Shown here: one piece after another, positions 1 to 64,000 of the stretch
How positions within the stretch are numbered: position 1 is the first letter of the stretch
Layout: every line of letters starts with the position of its first letter
NCBI RefSeq assembly: GCF_030144855.1
Contig: NC_082707.1
Coordinates: 124,248,001-124,312,000 of the forward strand
Length of the DNA stretch: 64,000 nucleotides
DNA from: Hypanus sabinus
Lineage: Eukaryota
Reading direction: 5' to 3'
Translations under genes and position numbers: made by a program
The notes under the pieces: model-generated
What the model saw: the letters and a program-made list of their open reading frames with translations, nothing else
What the model was told of the DNA's origin: nothing
The model's database searches: none

Positions 1-398
1 GCTGGAATTTAGAAGGATGAGATGAGATTTTATTGAAGCTTCTTAAATGTTGAAAGACAGAGTCCATGTGTAAAGGATGTTTCCCATGTTGGTCGAGTCC
101 AGGACAAGAGGGGTCAGCCTCAGGATAGAGGGGTGTCCATTTAAAACAGAGATGTGGAGAAATTTCTTTAGCCAGAGGGTGGTGAATTTGTGGAATTTGT
201 TACCACCAGCAGCTGTGGAGGCCAGGTTGTTGGGTGTATTTAAGGCGGAGATTGATAGGTTCAAGATTGGACACGGCTTCAAAGGTTATGGGGAGAAAGC
301 CGAGGAATGGGGTTGAGGAGGGGAAAAATTCCCATGATTGAATGGCAGAGCAGACTCAATAGCCAAATTGCCTAATTCTGCTCCTGTGTCTTATGGTT
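1..398 (+). mobile_element. CR1 LINE 3' end (ORF2 C-terminus and 3'UTR)
   Basis: Translates to ESRTRGVSLRIEGCPFKTEMWRNFFSQRVVNLWNLLP, the typical CR1 ORF2 C-terminus, and ends in CCTAATTCTGCTCCT..TCTTATGG. Confidence 0.9.
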
Positions 399-421
399 AA
401 GTTTCAAACAGAAATATTTTC

Positions 422-855
422 CCAGCTTTTAGCTTATGTATTTTGAGAGGACCGGAAGTGACGGCATTGATGAATACTTATTTTTGTGAGATATTATAAA
501 CAGCCCGCTTTTTTTTTCCTTCTCTTTTTTTTGTTTTTTTTCTTTTATATTACTTATTAGTTATAGTTATTAGATTAGATTAGCTAGTTCTGCATTATAT
601 AAAAAAATTTTTTTGTTTTTTTTCCTTTCTTTTTTCTGTTTTTTTTATATTATACATTATGAAATATTTAGATTTACTATGTCCATACATATATCTTATG
701 GCTTATGTCTTGGTAAACTCATATTGTAACTATTATGTATGCTTTTTTTTCATATGTAATGGAATGTGTATGTTGGTAATTTCTTTATCAATATATCATC
801 TGTATTCTGTCCATATTACTAATATTAATAAAAAGATTTAGAAAGAAAGAAAGAA
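422..855 (+). mobile_element. 5'-truncated non-LTR retrotransposon 3'UTR (probably L1/Tx1 clade) with a (GAAA)n tail
   Basis: T-rich UTR, AATAAA at ~827 and a (GAAA)n tail. Flanked by the 12-bp direct repeat AGAAATATTTTC (410-421 and 856-867). Confidence 0.7.
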
Positions 856-1009
856 AGAAATATTTTCAGTTGCACTCTTGTTAGAAAAGCTTCAGTGCAA
901 TCTTTTTGAAACAAAGCCCTTCCATGGTAAGCTGAAATCCACTGCATCTAGACACAACATCAATTAACACAGAGAAGATGAAAGGAGCTTTAAAGAGAAC
1001 TACTACCGG

Positions 1010-1125
1010 AAGCGTATGGTGGCGGTGGACAGATTAAGTTACCAGATGAGTAACCCAGAGGCCGACACTAATGATCCAAAGACGAGAGTTCAGATCCCAC
1101 CCTGCAAGCTGTGGCCACAGATGGT
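1010..1125 (+). mobile_element. Old tRNA-derived SINE head; related fragments at ~2275-2430, ~41625-41710 (-) and ~50880-50960
   Basis: B-box-like GTTCAGATCCC at 1088, preceded by an A-box-like GTGGCGGTGG. The same layout recurs in the other fragments. Confidence 0.5.
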
Positions 1126-2979
1126 TTTAGTCAATGAATTTACTTACAGAGGCAGCTTCTGCTACAACAATGAGACTTCAGCAGCTACCAGCACACAGCA
1201 AGATCCCACAGAGCAATGCAACAATAACTAAGTAATCTATTTTACTGATATTAATTGAGGAATACAGAATGCTTTTACTCTGATTACACTACGGCATCTT
1301 TTTAATGCTGCTCATGAGGGAAGATGGTGCTTTGGTTAAATGCCCCAGCAGAATCTGATGTACAGCTATTCACAGTGGAGCACTCCCTTTGTAATTAATC
1401 TCAAACACCAACCTTGGATAAGACTGATGGGTCTGCTGCAAGAGTCAGTATAAACTTACATGGCCTCTTGCTATGTCAAAAAGAAATAGGATAAATGCAA
1501 GAACCCTTCTGCCTAAGAATCAACCCAAGTACGTACTGATGCGATACCTGGAAAACAGTCAGGAAACGTGGCTTCATGCTCTCAATGCTCCAAGTCTGCT
1601 CCTTTAGATGGAACGGCCGACTCTGCCCGCTTCCCACACCAGATACATCCCTCATCAAAGGAGCCCGCAGTCTCACATGACGTCTCACTGACTCTAGGAC
1701 CATTGCCAGCGAGTTCGGTAGTAATGCGGTTGCCAGGAGACAAGGGAATGTGGGTGCAAGGTGGGTGCAGATGCATGCACAAGCATGATTGGTGGTGGGG
1801 AAGAGACTGTGCAAGTGTAAGAGCATGTGCTTTTCACACCATGAGGAACAGTCAAAATAATCTGAACCCCTCCAAATATTACTCTCGTTTTCCCTCACAG
1901 GCAGTCTGCTGCCTATTTGAATGATCATCCTACACTTAAAATATGATGTTTTTATGTCTAAATACCACTATACTCAGGGCACCAGGCTTCCTGTGGCAGT
2001 CACAGCACTATCAAGACCTCTGCCTCCCACATCTTACCAACTGTTTACATATTCTCTCTCCAGTCCCAGTCCTCAACACATCTGCTCATAACCGAGCAAA
2101 TCCGTACACTCCTGCAACAAAGGCCATTATCTAGCTTACGATTTTGGGAAGAGCTGGCCTACTCCCTCAATAGTCCAAAGTATCCCTTTTAAATATTAAT
2201 CTAATTCCAAAGAAATTTCATGTCACTTAAGCCAGTGATGGTAAATTCTATTCTGAGCTTTAAAGAAATACAGATGCAATCCAGTGGTTAATTTCCAGAC
2301 CTTCACAGGCAAATTAGAGTGGCAAATTCAGATACCACATGGAGGTTGTCGAATGCAAATTCAGTTAATCTCAAATTTAAATAGAAGTCAACAATGATGA
2401 TGGCAATGAAACTACTCAGTTTTGATAACTTAACCACCCCCCCCCCTTGAATAGCTGAGCAAACTATTCACTTTATCCAGAAAGAGGATAAAGTCAGATG
2501 GGCCTTCGGCTGTGCTGGCAGCCATGAGTGTACAATGGTGAGGAGATGACTGAAAGTTAAGGTTCACTGACAAAGTCTTCCTGAGAAACATCTGGTCAGA
2601 GTCACAGAACACTACAGAAAAAGAACAAGTCCCCTTTGCCCACTTAGTCTGTGCTGCAATTATCAATGACTTGCACACAGATCATAGCTCTCCATACACC
2701 TCCCATCGTACACACATCCAAGTTTTTCACAAGTGTTGAAATTAACCCCAGATACACCACCTGTACTGGCAGCTCATTCCATACTCTCAGGACTCTCAGA
2801 ATTGTGGTAACTTCTACTTTACAAAAAGACCACTCGACAACTTGATGGCCAAAAGGGCATCTTTATCTGGGATGGCAAATGATATTTACAATACAGAGGC
2901 TTCCAGGTACCTCGTGCGGCATGGGTGGAGGAATTAAATACAATGCATACTGGGAGTAAAAAGAGTGGAAGTAAAAGAC

Positions 2980-3190
2980 TGTAGCGATGTGCCATACACA
3001 GCGCTGAAATAACGACACGCAGTTGGTAAGTCGTTTCGAGACTAGTTTATTCAAACTTCGCGGCGCTGGCATTTAATCCCTAGCGCCCACCCTCTCCGGG
3101 CGGAAATGACATCATGGTGCATTACCAAAGTCTCCCCCTGCGCTGGCTATTTGTGAGCCAGTTCGCCTGCACAGAAAGTGGGTCACCACA
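2980..3190 (-). mobile_element. Solo LTR (Gypsy-like), young
   Basis: TGTAGCGA...TCACCACA termini (TG..CA), 4-bp TSD AGAC (2976-2979 / 3191-3194), AATAAA on the minus strand (~3046-3051), and retained CpGs. Confidence 0.85.
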
Positions 3191-3574
3191 AGACTCCGCC
3201 AACCCCGGATCCCGCCTCTTGCTACCAACAGCTTCCCGACTAGTATTAATTTACTTTTAATAACACTCACAGTACAACAGGAATGAAGCAGCTCCACCTC
3301 ATGTTCCCCTTAAACCTTTCACCTTTAACCCGTGACCTCTCACCTCAACCTGTGGGGAAAAAGCCTGCTTGAATTTAGCCTATCTATACCTCTCATAAAT
3401 TTCTATACTATTAAATTTCCCCTCAATCTTCTATGTTTTAGGAATAAAGTCCTAGTCTATTAAGCACTTCCTTGTAACTCAGGTCCTCAAGTCCCAGCAA
3501 CATCCCTGTAAATTCTCCCTGCACTCTTTCAATCTTATTGACATCTTTCCTGTAGGTAGTAACCAAAACCATCC

Positions 3575-4980
3575 ACTGTGATGAAGTGAGAGGTTGGTGA
3601 TGAAACACATCAACTCCTGCCTGAGAAGCGACTTGGATCTGCTCCAATTTGCCGACCGGTACAAGACAATAGCAGATGACATTTCATTGGCTCTGCACCC
3701 AACCCTGGAACATCTGGACTGCAAAGATGCATACATCAGGATGCTCTTTATTGACTACAGCTCAGCATTCAATACTTCAAATTTAATGAATAAACTTCAA
3801 GATCTTGGCCTCAAAATGTGCTTGTGCAATTATGTCCTCAATTTCCTCACTTGCAGACCCCCGTCAGTTCGGATTAGCAGCAACATCTCCACCACAATCA
3901 TCATCAGGACAGGTGCACCAGAACGTTGTGTGCTTACCCTCCTGTTCCATTCCCTATACGATAATGACTACGTGGCAAAGCAAAGTTCCAATGCCATATT
4001 CAAGTTTGCTGATGACACCACTGTCATAAACCAAATCAAATCAGCATATAGGAGGGAGACCGTAAGTCTGGTCGAGTGGTGCCATATCACCAACCTCTTA
4101 TTTGATGTTAGCAAGACCAAGGAGCGGATTATTGGCTTTAGGAGGAGAAAATGGTAGACCAGGAACCAGAACCAGAACCAGAACTCATCAGGGAATCAGA
4201 GGTGGGGAAGGTCAACAACTTTAAATTCCTCTGTGTTATCATTTTAGAGGACCTATCCTGAGCCAAGCAAGAATTACAAAGAAGACACGGTAACGCCAGT
4301 ACTTCCTTAGAAGTTGGTGAAGATTCTGCTTGACATCCAAAACTTTGACAATCTTTTATAGATATGTGGTGGAGAAGTGACTGTATCACAGCCTGATATG
4401 GAAACACCAATATAATTTAACAGAAAATCCTACAAGGATGTGGAGGATATGGACCTGTCCATCATGGTAAAGCACTGACAGCATTGAACACACTTACACA
4501 GAGCACTGTTCCAGAAAAGCTGCATCCATAATCAGGGAACCCCAGCACCAAGGTCATGCTCCTTTCATGGTGCTGACATCAGGAAGGTGGTACAGGACTT
4601 CTCAGGACTCACATCGCCAGCTCTAATTGTTATTTCTCAACCATCAGGCTCTTGAAACAGAGGGGATAACTTCACTCAGTATCACTTGCCTGTTCATTGA
4701 ACTGTTCCACAACCTCTGGACTCAGCTTCAAGGACTCTTCATCTCATGTTCTCAACTTTACTGCTTATTTGTTTAGTATTAATATTATTTCTTTTTTTTT
4801 CCTTCTTTCTGTATTTACAGGCTGTTAGCTTTTGCACACCGGTTGACCACCCTGTAGGTGCAATCTTTTATCGATTCTATTGAGGTTATTGGACATATAC
4901 TGAGTATGCCCGCAAGAAATGAATCCCAGGGTTGTAAATGGTGATATACATGTACTCTGATAACAAATTTACTTTAAACT
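3575..4980 (+). mobile_element. Rex1/Babar-type LINE, 5'-truncated, nested in the CR1
   Basis: ORF 3594-4157 LDLLQFA..ISLALH..LEHLD..YIRMLFIDYSSAFNT...IFKFADDTTV is a Rex1-type RT. 3' tail ATAACAAATTTACTTTAAACT; CR1 sequence resumes at 4981. Confidence 0.9.
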
Positions 4981-5383
4981 TATACAACTTCAACAAAACT
5001 CACGTACTCAATACATTGACTTACAAAGGCCAATGCACCAAAAGCTTTCTTTACAACTCTAACTACCAGTGACAACACTTTCAAGGAATGATGGATCTGT
5101 ATTGCCAGATCCTCCTGTTCTACCACACTCCTCTGTGCTCGACTGCTCACCGTGTAAGGTCTACCCTGGTTGGTCATCCCAACCTCACACCTCACACTTG
5201 TGTGCATTAGATTCCATCTCCCATTTTTCAGCTGGGTCCATATCCTGCTGCAAGCTTTGATAGTCTTCCTTGCTGTCCACTACACCCCCAACCTTGTTGT
5301 CATTCACAAATTTGCTGATCCAGTTAATCACATTATCATCCAGATCATTGATATAGATGACAAACAACATTGGACCAGGCACT

Positions 5384-5566
5384 CACAAAATGCTGGAGGA
5401 TCTCAGCAGGCCAGGCAGCATCTATGGAAAAAAGTACAGTCGATGTTTCAGGCCAAAACGTCAACTTCAACTGTACTTTTTCCCATAGATGCTGCCTGGC
5501 CTGCTGAGTTCCTCCGGCATTTTGTGTGTTGCTTGGATTTCCAGCATCTGCAGATTTTCTCTTGTA
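5384..5566. mobile_element. Penelope pLTR-derived fold-back (hairpin) element
   Basis: Arm CACAAAATGCTGGAGGATCTCAGCAGGCCAGGCAGCATCTATGG... and its reverse complement ...CCATAGATGCTGCCTGGCCTGCTGAGTTCCTCCGGCATTTTGTG. Imperfect 13-bp TSD TGGACCAGGCACT / TGGACCCAGCACT. Confidence 0.75.
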
Positions 5567-7435
5567 TGGACCCAGCACTGATCCCTGTAGCACTTCACTA
5601 GTCACAGGCCTCCAGTCAGAGAGGCAACCATCTAGAATCAACCACTGGCTTCTTCCACAAAGACAACGTTTAATCCAATTTACTACCTCATCTTGAATGC
5701 CAAGTGACTGAACTTCTTGACCAATCTCCCATGCAGGACCTTGTCAAAGGCCTAGTTAAAGTCCATGTAGACAACATATACTGCCTTGCCTTCATCCACT
5801 TTCCCTGGCAATTTCCTTGAAAATCTCTGAGATTAGTTGGACACAACTTACCGTGCACAAAGCCACATTACTATCCATAATCAGACTTTATCTATTTAAA
5901 TATTTATATATCCTATCCTTTAGAATACCTTCCAGTGACTTTCCCACTCCTGATGCCAGGCTCATTGGCCTATAATTTCCTGGCTTATTCTTAGAACTTA
6001 TCCTAAACAACAGAACTACACTGACTACGCTCCAATCACCCACAGCTAAGGATGCTTCAAATATCTGTTAGAACCCCTGCAATTTCTGAATTGGCCTCCA
6101 ACATGGTCCAAGAGAACACACTGCCAGGCCTTCGGGATTTATCTACCCTAACCTGACTCAGATGGCAAACACTTCCTCCTCTCGAGTCCATGACCTTGTT
6201 GTTGCATTGCCTCAACATCTATAGACTCTGTCCATCTCCTGAGTAAATAGAGGTGCGAAGGATCTCCCCCAACTCTTTCTGATCCATGCACTGATTACCA
6301 CTCTGATCTTCCTTGTTCTCCTTTTGCTCTTGATATATCTGTAGTAACTCTTGAGTTTCTCCTTCACCTCATCTGCCCGAGCAACCTCATATCTTCTTTT
6401 AGGTCTCCTGATTTCCTTAAGTGTCGCTGACATTTCTTATACCCAAGTACCTCCTTTGTTCCTACTTGCCTATACCTGCCCTGAAACAACAGCCTTTATT
6501 CTTAACCAGGGCCTCTATACTTCTTGAAAACCAAGGTTCTTTAAAACAGCTATACAAAATACTTGTTGTAACAGGAATATACAACTCTCAGCTCTCAAAA
6601 TTTCACTTTTGAAAGTCTCCCACTTACCAAGTACACCTTTGCCATAAAACAGCCTGTCCCAATCTACACTTGCCATATCTTTTCTGATACCATCAAAATT
6701 GCTCTTTCTTCAATTTAGAAACTCAATCTAAGGACCAGACCTATCCTTTTCCCCAATCGCTTTGAAACTAACAGCATTATGACCACTAGGTGACCACAAA
6801 CTTCTGTCTCATTCTCTAAAAGGAGATCTAGTATCACACTCTGTGTAGTTGGGGTTTCTATGTACTGATAAAAGAAATCTTTCTGAACACATCAAACAAT
6901 CTCTTTCCCATCCAGCCCTTTTACAGTATGGGAATCCCAGTCAGTATGTGGAAAGTTAAAAATCACTTACTATCACATCCTTAATCTTTCTTGTAACAGT
7001 CTGCAATCTCCCTACAAATTTTCTCCTCTAAATCCTATGGACTGTTAGGTGATCTAAAATATAATCCTTTTAACATGGTCATACCTTTCTTATTCATTAG
7101 TCCTACCCATAAAGCCACACTAGGTGAGCTCTACCATCTGTCCTGATTAAGCACTGCTGTGACATTTTCCCTGACTAGGAATGCTGCCCCTCCCCCTTAA
7201 ATCCTCCCACTCTATCACATCTAAAACAGAACACCAGACCATTGAGTTGCCAGTCCTGCCCCTCCCACAAACCAAGTCTGATAGCTACAATGTCATAATT
7301 TCACCTGCTAATCCACACCCTAAACTAATCCGCTTTTCCTACAATACTCCTTGCATTAAGATATACACAACTCAGAACTTTAGTCCCACCCTACTCCACC
7401 TTTTTATCCTGATTTTGTATGTTGGCTTAACAATA

Positions 7436-9171
7436 GACAGTAGGTGCAGGAGTAGGCCATTCAGCCCTTCTAGCCAGCACCACCATTCACTGTGATCATG
7501 GCTGATCATACACAATCAGTATCCCGTTCCTGCCCTCTCCCCATATCCCTTGACCCTGCTATCTATAAGAGTTCTATCTAACTCTCTCTTGAAAGCATCC
7601 AGCCTTCTGGGGCAGAGCATTCCACACATCCACCTCTCTCTAGGTGAAAAAGTTTTTCCACATCTCTGTTCTAAATGGCCTACTCCTTATTCTTAAACTC
7701 CGGCCTCTAGTTCTGGACTCACCCATCAGCAGGAACATGCTTCCTGCCTCCAGTGTGTCCAATCCCTTAATAATCTTATATGTTTCAATCAAATCTCCTC
7801 TCATACTTCTAAATTCCAGTGTATACAAGCCCAGTCGCTCCAATCTTTCAACATATGACAGTCCTGCCATTCCGGGAATTAACCTTGTGAACCTAAACTG
7901 CACTCCCTCAATAGCAAGAATGTCCTTCCTCAAATTTGGAGACCAAGATTGCACACAATACTCTAGGTGGGGTTTCACCAGGGCCCTGTACAGCTGCAGA
8001 AGGACCTCTTTACTCCTATACTCAATTCCTCTTGTTATAAATGCCAGTATGCCATTAGCTTTCTTCATTGCCTGCTGTACCTGCATGCTTGCTTTCATTG
8101 ACTGATGTACAAGAACACCTAGATCTCATTGTAATTCCCCTTTTCCTAACTTGACTCCATTTAGATAGTAATCTGCCTTCCTGTTCTTGCCACCAAAGTG
8201 AATAACCTCACATTTATCCACATTAAACTGCATCTGCCATACATTTGCCCACTCACCTAGCCTGTCTAAGTCCCCCTACATTCTCATAACATCCTCCTGA
8301 CATTTCACACTGCCACCCAGCTTTGTGTCATCAGCAAATTTGCTAATGTTACTTTTAATCCCTTCATCTAAATCATTAATGTATATTGTAAACAGCTGTG
8401 GTCCCAGCACCGAACCTTGCGGTACATTCCGAAAGGGAACCATTAATCACTACTCTTTGTTTCCTGTCAGCCAGCCAATTTTCAATCCATGTCAGTACTC
8501 TGCCCCCAATACCATGTGACCTAATTTTGCCCACTAATCTCCTATGTGGGACTGTATCAAAAGCTTTCTGAAAGTCCAGGTACACTACATCCACTGGCTC
8601 TCCCTTGTGAATTTTCTTAGTCACATCCTCAAAAATTTTCAGAAGATTAGTCAAGCATGATTTTCCCTTCGTAAATCCATGCTGACTCGGACTGATCCTT
8701 CTACTGCTATCCAAATGTGTCGTAATTTCCTCTTTTATAATTGACTCCAGCATCTTTCCCACTACTGACATCAGGCTAACCGGTCTATAATTCCCTGTTT
8801 TCTCTCTTCCCTCCTTTCTTGAAAAGTGGGACATTAGCCACCCTGCAATCCACAGGAACTGATCTTGAATCTATAGAACATTGGAACATGATTACCAATG
8901 CATCCACAATTTCTAAAGCCACCTCCTTAAGTACCCTGGGATGCAGACCATCAGGTCCCAGGGACTTATCAGCCTTCAGACTCAACAGTCTATCCAACAC
9001 CGTTTCTTGCCTAATATAAATTTCCTTCAGTTCATCCTTTACCCTAGTTCCTTTGGCCACTATTACATCTGGGAGATTGATTGTGTCTTCCCTAGTGAAG
9101 ATAGATCCAAAGTACCTGTTCAATTCATCTGCCATTTCCTCGTTCCCCATAATAAATTCACCCGTTTCTGT
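7436..9171 (-). mobile_element. Younger CR1 LINE, 5'-truncated (RT domain), nested in the older CR1
   Basis: ORFs GPDGLHPRVLKEVA, GNYRPVSLMSVVGKMLE...SQHGFTKGKSCLTNL...VVYLDFQKAFDTVPH and LYRALVKPHLEYCVQSWSP. Flanked by TTAACAATA at 7427-7435 and 9195-9203. Confidence 0.93.
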
Positions 9172-9974
9172 CATTTTCGTTTCCGTTTCGCCCGTTAACA
9201 ATATCTTTCCCCACAACCATTCCACTATCTGTTCTGGCGCACTGGTGGCATCCCCCTGCATCTTTACCTTAATCCCCGCCTCACCGTGCAACACTAGAAA
9301 ACCTTCCCACTAGGAAAGTAGTCCCCCTCCAGTTCATGTGTAAACCGTCGCTTCTGCACAGGTCCTACCTTCCCTGGAAGAGAGCCCAATGATCCAAAAT
9401 TTGGAAGCCCTCAATCTGGCAGTCCCACTTCTCTAAATGTGCAATAAGAGTAAGAAAAAAAAATCAACCTATGGCCTGCATCTGTCCTCTCATAAGCCTC
9501 AATGTGCCAAAGCCTCAACTACCCACTCCAACACCAAGGCCACTCTGCTTAAATCTAACTTCTTTGTAACGGTACTTGCCAAGTACCTAATTATGCACAA
9601 TCTAATGTCTCCTTGGGGACAGTGGTGCACAAAACATGCCAACTGCACCCACTCAGTTCTTTAGAATTCTCTCTCCCTTGATGCAATCCTGTCTCTCCTC
9701 GGGGCTGTGGGGCCGGTGACCTCACGGGTAAAGCAGACAAGTCACAGCCCAATAGAATCACAATATGCCCTTCCCACAGTTGGAGGGAGCAGCCACAGGC
9801 ACTCTCAACTCTGCAGTCCATTCAATGTCTCATGGCGTCAAATGACATTTGGGTGAGGTAGCCTCCTTCCAATTACCGGTGGTTGTCCTCCCTCAGCTGA
9901 TGATAAGACATCAGTCCTCCATGTTAAGCAGCACAGAATGTATTCTGGAATTCCAGAATGGCAGCACTTTGTCA

Positions 9975-10626
9975 GACTACTGTTTATTGATTACAGTTCT
10001 CTGCCTTCCATTCAATTACCCAAGCAAAATCATCACCAACCTCTGACCCTGGGAGTTATGCCTCCCTCTTCAATTAGACCCTTGACTTTCTGAGCAACAG
10101 ATCCCACCTACCTCAGAAGCTTCCTCTTCTGCCCTCTGCCATTAGGCATGAGATACAAAAGGCTGAAAGCACATGCAACCAGCCTCAAGGACAGTTTCCA
10201 ACCCAGTGCTATCCGGTTCTTGAATACAACAAGATGGGGAGGTGGCCTCACAATCTAGCTTGTTATAATCAGGCACATTACCGTTTATCTACACTGTATT
10301 TTATCGTTAGCTTTTGCACTTTATTGTGTGTTATTACTGTTTTACCTGACTCTAGCTCAGTGTACTGTGTAACAACGTGATCCACATGAACACTATGCAA
10401 AACCAGCTTTTCACTGGCACTTGCTACACCTGACAACAATAAGACAACAGCAGTTTGTTATCATCCACACACTGGTTGAACACCCAAATTGGTGCGGTCT
10501 TTCATTGATTCTATTATGATTATTATCCTATAATGGATTTACTGAGTATGCCCGCAAGAAAATGAATCTCAGGGTTATATATGCTGACATACATGTACTC
10601 TGATAATAAATTTACTTTGAACTTGA
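9975..10626 (+). mobile_element. Cluster of Rex1/Babar-related fragments and 3' tails
   Basis: LFIDYSSAF-like DNA at ~9980-10015. The tail at 10465-10626 is near-identical to 4835-4980. Confidence 0.65.
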
Positions 10627-11169
10627 ATATATTCCACATCTCAATGTTTGGGTTAAATGCTAAACTCAACCTGACAACCACCCTATCAAGACCCTTGAGG
10701 ATCCTTTATTCCAATCACCTCCTCTCTCAGTTTTGCATTCTGGTAGACGCAAGCCCAGCCTGTCTGACCTTCACCCACAAGACAATTGCTCATTCCAGAT
10801 ACTAGCCTGGGAAATCACCTTGTAACTTTGCAGCTCGTTAACACACGTACTTAAATAAAATCTAATTGTGTAGACAATTAATCCTGCAGTTTTGTCAACC
10901 TTTATGACTGAAGTCCAACTTCGCTCTTTTTGTATTCAATTCCCCAAACAATAACTGATAATATTGTTATCTTTCCTAATTACTTTCTGTAACAACATAG
11001 AAATTTCTGGTGAATCATGCACTCAGTGACACAGATCCCTCTGCATCTTTGAACTCTGCAATTTCTCACTGCTTAGATATTAAGGGACTTTATATTTCCT
11101 GCAAAAGGTGGAGAGCTTCATTATATTCCATTTGCCAGATCTTCATCTTCTCCCTTTACTGTCTTACTC

Positions 11170-11660
11170 ACTTTACGAGAGGAGATTTACTAGGATGTTG
11201 CCTGGTTTGGAGAGCAAGTCATATGAAGCAAGGTTAGCAGAGCTGGGACTTTTCTCTTTGGGGCGTAGAAGAATGAGAGGGGACTACAAGATTGAGGTCT
11301 ACAAGATTATGAGAGGCATAGATAGGGTGGATAGTCAGCACCTGTTTCCCAGGACACCAATAGCAAACACCAGAGGGCATAGGTACAAAATTAAGGGAGG
11401 GAAGTTTAGGGGAGACATCAGGGGTAAGTTTTTTTTTACACAGAGGGTTGTGAGTGCCTGGTATGACTTGCCAGGGATGGTGATGGAGGCTAAACCTTTA
11501 GGGGTATTTAAGTGCCTCTTGAACAGGCACATGGGTGAAAGAAAAATAGAGGGTTATGGGGTACTGTGGGTTTAGTACTTTTTTTAAGGATTATATGGGT
11601 CAGCACAACATGGAGGGCTGAATGGCCTGTACTGTGCTATAGTGTTCTGAGGTTCTATAT
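11170..11660 (+). mobile_element. CR1 LINE 3' end
   Basis: RRFTRMLPGLESKSYEARLAELGLFSLGRRRMRGD...FFTQRVVSAW in ORF 11108-11575. Confidence 0.9.
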
Positions 11661-12594
11661 GTATGATTGTCTGAATGGAGATCCTAACTGGATATATCAC
11701 GGCCTGGTACAGAAACGTCAATACCCAGGAACAAAAAAGACTGCAAAGTGGTGGATACAGCCCAGTCCATCACAGGCAGAACCCTCTCCACCACTGTGCA
11801 CATTTACACAAAGCACTGCCACAAGGCAACAGTATCCATCCACCGTGAAAGACCCACAACATCCAGGCCACGCCTTCTTCCATCAAAGATGGTGGTAAGG
11901 TGTTCTTTACTTTGCTAAATGTGTTTTTATTATTGTAAGACTGTCCTGGACTCCAAGAACTATGGGTACAGCAGGTCTTCCTCATTAGTGATCACTATTC
12001 AGAGCAGCCAGAGAGGGAGTCGGAGGAGCCAGATTGGGTTTGGAGGAGCTGGCCTGGGTGAAAGACTGTGCTACTCAAAGGCATCAGAGTTGGCGCGTGA
12101 AAGCGGTGTGCAGTGTAACTGTGAGTGACTGCCTCACAAGACCTAGTTGGACACTGATAATGTTAAGATGACGCAGGGCTATTTCCCTTGTTTGGTGGTG
12201 TGACAGGCAGCAAGGCATCAGTGTGTCCTTAGCAGCAGTGAGAACTAGGCCTTAAGCCGTGAGCTTGTCTTCTGCTGCAGTACAGGTGGGGAAACGCCGG
12301 TGGCAGTGTAGCGTGGCATCCATGCTCAGTAGTGGGCTGGCCTCTCCCATCGGTGCTAGCCTCCCAGTGGAATGACAGGCTGAATTACTCGGAACTGTAC
12401 CATTAATTTGCGGAGCGTGCAGCTCAAAGTCTTGGACTGTATATGTGCTTTCTTGCATGATTATGTTTTTTTTTGGTCTTGTTATTTTTGAATGTGCTGT
12501 GTATGTTTTGCTCCTTGGCCCCTGTGGAGCGCTGTCTCATTTGGCTGTATCCACACATGGTTGAATGATAATTAAACATGATTTGATTTCTGCA

Positions 12595-12692
12595 CGTTTT
12601 CATGCACTGAGTTGTGCACATGAATGGCTGATTAGATATTTATATTAATGAGCAGTGTACAGGTGTACCTAATGAAGTGCTCACTGACTGTA
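12595..12692. mobile_element. Terminal fragment of the Tc1-derived MITE family seen at 30380-30939
   Basis: TGCACTGAGTTG...GGCTGATTAGATATTT..TACAGGTGTACCTAATGAAGTGCTCACTGACTGTA matches 30850-30941. Confidence 0.75.
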
Positions 12693-14821
12693 AGGCCTCA
12701 GTATTAAATACTTGTTTTTATAGGCCTCTCAAAAAGGCTAATCTTACATCCACCTTTCTACCACCAACCCAGCCTGCAAGTTAACCTTTAGGGAATCCTG
12801 CATGAGCACTCCCCATTTAGGGAATGGTCTACAACTTTATTCTTTCCACCATGACAATACACTTCCTCTTGATTCTGCAATTAACTTTCCTAAATGTTGT
12901 TGCAACATGTTTAGAGTTTGTCACAGACTCTTTGTTTACTTCTGGGGAGAGGCAGTTTCTGCGGACAAAAACCACAGGAACTGCTGCTTTGCACAATGTA
13001 AATTGACGTGTAATTAAAATACCTTTCTCATGTTACCATGCGGAACCTGAGAGAGAAAAAGCTCAAAAATGTGAACAACGCTTTCAACCTTGCCAGACTG
13101 CTTCGCCTCCGCCATCTGCAGTACCACTCACATGGAGCTCTGCATGACCTCGGGGAGACTCCCTCCTAAGGGTCCTACATACAACACACATGGGTGGTCT
13201 AGCAGCTGAAGCAGCATATGACCATCCTCTTTTGAAACGGTGCTGACTGTGCCGCTTACCTGAATGGATGATTCGCCCCAATTGAAATCCACTCCCTCCT
13301 TATTAACAGCTGACTCTGGAAGTAGTCAACCCTGCCCAGGTGTTCCATGTATACTTTGAACCATTATGCTTCAACTTCAAATTAAGCTTGGTATTGCATT
13401 GCACACCAAACTGGTCAGACACTGCAGTTCAAACTCGTTTGCAATTCCTGCAGAACACCACTCAATAGTCATCCTGCAAACAATGTGACTAAAACAGCCT
13501 TTGTGAAAATATGCTATGTGGACATTGGTGTTTCTTTATTGTTGTCACATGCAGCAAGATACAGTGAAAACCTTGTCTTGCATACCGTTCATACAGAGCA
13601 AATCATTACACAATGCATCGAAGTAGTACAAGGTAAAACAATACCAATGCATGATAAAGTGTAAAAGCTACCAAAAAAATGCAATGCATGTAAACAATAA
13701 AGTACAAGATCACAAAAAGTTTGTTTAAGAGGTCAAGAGTCCATTTTGGCGCTTTGCTAGATGAAAATCGGAATTGTCTCTGTCATGGAATCTGTGAGAA
13801 CCTTTAAAGGGACTTCAGTAGTTGCAGTGGGATTTGGGATCCTTCAAGGATGTGAAGGAGGCACTACAGGAATGTAGTTTCCTCTTCTCTTGTTAAAGAG
13901 GCAATGAAGGGCTTCATCCATTTAGTCAGTGTTGCCAGCTCTGGGTGCATTCTTAGAGCTTCCATGACGCAAATCTCTTGCCTTTAACCACCCTGCCCCC
14001 AAGTTCTGTCCACCATCTGCTTACTATGACCTTCCTCACAGCATCTTCAGCCAATCAGTAGGCAGACCGACTTCAGTGCCCAATGAGATCACTCTTAATG
14101 ACAAATCAAGCAGAATTTTGGAAACAACACCCAGTACTCAAACCTTCAATTTCTACAGATACTTGGATAGTTCTGGAGGGAGCCCAAGTCTTGTTTGTTG
14201 CTCTACAAATCCCTCCATGCCTCAGTGGTGGACTTAATAGGCAGAGGTAGAGAGGCCTGGAGCCAAAGTTTAGATTTGGAGCTTCAACCTCCCACAGTCT
14301 GATCCACTTCAACATATACGTGATCAGTCTCTAACACTGCCAATCAAAACAGATATGGGGGGGAAGGGAATAGTAAAAGAAAGTTATTTGTTATTTGAAA
14401 ATTAAAAATCATGGACAGTTGCCTTTGGAGGTTTCTGATAGGGAAAAAGTATAACTCTGAAAATGTGCCCTGCTTGAGGGTGTTGCTGGATGACTGGTTT
14501 GCAATTTGTTGTTTCTCTCACAGAGCCGCAGCCTGCTGAGTTGTGTTAATGTTTAAACTCTGACCATACAGAATTCACTCCAGACAGCTCCCCTCCACCA
14601 CCCAAAGGCCGATACTCAACACAGGGTTTCGGAGCTGTCAACACATCCACCCCCACCTTAAACCAATCGCGATCTCATGTCCCTGCGAATGCCTGGGGTT
14701 GAAATGTGGAACGAGGATTGGAGTCCCTGGGTCTCAGAAAAAAACTGCTTTGTTTCTGCACCTCCCAGATAAGCCATAGAGAGCACAGAAAACATCGCTT
14801 GTTCAGGAGGACGCGAGTTAT

Positions 14822-15077
14822 TTTAAAATTTTATTTACTGAGATGCAGTGCTGAGTAGGCCCTTTTAAATTTTCGAGCCGCGGCAGCCAGCAATTTACAA
14901 TGACCAATTAACCCACCAACTTGTACGTCTTTGGAATGTGGGAGGAACCCAGAACCCCCGGAGCAAACCCATGTGGCCACAGGAAGAATGTACAAACTCC
15001 TTACAGGCAGTGGTGGGAATTGAACCCACATTGCCTGTAGTGTAAAGCATTGTGCAAATCACTACCGTTCCATACTG
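14822..15077 (-). mobile_element. V-SINE (HE1/HER1-like tRNA-derived SINE)
   Basis: Minus strand shows a tRNA-like head with B box GGTTCAATTCC, then the V-domain GAGTTTGTACATTCTTCCTGTG..TGGGTTTGCTCCGGG..CCTCCCACATTCCAAAGAC. Confidence 0.8.
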
Positions 15078-15221
15078 GGTCATTTTCCTGGAAAACTGGC
15101 TGAGACGTGACATCACAGAGATATCTAACATGATGAGAGACATAAATAGGGTAGATAGCTGGTCTGTTTCCCATGGTAGGGGTAGAATGATGAGAGAGAG
15201 CAAGTTTAAAGGAGACCCAGA

Positions 15222-15715
15222 GTGACCACAAATGCTGGAAAGCTGCAGCAACACTCTCAAAATGCTGGAGGATCTCAGCAGGTCAGACAGCATCCATGGA
15301 GAGATATGAACAGTCGTCATTTCAGGCCAAGACCCTTCACCAGGACTGGAAAGAAACAGAGCAGAAGCCAGAATAAAATGCCAGCAGGAGGGTGGGATAC
15401 ACAAGCTGGCATGTGACAGGCGAGTTCACCTGAGGGGGGGGAAGGTAGACAGGGAAGGGAAATGATGTGAGGAGTTGGGAGGTGATATGTGGAAGATGAC
15501 TGAAGAAGATTCAATCTGATAGAAGAGGGCAGTGGACCATGGAATAAAGGGAAGGGAAGTAGGGGAATCAAAGGGAGGAGGGTGAAGGCAATGGGAAAGT
15601 TGTGAGGCTGGGGGATGGGGAAGGGAAAAGAAGTGAAGGGGGCTAGTGGGGGGAAAACAGAAGGGAGTGGTTACTGAAAGTTAGAAAGAGGGAAATCAAT
15701 CTTCATGCCATATAG
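15222..15715 (-). mobile_element. Penelope-like element 3' part / pLTR carrying a decayed hammerhead motif
   Basis: Minus strand reads ATGGCATGAAGATTGATTTCC (as at the end of the 19.4-20.7 kb Penelope), a pyrimidine-rich spacer, then CAGTCCTGGTGAAGGGTCTTGGCCTGAAATGACGACTG and ATGGATGCTGTCTGACCTGCTGAG. Confidence 0.75.
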
Positions 15716-17899
15716 GTTTGAGACTACTGAAAAAAAATAGATGTTCCTTTATTCTGTGTCTAGGCTTAAAGGAGATCTGAGGGGTTTGACTTCAGAGACT
15801 AGCACACCAGTTTACTGAGGGGGTGCTGGATTTCAGATGAAGTGCCAGAGTGAGCTTCCTTCTGCCTCTGATGAGTTTGTGGTGACTACCGAGGTCTCCC
15901 CCAGATACTCTGGTCAATATTTATCCCTTAAACATATTGAGGGATATGGGGCAAGTGCCAGAAGGTGGTGCTGAGGTAAAAGATCAACTTGGTCTTGAAT
16001 GGCAAACATCTGGCTGCTCTGAATTTAGGGGCCAATTCACTGATTCTGACTTTTTAAAAAAAACTGAAAATAGATGAAAAGATTCTATCGCCAATGTCTG
16101 TGGAAGTTCCTGTGCTTAAATTACCAGCTGTGTTTTACACTATAACAACAATTAGGCTTCAAAGGTACTTCACTGACTCTGGGTACCTCACAATCACTCT
16201 ACAAATACAAATCTCTCAACTATCTGACAGGACTCACCACAGGTCTGTTAAACCCTCAGAGATGACAACACCAAATGTGTTGAACTTATATTGAGACTGT
16301 GACCAATTTCTCCTTACCACCCAGCTCCAGGTGGAGGTCTGATCCACACTGCTCCAGAAACAGTATCCTCACACTAAACCTTTGCAATTAAGGGTTTCAA
16401 TTATGCTCTCACCATTTGTCAGTAGTGAGTCCTCAGTCAGAGTATAAATTTGGCACAAAACTCCCAATAAAACTTCTCTGAAGTTCATGGCGCTGCCTGT
16501 GAACGAGTGGATTTGTGCTTGCAAAGTACTGTAGACCTCAATCCCTTAACTGTGTACCTCCTGCCAGTTCACAGCACCCAGACAGATAGAGAACACAGAG
16601 TTTCTGATCAATGATACTCTGCTACATGATGCCAACCTATGTTCTGATCTACTGCCTACCTCAGGGGCAGATGACGGCAGCACCGGCTGTGGATTTGATG
16701 CTGAGATCATGAAATGTAGAGGAGGGGAAGTGGAGAGGTGGTAACGAGGAGCGGGACAAACTGAGAAAAGAAAGTTAGAAAACCACAGAAACATGAAATG
16801 AAAACAATATTCTGGTAATGATCAGCAGGGTAGTCAACAACAGTGCAAAGAGAAACAGAAGCATTAATTCAGTTTCTCCACAGGTGCTCCCTAACCTCCC
16901 AAGTATTTCCAGTGTTGTTTTCTTGGTGAGGGAAAAGTGAATTGGAACAAGGTTGTTTTTAACTGGAAGCCATGTTCAGGGAAGTAGTGACTGGTGCATG
17001 AATTTGGTGGAAAGAGGCATGACTATATGAAATTTTAAATGTTTTCACAATCAATTTGATCAGGACCAGTTCCCTACAATGTACAAGTTTTGTAGAAGAC
17101 TCGAGGGTTTTCCTTTCCCATTTATTGCCAAGATTTTTCAGTGTATGGGTGGCATCTAGATTCTGGGTTACAACATGTCTGCACCACCATAAGTAAGATA
17201 TTATAACAGCTCAGAAAACGTCGAGGTTATCGCAAGCATAAATCTATCAGACAACACTCCACTCATTCCCCAGACTGCTCTGTGGGTTTAGGGAAGAGCA
17301 AAGATTAAATCTGATACAGACACGATAGACATGAAACAGCAAGTGCAGGAAGGTTTCCAAGAATGCAGCTCTGTAGACAGGAAGCTACTTGGCCTACCAA
17401 GATCCAAATGATCCAATTAAATGAAAAATCAAAAAGAAATTACAGAAACTGAATGTCCAGAAGTAGACAATGCTAGAAACACTTAGCAGGTCAGGTAGCA
17501 TCTGAGAGAAGAGAAATAAGTTAACATTTCAGTTCTGGTATAGTCTTCAACCAGAAACATTAACCTTATTTTCTTTCTTCAGATGCTACCTGACCTGCTG
17601 AGTATTTCCAGCATTTTTTATTTTTGATCGAGCAATTCAATAGGTTCAATTTTACTTGTTTTTTTATTCACTGGCTATAAACATTTGAAGTTATACTTAA
17701 ACATTTTCCTTCAAATGCTGCTAATGAATAGTCTTCTACCACTTTTCCCCCCGATTGAGCCTTCCAGTTTATAACACCCCATTAAAAACAAATTCTGCGC
17801 TCCTCTTGTTTTCACCACTGCTTCAAATCTGGCATCTTCAGGACTGTGGATCGACAAAAGTAGAAACTACCAGATCAAAATCCTCCCCTCCTGGGAAGC

Positions 17900-18870
17900 T
17901 CAACTAGAAGATTAAGATCATGGGATCCATGGTGAATTGGCTGTTTGGATTCAGAACTGGCTTGCCCATATGAGACAAGAGGGTAGTGGTTGAAGGGACT
18001 TATTCTAGCTGGAGGTCTGTGATTAGTGGTGTTCTGTGTTGGGACCACTATGGATGGAGAAATGGCAGATGGAGTTTAACCCAGCCAAAAATTAGTGTTG
18101 CACTTTGGTAGGTCAAATGCACTAACAGTGCACTGTTAGGGCAAGGCCTTTAACAATATTCATAGGCAGAGGGTCTTGGGATTCAAGTTCATAGCTCCCT
18201 AAAAGTGGCTACGCAGATTGAGAGGGTGGTTAAGAAGGCATATGGCATGCTTGCCTTTATTACTTGTGGCATTGAGTTCAAAAGTCTGGAAGTTATGTTG
18301 CAGCTTTGTAAAACTACAGTTAGGCCATATCTGGAGTATTGCATAGTTCTGGTCATCCCGTTATAGGAAGGATAAAGGCTTTGGAAAAGATGCAGAAGAG
18401 GTTTACCAGGATGTTGCCTGGATTGGAGGGCATGTGCTATTACAAGAGATTGGACAAACATGGGTTGATTTTTCAGGAGCAGCGAAGGCTGAGGGAAGTT
18501 CTGATATAGATCTGTATGATTAGAACAGGCATAGATAGACAACATCCTTTTCCAAGGGTTGAAATGTCTGATACCAAAGGGCATGCATTTATGGAAAGAG
18601 GGAGTAATTTTAAAGGAGATGAGTGGGAATTTTTTTTTAAATATATACATAGCGTGGTGGGTGTCCAAAGTATGCTGCCTGGGGTAGCGGTAGAGACTTT
18701 AAAGAGACATTTAGTTAGGCACGTGAATGTGAGGAAAATGGAAGGGTATGCATATTGTGTAGGCTGAAGAGGTTAATTTAGTTTGCCTTTTGATAACTAA
18801 TGTAATCGGTTCAGCTCAGTATTGTGGGCCAAGGTGCCTGTCCCCGTGCACTACTGTTCTCTGTTCAATA
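17900..18870 (+). mobile_element. CR1 LINE 3' ~1 kb with internal deletions
   Basis: Recognisable segments KLRSHGI.GEL..WIQNWL, VRPYLEYCI and QKRFTRMLPGL, plus the CR1 3'UTR. Confidence 0.85.
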
Positions 18871-19202
18871 ACGCTGCCATTAAATCTTTCCCTAGTACAG
18901 CACATCTATCAAAACAACACACGCTCCTGTAGCCGTTTCAACGAACTGAGGTCCCTCATATTTTGTAATTCAGTTAAATCATCTCTTTTCCTTCTCTGTG
19001 CTGTTATGTGCCCGAGTAGAATAAGGCCTTTGTTTAAGCAAAGGTTCAAAGGCCAGCTTCCAATCCAGTCTCTGCAGGGCTGTCACTCAAGAGCAAATCA
19101 ATGTGCCTGGCACAGTGTAATATGCCATCAAAACTGAGCAATTGCACCACACTGGACAAATCCTATGCAACATTAAAAAAACATTATTTTCACCATGGAT
19201 GT

Positions 19203-19365
19203 TCATAAGACCATAAGACATTGGAGCAGAATTAGGCCATCTGGCCCATCGAGTATGCTCCACCATTCAATCATGACTCATCCTTTTTTTTTCCCCTCCT
19301 CCTCAACCCCAGTTCCTGGCCTTCTCCCCGTAACCTTTGATGCCAAGTCCAATCAAGAACCTAAG
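19203..19365 (-). mobile_element. CR1 3' tip
   Basis: CATAAGACCATAAGACATTGGAGCAGAATTAGGCC is the reverse complement of the tail seen at 360-398. Confidence 0.8.
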
Positions 19366-19371
19366 AGAACC

Positions 19372-20680
19372 AGTCCCTATACATCTCCACCAGGAAGGCC
19401 TCAAAGTTCTCCATTTTTTTCTGAACACTAGACCCAACGGATTCCACTCCACCACCATTCTCCTCCGTCTGGTGGAACTTGACCTCACTCTCATTAATTT
19501 CTCCTCCCACTTCCTTCAAACAAAATGTGTAGCCATAGATACTCCCATGGGTCCCAGCTATGCCTGGCTCTTTGTTGGCAATATGGAACAGTCTATGTTC
19601 CAAGCCTACACTGCAGTCACTCCGTCACTTTTCCTCCACTACATCGACAAATGCATTGGTGCTGCCTCCTGCACACAATGCCAAGCTCATCAACGGTATC
19701 AACTTCTCCTCCAGCTTCTACCCAGCCCTCAAACTTACCTGGTTCATTTCCTACAACTCCCTCCCCTTTCTTGATCTCTGTCTCTATCTCTGGAGACGGC
19801 TTATCCATTGATGTCTGTTATAAACCCACTGACTCTCATAGCTACCTCAAATATCCCTTTTCCCACCCCATTACTTTTAAAAATGCAATTCCTCCATCTA
19901 TGCCACATCAGCCCCTAGGACAAGGCCTTTCATTCCAGAACAAAGAGGATGTCCTCTGTCTTCAAATAAAGGGGCTTCCCTTCCTCCACCATCAACACTA
20001 CCCTCAACAGCATCTCTTCCATTTCACGCACGCCTGTTCTCACCCTATCCTCCCGCCACCCTATCAGGGATATGGTTCCTCTTGTCCTCACCTACTTCCT
20101 CAACTACTACTCCACCAGCCTCTGTGTCCAGCACATAATTCTCCACAACTTCCGCCATCTCCAACAGGATCCCACCATAAAGTACATTTATTTATCACTC
20201 CCTCCCCCAATTTCTGCTTTCCGCAGGGATCGTTTAAGTGACTCCCTTGTCCATTTGTCCCTCCCCATTGATCTCCCTCCTGGCACTTATCCTTTGCAAG
20301 AAGAACAGGTGCTATACCTGCCCCTACTCCTCTGCCCTCACTACCATTCAGGGACCCAAATAGTCCTTCCAGGTGAGGTGATACTTCACCTATGAGTCTT
20401 TTGGGGTCATATACTGTGTCTGGTGCTCCCAGTGTGGCCTACTGTATATTGGTGAGACCCAGCATGGATTGGGAAACTGCCTCGCCAAGCTCCTGTCCGC
20501 TGGAAAAAGCGGGATCTCTCAGTTGCCACCCATTTCAATTCCACTTTCCATTCCCATTCTGACATGTCAATCCAAGGCCTCCTCTACTGTCATGATGAAG
20601 CCACACTCAGGCTGGAGGAGCAACACTTTATATTCTGTCTGGGTAGCCTCCAACCCGATGGCATGAACATGAAATTCTTG
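19372..20680 (+). mobile_element. Penelope-like element (RT plus GIY-YIG endonuclease), decayed
   Basis: HQEGLKVLHFFL...LLRLVELDLTLINFS.HFLQTKCVAIDTPMGPSYAWLFVG.MEQ...LFLHYIDKCIG (PLE RT, YIDD motif decayed), LPFLDL, YKPTDSHSYL. GIY-YIG segment GVIYCVWCSQCGLLYIGET at ~20404-20460. Confidence 0.9.
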
Positions 20681-22786
20681 ACCTAAGAACTTGCAATGTG
20701 GAATGGAACTAAAGTTTAATAGAAAGATTATACCTGCAGTATGAGCAAAGTTCCTTGTAGTAAACCCATTTTCTCCTACTATGTTTTGGAAAAACAGGAA
20801 TATGTTTGATGCATTGGGACTCTGTACACTCACAGTAGACACCTTGCAGTATTACATCACAGGAATTAAACAGTAAAGGATTTAATCTTTTCAGATTGTG
20901 AAAGGTTCCCTTAATATCCATCTCTGTGTAGGAGAGTACAGTGGGCAGTTTGCCCTTTCACAGAATAGTAGTAAGTTTTATGGTGGGCTTCTAGAATTGT
21001 GCATCATTAGACTTTGATGGTGAATTGAAACCTATGCCGAGTATGGATATGAAGCACTGATGGTTTCTGAGCTCTCAATCAGGCTGTAACTAATAAGAAT
21101 TGTGTTTGTTTTAACTATGATTAGCTTTCCAGGTAGTGTTGCCTTAATTTGCTTGACCTTCCTCTTCACTGTAATACAATGTCACACACTACAAAATGCT
21201 GAATTCACAAGAAACTCCAGAAGCAGGGAGAACCACATAGAGGTGGGGAAAGAAAGAGAGTAATTTTGGGTACCATAAGTACCCCTTAGACTATTGAATA
21301 GCTACACCTTCCTTCACAAGTTGCCATTATTCAGGGCACAAGCACATACAAAATAAGCATCTCCCAGCAAGATGCAGAGGCTAATCATGATCCCTTTTTG
21401 ATGTCTGTGGAGAGGTGACATTTGAGGCTGCATTCACTGACCGTAAGCACTCAAGTGGAGTTATTCAACTTCTTACTGCTCTCCACTGAGGCCGCTAAAG
21501 ATGAGTTCCTACCACTGAACATCACCACGGTTACTGACTTTGGAGCAAACCTCTAGAATTCCTGGCCCCAGGGACCAAGGGTATCTCTGTCAAGCACCTT
21601 CTCCAAGTTTGACGCTCACTCCCTCCATTCGTGGAGCTGTTTCCCAGCTGGGGTTCACCCCTATATAAATGCAAGCCCCTGCTGCAGTAACAATTAACTT
21701 CCACTGCAGAGATGCAAGTGTGCAAGACGCAGCTTTTAACTGGAGCTAGCCTACCACAATGTAAATTTATGCTCAATTGAATAGACTGTGCACTTGCAGG
21801 GTCATTCCAATCAGCATTCAGCACCAACTTGGCATCTGCCAGTCTTATACCCAAGGGGCACAAGCTGAATCCTACATCACAACCCTCACACATCCTTAGC
21901 ACAATCGGATTCAGTTTTAACAACGTCTGCAAGGTCTTAATCAAACTTTCAAGAAGCAAATCTGTTCAAGTTTCCAGCCAATGCCACATTTAAATTTTGA
22001 AAATAAATTAACCACGTCATGTGTACACTTCAACTGGAGAATAACAGACTGCTTTCCGAATGAGATCAAGATCCTGTATTGTTTAAGCGGTATTGCATCC
22101 TGACACGTATCAGTACCGATACACTAGACAGTTGCTGGATTATAGCTTTGTTGTGGGCACCAGCTACTGGAGCAAAACGTTCCTGCATTGGGCAAGAGGA
22201 ACAAGAACTGCTGTCTGCTCATCAAATACCTTCCGGCCCAAAACAGGGCAGTGAGAACAACAGGGAAATATGTGAATTGTAATGCTTGTGTGGGATTGTC
22301 TGGTACAGAGCCCATCGATTGTCCTAATTTCAGTCTGGGGAGTTTGCCAAAATAACTGTTGATCTCTCTGAAAAGCATTTAGGACAGTCTGAGGTGGTGC
22401 CAAAGAGCAGAACTTGTACCTCGTGTGTGATTAGTATCAGGTCCACAGCAGAAGAGTCCACTGCCAAGAGACTACATGTAGGCCCAGTGAGAAAGGCCAC
22501 ATACCCCAGAGAGGGCAAGATAAACATTTAACAGCATCCAACAAAAACTCCTCGTCTCAGCTGAACAGATACTGACCACAGCAACTCCACTCTTTGCAGC
22601 AACCCTGATTAAGAAATCGTATCATTCCTTTCAAAGAGATCCTCCCATTATCCAACGGTACACCCAGATTCAAACACAAGAAATGATCATTTGTCCTGAC
22701 TCATTTAAAGAATGAGACGACTGACCCCACCCTTGACACCTTCCCAGAAGACTTGAAATTTTCTCTTCTTCATTTAAGGTATCAAT

Positions 22787-23135
22787 ACATATGAACATAG
22801 GAAATAGGAGCAGGAGTCGGCCATCTGGCCCATTGAGCCTGCTCCGCCATTCAATAAGATCATGGCTGATCTGGCCATGGACTCATCTCCACTTACCTGC
22901 CTTTCCCCCATAACCCTTAATTCCCCTACTACAGAAAAATCTATCCAACCTTGTCTTAAATATACTTACTGAGGTAGCCTCCACTGCTTCATTGGGTAGA
23001 GAATTCCACAGGTTCACCACTCCCTGGGAAAAGTAGTTCCTCCTCATCTCCATCCTAAATCTACTCCCCCAAATCTTGAGGCTACATCCCCTAGTTCTAG
23101 TCCCACCTATCAATGAGAACAACTTTCCTGCCTCA
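22787..23135 (-). mobile_element. CR1 LINE 3' end
   Basis: ORF 22883-23161 GTRTRGCSLKIWGSRFRMEMRRNYFSQGVVNLWNSLP. Confidence 0.9.
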
Positions 23136-23557
23136 AATACCAACCTAAAACACAAGTGCAATAATAAGGTTGGTGGAACTGTAGAACACTCTCCGAGCCT
23201 ACGCTCATTTCACATCATATAGCAATAACGTTTGCATCATATAAGCCTGTTACTGAAAAGCTGGAAATGCTCTGCAGGTCAGGCAGTTTCCATGGAGATG
23301 CAAACAAGGTCAGGGTTTCATATCAACAACTTTTCAACAGAGCCCAAACAAAGTTGTGATAGGTCATTCACTGGAAACAATATCACTATTTTGTGCTATG
23401 ATACTGTCTGAATTTCTAGTCTTTTAATGCCGACATTAACCACATTTCAAAAAGCATTTCTGGTTTGCTGTTGACTTCTATTGATATCCTGCCTCATTGC
23501 ATTCTGCTCCAATGACTTTGTGCCATCAGCGGAAAAGGTAAAAAGTCAAACACTCAC

Positions 23558-23979
23558 CTCAACGATGCTCCGCAGATGCTGCACGTACATTCGTTCAGTC
23601 TCGAGTATTTCCATGACAACCCTGTCCACATATGACAGCTTAGGGTTGGGGGCCATAGCCCTGGTTGCTATGGGAGACAAAGGGAGCTGACGGAAGTTGA
23701 CATTCATGTTTGTCCGGTCCACCGAGTTGTTGTTGTTGTTGTATTCCCGCTCGGCCTTGAGTGTGCGCAAAGGCAGAGCCGACTCCGCTCGGACATCATC
23801 ACCTGGTCGGCTCGTGGTGTCCGAGGGGCCGTGGCAATCCTGTAGGGAGCTCAAGGAGCTGGCACTCACGGGGCGCTCAATGTCTGAGCAGTCGGTGTTG
23901 ACCGAGATGGAGCTGGTGGTAATGGTAGACATCCTGTCATGGCTGCTCAATGAAGAGGTGGAAGAAGTCCGAGGAGATT
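23558..23979 (-). CDS. PLEKHG2: Internal coding exon of a PLEKHG1/2/3-family DH-PH RhoGEF, most similar to fish plekhg2 (paralog assignment tentative). Encodes the Ser-rich N-terminus and DH helix 1.
   Basis: Peptide (E)SPRTSSTSSLSSHDRMSTITTSSISVNTDCSDIERPVSASSLSSLQD...NNNNN...PLSPIATRAMAPNPKLSYVDRVVMEILETERMYVQHLRSIVE matches the family motifs RPVS and KLxYxxRVVxEIxETERxYVxxLRSIVE(DYL). Acceptor: polypyrimidine tract TTCTTCTCTCTCTCAG|AATCT (AG at 23981-23980, phase 1). Donor: GAG|GTGAGT at 23557 (phase 0). Length 422 nt = 2 + 140 codons. Confidence 0.9.
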
Positions 23980-24224
23980 CTGAGAGAGAGAAGAAGGAAA
24001 AGAAGAACTTGTCATCCCCTTCAAGCTTACAGGAATACTTATTGTTTATCCAGAGATCTGACTTAACAGAAAAAAGGTCACAAATTGATTTCCTTAATAG
24101 ATCCATTTGTGCTCAGAGCTCCTAGGAACTGGCCAGTCTCTTTTGTTGTACCCCAGTGAAGTCACCCCTGCCCATTTGTATAACAGCCTTTGCTAAAGCT
24201 CCATTTATAGCATCATCTTAAAAG

Positions 24225-24570
24225 GAATGTGTTTATTTCATGCCTCGTATAAGATCAGTGTCCAAAGTATTTTTGAAGTATAGTTACGGTTGCAACATAG
24301 GAAGCCTTTTCAGCTAATTTTGGCTCAACAAGATCCCGCACTCAGATATGTGATAATGACTGTATCGTCTATTTCAGTAGTGTTGGTCAAGAGAGAAATA
24401 CCTTCCAGGACACTGTGGAAATCATTCTTGTTCTGCTTCTAACAGTATGATTGGTTCTTTTCTATCCAGTCATGAGGTACAATGTGGGATTTGTTAGTGC
24501 CTAGATAGCCTGTCTCACATTTCATTACCTGAGTGTCAGCCTGGATTAGGTGTTGAAATCTCTGAAGTGG
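24225..24570 (-). mobile_element. Ancient DeuSINE-like (AmnSINE1/SacSINE1-type) SINE. Related copies at ~1170-1400, 30295-30375, 32310-32430, 52770-52890 (+), 54280-54520, 56500-56665.
   Basis: TTTTGAAGTATAGTTACGGTTGCAACATAGGAAGC..CAGCTAATTTTGGCTCAACAAGATCCC resembles, from memory, the reverse complement of the DeuSINE core/tail (GCTGTGCACAAATTGGCTGCCGCGTTTCCTACATTACAACAGTGACTACACTTCAAAAG). Confidence 0.55.
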
Positions 24571-24659
24571 GATTTCAGTCCACAGTACTTTGACTCTCTT
24601 GGCTCTGGAGAGATCTTTGTTCATCCCAACTCAGCTTCCCATACCCATCCCTCACCACA

Positions 24660-25110
24660 TCATGAAAACCAACCCCCCATCTATGGACTTTGTCTACACT
24701 GCTCATTGGCTTGGTAAAGCAGCCAATGTTTCAAAGATACCACTTTCCCCAGACATTCCCTCTTCTTTCTTACCCCCCCCCAAAAGAAAATTAGACAGAT
24801 GATATAAATGCCTAACAGCAAATACCATCAAGCTCCAGGAAAACATCTACCCCACTGTTACAAGACTGCTAAACTGTTCCTCTACTTTGATAAGATGGAC
24901 TCTTGACCACACAATCTACCTCATCTTAGCCTTGCACTTTTTTGTCTGCTGGCACTGCACTTTCTCTGTAACTGTAACATTTTATTCCGCGTACTGTTAT
25001 TGTTTTTCCCCTTGTACCACCTCAATGTACTCAGGCAATGAAATGTTCGGTATGAATGGCATGAGAAATGAAGCTTTTCTCTGTAACTCAGTCCATGTGA
25101 CGTTAAGAAA
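24660..25110 (+). mobile_element. Rex1/Babar-related 3' fragment or SINE; similar copies at ~10110-10440, 28020-28720 and 40390-40850 (-)
   Basis: Shared blocks CTATGGACTTTGTCTACACT..AAAGCAGCCAA..CAAAGA and CCTTGTAC.ACCTCAATGTAC..GAAAT..TGTATGAATGGCATG. Confidence 0.6.
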
Positions 25111-25769
25111 CCCAATTGCCCTCTGCCATGATTCAATTACTTTGTGTTGCTTTATCATCTGTGCTGGACATGGCTCCTGCTGTCAAATTCATAATTGTAA
25201 CCCTGACCTTCCCCTCCAGTCAGACCCTTGTCTGATAAAGATGATGGTAAAGTGGGAGAATAAAGAACTTTTTCTCAACATTCTTTGTAGTGTGGAAAGT
25301 GCCATTCACCTTGTCTCTGACACCAAAACATATCCTTTAGTAAAGTCTTTCCATGATCTCCTTAACCCATTTTCTGTTGTTCTGTTTAGGAGGATTACTT
25401 CAGGATTATGGTGGGGGAGGGAAGTTAAGGCTCACCTCCCCTGTACTCCATTGATAATCTCCAGCTATCCGGCAGGGCTGCACAGCCACAGGGTTTGTAA
25501 AAACAGAACAGAACAAAAATAAATGCTGGAAACAGCAGGTGGGATCCCATTCCAGCTATAAGTAGAGTGAAGGGATTTCTCAAGGCTGTTAAGACCAGTT
25601 GTTTAAACTACACAAACCACTCACATCCTGTAATTAGCTTGGAAGAGATCAACTTCCACCATGGCAAACTTTCCCGATTCTTTACCATACCTGTTATTTG
25701 TTCTACTCTATCATTTGTATAGATGCACCACAGGGAACATCCTTATCAATATGCATCAATGCTTATCCA

Positions 25770-27285
25770 TAAAGAACTACAGCATAGAAACAGGCTCCAT
25801 GACCCATTTAGTCCAGGCCAACCCACTTAAACTGCCTACTCCCATCGATTGGCACCTGGACCGCAACCCCCCATATCCTTCCCATCATGTACCTATCCAA
25901 ACTTCCCTTAAACGTTGAAATTGTATTCAGCACTTGCACTGGCAGCTCGCTCTCTCACCACCCTCTGAGTGAAGATGTTTCACCTCATGTTCCCCTTAAA
26001 CTTTCACCTTTCACCCTTAACCGGTGACCTTTCATTGTATGTAGTCTGATCCAATCTCAGTCGAAACAGCCTGCTTGCATTTATCCTATCTATATCCCTC
26101 ATAATTTTGCAAACCCAGATCCAATCTCCCTTCAATCTTCTACATTCGAGGGAATAAATTTCTAGCCTATTCAACCTTCATTATAACTCAGGTCCTCCAA
26201 TCCTGGCAACATCCTTGAAGTTTTTTTCTGTATTCTTTCAGTCTTATTTACATCTTTCCTGTAGGTAGGTGACCAAAACTGCACACAATACTCCAAATTA
26301 GGCCTCACCAATGTCTTATACAACTTCAACATAACATCCCATCTCTTGTACTCAGTACTTTTGATCTATGAAGGCCAACTTTTATGACTATGAAACTATG
26401 AAAGCTTTTATGACCATATCTACCTGTGATGCCACTTTCAATGAATTATGAACCTGTATTATCAGATCCTTTTGTTGCCTAACCGTTCACTGTGTAAGAC
26501 CTACCCTGGTTAGCCCTCCCAAGGTGCAATACTTCTCTGCATTAAATTCCATCTGCCATTTTTCAGCCCATTTTTCCAACTGGTGTAGCTCTGCTGCAAG
26601 TTCTGATGGTCTTCCTCTCTGTCCACTACACCCCCAATCTTGGTGTCATCAGATCCAGTTAACCACGTCATCATCCGGATCACTGATAGAGGTGACAAAC
26701 AACAAAGAATCCGGCACTGATCTAAGTGGCACACCTCTAGTCACAGGCTTCCATTCAGAGGAGCAATCCTCCACTACCACTCTCTCGTTTCTCCCACAAA
26801 GGCAATGTCTAATTCAATTTACTACCTCACCTTGAAAGCCAAGCCAAGCCACTGAACTTTCTTGACCAACCTCCATGAGGTACCTTGTCAAATGCCTTGC
26901 TGAAGTCCACGTAGACAATATCCTTGAGACAATATACTCGAGTACCTCATGTGTACCTACTTACCTATACTTGCTATGCACTTCTTTTTTCAAATATATT
27001 AACAAATATATATTTATTAATATATTTGTAATTTCTATATATACAAATATATATTTGTTAATATATTTGTATATTTGTTTTTATAATTTGTATATATATT
27101 TTTCTATATATATATTTCAATATCTCTTGAAAACCAAGCTTTCCTAAACTTGTTATCCTGCCTTTTATTCTAACAGGCACATACAAACTTCTCCTTTGCA
27201 GGCCTCCCACTTACCAAGTACACCTTTGCCAGAAAACGGCCTGTCCCAACCGGCACTTGCCTTAACCTTTCTGATAACAGTAAAA
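25770..27285 (-). mobile_element. Decayed CR1 LINE with large internal deletions and an AT-rich expansion (26990-27125)
   Basis: Collinear with the CR1 at 3296-6700, e.g. TCCCCTTAAACTTTCACC, DDTKIGGVVD and CCTCCCACTTACCAAGTACACCTTTGCC. Confidence 0.85.
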
Positions 27286-28309
27286 TTTGTATAGTGTCTG
27301 CTCCTGCTCAGTTCCACAAGAAATTGCAGAGATTTGTGGACACAGCTCAGTCCACCAGAAAAATAAGTCTCCCCTAAATGGCCTTCTTGCTGCCTTATCA
27401 AGTGTCCATCTAATTCTGCCTTAATATGTACTCAAAGACTTTGCTTTCACTGCCAGTTAAGGAAGTCTCAAAGGCTGACAACTGTCAAGGAAAATAAAAC
27501 CCTAAATGGGCGTCCACCCTATCAAGATCTTTCAGGATCCGTCATTTCAATCATTTCCTCTCACTGTTATACACTCTGATAGATGCAGGCCCACTGTTTC
27601 CGGCCTTTACTCACAGTACTATGTACCCAATCCAGATACCAGCCTAGAAGACCACCTTTGAACTCTTTACAACTCATTAACGTCCTTCCTTATATAAAGA
27701 CTGATGCCATACGCAATACTCAACATGTAATCTCACAAATGCATTATAAGTGAAACTCAGCCACTCTCCTTTTATATTCAATCCTGTAGCAATAAATAAT
27801 AATCTAGTTTTCTTTCCCAATTATTTTCTGTAACTGTATAGGAATCTGTGAATCATGCACTCTGTGACCCAGGTCCCCCGGGCAACTTAGCAATCTCTCA
27901 CCACTTAAGAATTAAGGGACTTTATTTTTCCTCTAAAAACAGAAAATGATTGCTAAAGAAATTTGGTGTTTCCTACTTAACCTTCACTGATTCTTACTGA
28001 TGTGTCACCGTTAAAAAAAAATGCTATCCTGATGCATCATGATTTGGTACAGCAACTGCTCTGCCTGGGACCACATGAAACCGCAGAATACTGTGGGCAG
28101 CTCAGCACGTTATGGAAGCCTTCCTCCCATCCTTGGAGATACCTCAGTAAATCAGCCAACATACTCAAAGACCCCACCCACCCTGGACATTCTCTCTCCT
28201 ACCCCTTCCCATCAGGTAGAAGATACAAAATCCTGAAAGCATAGACCCTCGGCACAAGGGAAGTTTCTATCCAGCTGTTATAAGGCTGTTGAATGTGCTT
28301 CGTCGTCTT

Positions 28310-28530
28310 ATTGTATTTAGAGATACAGCAAGGTAACAGGCTCTTCTGGCCCAATAAGCCTGTGCTGCCCAATTACACCCACATTGCACCTGCTAACCCA
28401 TTTGGTTCTGGAAAGTGGGAGGAATCCGGAGCTCGCGGAGAAAACCCACGTGATCACAGGAAGAGCACAGAAACTTTTTACTGACGGCGACAAAACTGAA
28501 CCCAATGCTGCAACAGCATTGTACATTATG
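28310..28530 (-). mobile_element. V-SINE copy
   Basis: GTGGGAGGAATCCGGAGCTCGCGGAGAAAACCCACGTGATCACAGGAAGAG, same family as 14822-15077. Confidence 0.7.
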
Positions 28531-30379
28531 GTGGACGACACTCAATCTGCCCCATTACAGCCCTGAACCTTATCATCCATCTACAGTGTATTTTCTCTGT
28601 AACTATATTCTGCATTGTGTTATTGCTTTTCCCTTGTACTACCCTGATGTGATGGAATGGTCTGTATAAAAGGCAGCATGTAATGCCAAGTTTTTCCCAC
28701 TGCATTGACAATAATAAACAAAGTTGGCAATTTGTCATCCCTAAGCTCCATGACCTGCATTGACTTCTGGTGCCAAATTCAGAATTCTAACCACATTCCT
28801 AGCTCTCATCTATAACCCTGCTGAGCTGTGAGCTCTGGCCTCCTGTCCATCGTGCACTCACACACTCTTGACATCCATGTCCTGAGCTGACCAGGCAGCA
28901 AGTCTCAAAATACCATCACTAGCTTTCTTTACCTTATTTGCATTCTACACCTACCTCCTTAATTAGCAAAGCTGATTAAATGCTTGATCATCTCCACCTC
29001 TGCCTCATAACCAAATTGCATTAGAGGATTGCTCCCAACTGATTATTACACATTGCTCCCAATGAGCACTCAAGTTAAAAGATTATGTAACGGCACTCTG
29101 GTCCCTCCAATCCCCGACAGCTGGCACTTTGTAACCAATTCTGAATACTGACCAGTTGCCTCATGATCTGATACAGCAATACGAACGTACAGGAATGCAA
29201 GGAGCTGGGAGAGTAGTGGAGTCAACCTAATATATCACAGGCACATTCTTCCTCACCACCTAAAGTGTCTACATGAGGTGCTGTCTCATGTCATCTACAA
29301 GAAGATGACATCCAAAGATCCCCACATTTCTAGGCTATGTCATCTTCTCATGGCCACCATTGGGCAGGAGGTAGAGAAATATGAATTATCACACCATGAG
29401 GTTCAACCCAATGAAACACACACAAAACACTGGAGGAATCCAGCAGGCCAGGCAGCATCTATGGAAAAGAGTAAACAGCCGATGTTCTGAGCCGAGACCG
29501 TTCATCAGGTTGAGCTTCCACTTGGATCTGGAAACCAGCACAGCTCAAATTACTATTTATATCACTGCGACCACTTTGCTTTATAACGGACATCTTTCTT
29601 TCATTCTAATTGTGCTCTTGCTTATATAATTTTGTGTAATTCATGTTTTCTTGGAAAAGATGTGAATTCAATACTATGTGCCAGTGATGCTGTTGCCAAG
29701 TGAATTTTTTGTTGACCCTGTATATTTACATGGAGCACTGCGACAAGAAAACCAACCATCAAACACCCCCACCATCCAGGCCATATCCTCTTCTCACTAC
29801 TGCCATTGCGTCAGGATGCACCAGTAAGCTCAGGGACAGTCACTACCCTACAACTGCCATCCTCTTGATTTGGCATGAATGACTTCATTCACCACTACTC
29901 TGAACTGATTCTACAAACTACAGCTTAGGTTTCAAGGACTCTTTACATCTCTTGTTCTCAGTATTATTTTTATATGCACTTTTTTTTTTACACTTTGGTG
30001 TTTGTCAGTATTTTGCTGTATGAGTGTCATTTTTTTTTGGAAAAGTCTACTGTATTTCCTTTTCCCTGTGAACGTCTGCAAGAAAATTAACTTCCAGGTA
30101 GTATATGGCAATGAATACACATTGATAAACAAACTTACTTGAAAACTTTTACTTGTACTTGGGCAGATGGCCATAAGTTAGACTCAGCTGGATCACAGGC
30201 AGTTTTGGTGAACAAGGGTTCTATCCACAGTATAACAGATTCATTGAAGATCAAGAAACTACAGGCTCCTTCCCCATATATTTGCAACTACGAAAATAAT
30301 TTGCATTAATGTGGCACCTTTACAACCCAAGAACACCCATGCTCATGTTGTACTTTTGAAATGTAGACACTGCTTCATG

Positions 30380-30939
30380 CACTCAGTAGCCACTTCATTA
30401 GATATTTCCTGTACCTGCTAAAGGGGCCACTGAGTGTACATTCGTGGTCTTTTCTGCGGTAGCCCATCCTCTTCATGGTTTGACATGTTGTGCATTCAGA
30501 GGTGCTCTTCTGCACACCACCTTTGTACACATGGTTATTTGGTTATAGTCTCTTTCCTGTCAGCTTGAACCAGTCCAGTCATTCTCCTCTGACATCTCTC
30601 ACTAACAAGGTATTTTCATCCACAGAGCCGCTCTCGCTCAATATTATTTTGTTCTCACGTCATTCTCTGTAAACTCTAGACTGCTGTATGTGAAAATCCC
30701 AGGAGATCGGAAGTTTTTGAGATACTCAAACCACCCCATCTGGCATCAACAATCATTCCATGGTCAAAGTCACTTAGATCATAATTCCTCCCCATTCTGA
30801 TGTTTGGTCTGAACAACAACTGAACCTCATGACCACATCCGCAAACTTTTATGCACTGAGTTGCTAGTACGTGATTGGCTGATTAGATATTTGCATTAAT
30901 GAGGTGTACAGGTGTATCTAATAAATTGACTACTGAGTG
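30380..30939 (-). mobile_element. Tc1/mariner-derived non-autonomous transposon (MITE)
   Basis: TIRs CACTCAGTAGCCACTTCATTAGATA / TATCTAATAAATTGACTACTGAGTG followed by TA. The minus strand from the ATG at 30795 encodes MGRNYDLSDFDHGMIVDARWGGLSISKTSDLLGFSHTAV, a Tc1 transposase HTH N-terminus. Confidence 0.9.
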
Positions 30940-32989
30940 TATTGGAAACATTACTCACTGGGCAAAGGTCTGTGTGCAAGATATAACTTTCAGCTGTCAA
31001 GAGAAGAGCTGGTTTAAAAATGTTCTCACATTCACAGTGCAAGAATAAGAATCAGCAAACCGGTTACCCGGTTACTATCTTTGATAGTAAAACACCTGGA
31101 AGTGCACCACAACATCATAATCAGTCCAAATCTGCTCTGCGTGCAGCAAGTTAATGATAGATCACCGGAACATTAGCCAAAGCAGCAGCCTTTAAAGAGC
31201 AGTTAACAGGAGAGGGTGTAAGAGAAAGGTACAGAGAAGAAATTCTAGGGTGAAGAGCTAAATAACCAAGAAATACATTGCAGCCAAAACTGGAGCCATG
31301 GACAATGGTGAGATGATGTACATGGCACCTTAAAAAGCAAGTGGTCAATTAATCTACCAACCCACACACATTTGGGGGGAGTAGAAAACACCCAAAATAA
31401 CCGCATCCAAGGATCACTAATATGCTCGATCAGCACAGTGAATTCATGAGTCTTGCATTTACAAATTTTAGTTAGAATTCTGCTGGCAGCCAGACCAGAG
31501 TGAGGTGCTTGAGCAAACCATAATCTAGGCTGCAGTATTGTCCAGTGAGACTTCTCTTCTCACATAGGCAGGAGTAGATCACTCAAAACAACTCCTCAAC
31601 CATCCCTTCAGATTCTGACAGAGTCACACTGCTACCTGTGGGATGAGTTGCTGCCCCCATTCCCTACCCTTGAATTGGAAGTAGCACAAGATCAGACACC
31701 ACGAAAACAAAACAGGCTAAATAAGTGCACCTGACGAAGGGTTTCCACCTGAAACAACGACTGTGCTTCTTTTTTTTCCACAGATGCTGCCTGTCCTGCT
31801 GAGTCCCTCTAGCATTCTGTGTGTGTAGCTCGGATCTCCAGCATCTGCAGATTTTCTCCCGTTTGTAAATAAAGCCACTGTCAGTACCATAACTTTACTC
31901 CAAAGACCATGGCAGTGTGGTGTGATCTAAATAAAATTAACACCACAGCGGATATTGGAGCATCTCTGTCTCTCCTCTTCTAGGGAGTTTCTTATATTCA
32001 CCTAAGGAATCAATGCACCATGCAATCACACAATTAATCACACTCTTCAGCTCTTCACCCACAACCAGGCAAATTTTTCCTCTTGCAGGGCCTATCCAAT
32101 TTTACTTTCAAAGGAATGAATGAATGAAACTGCTACCATTTTAGGCACTAAAGACTACAAATCACCTCATTAACACAACTTTTCATTTTGCCCTTGGATC
32201 TTTTGCCAACAATCACCATTCATTTGTGACCCACCTGTCAGTGGAACTAGTTACGAGGAAGGACCGGGGCAACTTGATTTTTTTCTCTTTTACTGTCTTT
32301 TTAATGTGCCAAAATGCTTCAAAGCCAGCAAACTATCTTTGAAGTTCAGTCTGTGTAACTTAGGAAATGCAGCAGCCAAACTGAGCACAGTAAATACCTC
32401 AATAGTAATGTGATAATCACAAAATAACCTTCAGGCAGAAAGAAATTTCCAGGAACATTTTGGCTAACACTTCCATTTTCCTTTAAAACGCAATGCCGGA
32501 TCTATTACCACCAACTGAGTGGGTAGACAGAGCCTTAACTCAAAAGGTTTTTCTTGTCTCTTTATGGTTGTCAGATGATTATTGTGTTTAACTGAGGTGC
32601 AGAATTTAGGAGATAGCATTTTTTTAAAAAACAGAAGGTCAAGATCCATCTGTTCCCCCTTCAATATTGTGGTCATCACATAATATACCAGATAGTTACT
32701 ACAGCAATGACACAAACTGTTAATCCACATCAGAACAGAATGCAAATAGAGGAAAGACTAACAGAGAGAAACTTTGGTGACCCTGGGTCAAAGTATAATT
32801 TCTATTTACATAGACTAAGTGTGAATTGTTGAAAGAGCAGCATTTACTACCCAACATTAAGTCTTCTTGAAAAGGTAAATAACCTACAACCTCACTCATT
32901 TGTGAGTGACTGTATTCCTTAAGGTTGTTATAGCCGGGGTTGATAAAGGGACAATATCCCACTTTTTATAAATGCTCCCAATGGCATGC

Positions 32990-33460
32990 ATCTCAAATAG
33001 CCTCTGACAACTAAGTCCAACTCCTATCCTTCACACATGGCTTAGCTACTAAGCTCAGTGGAACCATTTCTACGGACAAGAGAAGGGGCAAAGAGGGCTT
33101 ACTGGTGCCTTAAAACTAGTCGCTTCAGACAGATGGCAAGAGAAGGAAAACTCTGACCTCAACGCTCTGCTGCCTTGTGGTCATACCCACTCAAGGGAAA
33201 GGCTTCGGGAGTAAACCCCAAGGAAAAAATCTGGAGCTAGAGTCCCTAAGCCAGCCTTACATTGAGTATAATGCTGTCTGGCAACTCCTGCGACACAGCT
33301 GGTGCCAAACTGTATCTGTCTCTGCTGTTCCTTTGCTTTCACCAGATGTGTGGACAGGGGGAGATTGCTACATGGGCAACAGCTCGCTCTTCATATCGTA
33401 CTGCTCTGGCTTGCACATCTAGACAGCTAGGACGCAACATCCATCGTCGACCCTGACCAA
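32990..33460 (+). mobile_element. Probable RTE-related interspersed repeat
   Basis: GC-richer block with motifs such as GAGAAGGAAAACTCTGA, recalled from RTE-type 5' regions. Family assignment is uncertain. Confidence 0.35.
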
Positions 33461-35689
33461 AGATGTGTATTCCTACCATCCTGAACACCTACAGGCATTT
33501 GACCAAGATGGAAATCAAATGTTTTTTATTACAAGATGGAAGTGTTCCCATGCATCTGCTATCCTAGAGAGGTAGGGATAAGGGTGCTGGGATTATTGTG
33601 TTTTCAACAGTAAAGAGTTTCTACAAAGTATTGGAGAAACAGTAGTAGTAAGACAGTGGTGCACCAAATGTGGAGTAAATATTTAAAATTAAGTACAAAG
33701 TACCGAACGAATAGACCATTTAACTTTCCATATTATTTGGACTGAACATCACCAAACAGAACACATTCCTTCACACCCTTAATTTGTGCACCCTAAATGG
33801 AGAAATGCTTTTGGAATCCAAGAGGCGAGTGACCCATCACAAATACTCAAATTCCACCAGTGATGGAATGGGCCAGGTGTCAACTCGCCAGTCAGTTTCT
33901 GCAGAGTGTTGAAAGTGGAGAGTTTGACAATGGTTATACTGTTGAATAGGAATATAGGTAGATTTTCTAAAGGAGTAGTCACTGCCTGGCATGACATAAC
34001 TGTTACCTGCAACCGATCAGACCAAGCCCGATTAAAGCTTTACTCTATCCTTCAATATATTGTTAATGGATTTGAATAATAATACACACTATCAATGTTC
34101 AACAGATTCTTTAATACTTCACAAAGATTGGAAGATGGCAAATATACCCATCTATTCCAGAAAGAATAAAAAAAGAGACACCATAGACCAGTTAGCTGAT
34201 ATCTGGAGTAGGGCTAGAATGTTAGAATCTATCATTAAGGAAGGGGCCAATAGGTTAATAGGAGTCTGAGCTGATTTATAAAAAGGAATCAATGTTTTAC
34301 AAACTTTGTACTTAGCAGAATAAATGTAAAAAAAAGTGTTATATCAGCACTTTTAAAACAAATTCAATATGACTCCGCACAAGAAACTACGTATTACATA
34401 AAATTAGTGTATGTTATTGGAAATAATTAACTTGCATGGGTTGAAGGCTGGTTAGCAGACAGAAAACAAAGTAGCAATAAAGGGGAATCAAAATGTTGAT
34501 TGTTTAGATATCCAGCATTTTTCATTTCCTGGTTTACATCATAATGGCTGTTTATCTTATGCTTCTTGTATCAATACAGCCTTTGAGATAGGTTCCACCA
34601 CCTTACCATTAACAGTCGTTACGTAGACCAAGCGGCTTAATGTACTCCAATTGTTAAAACAGCTCAACCCTGTCTGTTACAGACATCACCTTTCTTCTGC
34701 ACAAAGGGGATGTCTTTGTTCTCTCCCATATTCTTTCCTATTGAAAACTAACTTGACTCTTTCCCAGTTCCGATAAAAGGTCACGGACCTAAAACATTGA
34801 CCATCTTTTTCCACAGGTGCTGGCCAGTGCTCCCGACATTTTCTTTTTAATCAGATATTCGGAACAGGAAGGTTACTTTTGAGTTGGAAGAATGTAATTA
34901 ACGGGGCTCTGCCTTGCTCCAATTGCATAGGTCCCTGGTCTGCCTGCAAGTATCATGTACATAACCTGCAGATGTACTGAAGGAAGAATAGTTTCAGTAG
35001 AGGGAGTGCAGTGAAGCACACTACAGTGATCCTCCATGTGATGGGCTTGTTGTATGACAAGTGATGAACACTGAGTTCAGTTTATGCCATTAGAAAATAA
35101 GTCATTCAAGTTCATCATATTTTATTTGTGGACAGGAAGTGTCTGCATTGATTCCTAGCCTTCACAGTACCACAGAATTTGGAAAGAATAACATTTATTT
35201 AGTGCATGGTAGGTGTTGATGGTTGGCATACAGCAGATGGGCAGAAGGGCACATTTCCATGGACCTCTATTCTACTTGTTATATCACTACATATTGAGGA
35301 GAGTCACGGGGTTAACTTCATCTCAAGCATGACACAATTGCTGCGTGTCATGTCTCAAAATAGCCATGTACTGTATCCAAAAGCAGGTACGAGAAAGGGC
35401 TCATTTGGAAACATATGGCCCTTTGATAATCTTTTACCAGTTGGTTGCCAGCACTTTATTTTTGCAAGTTCTTGTGGATTGATCACCTCCCATCTTCTGT
35501 TAGCTTGACATTATGCTGATAGGGTGTCGATCAGCACCCACTTGGACAAGCAGGCCAGCTCATGCTGTTTCCCACTTAACTGTAACAAGCGGACAAATGG
35601 ATCTCAACGATCTGAATGTAAACTGGGAGGAACACTAGAGAAAAAAGCTTCATGCTGAGCATGGGAACAAAAATAACATCACTATTCAA

Positions 35690-36430
35690 GGATTTTATTC
35701 TGAAGAGCTGACTAAAGCAGAGGGTAGTGGGTGTTATTTATATGGGTTTCTGGAAATCTATTGATGGAGACCTGTATAAAATACTTTTAGTTCAAAGTGA
35801 AGCTCATGGAATTGAAGGCATATTATTGACCTGAAAGGGAGGCTAGAAAAATAGGGAAGTCCTCAACTTGGCAGATCATGATCAGTGGCGTCACATCATG
35901 ATGTGTTGGGAGCTCAGCTATTCCCGGCATCAGATAAAGGGTTAGAAAGCTGCCATCAGTTGCTGATCACAGAAAGATCGGTGGCATGGTAAACAGTGTG
36001 GATAGAAGCATTAGATTACAAAGCTATTGATAGGTTAAGTAAACACAAACTGTGGCCAATGATTTTAAGATAGGCAAATGTATGAACATCCACTGTGTAT
36101 CTAAAAAAAGGAAGAGCAGGGTAAAATAATGAAAAGGTAGAAAGCTAATTCATTTCTTGCTTTTATAAAATGGAGGACTGCAGCATAGAGAGAGAGAAGG
36201 TATGCTATATTAGAGAATAAAGATACATCCATTTAAAACTGAGATGAAGAGGAATTTCTTCAGCCTGAAGGCAGTGAATTCATAGAATTCATCACCACAG
36301 AAGGCTGGGAAGGGATTGATAGGTTCCTGACTAATAAAGGGTATTGAGGCTTATGGGGAGAAGGTGAAAATGGGGCTGAACAGCCATGAGTGAATGGAGC
36401 AGAACAGCCCGCTTCTGTTCCTATATCTTA
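35690..36430 (+). mobile_element. Old CR1 fragment; similar old pieces at 34100-34490 and 34860-35100
   Basis: Decayed IYMGF.KS.D..P..LL.Q.EAHGIEG, SVADHRKIGG and PFKTEMKRNFFSLKAVN segments. Confidence 0.7.
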
Positions 36431-36727
36431 CAATCTTATACAAAGCCACTTCTAGGGCATTGAGGTGGTCAGAAATCATTCAGCTCATGGACTCCAAAAA
36501 CCCTCTCTGTGTACAATGTTCCCCTAAGACTCCCTCTAAACTTGCAAAATCTCACTTTAAACATGAGCTTAGACACCCCTACAATGGGAAACAAATTTTA
36601 TTATCTCGTCCCTCAATTTTATACACCTCCATCTCCTCCGCTCCAGGAAAGACAAACCCAGTGTCTTCTTATAACAGAGATGTTTCAATCCAGGCAGCTT
36701 CTTAGTTAATATCCTCTGCATTCTCAC

Positions 36728-37013
36728 TCTACTCCCCTCTCAGGGTGGATATACAGAGCTTTGCAGTGAGAGAAACACCTTCTCAAAAATCAACGGTGAC
36801 AGAAGCTTCCTTCAAGTTCTCAATGAGATCTTAGGTTCTGAAAAGATATTGCTGTTTCAAGGGCAAATAAAGAGGGGATGGAGATGGATGTCTTTATACA
36901 GTGTACTTCAAAGTGAAATCCAAATTAACCTCTGTAGGAAATGCCATAAAAACAGTTTACATACAGGACGTGATGGTCATACAAAATGAACTGCACCTCT
37001 AGAGGCCAGGACA
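36728..37013 (-). repeat. BEL/Pao 3' LTR
   Basis: Aligns end to end with 39136-39433, e.g. AAAGATATTGCTGTTTCAAxGGCAAATAAAGAGGGG and GTTTACATACAGGAxGTGA. Confidence 0.85.
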
Positions 37014-39135
37014 CTTCCTGCCTGGCATCTATATGAAGTCAAACTTAACTTTTGAAACAAAAATCAAATTATCATTTCATTTGGTCTTTGTTAAAGGACT
37101 GGTCTTTAAACAGTCTTACTGCACAGGCTTTAACCGTTCTCACTTCAAAAATATTGTCCTTAATGACATACTTGCTTGTGGTAATGTCTAATGAGAAGGG
37201 AAGTGAGATCTGGTTTGGGAGCAAATTTTGCCCTGTCCAGGATGAGTCCAATTTCACTATCTACAGCAGTGTCTGTGACCTTGAGGTTTGCAACAGCATC
37301 AATAGCTTTAGTTAATGCATCACAGAAGATGCAGAGCTGTTTCTTTTGAGCTGTAGATAGCAGAGTTGTATGTAGGTGCTTGGAACCTTCAAACCTTTAA
37401 GATCCTGAAGGGAAGAACACGACTGTTGCCATTGCTTGTGTTTCTCTTTAGGGAGTGGGACATCCCATTACGAGTGTCTGAAGTCAACTCTTAACATGAA
37501 TCATCCCTCCATACCAACTGGAGCAGCAAATCCAAGAGGGTCAAATAGGCTGTTGATAGTCAATAGCACACCCCAATGCAAAAGGTGTCTTTCAGTATGA
37601 GTAACCTGGAAAGTAAGAGTGCTGTAACAAAGTCCTGTCCAAGGCCCAGAATGCACTGCATAGCAGGGAAATCTTGTCCAAGATCAAGATTCTGTAGACC
37701 TTTGGCAAGATCTTCAGACAGGAAACACTGCCTGACCTCAGCACTGTTGGATGCAATCTTAATACAGTATGAGATTAGACTATACCAACATGTTTCTTCT
37801 GCACTAGAAAATGATTTCAGACCATCGTCAACACAGAAATGCCTTTCCCTGTACCTCCACACTTCAGTGCCAAATTCCTTTTCTCCCTTGAAAACCATCC
37901 TCTTAAGCCATAGATTGCCACAGCTGGCAAGGGGTAGTTAACAAATACATTAAATCTCATGCAGTACTCTGGGATCTCATCATCCAGTTGGTGGTCACAA
38001 AACCACAACAGTCTGAGGTGGTCTTGATGATTGTATCTGACTAGGAAGCTGTGGAACATTAGTCTGATTTCTGCCATCAGTGCCACAGACTCAGTTCTGA
38101 AACACGAGATCCCCAAGCAGACTGTTATCAAGGTTTAGACCCCGCAAGAGCACATTGTTCAGTGATACGTCTTAGAATTGTGCACTTGAATCAGAGACAA
38201 TTTGCATTTGGGCAGATTTCTGGGGTGGTAAACACCAAAGTTGGGCAAATACCAATTTTCTTTGTTGGAATCCGGTAGAGGCGCTAAATCAGCGGGACTG
38301 TTCCTGCAGAGTCTCTCCATGAACTCTACGTAACGATCTTTTATTTGTTTCCCTTCGGAATGTGCAACTGAGAGACACGAGTCTCAGAGAGGGCCTGCTC
38401 TCTGTTATTTGGTAGGAATTATCATGGCAAGCGATAAGCAAGGGGAGTTGCCCATCTTTTGACTCGTCTCTACTAAACTCTGTTCATGATTGAAAGGAAG
38501 ACCTCATCTTTGATGGAAGGTGCCAGTTTATAATCTCCTTCCTGCCTAAACTGGGTTGAGCAGCGGCAAGCACATCAGGGTGCCTGGTTTGCTCACCTAC
38601 AATCTGCTCTTTCACACAGATTTTACTCTCACAGGGTTGAAATTACTTGGATGCCTGTTCTCCAGTACATTAATCTTAAATGACAGTGGGCTGATAAGCT
38701 CCATCGAGGCAGACTTCACCCACTACAGCCTAACTCAGGTCCACTTGTTCGGTACAAGCAGCATTGTGCTGCCCACGTTCCTTATGTACCAAGGATGGTG
38801 TCTCTGCCAAACAGCTGGAGAATCTCAGCAGAAAAGTCAAAGTAGAAGAATCTTGTCAACTATGTCCTGTGAATGGCCGTGTGCAGCTTCAGGAGTTGAG
38901 ATTTCATCCCTGTTGTTGGAAATATGGTCACGTTCAGTCAGGGTCAGCACAAGTGAACAGACCTCCCCATGACAAATCCACGAGCTCTCTTGCAGGCAAC
39001 TTCGCACGATTCAGAACATACCTTTAGGGTGTACAGGGAAACAGGACTTTCAACTTAGATTTGTGCATTGTCATGTACCGCATTCAGATACGTCTCCAGT
39101 TGACAGAAAATGCCTTTGAAGAGTTATCTTTTGAC

Positions 39136-39433
39136 TCTATGACCCTCACAGAGCAGATATACAAAGCACCCATTAAACACCATCTCAAAAAAAATCGCGA
39201 GTTGAGGCTTCCTTCAGGTTTTTAATGAGATCTTACTTACAGAAAGATATTGCTGTTTCAAAGGCAAATAAAGAGGGGCTGCAGATGGACGCCTTTCCCG
39301 TGTGCTTCAAATCAAAATCCAAATTTATCCGCAAAGGAAATGACACACACAAAAAAGTTTACATACAGGAAGTGACATTCATACAAAGTGAACTGCATAC
39401 AAAACAAACTGTACTTCTAGTGGTCAGAATACA
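39136..39433 (-). repeat. BEL/Pao 5' LTR
   Basis: Begins TGTATTCTGACCACTAGAAG on the minus strand and is followed internally by GTCAAAAGA. Homologous to 36728-37013. Confidence 0.85.
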
Positions 39434-42400
39434 CATCCTTCCTGTAGTGAGGCAACTTGAACAGTGCATAATACTCCAGGAATGTCCTTCCCAGTATTTT
39501 ACACAGCTTTAACAAGGCATCTCAACTCTTATCTTCTATGCCACAGCTGATCCACCTGTGCTGCCACTTTTATAGACCTATGCACTTGCATCCCCATGGC
39601 CTCCCTGTTCATCAACACTCCCTCGTGCCCTTAGGCACTGTACTTACCTACCTGCGTTTGCTCTGCCAAACCACATTACCTCAGCATTGTTAGTATTGCA
39701 TTCCATTTCCCATTGCTCCACCCAGTTTTCCAGCAAATCTGTAGCCTGCTGTGCTCTTAGGCAAATTTCCTGCTACCTCCGACACCAACAATTTTCATTC
39801 TATCCACCACTACTTATCATACTTCCTACATTCACATCCAAGTACATCACGAACATCAAGGTCCCAGCTCAAATCCTGTTGTACACCACTGGAAATTGGT
39901 TTCCAGTCAGAATAGTTGCTCTTCCACCAGCACACCTCCCCTTCGATTTTGGTACCAATTTGCCAGCTTGCCTTGGATTCCACAGGGTCTAAACTTTTGG
40001 ACCAGCCTTTCATGCAGCAACTTACCAAAGGTCTGGAAATAACATCTACGACACTCCCCTCATGAATTAGCAGAGCCATCACCTCAAATAATCAAAGTGG
40101 TGCAATGGGATCTCCTACCATCAAAGCCATGCTGGCTCTTCCAATCCCTGCCTTTCCAACTGAAGATAAATCCTATCCCTTGTCAGCATTTTTCCAATTT
40201 TCCTCAGTCAGAATCTGAGGTGTTTATAGTACCAAATGACAAGAGAAGACTGCAGGGAAGGAGACCAGGGATGTATACAAAAGCAAAATGAAAATTCTGA
40301 CCCAAGGACTGAAGCACTGGGTGAACGGGTAAAGGCAAAGTACAAATGTGTTAACAGTAGCCTAGCCCCACAGTGACAGCATGGGAGACCTTTGTAGTAA
40401 ATGCTAATTGGTTTATTACTGTCACATGTACTGAGGTACAGTAAAAAAAATGTTTTGCTTGCCATCCATACAGATCATTCCAAAAAAATATTGAGATAGC
40501 ACAAAGGGAAAAATAACAACTGAAGACCGATTTAAGTGTTATAGTTACATTTAGGCCATGAGGAGGTAGTTTGTGGGGTGAAGAGTCTATCTTATTGTAC
40601 TACAGGATCATTCAATAGTCTCAGAACAGCAGGATATAAGCTATTCTTAAGCCTGGAGTTATGTTTTCTGGTTTGTGCACCTTTTGCCAATGCAGCCAGC
40701 GGTGGTGGGGGGGGGGGGGGGGTAAGTGAAGAATGATCAGACTGGGAGAGGTCTTTGATAATGCCGGCTGCTTTCTTGAGGCAATGAGAAGTATAGACAG
40801 AATCTATGGCGGTGAGGGGGGCAGGCTGGAGGGAGAGGCCAGTTTCCACATTGGAGGAGAAAAAAATTGTACAAATAAAAATGGAGATGGCTAATCAACT
40901 CCAACCAAAGCTAAACCCTACAACTTGCAAGAGAGATGGGAATCTCAGTTGCTGTTCCACTTCCAACCCACGCTTACCCAAGCCATCTGCAGCAGATCAG
41001 ATACCCTTCCAAATTAACAGACAACTTTGCACAGAGTGAGAGAAGACAGGAACTTCCAGGTTAGTCCCACATATCTACAAAGACAGCCACAAAGCTACAT
41101 TGAAGGCTGTACCAACACAACAAGAGCTGGACAGAAAAACACAGAGCAGCTGAAACTAAAGACAACCCAAAGGTTCTGTGCACAACAAGTTAACACCTGT
41201 TCCAATTCTTCCAGGCTCAACAATTAGTTGCTGGTGGAGCTACAGCACAAACTCTGGAGATGCCCCGGCATGCTCACCAGGAAGTGTCGAGAGCCACCTC
41301 TTTGGAGAAAATGCACTACACTCCCACACTAGGTCACAGCCCTTTGCAAACACATCTTTTTTTCCCCCATGCTCATTTCACTGCAACCCCACTCATTCAC
41401 AGGATTGTGTGAGCAACACCAGGATTTTTATTGCCTGTGCAGGACCACCTCTGAAGATGGTCAATCATACTGCTATATCTGCAGTCACCTACCAACCAGA
41501 TCAGATAAGGATGGTCTGGTCAGTTTGAACCGGATGGGTTCCCAAAACTATGCAGCATTACTGACACTACCATTTTTCTTTAAAACCTCCAAATTTACCT
41601 AAATATATAAATTTAAACTATTCAGCTACCATGGTGGAATTTGAGCTTGTGTTTTTGAAGTCAGTTTCCAGGCCTCTGGATGCGACTCCAGTAGCGTAAT
41701 CACTACGTACCATCTCCCTAGCTCCTGATGGGGAGAAATGAATAGCAATTAACACATGGCATAAACAGCAATCTGACAATGACTGGTTAATTAACATTCC
41801 TATATACACAGACACACCAAAAAAAAAATCAGCAATAGATGCAGAATGCTGGGATAATTTCAACCAGTAGACACTAGAGATAATATAGATGCTGGAAATC
41901 TTGAGACACACACACACAATACTGGGAAAACTCAGGTCAGGCAGCATCTATGGAGAGAAATATAGTCAATGTTTGGAGCTGAGATACTTCATCAGGACCC
42001 AACCAGCAGACAGGGTAGACAAGGCCTTGGTTGAGAGTTCTACTGAGAGTACAGCATCCTCACTGCTGCACTGGAACGTCAGTCTAGGTTATGTCCTCAC
42101 ACTCCTGAAGCAGGTTGTGAACTCAAACTTCTCATTCAGAACCACTGAACGCCTGGAGAGGAAAACTACCACTTAGTGGTGCACCACAATTTCAGGTGGC
42201 CTACCACAAATGGTCACTATATTCTTGTGGTCGACACTGGCCAGGCAATTAAAGGATGGCGATTGTTAAAGAAGGAATGTTTTATTTTGGTTTCTTGCAC
42301 ATTTAGTTAAGACCCCGTTGAATTAATCAGGAAAATTTAGGCCCAGTAAGGGTTGACTTTAAAGGGATGTTTAAAATAGAGGTGCCTGGATTACACTGAA

Positions 42401-44174
42401 ACAGGTCTCCCAGCGGTGAAATGCTGCTCATCCTCCAAGCCAGCTTTGCCATACCTTAAAAACCAATAGTTGGAAGAACTCAGCAAGTCAAACAGCAACT
42501 GCGGCTTGACTCATTGAGTTCTTACCGAGTGGTGTGCTATTTGCTAAATTTACAATGTCTATCGTCCCTTGCTACTCCATCCTCTTCTTCCTACCTTTCT
42601 TCATTCTGCCTCATCTTCATACTTCTTTCTTCCTCTTGCCCTTAAATGCATCTACAGTATTCTACACCGTAAGCCTTAGAGAGATCCACTATTTCCATAC
42701 CAGGAGAAAAAGCAAAAAGAGATCTTTGTAAAACTTACTGGAGATAGTTTTTGATAACCTGCACTCTTCCAAATGCAAACATAATGCCTACCTCTAACTT
42801 GCTAAACAGTGCCATAATATTAATGAAGCCCCTATCAGTGAAAGTACCACTATTTTGCTCAGGCTTTCCTGAATTCTTTCTTATAAATCCTGTTGCACTG
42901 CCTTTTGAATTTTCATACCTATATCACATCAAAGAGAAATGTGAATATCTCAGTAAGATGTATCAGATTTGAAACAGAGGACTTTACAAAGGAAGGACTG
43001 ATAAAGGATATAATCTCGAACTCTACCCGCAATTACATAGTAACCTTACACCAGTAGGGTTACTATGTAATTTAGTGCACAGTACAGGAGGTGTGATGGG
43101 CGACCTGAATTTCTGGCCAATGTCTACCTGCCACTGCATTGATTTATCGGGCAGGAGTATAGAGGGAAGAGTCACAGTGAATCGACATGCACGCTTGTGT
43201 TTTAGGGACAGCAGTTATCATTCTGCCTCCCCTTGCACCAGGAAGAGGGCAGAAGACGACAGTTTAAATGTGTCTGTCAAAGGACACGGCTGCCACTCAG
43301 TGGGAGAACACACACCGGGGGAAGTCAGAACTTCAAACGCAGCACCTATGGGTCTCAACCCAAAACATCCCGTCCATAGGCGCTGCCTGACCTGATGAGT
43401 TCCTCCTGCATTTTGTGTGCATTGCTCAAGATTTCCAAAGTCTCACATTTTCTCAGTGAGAGAAGATCCCCACCCACCACACACCAACTCCAACAATCCC
43501 CATACCACACAAAGAAAATGGGATATAGACAGAGAAATAAACAAACTCCAAAAAGATCATTCAAATTCAACTTGGGGTTGCAGTACACAACTTCAATTGT
43601 CTGTGCAAATAAACAAGCGTCTCTTTGTACTGCATCAAATAGACAGAGGCTCATTTCGAAAGCTGCACCCTATCCAGACAGCTGTCCCTCTGCTGCTCAG
43701 AAAATGTAATTCAGTGGCTATGGTGTTACGCTCCAGCTCCTGGTGAGACAAGCTCGACATATACCAGCTAAGAGACTCCAGCACCAGCACATGTGCCAGC
43801 TGGTAGTCAGTTACACAGCACCAGTACAAACCTAAAAGTTGGTACTGATATATTTTTGTCACGGGTACCCGAATACAATGGGGAAAAATTGTTTGCGTGC
43901 CATGCGGACAGATCATACCATGCATTAGTACACAAGGTAACAGAATGCATACTATAATGTTATCACTGAGGACCCCTTCACCCAGGTTATGCCTTGTTCT
44001 CACTGCTACCATTAGGAAGGTGGTACAGAAGCCTGAAGGCATACACTTCATGATTCAGGAGCAGCTTCTTCTTATCTGCCATCCAATTTCTGAATGGACA
44101 CTGAACCCACAAACATTACCTCACTACTTTTATTATTTCTATTTTTGTACTACTTATTAAATATATATATACCT

Positions 44175-45080
44175 TCTATGCGGTGGTGTACTGGGGCAAT
44201 GACATCAACACGGGTGATGCCCACAGGTTCAATAAACTGATTAGAAGGGCTCACTCTGTATAGGAGTCAAACTGGACACAGTGGAGTCTGTGGTAGAACA
44301 AAGGACCCTCCAGAAAATCCTGGCAGTTCTGGACAATGTTTCTCACCCTCTGCATGCCACCTTGGCTGAACAGAGGAGCACTTTCAGTAATAGACTAAAG
44401 GCTGATTTATACTTGTGCGTCACATCTACGCCACAGGTGTCACGTACCCTACGCCGTACCTGCGCTGTACCCTATGCAGTAGGGTGACGTGCATCTCTCC
44501 AGAAAAGTTACTCACGCATCATGGCGACACAGACCACAACAACTGTGATCGGTCCACTTGGTAGCATTGCATTTCCTCCTTCGCATTTCCGGTTGCTTCT
44601 TGTACACCGATATGAAATAGGTGAACCAAATCGTTAAATCTACCTGCCAACATGCGAAAATGTTTGAAATGCATTTCCTCATCCACATCTCTCAAGAAGA
44701 GGCTCAACACAGTGGCATAGAAACCCCACCGCCAACAAGCGTTTTGGTGCACACCAACGCATGCTCGCTACAGCGTGGAGCGACGCAGAAGTGAAAATCA
44801 GGGGTACAGCACAGGCTGCAGCATAGCCTGTGTGCACAAGTATAAATCAGCCTTAAGACAACTGCACTGCTGCACTAAATGGGATCATTCTTACCCTCAG
44901 CCATTAGGCTCCATAATGACTCAACCTATAGCCAGGGAAGTGATGACCCCCTCCTGTTAGACTGCTTGAGGTAACTTATTGTTTATTCTTTCTCACTTCT
45001 CTTCTAATATTTGTATATCTGTGTACTTGTAATGCTACTGTGACACTGTAATTTCTTTTGGGATTGATAAAATATCTATT
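44175..45080 (+). mobile_element. LINE 3' end (Rex/Babar-like) interrupted by a MITE
   Basis: FYAVVYWGN...NKLIRRAHSVIG...LDNVSHPLH...STFSNRL|RQLHC. The reading frame rejoins when the MITE and one TAA are removed. Confidence 0.75.
44399..44853 (-). mobile_element. PIF/Harbinger-derived MITE
   Basis: Perfect 20-bp TIR AGGCTGATTTATACTTGTGC / GCACAAGTATAAATCAGCCT and 3-bp TSD TAA (44396-44398, 44854-44856). Internal minus-strand LRDVDEEMHFKHFRMLAGRFNDLVH resembles a Harbinger transposase N-terminus (FxxxFRMxxxxFxxL). Confidence 0.9.
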
Positions 45081-45699
45081 AATATCCACACACACACGAG
45101 TAATTCAGTTTTTTTCTCTACTGCGTATTGCACTGTACTGCTGCTGCGAAGTCAACAAATTTCACGACATATGCCGGTGACCTTAAACCTGATTCTGGTT
45201 CTGATGGTCAGTTTATGCATCGGTACCAGCTCCCAGCAGGAAGCTGGTAGTCAGTGTACATCTCAATGCCTTTACATATACCAGACTCATATCAGCAAGG
45301 AGCAAGGCATGTAGTTGTTTCCATCACAATTCTACAGTATCTTCCAGCAATGCACTGGGGTAGAAACAAGATGAACAACGGTCCTTAAAGGACACCAGCA
45401 CAAGTGTCCATCACGCTGGCCAGACGTTCTCCTGAGGCGGTCCTCCAGAATCGAGGCTATCTTGCAGCCTCGCATGTTCAGAGGTGGCCAGGGTTGCTGA
45501 TGACCAAAGTGGGACCTGTAGATTGTGGTAATTTCAGTAATCCAATCAGTGTCCTCTCGGATGGATAAAGCACAATCTCTCTCCTCAGATTTGGGCTGAA
45601 ACTTTGTAAAGGATGGGAAGGTTATGCAAACATATTACAAGCTGCAGAAAACTAAAATGATATAGCATTAACTTAAAATTGCACAGTAAGCCAAAACAG

Positions 45700-45902
45700 N
45701 NNNNNNNNNNNNNNNNNNNNNNNNNNNNNNNNNNNNNNNNNNNNNNNNNNNNNNNNNNNNNNNNNNNNNNNNNNNNNNNNNNNNNNNNNNNNNNNNNNNN
45801 NNNNNNNNNNNNNNNNNNNNNNNNNNNNNNNNNNNNNNNNNNNNNNNNNNNNNNNNNNNNNNNNNNNNNNNNNNNNNNNNNNNNNNNNNNNNNNNNNNNN
45901 NN
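45700..45902. other. Assembly gap (run of N)
   Basis: 203 consecutive N. Confidence 1.
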
Positions 45903-46754
45903 TACCTGCTGATCAACATTTGATGCTAATTACATTCAAGCGAAAGGGGGTTAGAGTACTTTCCTTACCCAAAATTGTGAAGTGCAGTGGCATTGTTATG
46001 CCAATTCAACTGAAATGCAATTAGTTTTACACAACGGCTAGAACAGAGCCTTGTTTAAATTTATGTTTCAAATTGTCAATGGTGGAACCTGAACCTTCAC
46101 TACCTGCTCAAAAATGCAACCACTGTGTCACACCCAATATAAGTCAGTGAGGCACATGATCCAGACACAGCATATAGCTGAGAATTTCAGACAGACTGTT
46201 ATACTCAAGGTCAGTGCACGTGATCCATGGAATGGTAGAATAACAGAATGTTAAAACCATTCTGTTATTTTGTTACAGCCAGTATCAAAACTTTGCAAAT
46301 ATAACTTCAATTTAGCATGTGTTTTCATTGAACAGCAAGATAAATATTCTGCTTTCATGCTATCAGAAAGAACATGAGTCATTGGCACACAGCTCCTGTT
46401 AGCACATGTCCAGAACTAACTTTAACACCACCCATCGCTCAATCTATTAAAAAAAAATTAGCCATGAAGAACTATTTTCTTGACAACTGGCCCAAATTCC
46501 AGAATTTAGCTTATATGAAACAGAGCCCGTCTTCCTCGTGCAGGAACATCAGTCAAGTACACAGTGACCAATCTTGGGCACACCCTGGTGTCTCTGAGCA
46601 TGCTCAGAAGTGTCTCCAAATGATCATGTTTCACCAAGCAGAGAAGGTAGCAAGACGGCTATCACCACCCAAAAATTAGTTCCATTGCGCCTTCATCTAT
46701 TCCTTAATTTATGCCTTCCCTTCTTCTAATGGATAAACAGGTGTGTTAAACATC

Positions 46755-47010
46755 TATTGTTTATTTATTGCGACACAGTGCAGAATAGGCCATTCTTTCA
46801 AGGTGCACCGCAAAGCAATCCATCGATTTAATCCTAGCTTAATCACGGGAAAATTTACAATGACCAACCAGCAAGTCTTTGGAGGAAACCAGAGCACCCA
46901 GAGGAAACCCAGGCAGTCACGGGGAGAACGTACAAACTCCTTACAGGAAGCAGCAGGTTCTCCCAGACTGTAAAGCATTGTGCTAACCACTATGCTACCA
47001 TGCCACCCAA
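46755..47010 (-). mobile_element. V-SINE copy
   Basis: GGAGGAAACCAGAGCACCCAGAGGAAACCC..GTCACGGGGAGAACGTACAAACTCCTTACAG..TGTAAAGCATTGTGCTAACCACTATGCTACC. Confidence 0.8.
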
Positions 47011-47526
47011 TATGATTCTGTTTAAGGTAAAGGCTAAACCGGATCCATCCAACAGAGTTTGAAGTACCCTGGAAAATTCGTCTAGCATCCTCACCCCTTG
47101 AGCTCTACTAAGCATCCCCTCACTGGAATGCAAGAACCGCCACATTGAGTTCAGTTTCAATACCCCAGCAGATGCACAATACCTTAACGGCATAGAATCA
47201 GACTGGATTTTTATCTTTTATAGGAAATATTTCACTGAGGTCTTGGAACCCAGCTGGGTAGACGTGAAGGCACATGAGCAAACTGCTTAATTCATTACTT
47301 CCGCTCACTTGAATAAGGTGAAGGAGGCAGAAGAGGGAGAGGAGAAAAGGTGTGGGAAGGGGGAAGGGATGTGGAAAGACCAAAATACAGGAAGTAATGA
47401 ACATATGAAGTGAATGAAGGAAAGGGAGGGAAGGGAGTAATATTTAGGAGTAAAAGGGTCTTGCTTTACACAAATTCACTCCAAAAACCTCCCCAATAAA
47501 TTAGGGGGTTCATTGCCGTTTTGTCA

Positions 47527-47730
47527 CCGGTCAGTGGTGTGGTGGCATCGGCACTGGACTTTGAGGTGAGTGGCCCCTTGCTTGAATCCGGCCGGATCCT
47601 TGCATGCTTTCCAATGTGCTGGGTTGAGCGTCAAGCTAGCAACTTGGCCTCTTAAAAAACAGATAAACGCTAAAGAAACGGCAAAGCTGAAGCCCAATGT
47701 GCCACAAGGCGCGGAGTGGAACAACAACAA
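47527..47730 (+). mobile_element. tRNA-derived SINE with an (AAC)n tail
   Basis: A-box-like TGGTGTGGTGG, B-box-like GCTTGAATCC, and ends GGAACAACAACAA. Confidence 0.65.
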
Positions 47731-49028
47731 TTGCCGTATTGTAGGAAATGCACCAGCTGATTCGTACACAAAATCCAGTTATCAGCTTCAGTGACATTGA
47801 TGGCGGTTTAAATACTGGTAGAGGCACCAGAGAGAAGCAACTTTCTCAACCTCAAACAGCATCATAGACCTTTTCAGTCCGCTCGAGTGTGTATCCACCC
47901 AGGCCTCGGTTTAACACTTCATATGAAAGATGAAACCACCAACATGCTAGATACTGTACATACACTTCTTCAGCACGACTTGGACCCAAAACACTCTGAC
48001 TGTGTTGAAAATATCAGCGCTGAGCCTAGACTGATGCCAACAACTCCAACCAGTGGTGCAAGAGTAATTTTCATGCTTGGCTTGCTTAGTGTACTGACTG
48101 ATGCAGCATTCCTTATGGGTTGAACAGACTTTGGACAATTGCAATGGTGTCCTCCACAGACATGCATTGCCCCCTTAAGGGCACTACTTGGGTACTCTCT
48201 CCGAGAGGCCAGCTAACTGGTACACTGTCAGTTTCTGACATCAGGTGAATTACTGATGCATATTAGAAGAAACTGTGCTAAATGCTATTTGACAGATTGT
48301 TTCACATCTACAACATGGGCCCCCATGGCACTGCTGCAGATTTATTCATGTCTCAAGGCTCTTATCCACCTTTGTCTTTCAATAATAGCATGATATGCCA
48401 GGTGCGTGGAACAACGCTGTAATTTCACTTAAAAGGCAGAACAATTATCTCTCCAGTGAAGTACGACTGTGGGACTCAAGACCAGTTGATCTCAAAAGAC
48501 ACAAGTGTGTCTTTAAAGTTTCTGCATAAAACTGGACATCCGAGCCTGGATTTATTGGATGAATGATTAAGAAATTGGAAATATTACAGACCAAGTACTT
48601 CACGTTCCATGAGAATTTCTTGTACAGTGCTTGCATTAGATAGTGTAATATAATAGTGGGATGAACAGGAGGTACAAGCAATAAAAACAATGTTAATCAC
48701 GTTCAGATAACGATACTTCAACCACACACTTCATTCGCAAGCCTTGCACAAACGTTTTGACACACCACCAGGTTAAATTTCACTTAGTTCACCCAACCCC
48801 ACTCCAAGAGTATAACCACCAATCCTACACCCCCATCCCTGAGCACAGCTTGCAACTCTCTTTCAGAAACAATTTAAGTTCTAAGTCCTCCTTTGGTAAT
48901 TTTCCTGTGGTGGGCACAGTGCAAGATTCCAGACCTCCACCTCTGCACAATAAACCCTTGGAATATTGAAACTATCGATATTACCAGCTACATGATAGCT
49001 GAAATAGAGATAAACTTCTAACCATATA

Positions 49029-49347
49029 CCAAACATGAGGAAATCTGCAGATGCTGGAAATTCAAGCAACACACACAAAATGCTGGTGGAAAGCAGCAGG
49101 CCAGGCAGCATCTATAGGAAGAAGTATTATAGTAAGGTTGGGATTGGTGCGGAGGGAGCGGAGAGCAGAGCGTTCGGAAGGAGAGAGATTGCAATTGGAA
49201 CACGGTGTGGTGAAGTCAAGACGGTTGATGTCCTGTCAACAATTAGCAATAAAGAGATCCAGAGCAGGCAATAGACCAGAAGATCCACTTCTCCCTATAG
49301 ATGCTGTCTGTTCTGCTGCATTCCATCAGGATTTTGTGTGTGTTGCT
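49029..49347. mobile_element. Penelope pLTR-derived fold-back element with a ~160-bp unrelated spacer
   Basis: Inverted arms at ~49064-49125 and ~49287-49348. 10-bp TSD TAACCATATA (49019-49028, 49348-49357). Confidence 0.8.
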
Positions 49348-49582
49348 TAACCATATAGTTAAGAGATTTATCTCTATATCAGTAATCACGTAACTGGTGA
49401 AGTACAATGTCAGAGCAGGGTTCCAAAGTATTAAAAACATTTCCACTCACACTACTGCCCAGCATCTCAAAACTCTTATCCTTTCTCAGTCTTCTGAGCA
49501 GACTAAACTTATCCCTATCTTTTCCATTCCCAACGGAAATAAAGTGCTTTCCATTAACCGGTAGAATCCCAATGCGCCAAAT

Positions 49583-50110
49583 CTAGAATCAGAATCAGGT
49601 TTATTATCACCGGCATCTGTTGTGAAATTTATTAACTTAGCAGCAGCAGTTCAATGCAATACATAATATAGAAGAAAAAATAATAAATCAATTACAGTAT
49701 ACGTATATTGAATAGATTAAAAACCGTGCAAAAAGCAAAAATAATATATATTTTAAAAAGTGAGAAACATAGAAAATAGGTGCAGGAGTAGGCCATTCAG
49801 CCCTTCGAGCCTGCACCGCCATTCAATATGATCATGGCTGATCATCCAACTCAGAACCCTGTACCTGCTTTCTCTCCATACCCCTGATCCCTTTAGCCAC
49901 AAGGGACATATCTTAAATATAGCCAATGAACCGGCCTCAACTGTTTCCTGTGGCAGAGAAGGTAGTGAGGTAGTGTCCACTGATTCAACGTCCATTTAGG
50001 GATCGGATGGCAGAAGAGAAGAACCTGTTCCTGAATCTCAGTGTGTGCCTTCAGGCTTCTGCACCTCCTACTTGATGGTAACAATGAGAAGAGGGCGTGC
50101 CCTGGGTGCC
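49583..50110 (-). mobile_element. Rex/Babar-type LINE 3' end with a nested CR1 3' tip (~49765-49960)
   Basis: (AGAATC)n tail; HPGHALFSLLPSSRRCRSLKAHT on the minus strand; CR1 tip AAACATAGAAAATAGGTGCAGGAGTAGGCCATTCAGCCC. Confidence 0.75.
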
Positions 50111-51239
50111 ACTCCAATTCACTGCCACAACTCAGCATCCCAAATCTCCTATCTTGCTATGCCTTCCCAATAGGCCAAAGCCCTCTCACCGACCTAATGT
50201 CAATGGAACAAGCCCATCCTATTCATCATACCATCATATCACAACTCCCTCCTATCCCTTCCAAACCCCTTCCCATCATTCCCAAAACAGGCATCACAAA
50301 GGGCAGGGTTGGATACCCAATACAATTCCCATTCACTCCAATTGATTCAAGTTTCCTTTTCCCAATCCATTTCCAAGTGTAAAATCCTGATGAACCAAGC
50401 CAGTGCCACCAGATTCACCTAAACACAGGTTTGGGGAACCAAGAATTGAAGGGCACGGGTCAAGGAGAAAGTGAAGAGTTTTTATAGGAACCTGAGCAGC
50501 AACTTTTCCCCATGGCATGAGAAGTGGTAGAAGCCAGTAGGTTAACATTTAACAGGTACATGAATCAAAATGGTTTTTCTTAAGGATATGAGCAAATAAA
50601 ACTAGTTTATTTGGGACTGTTGATCAGCATGGACCAGTTGAGCTGAAGGGCATACTTCAGCGTGACTAACAGAATAATTTCCCTTGCATGAAAAGCGAAT
50701 GGCTCATTCTGGCTAAATTTACTGTGGTAACCAGGATGAGATGGGGACTCCTCTGTGTCACCATTCCCACTTTCTGCCCAATGACTACTGAATAATTTGA
50801 ATACAGAAATAAGATTCTGTCTTCAGCCTGTCCAACGTTGGAAACACAGCCTTCTGCCTCCTTAAGACTTTAGAGCTGCATGGATGATTGAAGGCCCTTA
50901 GTTTACTAACAGGAGTGCTGCCCAAGTGAATTCAAATCTGTCAGAATAAATGGAATCAGTGACGTAATAGATTCCAAAGGTTAGTGGGTTTTTTGCAGAA
51001 GAAACAGAGGTGGTGTCCCCTCCCCCACGCAAGTACATTTACACAATTGGTTGCTGTGATTTGGGGCGCAGCCTAGAGAAAGCAGGTTCAATGTCAATTT
51101 TTAAAAGCGAACCAGAGAATTTTATAAAGTTAGAATCTGCCAGGCCACAGAAAAAGTCATGGGAAAAGTTTAATAGGAGCTTTTAATGAGCTGACACCGC
51201 CCTCCTTAGTGATGCAGGGCTCCATGTACAGGGTTAACT

Positions 51240-52200
51240 GTCAAGACAGCGGGCCCGAATCATCCTCGATCAGCTCCGGGGTGAGGTTGCGAGAATAAAA
51301 CCGACACCTGGCTACATCTGGTCACCGTCTCACCGGGAGCTCCAGTGAGAAGTCCCATCTCTTGGAAACGGTGCCAAATGTTCGACGGACGAAAAGAAAC
51401 TTGGCCAAGCGGTGACAATTTTCACGTGTTACTCAGGTGCGGTTGATATGGACAGCCCCTCGATCTGCCACCCTGCACTCAGTGTTGAAACACTAGCAAC
51501 ACTGAACCGAGAGCCCGCTGTAAGCAGCACGGCGCAGAAACAGAACTGCAGAGACTTTAGCAAGCCGCCGGTGATACCTCTGCGACTGGGTCGATACACA
51601 TCCTGGGTGGACGTAACTCCGCGCACACCAAATCAGTGAATGATTACAGTGGCAGAAAAAAAAGGTTTCTGCACAGCATTCTCCAGCTCCGAGACCGGGG
51701 GTCTGCACAAGGGACAGTCAGTGTCGCAAACCTAGTTAGTGCCCGACGCACGACTCTCCGCAAGAACCAATGCGCGGGGATAAAGAGAGAGAAATATTTA
51801 ACCTTACCAAGCCACCTTGTGAACCTTCTATTCAAAGTCGACATTGACACATCCTTGCAGCCAACAAGACTGTAAACCAATCACTTCCACTCCACGGGAA
51901 AATAAATGTCTAATTTATTGAGCAACCCCCACGGAAAACAAACAACTCGGCTTCCTCACAGACTTGTTTTCAGCGCGCGCTCTCTCTGGCCGAAAACGCA
52001 CAGTGCGCCCACGGTCTCTCCCTCTCTCTCCAACAAGGTGTGGCAATGACATCACAGCACAATCACCTGTCTGCTTCAGAATGCACCGAAGCCAGCTTTG
52101 GGAACTCGGACACTAACTACACCAGGCCCTTGATAGTACACGTGTCCCACAACGACTCCGGCGTGTCCGTTGTCCCCTTCATTACCCTAGTTTCCAGAGT
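51240..52200 (-). promoter_or_regulatory. CpG-rich putative promoter / first-exon region
   Basis: Visibly CpG-enriched non-repeat sequence (GCGCGCGC, many CG) against a CpG-depleted background. CRE-like TGACATCA at 52047-52054, (CT)n tract ~52015-52030, and contains the candidate ATG exon. Confidence 0.6.
51808..51844 (-). CDS. PLEKHG2: Candidate proximal first coding exon of the same gene (MSTLNRRFTRWL + G)
   Basis: ATG at 51844-51842, 12 codons plus 1 nt, then the donor TTG|GTAAGG. Phase 1 completes GAA (Glu) with the AA of the exon at 23979. Lies inside a CpG-rich unique region. Confidence 0.65.
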
Positions 52201-55200
52201 GTAAGAGAGTTCCAGTTGGCATCACATGACCAGCCGGTGCCGCTCCTTTACACATGCACAAAGCACTTGATCAATACGTTGATCGATCAAGTCTATGGGT
52301 GTGAAGGCCGTTCCCCTACTGAGAGTAAATTCTCTTTATTAAAGCAGAATACAACACATTTCAACATCACCAGCAATCACTCTAGCGTTTGCTACAGAGA
52401 GTTTCAGAAGTCACCCATACTCAGGCGGGTGCAGTACATGAATTCTTTGCCAGGGGAGTTACCAGGGGAGACCCAACAGAAGCCCTAACTCACTCAGCCC
52501 ATCTTTATATGACATTCTCTACAATACAGACAGTACCCTGGTAAATTTCCTCTGCACTGTCTCTGAAGCCACTCCCTTCCTATAATAAAGTGATCAGAAC
52601 TGAACACAATACTCCCAGTGTTGTCTAACTAGAGTTTTACGGAAATGCAACATTACCTCAAGGCTCTTGAACACAATCCCTCATCACACCATACTCCTTC
52701 ATAACAACCCTATTTGTTAAGAATTTTGTCTCCCCAGAATATATAGATTAACCATAACAATGAGCAAAACAAAAATGCCCTGGCCATTAATGTATCGCTC
52801 TGTGGAGAAATTGCTACATGCATGTCAGTTGCTTCATCTCCTGCATTGCAACATGATGTTTTGTTGGCCGTGAAGCACTTTCGACCGTCCCAAATTGCAA
52901 AAGACTCGTCAAAAATTCTGAAGATTTCACTCTGCCCAGAGACAGTGCCAATAATCACACTGCATCTTCCTCAGCCAGAGGGGAGGGTCACAGTTGCTGG
53001 ATTGAGGTTGAAAGATGCTGAATGAACAATTGTTAGAGCATCACCTGGGGGAAGGTCAACAACAAGAATGTCATGGCAGGAGCAATGGCTGAAATCCTCT
53101 GCAATTTGCTTTTACCTTTTGAAACATGATACATACCTTTGAGCTTACATCATTATGACTGCTTCAGTTCTGGGCACTGCTCAGTGTAGCTTTGTCATCC
53201 TAGTGTGTAAAGTACAATCAACTGGTTGTTTCCTTTGCTCTGAACTCCTTATTCGGGTACTATTCAAAGACTGGTATGGTACGTATAAATAGGCAAGGCC
53301 TTGATTTATAATCTTATCCTCCCATCTTCCAGGTAACACCTTAAACCATAGCACTCTCTACCTATTAAATAAATTTGAGGGCATTTTCAAGGAAAACCAG
53401 GAGCATTCTCCTTCGTGTTTAAGATAGTACTTTTCCCCCACCATTCATCATCACTGACAGATCCAAAACCACAAAAGTACAGGGGTTTTCAAAGCTGATG
53501 AAAGGGTCATACACTTGAAATGTTCATTCTGCCCTCCTTCAACAGATACTACCTGACCTGCTGAGTTTTTACAGCACTCTTTTTTTAATTAAAAACTGAC
53601 TATCTGATCTCTGTTCCAGATCCAACTGCACTCCTTTATAGGCAGCACCCTCTAAGACTGAGGATGACTTGCTCCTCAACAACAGTTCTCAGGGCGAGAG
53701 GTTACTGAAGTTTCTTTTGAAGGATCTCGGACTCAGACAGAACTTGGTATCGGCGATATGAGAAGGGAAGTACAATACTCATTCCTTTTTTTACATAGGA
53801 CTCTGTACACTTGTGAATGGCTGAGGTTCTCAGGGCCCTCCTGAAGAGTCATGGGCTACAGATTTCTGTCTGCAGATGAGAATGTTACAGATTTTCAAAA
53901 AGGCTTGAATCTTTCAGTCTATTTGCATTCCTGCCTTGAAGGAGCTTGCAGCAGGGTCTGTTTTGGGAGTTAGATACTGAAAAATGCAGCCTGTTCATCA
54001 GAGTTGACTGAGCTTGACTAGATCAAAGCTGGAGAAGTTGGATTGAACCTTGGTCTGCTTATCCTGCCTGATTTTGCAAAGACGGTGTTGACAATATTCT
54101 GACAGTGATGGTAGGTCTCAGTGAGTAATCGGGGTTTCAATGAGGTTTGTGCTCGTCCTGAGGACATCTTCCCAGGAAAGTGAAAATAAGCTGGTACAGT
54201 GCCCCAGTAGATAAAAAATGCTCACTACATTCACTCTGGTTTTTGGGGGCGGGCGGGTGGTGAGAAAAACAGTAAGATATAGAGCCTTTCATAACCTTGA
54301 GTAATCTTGGCATCATTCACAAATATCGAAGGATTTACAAAATGTTTAAGGTACGAAACACAACAGTAAGTTCTCAATGAGCTATCTCCAGCAGAGGACA
54401 TTGTGCTAATGGGAAGATTATCATTTAATATTGACTATCATGAAAATAACTTCTCAGCTTTAAATCATGCACTGTAACCTTTTGTACACAAGATCTCAGC
54501 TTGACATCTCCTCCAATATGCTGCAAGGACAGAGATAGGAGATGATGACAAAAACACTTTCCCCACAAAAAGAACTACATTCAAAGTGATCCATTCTTAA
54601 TCTTGAGAGCAAGTAAAAGAAAATGACTAAGTTAATTCCTTGAGGCCCTGCTGGCTCATGCTAAATGATATGGTTTATTTTAGCATTAATGAAGGTGCTA
54701 CTTACTTACATACTAGTAAATGACTTTGGCTTTACGCAGAGAGTAGACCCCTCCACTGATACATCCAGTATTCCTCTCTCGGTCAAGATCCCAAGCAAAA
54801 CATTTCAATCATTTATTTCAGGGTTCTTGCTATACACTCTGAAAGGTTTTCTCTGTGACCATCTTCCTCCCATATTCCAAAATCTTGCAGGTCAGTAGGT
54901 AAAGTGGACAAAGTCTCTTGGGATTAGTATGAATGTCCAATGATCAGCATGGACGCAGTGGGCCATTTTGGGAACCAGGACGGATAAATTCACTCACCTC
55001 AACTGTAAACTGATTCCACCAGCTATAGACTCACTTTCAAAGACACAAACTCATGTCTCAGTATTATTTATTTACTTTTTGCACTATTCTTTTGCATAGT
55101 TGGTTGGTTGTCAGTCTATGTTTTCCATAAACTCTATTGTATTTCCTAATTTTCCTGTCAATGCGTCTCAGGGTAGTATATGGTGACATATACATACTTT

Positions 55201-55599
55201 GATACTTTGACTTTGAATTACAAAAATTACATAATGCAGGACACTGGGAAACAACAGAAATTCAAGAGCTACTTTGTACAAGGATTCTTAATGTCATTCT
55301 CCTGGGATGTGCATGAATAAGGAGTTCAAGGCACTCAGGCAAGGCTGCTCTTGCATCCTCCTCCTCTTCCCTCCTCCGTCAGTGGTGGAGCGTAGGGTAG
55401 AGCAAGAGAGCCTGGTGGAGAGAAAGGAACCATTTCTGAGAGAAATGGAGAGAAAGGAACCTTGCCAGCTCTCAGGAACTGGTAGCTATTTAGTACATCT
55501 CAAAGGGACTTCAATATACAATCTTCCAACTTACAGGCACCCCAAGAACCTGAAAACTGCCTCACTACCCAACCAGTTGGATGACAGGATGGAGATAAG

Positions 55600-55925
55600 T
55601 CTCTACCAAAGGAGGTGTAAGGAGCTCCTTCTCTCTGCTAGCCTGCGGGTCACCCTTGGGCAAGATGTAGCACCCCCTTAGCACCCCGATCAGGGTCATG
55701 TGAAGCCATGGGAGTAGGTGTTGGATGGTCATATGAGCAGCTGCCAAATATCACAAGTCCTGGTTAAGTGACCAGTGATGCTGGGCAGACAATCTCTGAA
55801 GGGTATTGTTAATGTTTGGTATCGCCTGTAAAGACACAGCTCAGAAGAAGGCAATGGCAAACTAATTCTGTAGAAAAAATTGACAGGAACGATCATGGTT
55901 ATGCACCTTGATCGCCCACCTTATA
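55600..55925 (+). mobile_element. RTE-related SINE-like repeat
   Basis: Contains GAAGAAGGCAATGGCAAAC, as recalled from BovB/RTE-derived SINEs. Confidence 0.5.
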
Positions 55926-56390
55926 TGACACATACACATAAAAATGACCAAACCAGGGCACACTTTGGTGCTGCGCGGGTGTCCTGTGAAGGGTGCAGTA
56001 CACAGAAGGGGAGGGAGCATGGCAGGTCAAAGTGCCTCAGTGCACAAGTGGATGAGAAAAGGGTTGACTGTGCACTTCAAGGGAATATTTCTAAGGCTCA
56101 GTTTTGGAGGCATGCTTCAAGTTCTTTACTGTCCAATTTTTTTAATTGCAGGGATTGCTGGAAGTCAGTTGCAGCAGCCATTGTTATGTGGGGTCCTGCA
56201 TTGTGGGATCCCACACACAGGCATACACACAGGAGAATGCAAGTGAGCCCACAGTAAAGGCGGTGGAGTCGGGAGAAGGGGGAGGAAGGGGCAGGTCGGC
56301 TCTATTTATCTAATATGCCTTTCCTGTTGCCCCGGAGGCCTTTGAGATCAACAGCTCATCTGATGTGAGTGAACTAAAAACCTCTCAGCT

Positions 56391-56412
56391 GGGGGGGGGG
56401 GGGGGGGGGGGG
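56391..56412 (+). repeat. G22 homopolymer in a G-rich block
   Basis: Read directly from the sequence. Confidence 0.95.
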
Positions 56413-56869
56413 ATAGGATTGCAGGGTGCTGAGGGAAGGGCGAGGGACCACCTTTTTGCCCAGCTCCTACTTTAAGAAGTAAACAAAGGAAACATAAGAG
56501 GTATTTATTTACACAGCACTGTTCCAAACATCAGGAGGTCTGAAAAGCACCTTACAGTGAAATACTTATCAAGTATAGCCACTAAAGGAACCAAGGCAGA
56601 CAAGCTTTACACAGCAAGTACCATAAGCAGCTGAACAATTTATAACTAGATAATCTCTGTTACCAACATGTTTTTAAAGTTTTTAAATCGATGCACCATA
56701 CAAAGGAAGAAACTGCAGAGAATGTGGGCACAGCTTGGCACATCATGGCAACCAATCTCCCCTCCATGGATTCTCTCCACACTTCCCAAACTTCGGTATA
56801 GCTGCCAACATAATCAACAGTAAATGGCACAAGTTTATGTGAGTGAAGATAAACCTGATTCTGATATTT

Positions 56870-57140
56870 ATATATGGAGATACAGCACGGAATAGGTCCT
56901 CCCAGCCCTTCGAGCTGTGCTGTCCCACAATCCCCCAATTTTAATCCTAGCCTCATCATGGGACAACCTACAATGATCCATTAACCAAGCAACTGGTGTG
57001 TCTTTGGACTGCAAGGAAACCAGAGCACCGAGAGGAAACCTGCACGGTCATGGGGAGAACATACAACCTCCAGTAGCGGGAATTGAACGCCTGTCCCTGG
57101 TACTGTAAAGAGCTGTAATAACCACTACACTACCATGCTG
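56870..57140 (-). mobile_element. V-SINE copy
   Basis: Same structure as 14822-15077 and 46755-47010. Confidence 0.8.
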
Positions 57141-57939
57141 TTTACATGATATATGTGATATTAAACCTGCTTTTGATATGGGTCTCTATTGTGGACTGAG
57201 AGCGGGAAGGGGGCAGGGAGCAGGAAGCTCCAGAGAGACTTTCAGTAATGGTCAATAAGCCCGTTGTTTGTAATCAAATGGCCTTGCCTGGTGTCTCACG
57301 GCTGGGTGTGTCTGCACCTGTACCACCCCAGCCCCAACACTCCTTCACTGCCACCTGACCCACACCTCCCCAGTGGTGCTCCACCCTCAGTTTCCCACAT
57401 CTTTACTCCTACCAGATTTACAAACTCATTCTCCGCCCTGTGTTGACAAATACAGTACCATGCAAAAGTATCATCAGGGAATTTGTGTATTTAACCACTT
57501 CTGGGTAAATATGCATCAACAGAGCGAGTACTGGAAGCAGGTACTCCTGCAGCATTTAGGAAGTATCTAGACTGGCACTTGAAATGCCAAAGCATGGAAG
57601 GCCACAGACCAAGAGCTGGTAAACGGGGTTAAAACACTGATATTTGCTAATCGACATCATGGGCCAAAGGGGCTTTCCATGTGTGTGTTCCATATGACTC
57701 TAAGAAATATAAGCCAGAAAGAATTTCCCTCTCACCTTCAAAGTATTGTCAAGGAATTTGAGTATTTACCTAAGGTAACACCTTATCTGAAGGACCGCAC
57801 CCTTGACAACACCGTGCCCTCTCTCAATAGGATGTCAGCCTTGACCATGTGCTCAGACTTCTGCGCAGGGCAGCCTCCGACTCAGGAATGTGAGTCTTAC
57901 TGACTGAGCCATGGCTGATGTTCTCTCCCCTCTCCAAAG

Positions 57940-58430
57940 ATGGTCACCTTGTCATGGTGGAGAGGCTTGTGAGATCCTGAGAGAGATGCCATCTGACACT
58001 TATCTCCTGGCAGTGTCACTAGTGGCAGTAAGGTCAAGGGAGAGGGTCCAGACAAAGTGTGATCCAACCAAGACCTCACCGTTGGAGCTGGCCAAATATG
58101 ATGACGCATCACAAAGGCAGTGAATGAGGAAGAAGGCTTCAGCAGTGAATGGTCCCCAATTGGCTTGACCCCAATCTGTCAAGGTCCATGCATCCACCTT
58201 GAACAAAGCAACCCTCTGTTAAGGGAGCCCACCCTAAGAGAACATGACACTGGACTTGAGAGATTACACTACCACAGCTCCTGGTGTTCTCTGCACAGTC
58301 CCTGCTCTGACAGTCATGTTGGCCTCCACCTGTACTTCTCCATGCCTCTGCCGTATCGCCTGTCCAGTGGTGCCCCAGGCAGAGACACAGCTGCAAATAG
58401 TGCAAGAAGGAGATAAGGAGAAATTACAGG
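57940..58430 (+). mobile_element. RTE (BovB/Expander-like) 5' region or derived SINE
   Basis: Starts CACCTTGTCATGGTGGAGAGGCTTG and includes GGTCCAGACAAAG, like RTE-clade 5'UTRs. Confidence 0.5.
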
Positions 58431-58451
58431 AAGGATATTAATAAGGTTGAA

Positions 58452-58930
58452 AGAGCGCAGAGAAGGTTTACAAGGATGTTGCTGGGACTTGAGAAACTGA
58501 GTTACAGAAAAGGGTTGAATAGGTTAGGACTTTATTCCCTGGAGCAGAAGAATGAAGGGAGATTTGATAGAGGTGTATAAAATTATTATGAGTATAGATA
58601 GAGTGAATGCAAGCAGGCTTTTTCCAGAGGCCAGGGGAGAAGAAAACCAGAGGGCATAGGTTAAGGGTGAAGGGGGAAAAGTTTAAAGGGAACAGTTGGG
58701 GGGGGCTTCTTCACACAGAGTGGTGGGAGTGTGGAATGAGCTGCCAGATGAAGTGGTAAATGCGGGCTCACTTTTAATATTTAAGAAAAACTTGGACAGG
58801 TACATGGATGAGAGGTGTATGGAGGGATATGGGTCAGGTGCAGGTCAATGGGACTAGGCAGAAAAATGGGTCAGCACAGCCAAGAAGGGCCAGAAGGCCT
58901 GTTTCTGTGCTGTAATGTTCTACGGTTCCA
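58452..58930 (+). mobile_element. CR1 LINE 3' end
   Basis: RRFTRMLLGLEKLSYRKGLNRLGLYSLE..GDLIEVYKI, FTQ.V.VWNELPDEVV, and tail CTGTGCTGTAATGTTCTACGGTTC. Confidence 0.9.
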
Positions 58931-58934
58931 TGGA

Positions 58935-59295
58935 GAATAGGGCCAGGGGTTGTGGGCGGGGGGGGGGGGGAGAGAAACAGGGCCGGGGAGCAAGGAGGGA
59001 TGAAAGAGAGGGGTACAGAAAGGAGAGGGGAATAGAAAAAGAGAAGCAAGGGCCAAGGAGGGAGGGGAAAGGGAGAAAATTGGCAGTGGCCAAGTAGCAG
59101 GAGAAAGCATGAAAACAGGGATGGAGAAGGCAAGAATGGCATGGTGGGAAGGCAATGCAATGGGAGATTGCAATAAATTCTTCTTTCTAGGTAAGTGGCA
59201 ATAAAGAAAAACAGAAGTTGATGGGACTTGTGAAAGAGAGAGACTGTACACTGAAAAGCAACAAGGAAAAAGAGAAGGGAAATGGGGGTGAGGTG
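58935..59295 (+). repeat. Purine-rich low-complexity tract
   Basis: Almost entirely G/A; produces spurious Pro/Leu/Phe-rich minus-strand ORFs. Confidence 0.8.
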
Positions 59296-59369
59296 ATAAA
59301 TCTGCACAGATTTGCACTGGGTTGAGTGGCCTCTTTCTGTGCTGCATTAACTGTGCGAAAGATGGGAAA

Positions 59370-60560
59370 AGGCACACGTGACGCAGCAGGATAGAACATT
59401 CCAATCAAGAATCACGTGATTTCTCAAACCCTTTAAATTCTGACAGGAATGCCATGCAACGAGTCACCATGCTGTTTTAAATTGTGTCTGTCACCTACAA
59501 TTAACGGCAGATTACAGAGTTCCCACAGGAAGAAGGAGAGAGAAAAAAAACACCCTCTGCCCTCCCTCGTTTGCCCATGCTTGAGTTTTGAAACGCACAA
59601 CCCGGAAATGTAGATTAAGGACCAAGGTTCACGCAGCTGGTTAGGATTACATTTGCGGCAAATTAGCTGCGATAATAAGCAGATACCAAACTTAGACCGC
59701 TCGAACGTTACACCTGGCGCAAACTATTTAAACAGATTCCGCGAATTTGCCCAGGAATTGGACGCAGTTAAACGCAAAAACAAAATACGTCGTGGATTCA
59801 GATTCCAATCTAACACCCACCGGGACAGAGAGTTAAGGAGAGCAGGAGTCAGATTTTGAAGTGTCGGTCAAGGCTTCGTAGGGGGAAATTCGCGGTGTCC
59901 AGCTCAGGAGCTGGCAGATCACGGAAGGAGCAGGAAACGCCGTTGTTTTACACACTCATACCAAACGCAGGTTTTCTCCCCTCCCCGCGCACCCCAGCTT
60001 TTGCAACATCATAACGTTTCACGGAGACCCTTGAGCAGGATTTACCTTCCATTAACATTGCAGAACAGACTGTCCTACAATTCTCCCCACTGGTGTGTGT
60101 GGGAGCTTCCCGTACACGAGGTGGGGGTGCCTGCGCCCGGATTACAGCGGCCGCTTAGGGTATTGTATTGGCTCGCCAGCACTCGGGGACGCCAAGATAG
60201 AGAAAGGCACTCGATCAAGGCAAAATTCTGTCTATGGATGAGCGGCAAAGTGCAGTGACCAGGTCTTTCTTCGTGTAATGATAACCAGCGAGCCCTTTAT
60301 CTCGCCGTCACTGGAGCAGATTGCAGGGGTGTCCCTGTTCCCAGAGCCAAAACACTACCCGCTTCCTGGTTTGAGTGTTGAGGCACCAAAAGCCGCTTAA
60401 GATTCCACCAGGGGAGGCGGCAAACCGAGCGATGCTTTGATGCAGATGATCCTCGGTGCTGTGCGCTGGCAGCCCCGCCACGCTGAGACACGAGCAGGTT
60501 GTCGCTGGCGGTGTCAGGCAGTGACTTCCACCAGCAGTGCCTGTCATTACAGCGTTAACC
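59370..60560 (-). promoter_or_regulatory. Second CpG-rich putative promoter/enhancer region
   Basis: CpG-enriched unique sequence. CACGTG at 59375-59380 and 59413-59418, CCAAT at 59401, ETS-like CCGGAAAT ~59602, and candidate exon donor at 60045. Confidence 0.55.
60046..60058 (-). CDS. PLEKHG2: Candidate distal alternative first coding exon (MLME + G), with 5'UTR extending to higher coordinates
   Basis: ATG TTA ATG GAA G|GTAAAT is a phase-1 donor, giving MLMEESPRT... when joined to 23979. In-frame TAA upstream at 60157-60155. Lies in a second CpG-rich unique region. Very short, so a chance match is possible. Confidence 0.45.
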
Positions 60561-60973
60561 CTCTCAGGGGAGACAGACATTCAACGCACCTCTCTCCCTT
60601 TATGCCTCAAACCTTTCCCAATGCAACGCCCTGCCCTCCGTTCAAGGATGCACCTGTGTGTGTGTTTGAACTCCCAGCTGATACAACGCGGCCAAACGGA
60701 GTGAGGGGAATACAAACCTTTGATCTTCACCCCAGTCCAATTCGGAAACATCATTCCACGAACACTCCCTCAGTCGGGGAGGGGAGCACCAGCATTATCC
60801 GGAGTTTGCTGTTCAGCCCGGGCAGAAAATGTCCTCTCCAGTCTAAAGGGCTCTACTACATGTAATGGGCCTTGATAAAGAAAATGGAAGGTAGGGTCAG
60901 CTGGGTAAAATGGGGTAAGAGAGTTGGAGGGAAGGATGTGGACTAAAGGGCTCACTTTTCTCATTCTTCACTT

Positions 60974-61009
60974 GTCCTGATGAAGGGTCTCAGCCCAAAA
61001 CGTCAACTG
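60974..61009 (+). ncRNA. Minimal type I hammerhead ribozyme motif (decayed) in a Penelope pLTR fragment (60974-61078)
   Basis: GTC-CTGATGA-A-GGG-TCTCAG-CCC-AAAA-CGTC-AACTG: CUGAUGA core, helix II GGG/CCC, GAAA mutated to AAAA, GUC cleavage triplet. Confidence 0.7.
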
Positions 61010-61214
61010 TCTGTCTCCATGCATAGATGCTGCCTGACTTGCTGAGCTCCTCCAGCACACTGTGTGTATTGCTCCAAGTATTAAGCGTTGTCGGCCACCT
61101 ATCTGCCTGTTCTATCAGGTTGCTGAAATCTCCCCAAGACGATTACTCTCCCCCTCACGGCTCACTGCATCTCCAAGTCTTGACCACCTTACAATCAAAT
61201 GCTGACTGTTCCAT

Positions 61215-62375
61215 TTACCAAGAGAGTTCTCATCCGTGATCCTGACCACAGTTTACGTACCACCATCAGCCGACTATAATCAGACACTTGAGATACTGTG
61301 TGATGCCATCAGCAAACAACAAAAGGTCCACTCCTACATATTTCAAATCACAGTTGGGGATTTCAATCAGGCTTGTTTGAAGAAATCTTTCTCCAATTAC
61401 CGTCATATAGCACCAGAGGTCTTACATACCAGACCAGTTCTATAAAGAATCCCTACAATTCCATGCCCAGACAGCACTTTGAGGAATCCGATCACTTGGC
61501 TGTCCTTCTCCTACCTGCATACAGGTAGAGGAGCAGCTCCAGAATGCTTTGAGTCAGTGGACTGGGCCCTGTTCTAGGACTCAACTGTGGACCTGAATGA
61601 ATACACCATGGTTGTCACAGACTTGTTTAAAAACAGTCAAAGCCGGAAGTGTTGCCACAAAATCTTACAGCGTCTTCCCCAACCAGAAACCCATGATGAA
61701 GAGTGAGATCTGCAATCTGACGAGGGCCAGGTCAGCAGTATTCAAGTCTGGCAACCATTAAACTTACAAGAGGTCCAGGAATGACCTCCAGAAAGCCATG
61801 GGTGAAGTGGCAATTCCAGACTAAACTTGAATCAATGAAGGATGCTCAACAGTTGTGACAGGATATGAGTACCATCACCTCTTACAAAGTGAAATCAAGC
61901 AACATGGGTTACAACAGGGATTTGCTTCCGGATGACCTCAATGCCTTCTATGTTTGCTTTGACTGTAAAACCATCACAAACTCCCACAGCCCCTGATGAT
62001 CCCGTGATTTCAGTTTCTGAGCCTGACGTAACAGCATCCTTCAGGAGGATGAACTCAAAGAAAGCATCTGGCCCAGATGGGGTACCTTATTGAGTAATAA
62101 AGACCTGTGTTGATCAACCGGCTGGGGTGTTCTCTGAGATCTTTAACCTTTTTCTTTGACATTTTGAGATACCCACCTGTTTCAAGCAGGCTTCTATTAT
62201 ACCAGTGCCAAAGAAAAATGTGGTAACCTGCCTCAATGATTATCATCCAGTAGCACTTAAATCCAGTGTGATGAAGTGTTTTGAGAGGTTAGTGAGAACT
62301 CCTGCCTGAGAAGTCACTCTCAAATTTGCCTACCGGAATAACAGGTCCACAGCAGACACCATCTTATTGGCTCTT
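61215..62375 (+). mobile_element. Rex1/Babar LINE internal fragment (endonuclease to RT), decayed
   Basis: ILTTVYVPPSAD...[60 protein letters not shown]. Confidence 0.9.
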
Positions 62376-62554
62376 CTTGACCATACAATCAACCCCGCAA
62401 TCTGAGCAGGACACAATATGCTGGAATCTGGTACAATGCACCAACTGGGCAGGTCAGGGAGCATCTGTAGATGGCACAGAAGTGGACAATGGACCTTAAG
62501 TCAATACCATCTGGGCTGATTCAATCCCTCTTTAACACAGGGTGTGATAGTTCT

Positions 62555-62830
62555 ACTGCAACAAAAAATCTGCTGGAAGAACACAGCGGGTCAAGTAGCA
62601 TCTCTGGGAGGAAATGAATTGTCAGCTCTCCAGGTTGAAACCCTGCAGTTCTTTTTCCCTCCCACAGATGCAGTCTGACCTGCTGAGTTTTTCTAACTGA
62701 TTGTTGCTCCAGATTCCAGCATCATCTTCTCAGTCCTGAAGAAGGATCTCACCCAAAATGTTGACTGTGTTCTTTTCCATGGATGCTGCCTGACCTACTG
62801 AGTTCCTCCAGCGTTTTGCGTGTGATCTTC
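62555..62830 (+). mobile_element. Penelope pLTR-derived cluster: a fold-back (62555-62725) plus a tandem arm with a hammerhead motif (62731-62767)
   Basis: CAGTC-CTGAAGA-AGG-ATCTCAC-CC-AAAA-TGTT-GACTG, then ATGGATGCTGCCTGACCTACTGAGTTCCTCCAGCG. Confidence 0.7.
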
Positions 62831-64000
62831 AGTCCCTTGTATCTGACATTTTTACTTACACTTCACAAGCACTTCAGTTTCTGTAGAAGATTTGACTCTT
62901 GCTGGACTTTGGCAGGATACTTTAGAAATAAAATTTCTTCCATTGAAGCCTACCCATTTGACAATGCTGTAGGTCACTTTTCTCTACCTGGGAGTCAGGT
63001 TACAGTTCTCAGAACTGTCTTAAAGGGTGATATATAATGGTGCCTTGTTTAATGGAGGAGAAACACTCATGAGACTCATTAAATACAAATCAATGCAATG
63101 TGACATCATGGTTTGTGTTCCTCAGCCCACTCAGAATAGGGTAAATCCTCAGCAGTGAGTCTCTGCTGATACTACTGAAGAAAGGCTTCCCTCAAAGGGC
63201 CTGATTGCATTCCATTCCATTCCATTCCTCTCCCGTTCTCATCAATTTGCCCTCATATTCTACCCCTCACCTGTATACTCATCTGTAATTTACTGTGGCT
63301 GATTAACCCACCAAACAACATGTCTTTGGAATGAGGAAGGAAACCTACATGGTCCAGGGGAGAAGATGCAAACCCACACTGAAGACACCCTAGCTTAGGA
63401 CCACTGTTCCCTCTGAGTTGTGTGGCCACACAGTAACTGCAATGCTCCCGTGCACATAGCCTTCGTTGCTGTGCAGCTGCAATTTTCTTTTATATCATGT
63501 TTTATTAAAGTGCTGCATGGTTTTCAAGCCATGTAAACATTTCCTGCTCAGAGCAACAGTTGGTCTGTGCAGCTGTAAAAAAAATAAAGGGAACATTAGT
63601 TAGGGCTGAACCTGCATTTTTCTACTAGCTCTGCAACTTTTCTGCATTGTTGTGACCCTCCCAGGTTTCAGACCGAGGTTGCCTAACTTTTAGTCAGACC
63701 CGAAACTGGCCAGGAAGGAGGGAGGGTTCTGGCCCAGGTACTGCAGTCAAGGATTCTGATGAGAGCAGACTGAGGAAGCTGCTAGTTGCCCCAGTCAGCC
63801 AAATAGCTCAAGGTTCTCGAGTTCATTCACAGACTTGGAGGATGGACTGCTGGGGTCTGACTATCAAGCCACAGATTAGCCACAATCTAACTCGAGCCAC
63901 CTGCCCACCATTACTACATATCCCTCTATTGTGCCCCCAAGCAAAGCTCAAATTGAGCCCAGACACCAGCATTTGTGCAAGGTGAAGAGAATTTATTCAA

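What the first reader, a model, noticed from the sequence alone, without database searches (positions are those of the whole stretch)
15311..62767. Dispersed family of minimal hammerhead ribozyme motifs carried by Penelope terminal repeats
Seen: about eight related motifs. Plus strand: 31731-31763 (CTGACGA AGGG TTTCCA CCT GAAA CAAC GACTG), ~34765-34802, 53495-53524 (CTGATGA AAGG GTCATACA CTT GAAA TGTT), 60974-61009 and 62731-62767. Minus strand: 15311-15347, 29476-29510 and 41963-42000. Their consensus CAGTC-CTGATGA-A-GGG-TCTCGG-CCC-GAAA-CGTC-GACTG folds as helix I (CAGTC/GACTG), core CUGAUGA, helix II (GGG/CCC or AGG/CCU), GAAA and a GUC cleavage triplet, with almost no helix III. Established: Penelope-like elements carry minimal type I hammerheads in their pLTRs, proposed to cleave as dimers. 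Inference: this genome has a very high-copy ribozyme-bearing repeat (about one per 8 kb here), mostly non-autonomous and retrozyme-like, driven by the RT/GIY-YIG element seen at 19.4-20.7 kb. Every copy in this window has at least one lesion; only the consensus is intact.
Basis: partly seen in the sequence, partly recalled or inferred. Interest (0 to 1): 0.8.

Follow-up and report, generated by a model that had tools for sequence, protein, structure and literature searches.

The report
Decayed Penelope-element hammerhead ribozyme copies
The eight motifs are real but dead, truncated copies of the small hammerhead ribozyme motif that sits near the 3' end of a very abundant Penelope-like retrotransposon, a kind of ribozyme-bearing repeat already described in other animals.

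Summary
All eight motifs exist at the stated places. A covariance model built only from copies outside the window finds seven of them at E of 2e-16 to 0.018. The eighth (53495) is marginal but is followed by the family's tail.

- It occurs exactly 166 times in this 4.04 Gb genome.
- The 34-nt catalytic core occurs intact at least 6,812 times.
- The reversed-pattern controls found nothing.

The motif lies 245-296 nt downstream of the stop codon of a reverse transcriptase plus GIY-YIG open reading frame. It sits about 60-105 nt before the element's 3' end. This held in 11 of 11 copies chosen by their RT alone.

It has the published hallmarks of Penelope-element minimal hammerheads: an extra base after A9, a G10.1-C11.1 pair, and a palindromic ACGU in place of helix III.

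The window copies are single, 5'-truncated, CpG-decayed retrocopies. They are not tandem, retrozyme-like units. The RT fossil at 19.3-20.7 kb is broken and lacks its own ribozyme end.

Not shown here: cleavage, helix covariation, and a tandem pLTR arrangement.

This is a new member of a known kind and of low interest. First-stage readers of this scan noted the same family 267 times elsewhere in this genome.

One unexplained extra: many copies begin exactly at the first base of the ribozyme.

The parts
15308..15351 (-). Hammerhead remnant, the best-kept copy in the window. The unit runs from about 15205 (3' end of the tail) to about 15576 (3' UTR of the element).
   Evidence: R1 64.3 bits, E 1.9e-16. 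Five differences from the intact form, including A6>G and U16.1>A. Upstream homology reaches -219.
29473..29516 (-). Hammerhead remnant plus tail. The copy starts near motif position 5.
   Evidence: R1 E 0.018. Ten differences, including G12>A and A13>G. Tail at 29447-29459.
31720..31766 (+). Hammerhead remnant (CUGACGA form) plus tail. The helix I 5' strand is missing.
   Evidence: R1 E 2.5e-5. U16.1>A and G16.2>A. Tail at 31783.
34762..34806 (+). Heavily decayed hammerhead remnant. Its tail carries a deletion.
   Evidence: R1 E 1.7e-4. Twelve differences, including U4>C, G8>A and G12>A. Alignment.
41960..42003 (-). Hammerhead remnant plus tail. The copy starts at motif position 3.
   Evidence: R1 E 1e-5. 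G12>C and helix II changes. Tail at 41936-41948.
53487..53532 (+). Marginal, strongly diverged hammerhead-like remnant plus tail. CUGAUGA and GAAA are kept, the helices are lost.
   Evidence: R1 E 0.39 only. Fifteen differences. The family tail GATACTACCTGACCTGCTGAG at 53545 supports membership.
60969..61012 (+). Hammerhead remnant plus tail. The copy starts at motif position 3.
   Evidence: R1 E 1.8e-12. Five differences, three of CpG type, including G12>A.
62728..62770 (+). Hammerhead remnant plus tail. The copy starts at motif position 1.
   Evidence: R1 E 7.5e-11. G12>A and helix II changes. Boundary at position 1.
43350..43391 (+).
   Evidence: R1 E 0.013, model positions 17-36. Tail at 43379.
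5410..5500 (.). Fold-back pair: two head-to-head copies, each truncated inside helix II and joined at the palindrome GGCC.
   Evidence: Tails at 5410-5422(-) and 5488-5500(+). Boundaries at motif positions 21 and 28.
17467..17617 (.). Fold-back pair of decayed tails forming a long hairpin.
   Evidence: Tails at 17490-17502(-) and 17582-17594(+). The hairpin gives a sub-threshold Rfam MIR8643 hit (56 bits against a gathering score of 135).
62576..62693 (.). Fold-back pair of decayed tails.
   Evidence: Tails at 62590-62602(-) and 62667-62679(+). Sub-threshold Rfam AEV_CRE hit caused by the hairpin.
49100..49310 (-). Tail without a hammerhead, joined directly to a fragment of the element's N-terminal coding region (an internally deleted copy).
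   Evidence: tblastn hits to the N-terminal region of L079 at 49128-49310(-). Tail at 49100-49112, with its boundary in the spacer.
19301..20677 (+). Broken Penelope-like element ORF: RT core, a CKKNRCYTC linker and GIY-YIG. It is truncated at both ends and has no ribozyme-bearing 3' end.
   Evidence: Three-frame reading. tblastn with open RT and EN pieces from other copies, E 4e-41 to 4e-58. The sequence after the stop at about 20685 is unrelated to the family. Pfam found nothing on its own pieces.
45700..45902 (.). Assembly gap. Not part of the feature.
   Evidence: Run of N. The flanks carry no family sequence.

Best explanation
The motifs are dead retrocopies of the 3'-terminal part of a Penelope-like retrotransposon (PLE) that fills this genome.

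Layout of the source element: one ORF (reverse transcriptase, a Cys-rich linker, a GIY-YIG endonuclease), then a pyrimidine-rich 3' UTR of about 250-290 nt, then the 38-nt minimal hammerhead, then a tail of 60-105 nt containing a conserved hairpin.

Parts of the 38-nt motif:
- helix I: CAGUC/GACUG, or only GUC/GAC in the commonest subfamily
- core: CUGAYGA
- one extra A after A9
- helix II: GGGU/GCCC with a CUCG loop
- GAAA
- ACGU in place of helix III
- cleavage triplet GUC

Shown:
- The copies were made by target-primed reverse transcription starting in the tail. Most are cut short at the 5' end.
- After insertion they decayed, chiefly at the three CpGs of CCCGAAACGTCGAC.

Inferred from published work on other PLEs, not tested here: in the element's RNA the motif cannot close helix III by itself. 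It cleaves after GUC only when two copies pair through the palindrome, or when the element's own protein helps. What cleavage does for the element is not known. In this genome the retrocopies were not made from cleaved RNA.
For: Family and consensus:
- 166 exact genomic copies of the 38-nt form.
- 1,547 intact 34-nt cores with U at N7 and 5,265 with another base there. 99 of the first 100 of these carry C.
- All reversed-pattern controls gave 0.

Link to the PLE:
- 11 of 11 loci picked by RT similarity alone carry the motif behind the ORF end ...LGSLQPDGMNIDFSNFR*.
- RVT_1 scores 32.7 bits, above its cut-off. GIY-YIG scores 19-21 bits, just under its cut-off. Both come from open pieces of these RT-selected copies.
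- The RT query gave 23,328 first-look candidates.

Retrocopy anatomy:
- Two preferred 3' end points and variable 5' ends.
- Target-site duplications of 6-10 bp.
- Inverted 5'-truncated neighbours.
- All of this matches the published description of PLE insertions (PMC8557442).

Hallmarks of PLE minimal hammerheads listed in PMC4209133 (an unpaired base between 9 and 10.1, G10.1-C11.1, palindromic 15.2-16.2) are all read directly in the intact copies.

Signs of constraint:
- Between subfamilies A and C the motif keeps 0.82 identity. The UTR beside it is at shuffled level (0.58-0.62 against 0.56), the tail is 0.61 and the ORF end 0.63.
- N7, the only free core position, carries 5,265 of the 9,861 single departures from the U7 form. 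The other 27 fixed positions share 4,596.

Decay: many window lesions are CpG-type. C>T and G>A at the same CpGs are the main variants in public contigs.
Against: - No Rfam hammerhead model matches, even at E up to 10, in the window or on four loci with intact copies. This is expected for a motif without helix III, but it means there is no curated-model support.
- No covariation. On 62 copies the pair statistics are no better than shuffles (92-108 of 500 reach the observed values). In the commonest subfamily the two outer helix I pairs are an A-A mismatch and a U-G pair, with no compensating change.
- Nearest-neighbour energies place the active double hammerhead (-19.9 kcal/mol) above two monomer minima (-25.4 together) and far above an inactive duplex (-33.7).
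- No RNA evidence. Only contigs were available, and none was on record as RNA.
- The conservation comparison is partly biased, because the four subfamily A copies were picked through their motif.
- A full-length element with a repeat at both ends was not recovered.
Confidence: 0.85

Rival explanations
1. The short hammerhead-plus-tail units are a separate non-autonomous family (retrozyme- or SINE-like). On this view they have their own transcribed master copies, are mobilised in trans by the PLE enzyme, and perhaps cycle through circular RNA.
For: - A discrete class of 100-140 nt units starts within about 2 nt of motif position 1 and is flanked by target-site duplications.
- A 2026 preprint derives animal retrozymes from PLE pLTRs and reports them in the one chondrichthyan it sampled (10.64898/2026.07.22.740005).
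Against: - No tandem or regularly spaced copies in the window, and none seen in the loci.
- Each unit has one ribozyme, so it cannot excise a unit-length RNA.
- The short and long copies share the same subfamily variants and 3' ends, as expected if the short ones are by-products of the autonomous element.
Confidence: 0.1
2. The motif is kept for a job other than cutting, and its hammerhead core is a relic or only a side activity. Candidate jobs are a binding or positioning site for the element's protein, or part of the promoter and transcript start.
For: - In the Anolis Poseidon element, catalytic mutants of the hammerhead do not change insertion in vitro, cleavage needs the protein, and no RNA-seq reads end at the cut site (PMC11167929).
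- Here no excess of retrocopy 5' ends falls at the cut site: 0 of 34 unbiased copies and 2 of 60 selected ones. There is a hot spot at the first base of the motif.
- The active fold is not favoured energetically.
- Naiad PLEs thrive without hammerheads (PMC8557442).
Against: Thousands of copies keep every catalytic nucleotide. The one position that differs between abundant intact lineages is N7, the one base the catalytic core does not need. A plain protein-binding hairpin would not be expected to preserve exactly the hammerhead core, the G10.1-C11.1 pair and a palindromic helix III stub.
Confidence: 0.2
3. The resemblance to a hammerhead is a chance feature of an ordinary repeat.
For: No Rfam match and no covariation.
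Against: - All 13 core nucleotides, the extra base after A9, G10.1-C11.1 and the ACGU palindrome are present together, in the order of a type I hammerhead.
- The motif sits at the position where PLEs of many phyla carry the same motif (PMC4209133).
- It is the best conserved segment between subfamilies.
Confidence: 0.01

Closest known systems
Minimal hammerhead ribozymes (min-HHR) of metazoan Penelope-like elements (Cervera and De la Pena 2014, PMC4209133)
   Same: - Type I order of parts and a full catalytic core.
- An unpaired base between A9 and G10.1, and a G10.1-C11.1 pair.
- No helix III of its own, only a palindromic 15.2-16.2 stub.
- A short, poorly defined helix I.
- Thousands of mostly solitary copies from truncated elements, and pairs on opposite strands a few hundred bases apart.
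   Different: - Helix II here is 4 bp with a tetraloop, not the 6-8 bp of the Schistosoma and Drosophila examples.
- The family is far more numerous: about one copy per 6-8 kb of a 4 Gb genome, which extrapolates to some hundred thousand copies, against the 4,000-9,000 reported for coelacanth and Xenopus.
- Activity was not tested.
Poseidon element PAc of Anolis carolinensis (Frangieh et al. 2024, PMC11167929)
   Same: - The hammerhead lies beside the region where reverse transcription starts internally, which leaves a 'tail' at the 3' end of insertions.
- Insertions do not derive from cleaved RNA.
- The element carries RT plus GIY-YIG.
   Different: - In PAc the ORF start lies inside the hammerhead, at the pLTR-ORF junction. 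Here the motif was seen only behind the ORF, and the 5' end of a full element was not recovered.
- The linker CX4CX2C between RT and endonuclease points to the Neptune/Nematis type rather than Penelope/Poseidon.
Animal non-LTR retrozymes (PMC7229834; preprint 10.64898/2026.07.22.740005)
   Same: A type I hammerhead of PLE origin in short non-coding units spread through a vertebrate genome.
   Different: Retrozymes are tandem arrays with a ribozyme in every unit, and they give circular RNAs. The copies here are solitary, irregularly spaced and 5'-truncated.

Membership tests
Hammerhead ribozyme, type I | Catalytic core C3 U4 G5 A6 N7 G8 A9 ... G12 A13 A14 ... A15.1/U16.1 H17, in type I order | tested here: met
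   Met by intact genomic copies: 166 exact 38-mers and 6,812 intact 34-nt cores. Not met by any of the eight window copies.
Hammerhead ribozyme, type I | Three helices around the core | tested here: inconclusive
   Helix I (3-5 bp) and helix II (4 bp) can form; the target structure scores -10.5 against an MFE of -12.7 kcal/mol. Helix III exists only as the palindrome ACGU, which would need a second copy. The double form is not favoured by energy.
Hammerhead ribozyme, type I | Helices supported by compensatory changes | tested here: not met
   On 62 copies, 92-108 of 500 shuffles reach the observed values. The copies belong to one family that decays neutrally, so the test has little power.
Hammerhead ribozyme, type I | Match to the curated Rfam hammerhead models | tested here: not met
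   No hammerhead hit at gathering score or at E up to 10, in the window or on four loci with intact copies.
Hammerhead ribozyme, type I | Site-specific self-cleavage after H17 | not testable with these tools
   Only contigs of public runs were available, none on record as RNA.
PLE minimal hammerhead (min-HHR) | Unpaired base between 9 and 10.1, G10.1-C11.1, palindromic 15.2-16.2, no loop 3 | tested here: met
   CUGAUGA-A-GGG...CCC-GAAA-CGUC read in the alignment of 62 copies and in the pattern matches. The criteria are those of PMC4209133.
PLE minimal hammerhead (min-HHR) | Physical linkage to a PLE | tested here: met
   11 of 11 RT-selected loci carry it 245-296 nt behind the ORF stop (one of them 146 nt, after a read-through).
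Penelope-like element, EN+ | One ORF with a reverse transcriptase followed by a C-terminal GIY-YIG endonuclease | tested here: met
   RVT_1 32.7 bits (cut-off 29.6). GIY-YIG 19.4-21 bits (cut-off 22.6, so just below). The motifs GVIYCVWCSQCGLLYIGET and YIDD-like HYIDKCIG are read in the window.
Penelope-like element, EN+ | Pseudo-LTRs from partial tandems, inverted 5'-truncated neighbour, tail extension, heavy 5' truncation | tested here: inconclusive
   Seen: 5' truncation, inverted neighbours (L075, L077, L080, L085 and window 5410-5500), and two 3' end classes about 40 nt apart. Direct tandem pLTRs were not seen.
Neptune/Nematis clades of PLEs | CX2-5CxxC zinc-finger-like linker between RT and EN (PMC8557442) | tested here: met
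   CKKNRCYTC in the window copy and CKRNKCYTC in L070 and L074. No phylogeny was made, so the clade itself is not settled.
Non-LTR retrozyme | Tandem units each with a hammerhead; circular RNA | tested here: not met
   No direct repeat of 180 nt or more links neighbouring sites. Same-strand spacings are irregular, for example 1.76 and 3.03 kb. Circular RNA is not testable here.

The most novel reading that the evidence does not exclude
The first base of the hammerhead marks the 5' end of the element's template RNA, either a transcript start in a YYANWYY-like CCAGTCC/TTAGTCC or a processing site. On this reading the element's enzyme often starts copying at the tail next to the 5' end of its own messenger. 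It then runs off after about 100-140 nt and scatters whole 'leader' copies (hammerhead plus tail, with target-site duplications). That would explain why a large share of the motifs in the genome are units starting at position 1. It would also place the ribozyme at the very 5' end of the transcript, where cutting would remove the cap.
Probability: 0.25. Interest if true: 0.5.

Novelty: new member of a known kind. Interest (0 to 1): 0.25.

Why it matters
It matters little beyond annotation. Minimal hammerheads in Penelope-like elements have been known since 2014, and heavy 5' truncation, inverted neighbours and tails are textbook features of these elements.

The useful points are practical:
- The family is so abundant (about one copy per 6-8 kb) that it will be met in almost every window of this genome, and it should be masked as one repeat.
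- Its fold-back pairs imitate microRNA precursors and viral RNA elements in Rfam scans.
- The thousands of intact natural copies, with N7 the only core position that differs between abundant intact lineages, make this genome a good place to ask what the ribozyme does for the element. That question is still open.
- The pile-up of copy starts at the first base of the motif, with no pile-up at the cut site, is a small new piece of evidence on that question.

Tried and rejected
- **Rfam, window:** the gathering and E<=10 scans gave no hammerhead. The weak hits MIR8643 (17467-17617) and AEV_CRE (62576-62693) are hairpins made by fold-back pairs of the repeat. The others are also far under threshold.
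- **Rfam, intact copies:** four loci with intact copies also gave nothing.
- **Pfam on the window's own broken ORF pieces:** nothing. Open pieces from other copies were needed.
- **Covariation:** no signal.
- **Public runs:** 19 coded runs, all contigs, none on record as RNA, shares up to 0.26. Laying four of them showed only that thousands of contigs carry the family, with CpG variants at 7433, 7434 and 7436 of L061. It gave no starts or ends, so nothing on expression or cleavage.
- **Protein atlas on the endonuclease piece:** only weak GIY-YIG clusters, no help on clade or host.
- **Full-length architecture:**
  - A pattern joining the tail to the most upstream shared ORF sequence found nothing.
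  - A pattern meant to print the flanks of that sequence found nothing either, probably because of CpG variants in the 20-mer.
  - An apparent upstream tail in L073 proved to be an unrelated fragment.
- **ORF start inside the motif:** the AUG inside CUGAUGA was considered as an ORF start, as at the Anolis junction. It was rejected: the frame stops after 21 codons, and the commonest subfamily has CUGACGA.
- **Splice acceptor at TTTCCAG:** considered as the cause of the 5' boundary and rejected, because the short copies include the CAG.

Full report
**Observation.** Each is followed, 12-16 nt after the motif, by the same block ...TTTCCATAGATGCTGCCTGRCCTGCTGAGTTCCTCCAGCATTTTGTGTG... The window holds about sixteen such tails, some without a motif and some in head-to-head pairs. 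I built a covariance model from 62 copies taken from other parts of the genome. It finds seven of the eight sites at E between 1.9e-16 and 0.018. The site at 53495 reaches only 0.39, but it carries the tail. The assembly gap at 45700-45902 is more than 2 kb from any copy and its flanks carry no family sequence, so it does not touch the finding.

**The consensus is real.** The window is part of a 4.04 Gb assembly.
- A 34-nt version with three helix I pairs occurs 1,547 times with U at N7 and 5,265 times with another base there. 99 of the first 100 of these carry C.
- It occurs 11,408 times with at most one mismatch.
- Every reversed-pattern control gave 0.

So 'only the consensus is intact' holds for this window only. 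In the window every copy differs from the intact form at 5-15 places and has at least one disabling change. Many of the changes are transitions at the three CpGs of CCCGAAACGTCGAC.

**What carries it.** Thirty genomic copies found by similarity share a 3' end and differ in their 5' ends. That is the pattern of a retroelement copied from its 3' end. The longer copies run upstream through a pyrimidine-rich stretch into the end of an ORF (...LGSLQPDGMNIDFSNFR*).

I then searched the genome with the RT piece of the window's own fossil. This choice ignores the ribozyme. It gave 23,328 first-look candidates. All 11 fetched loci carry the motif behind the ORF stop, 245-296 nt downstream in ten of them. 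Open pieces of these copies match RVT_1 above Pfam's cut-off and GIY-YIG just below it. The linker between the two domains reads CKRNKCYTC, the CX2-5CxxC motif that PMC8557442 gives for the Neptune and Nematis clades. No phylogeny was made. Some copies keep open frames of up to about 796 codons. I note this only as a sign of recent activity.

**Anatomy of the copies.**
- All of the roughly 20 RT-bearing copies read are 5'-truncated at different points.
- Several have an inverted, 5'-truncated hammerhead-plus-tail copy just upstream (L075, L077, L080, L085; window 5410-5500).
- The 3' ends fall into two classes about 40 nt apart.

These are the features PMC8557442 lists for PLE insertions: heavy 5' truncation, an inverted neighbour and a 30-40 bp tail. 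In the window no direct repeat links neighbouring sites, so nothing here is retrozyme-like. The RT/GIY-YIG stretch at 19301-20677 is frameshifted and truncated at both ends. It ends right after its stop codon without the ribozyme region, so it is a relative of the source elements and not their driver.

**Is it a hammerhead?** In the intact copies the order is:
1. helix I strand
2. CUGAYGA
3. one extra A
4. GGGU-CUCG-GCCC
5. GAAA
6. CGUC
7. helix I strand

That is the type I order with every core nucleotide. It also shows the three hallmarks that PMC4209133 gives for PLE minimal hammerheads: an unpaired base between 9 and 10.1, G10.1-C11.1, and a palindromic 15.2-16.2 with no loop.

Two results point to constraint in the active lineages.
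- Between subfamilies A and C the motif keeps 0.82 identity. The UTR beside it is at the level of shuffled sequence (0.58-0.62 against 0.56), the tail is 0.61 and the ORF end 0.63. The caveat is that the four A copies were chosen through their motif.
- Of the 9,861 single departures from the U7 form, 5,265 are at N7, the only core position free to vary. The other 27 fixed positions share 4,596.

Against this:
- No Rfam hammerhead model matches even intact copies.
- The helices show no covariation, and the outer helix I pairs are not maintained in the commonest subfamily.
- Energy rules place the double hammerhead (-19.9 kcal/mol) well above an inactive duplex (-33.7).

These last points agree with the literature. 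Activity in vitro is low and occurs only as dimers (PMC4209133). In the Anolis element, cleavage needs the element's protein and is not required for insertion (PMC11167929).

**RNA.** No run on record as RNA holds the stretch and only contigs could be laid. Expression, cleavage and circular forms remain untested.

**An extra observation.** I sampled 34 tails without regard to the ribozyme. Fifteen run on upstream. Seven begin within -1 to +3 of the first base of the motif, five begin inside it, none at the cut site and six in the spacer. Of 30 copies chosen for an intact motif, 12-14 begin at position 1. Several of these short units have target-site duplications of 6-10 bp, so they are whole insertions of about 100-140 nt. 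The lack of starts at the cut site fits the Anolis result that uncleaved RNA is the template. The hot spot at position 1 is unexplained. [quoted passage not shown] Fold-back pairs whose loop is the hammerhead core (L034, L057) fit self-priming through helix I.

**Comparison and verdict.** This is the minimal hammerhead of a Penelope-like element, in a family not described in the papers I could read. It is of a kind known since 2014 in flatworms, insects, fishes, coelacanth, amphibians and reptiles.

The host looks like a cartilaginous fish. I did not verify it.

First-stage readers of this scan noted the same family 267 times elsewhere in this genome.

I built no consensus of the element or its ORF and singled out no copy.

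Noticed in passing
L031, L035, L037, L041, L047, L052, L053, L059 (motif at 1501-1538 of each); window 62731, 60974, 41963: Copy 5' ends pile up at the first bases of the hammerhead: 7 of 34 unbiased copies and 12-14 of 30 intact ones. Several such 100-140 nt units are flanked by 6-10 bp target-site duplications. No pile-up is seen at the cleavage site.
   Followed up: partly
window 17467-17617, 62576-62693, 5410-5500: Head-to-head pairs of the repeat form long hairpins. These draw sub-threshold Rfam hits (MIR8643 at 56 bits, AEV_CRE at 37 bits). They are a likely source of false microRNA or cis-element calls in this genome.
   Followed up: partly
L034 and L057, around 1460-1540: Fold-back insertions in which the two arms are tails and the loop is the hammerhead core. 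The inverted arm starts at or within a few bases of the helix I 3' strand. This fits self-priming of the cDNA through helix I.
   Followed up: no
window 49100-49310 (-): A tail without a hammerhead, joined directly to a fragment of the element's N-terminal coding region. It looks like an internal deletion or template switch of about 2 kb. It lies inside the hairpin that another first-stage note describes at 48983-49398.
   Followed up: partly
L065-L075, 60-105 nt after the motif: There are two 3' end classes. One ends after CAGCATTTTGTGTGTGTTG. The other ends about 40 nt further on, after CCAGCATCTGCAGATTTYCTC. The words AGATGCTG and CAGCATCT in the tail are complementary, so the tail can form a conserved hairpin. 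This may be the place where reverse transcription starts.
   Followed up: no
window 42473-42524 and 30375-30441: Two other near-perfect palindromes, with weak Rfam hits on both strands (Plastid-psbJ-4 and mir-9256). They were not matched to the Penelope family and were not examined.
   Followed up: no
window 32714-32741 (-): A weak match to the hammerhead model (E 0.037) with no tail noticed beside it. Not examined.
   Followed up: no
L079:825, L082:830, L077:870: Three RT-bearing copies start at nearly the same point (AAAGYGATT..GCAACCACCGACTGC) with unrelated flanks. Forty further copies are 95-97% identical over this stretch. This may be the true 5' end of a young subfamily, or a truncation hot spot.
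   Followed up: partly
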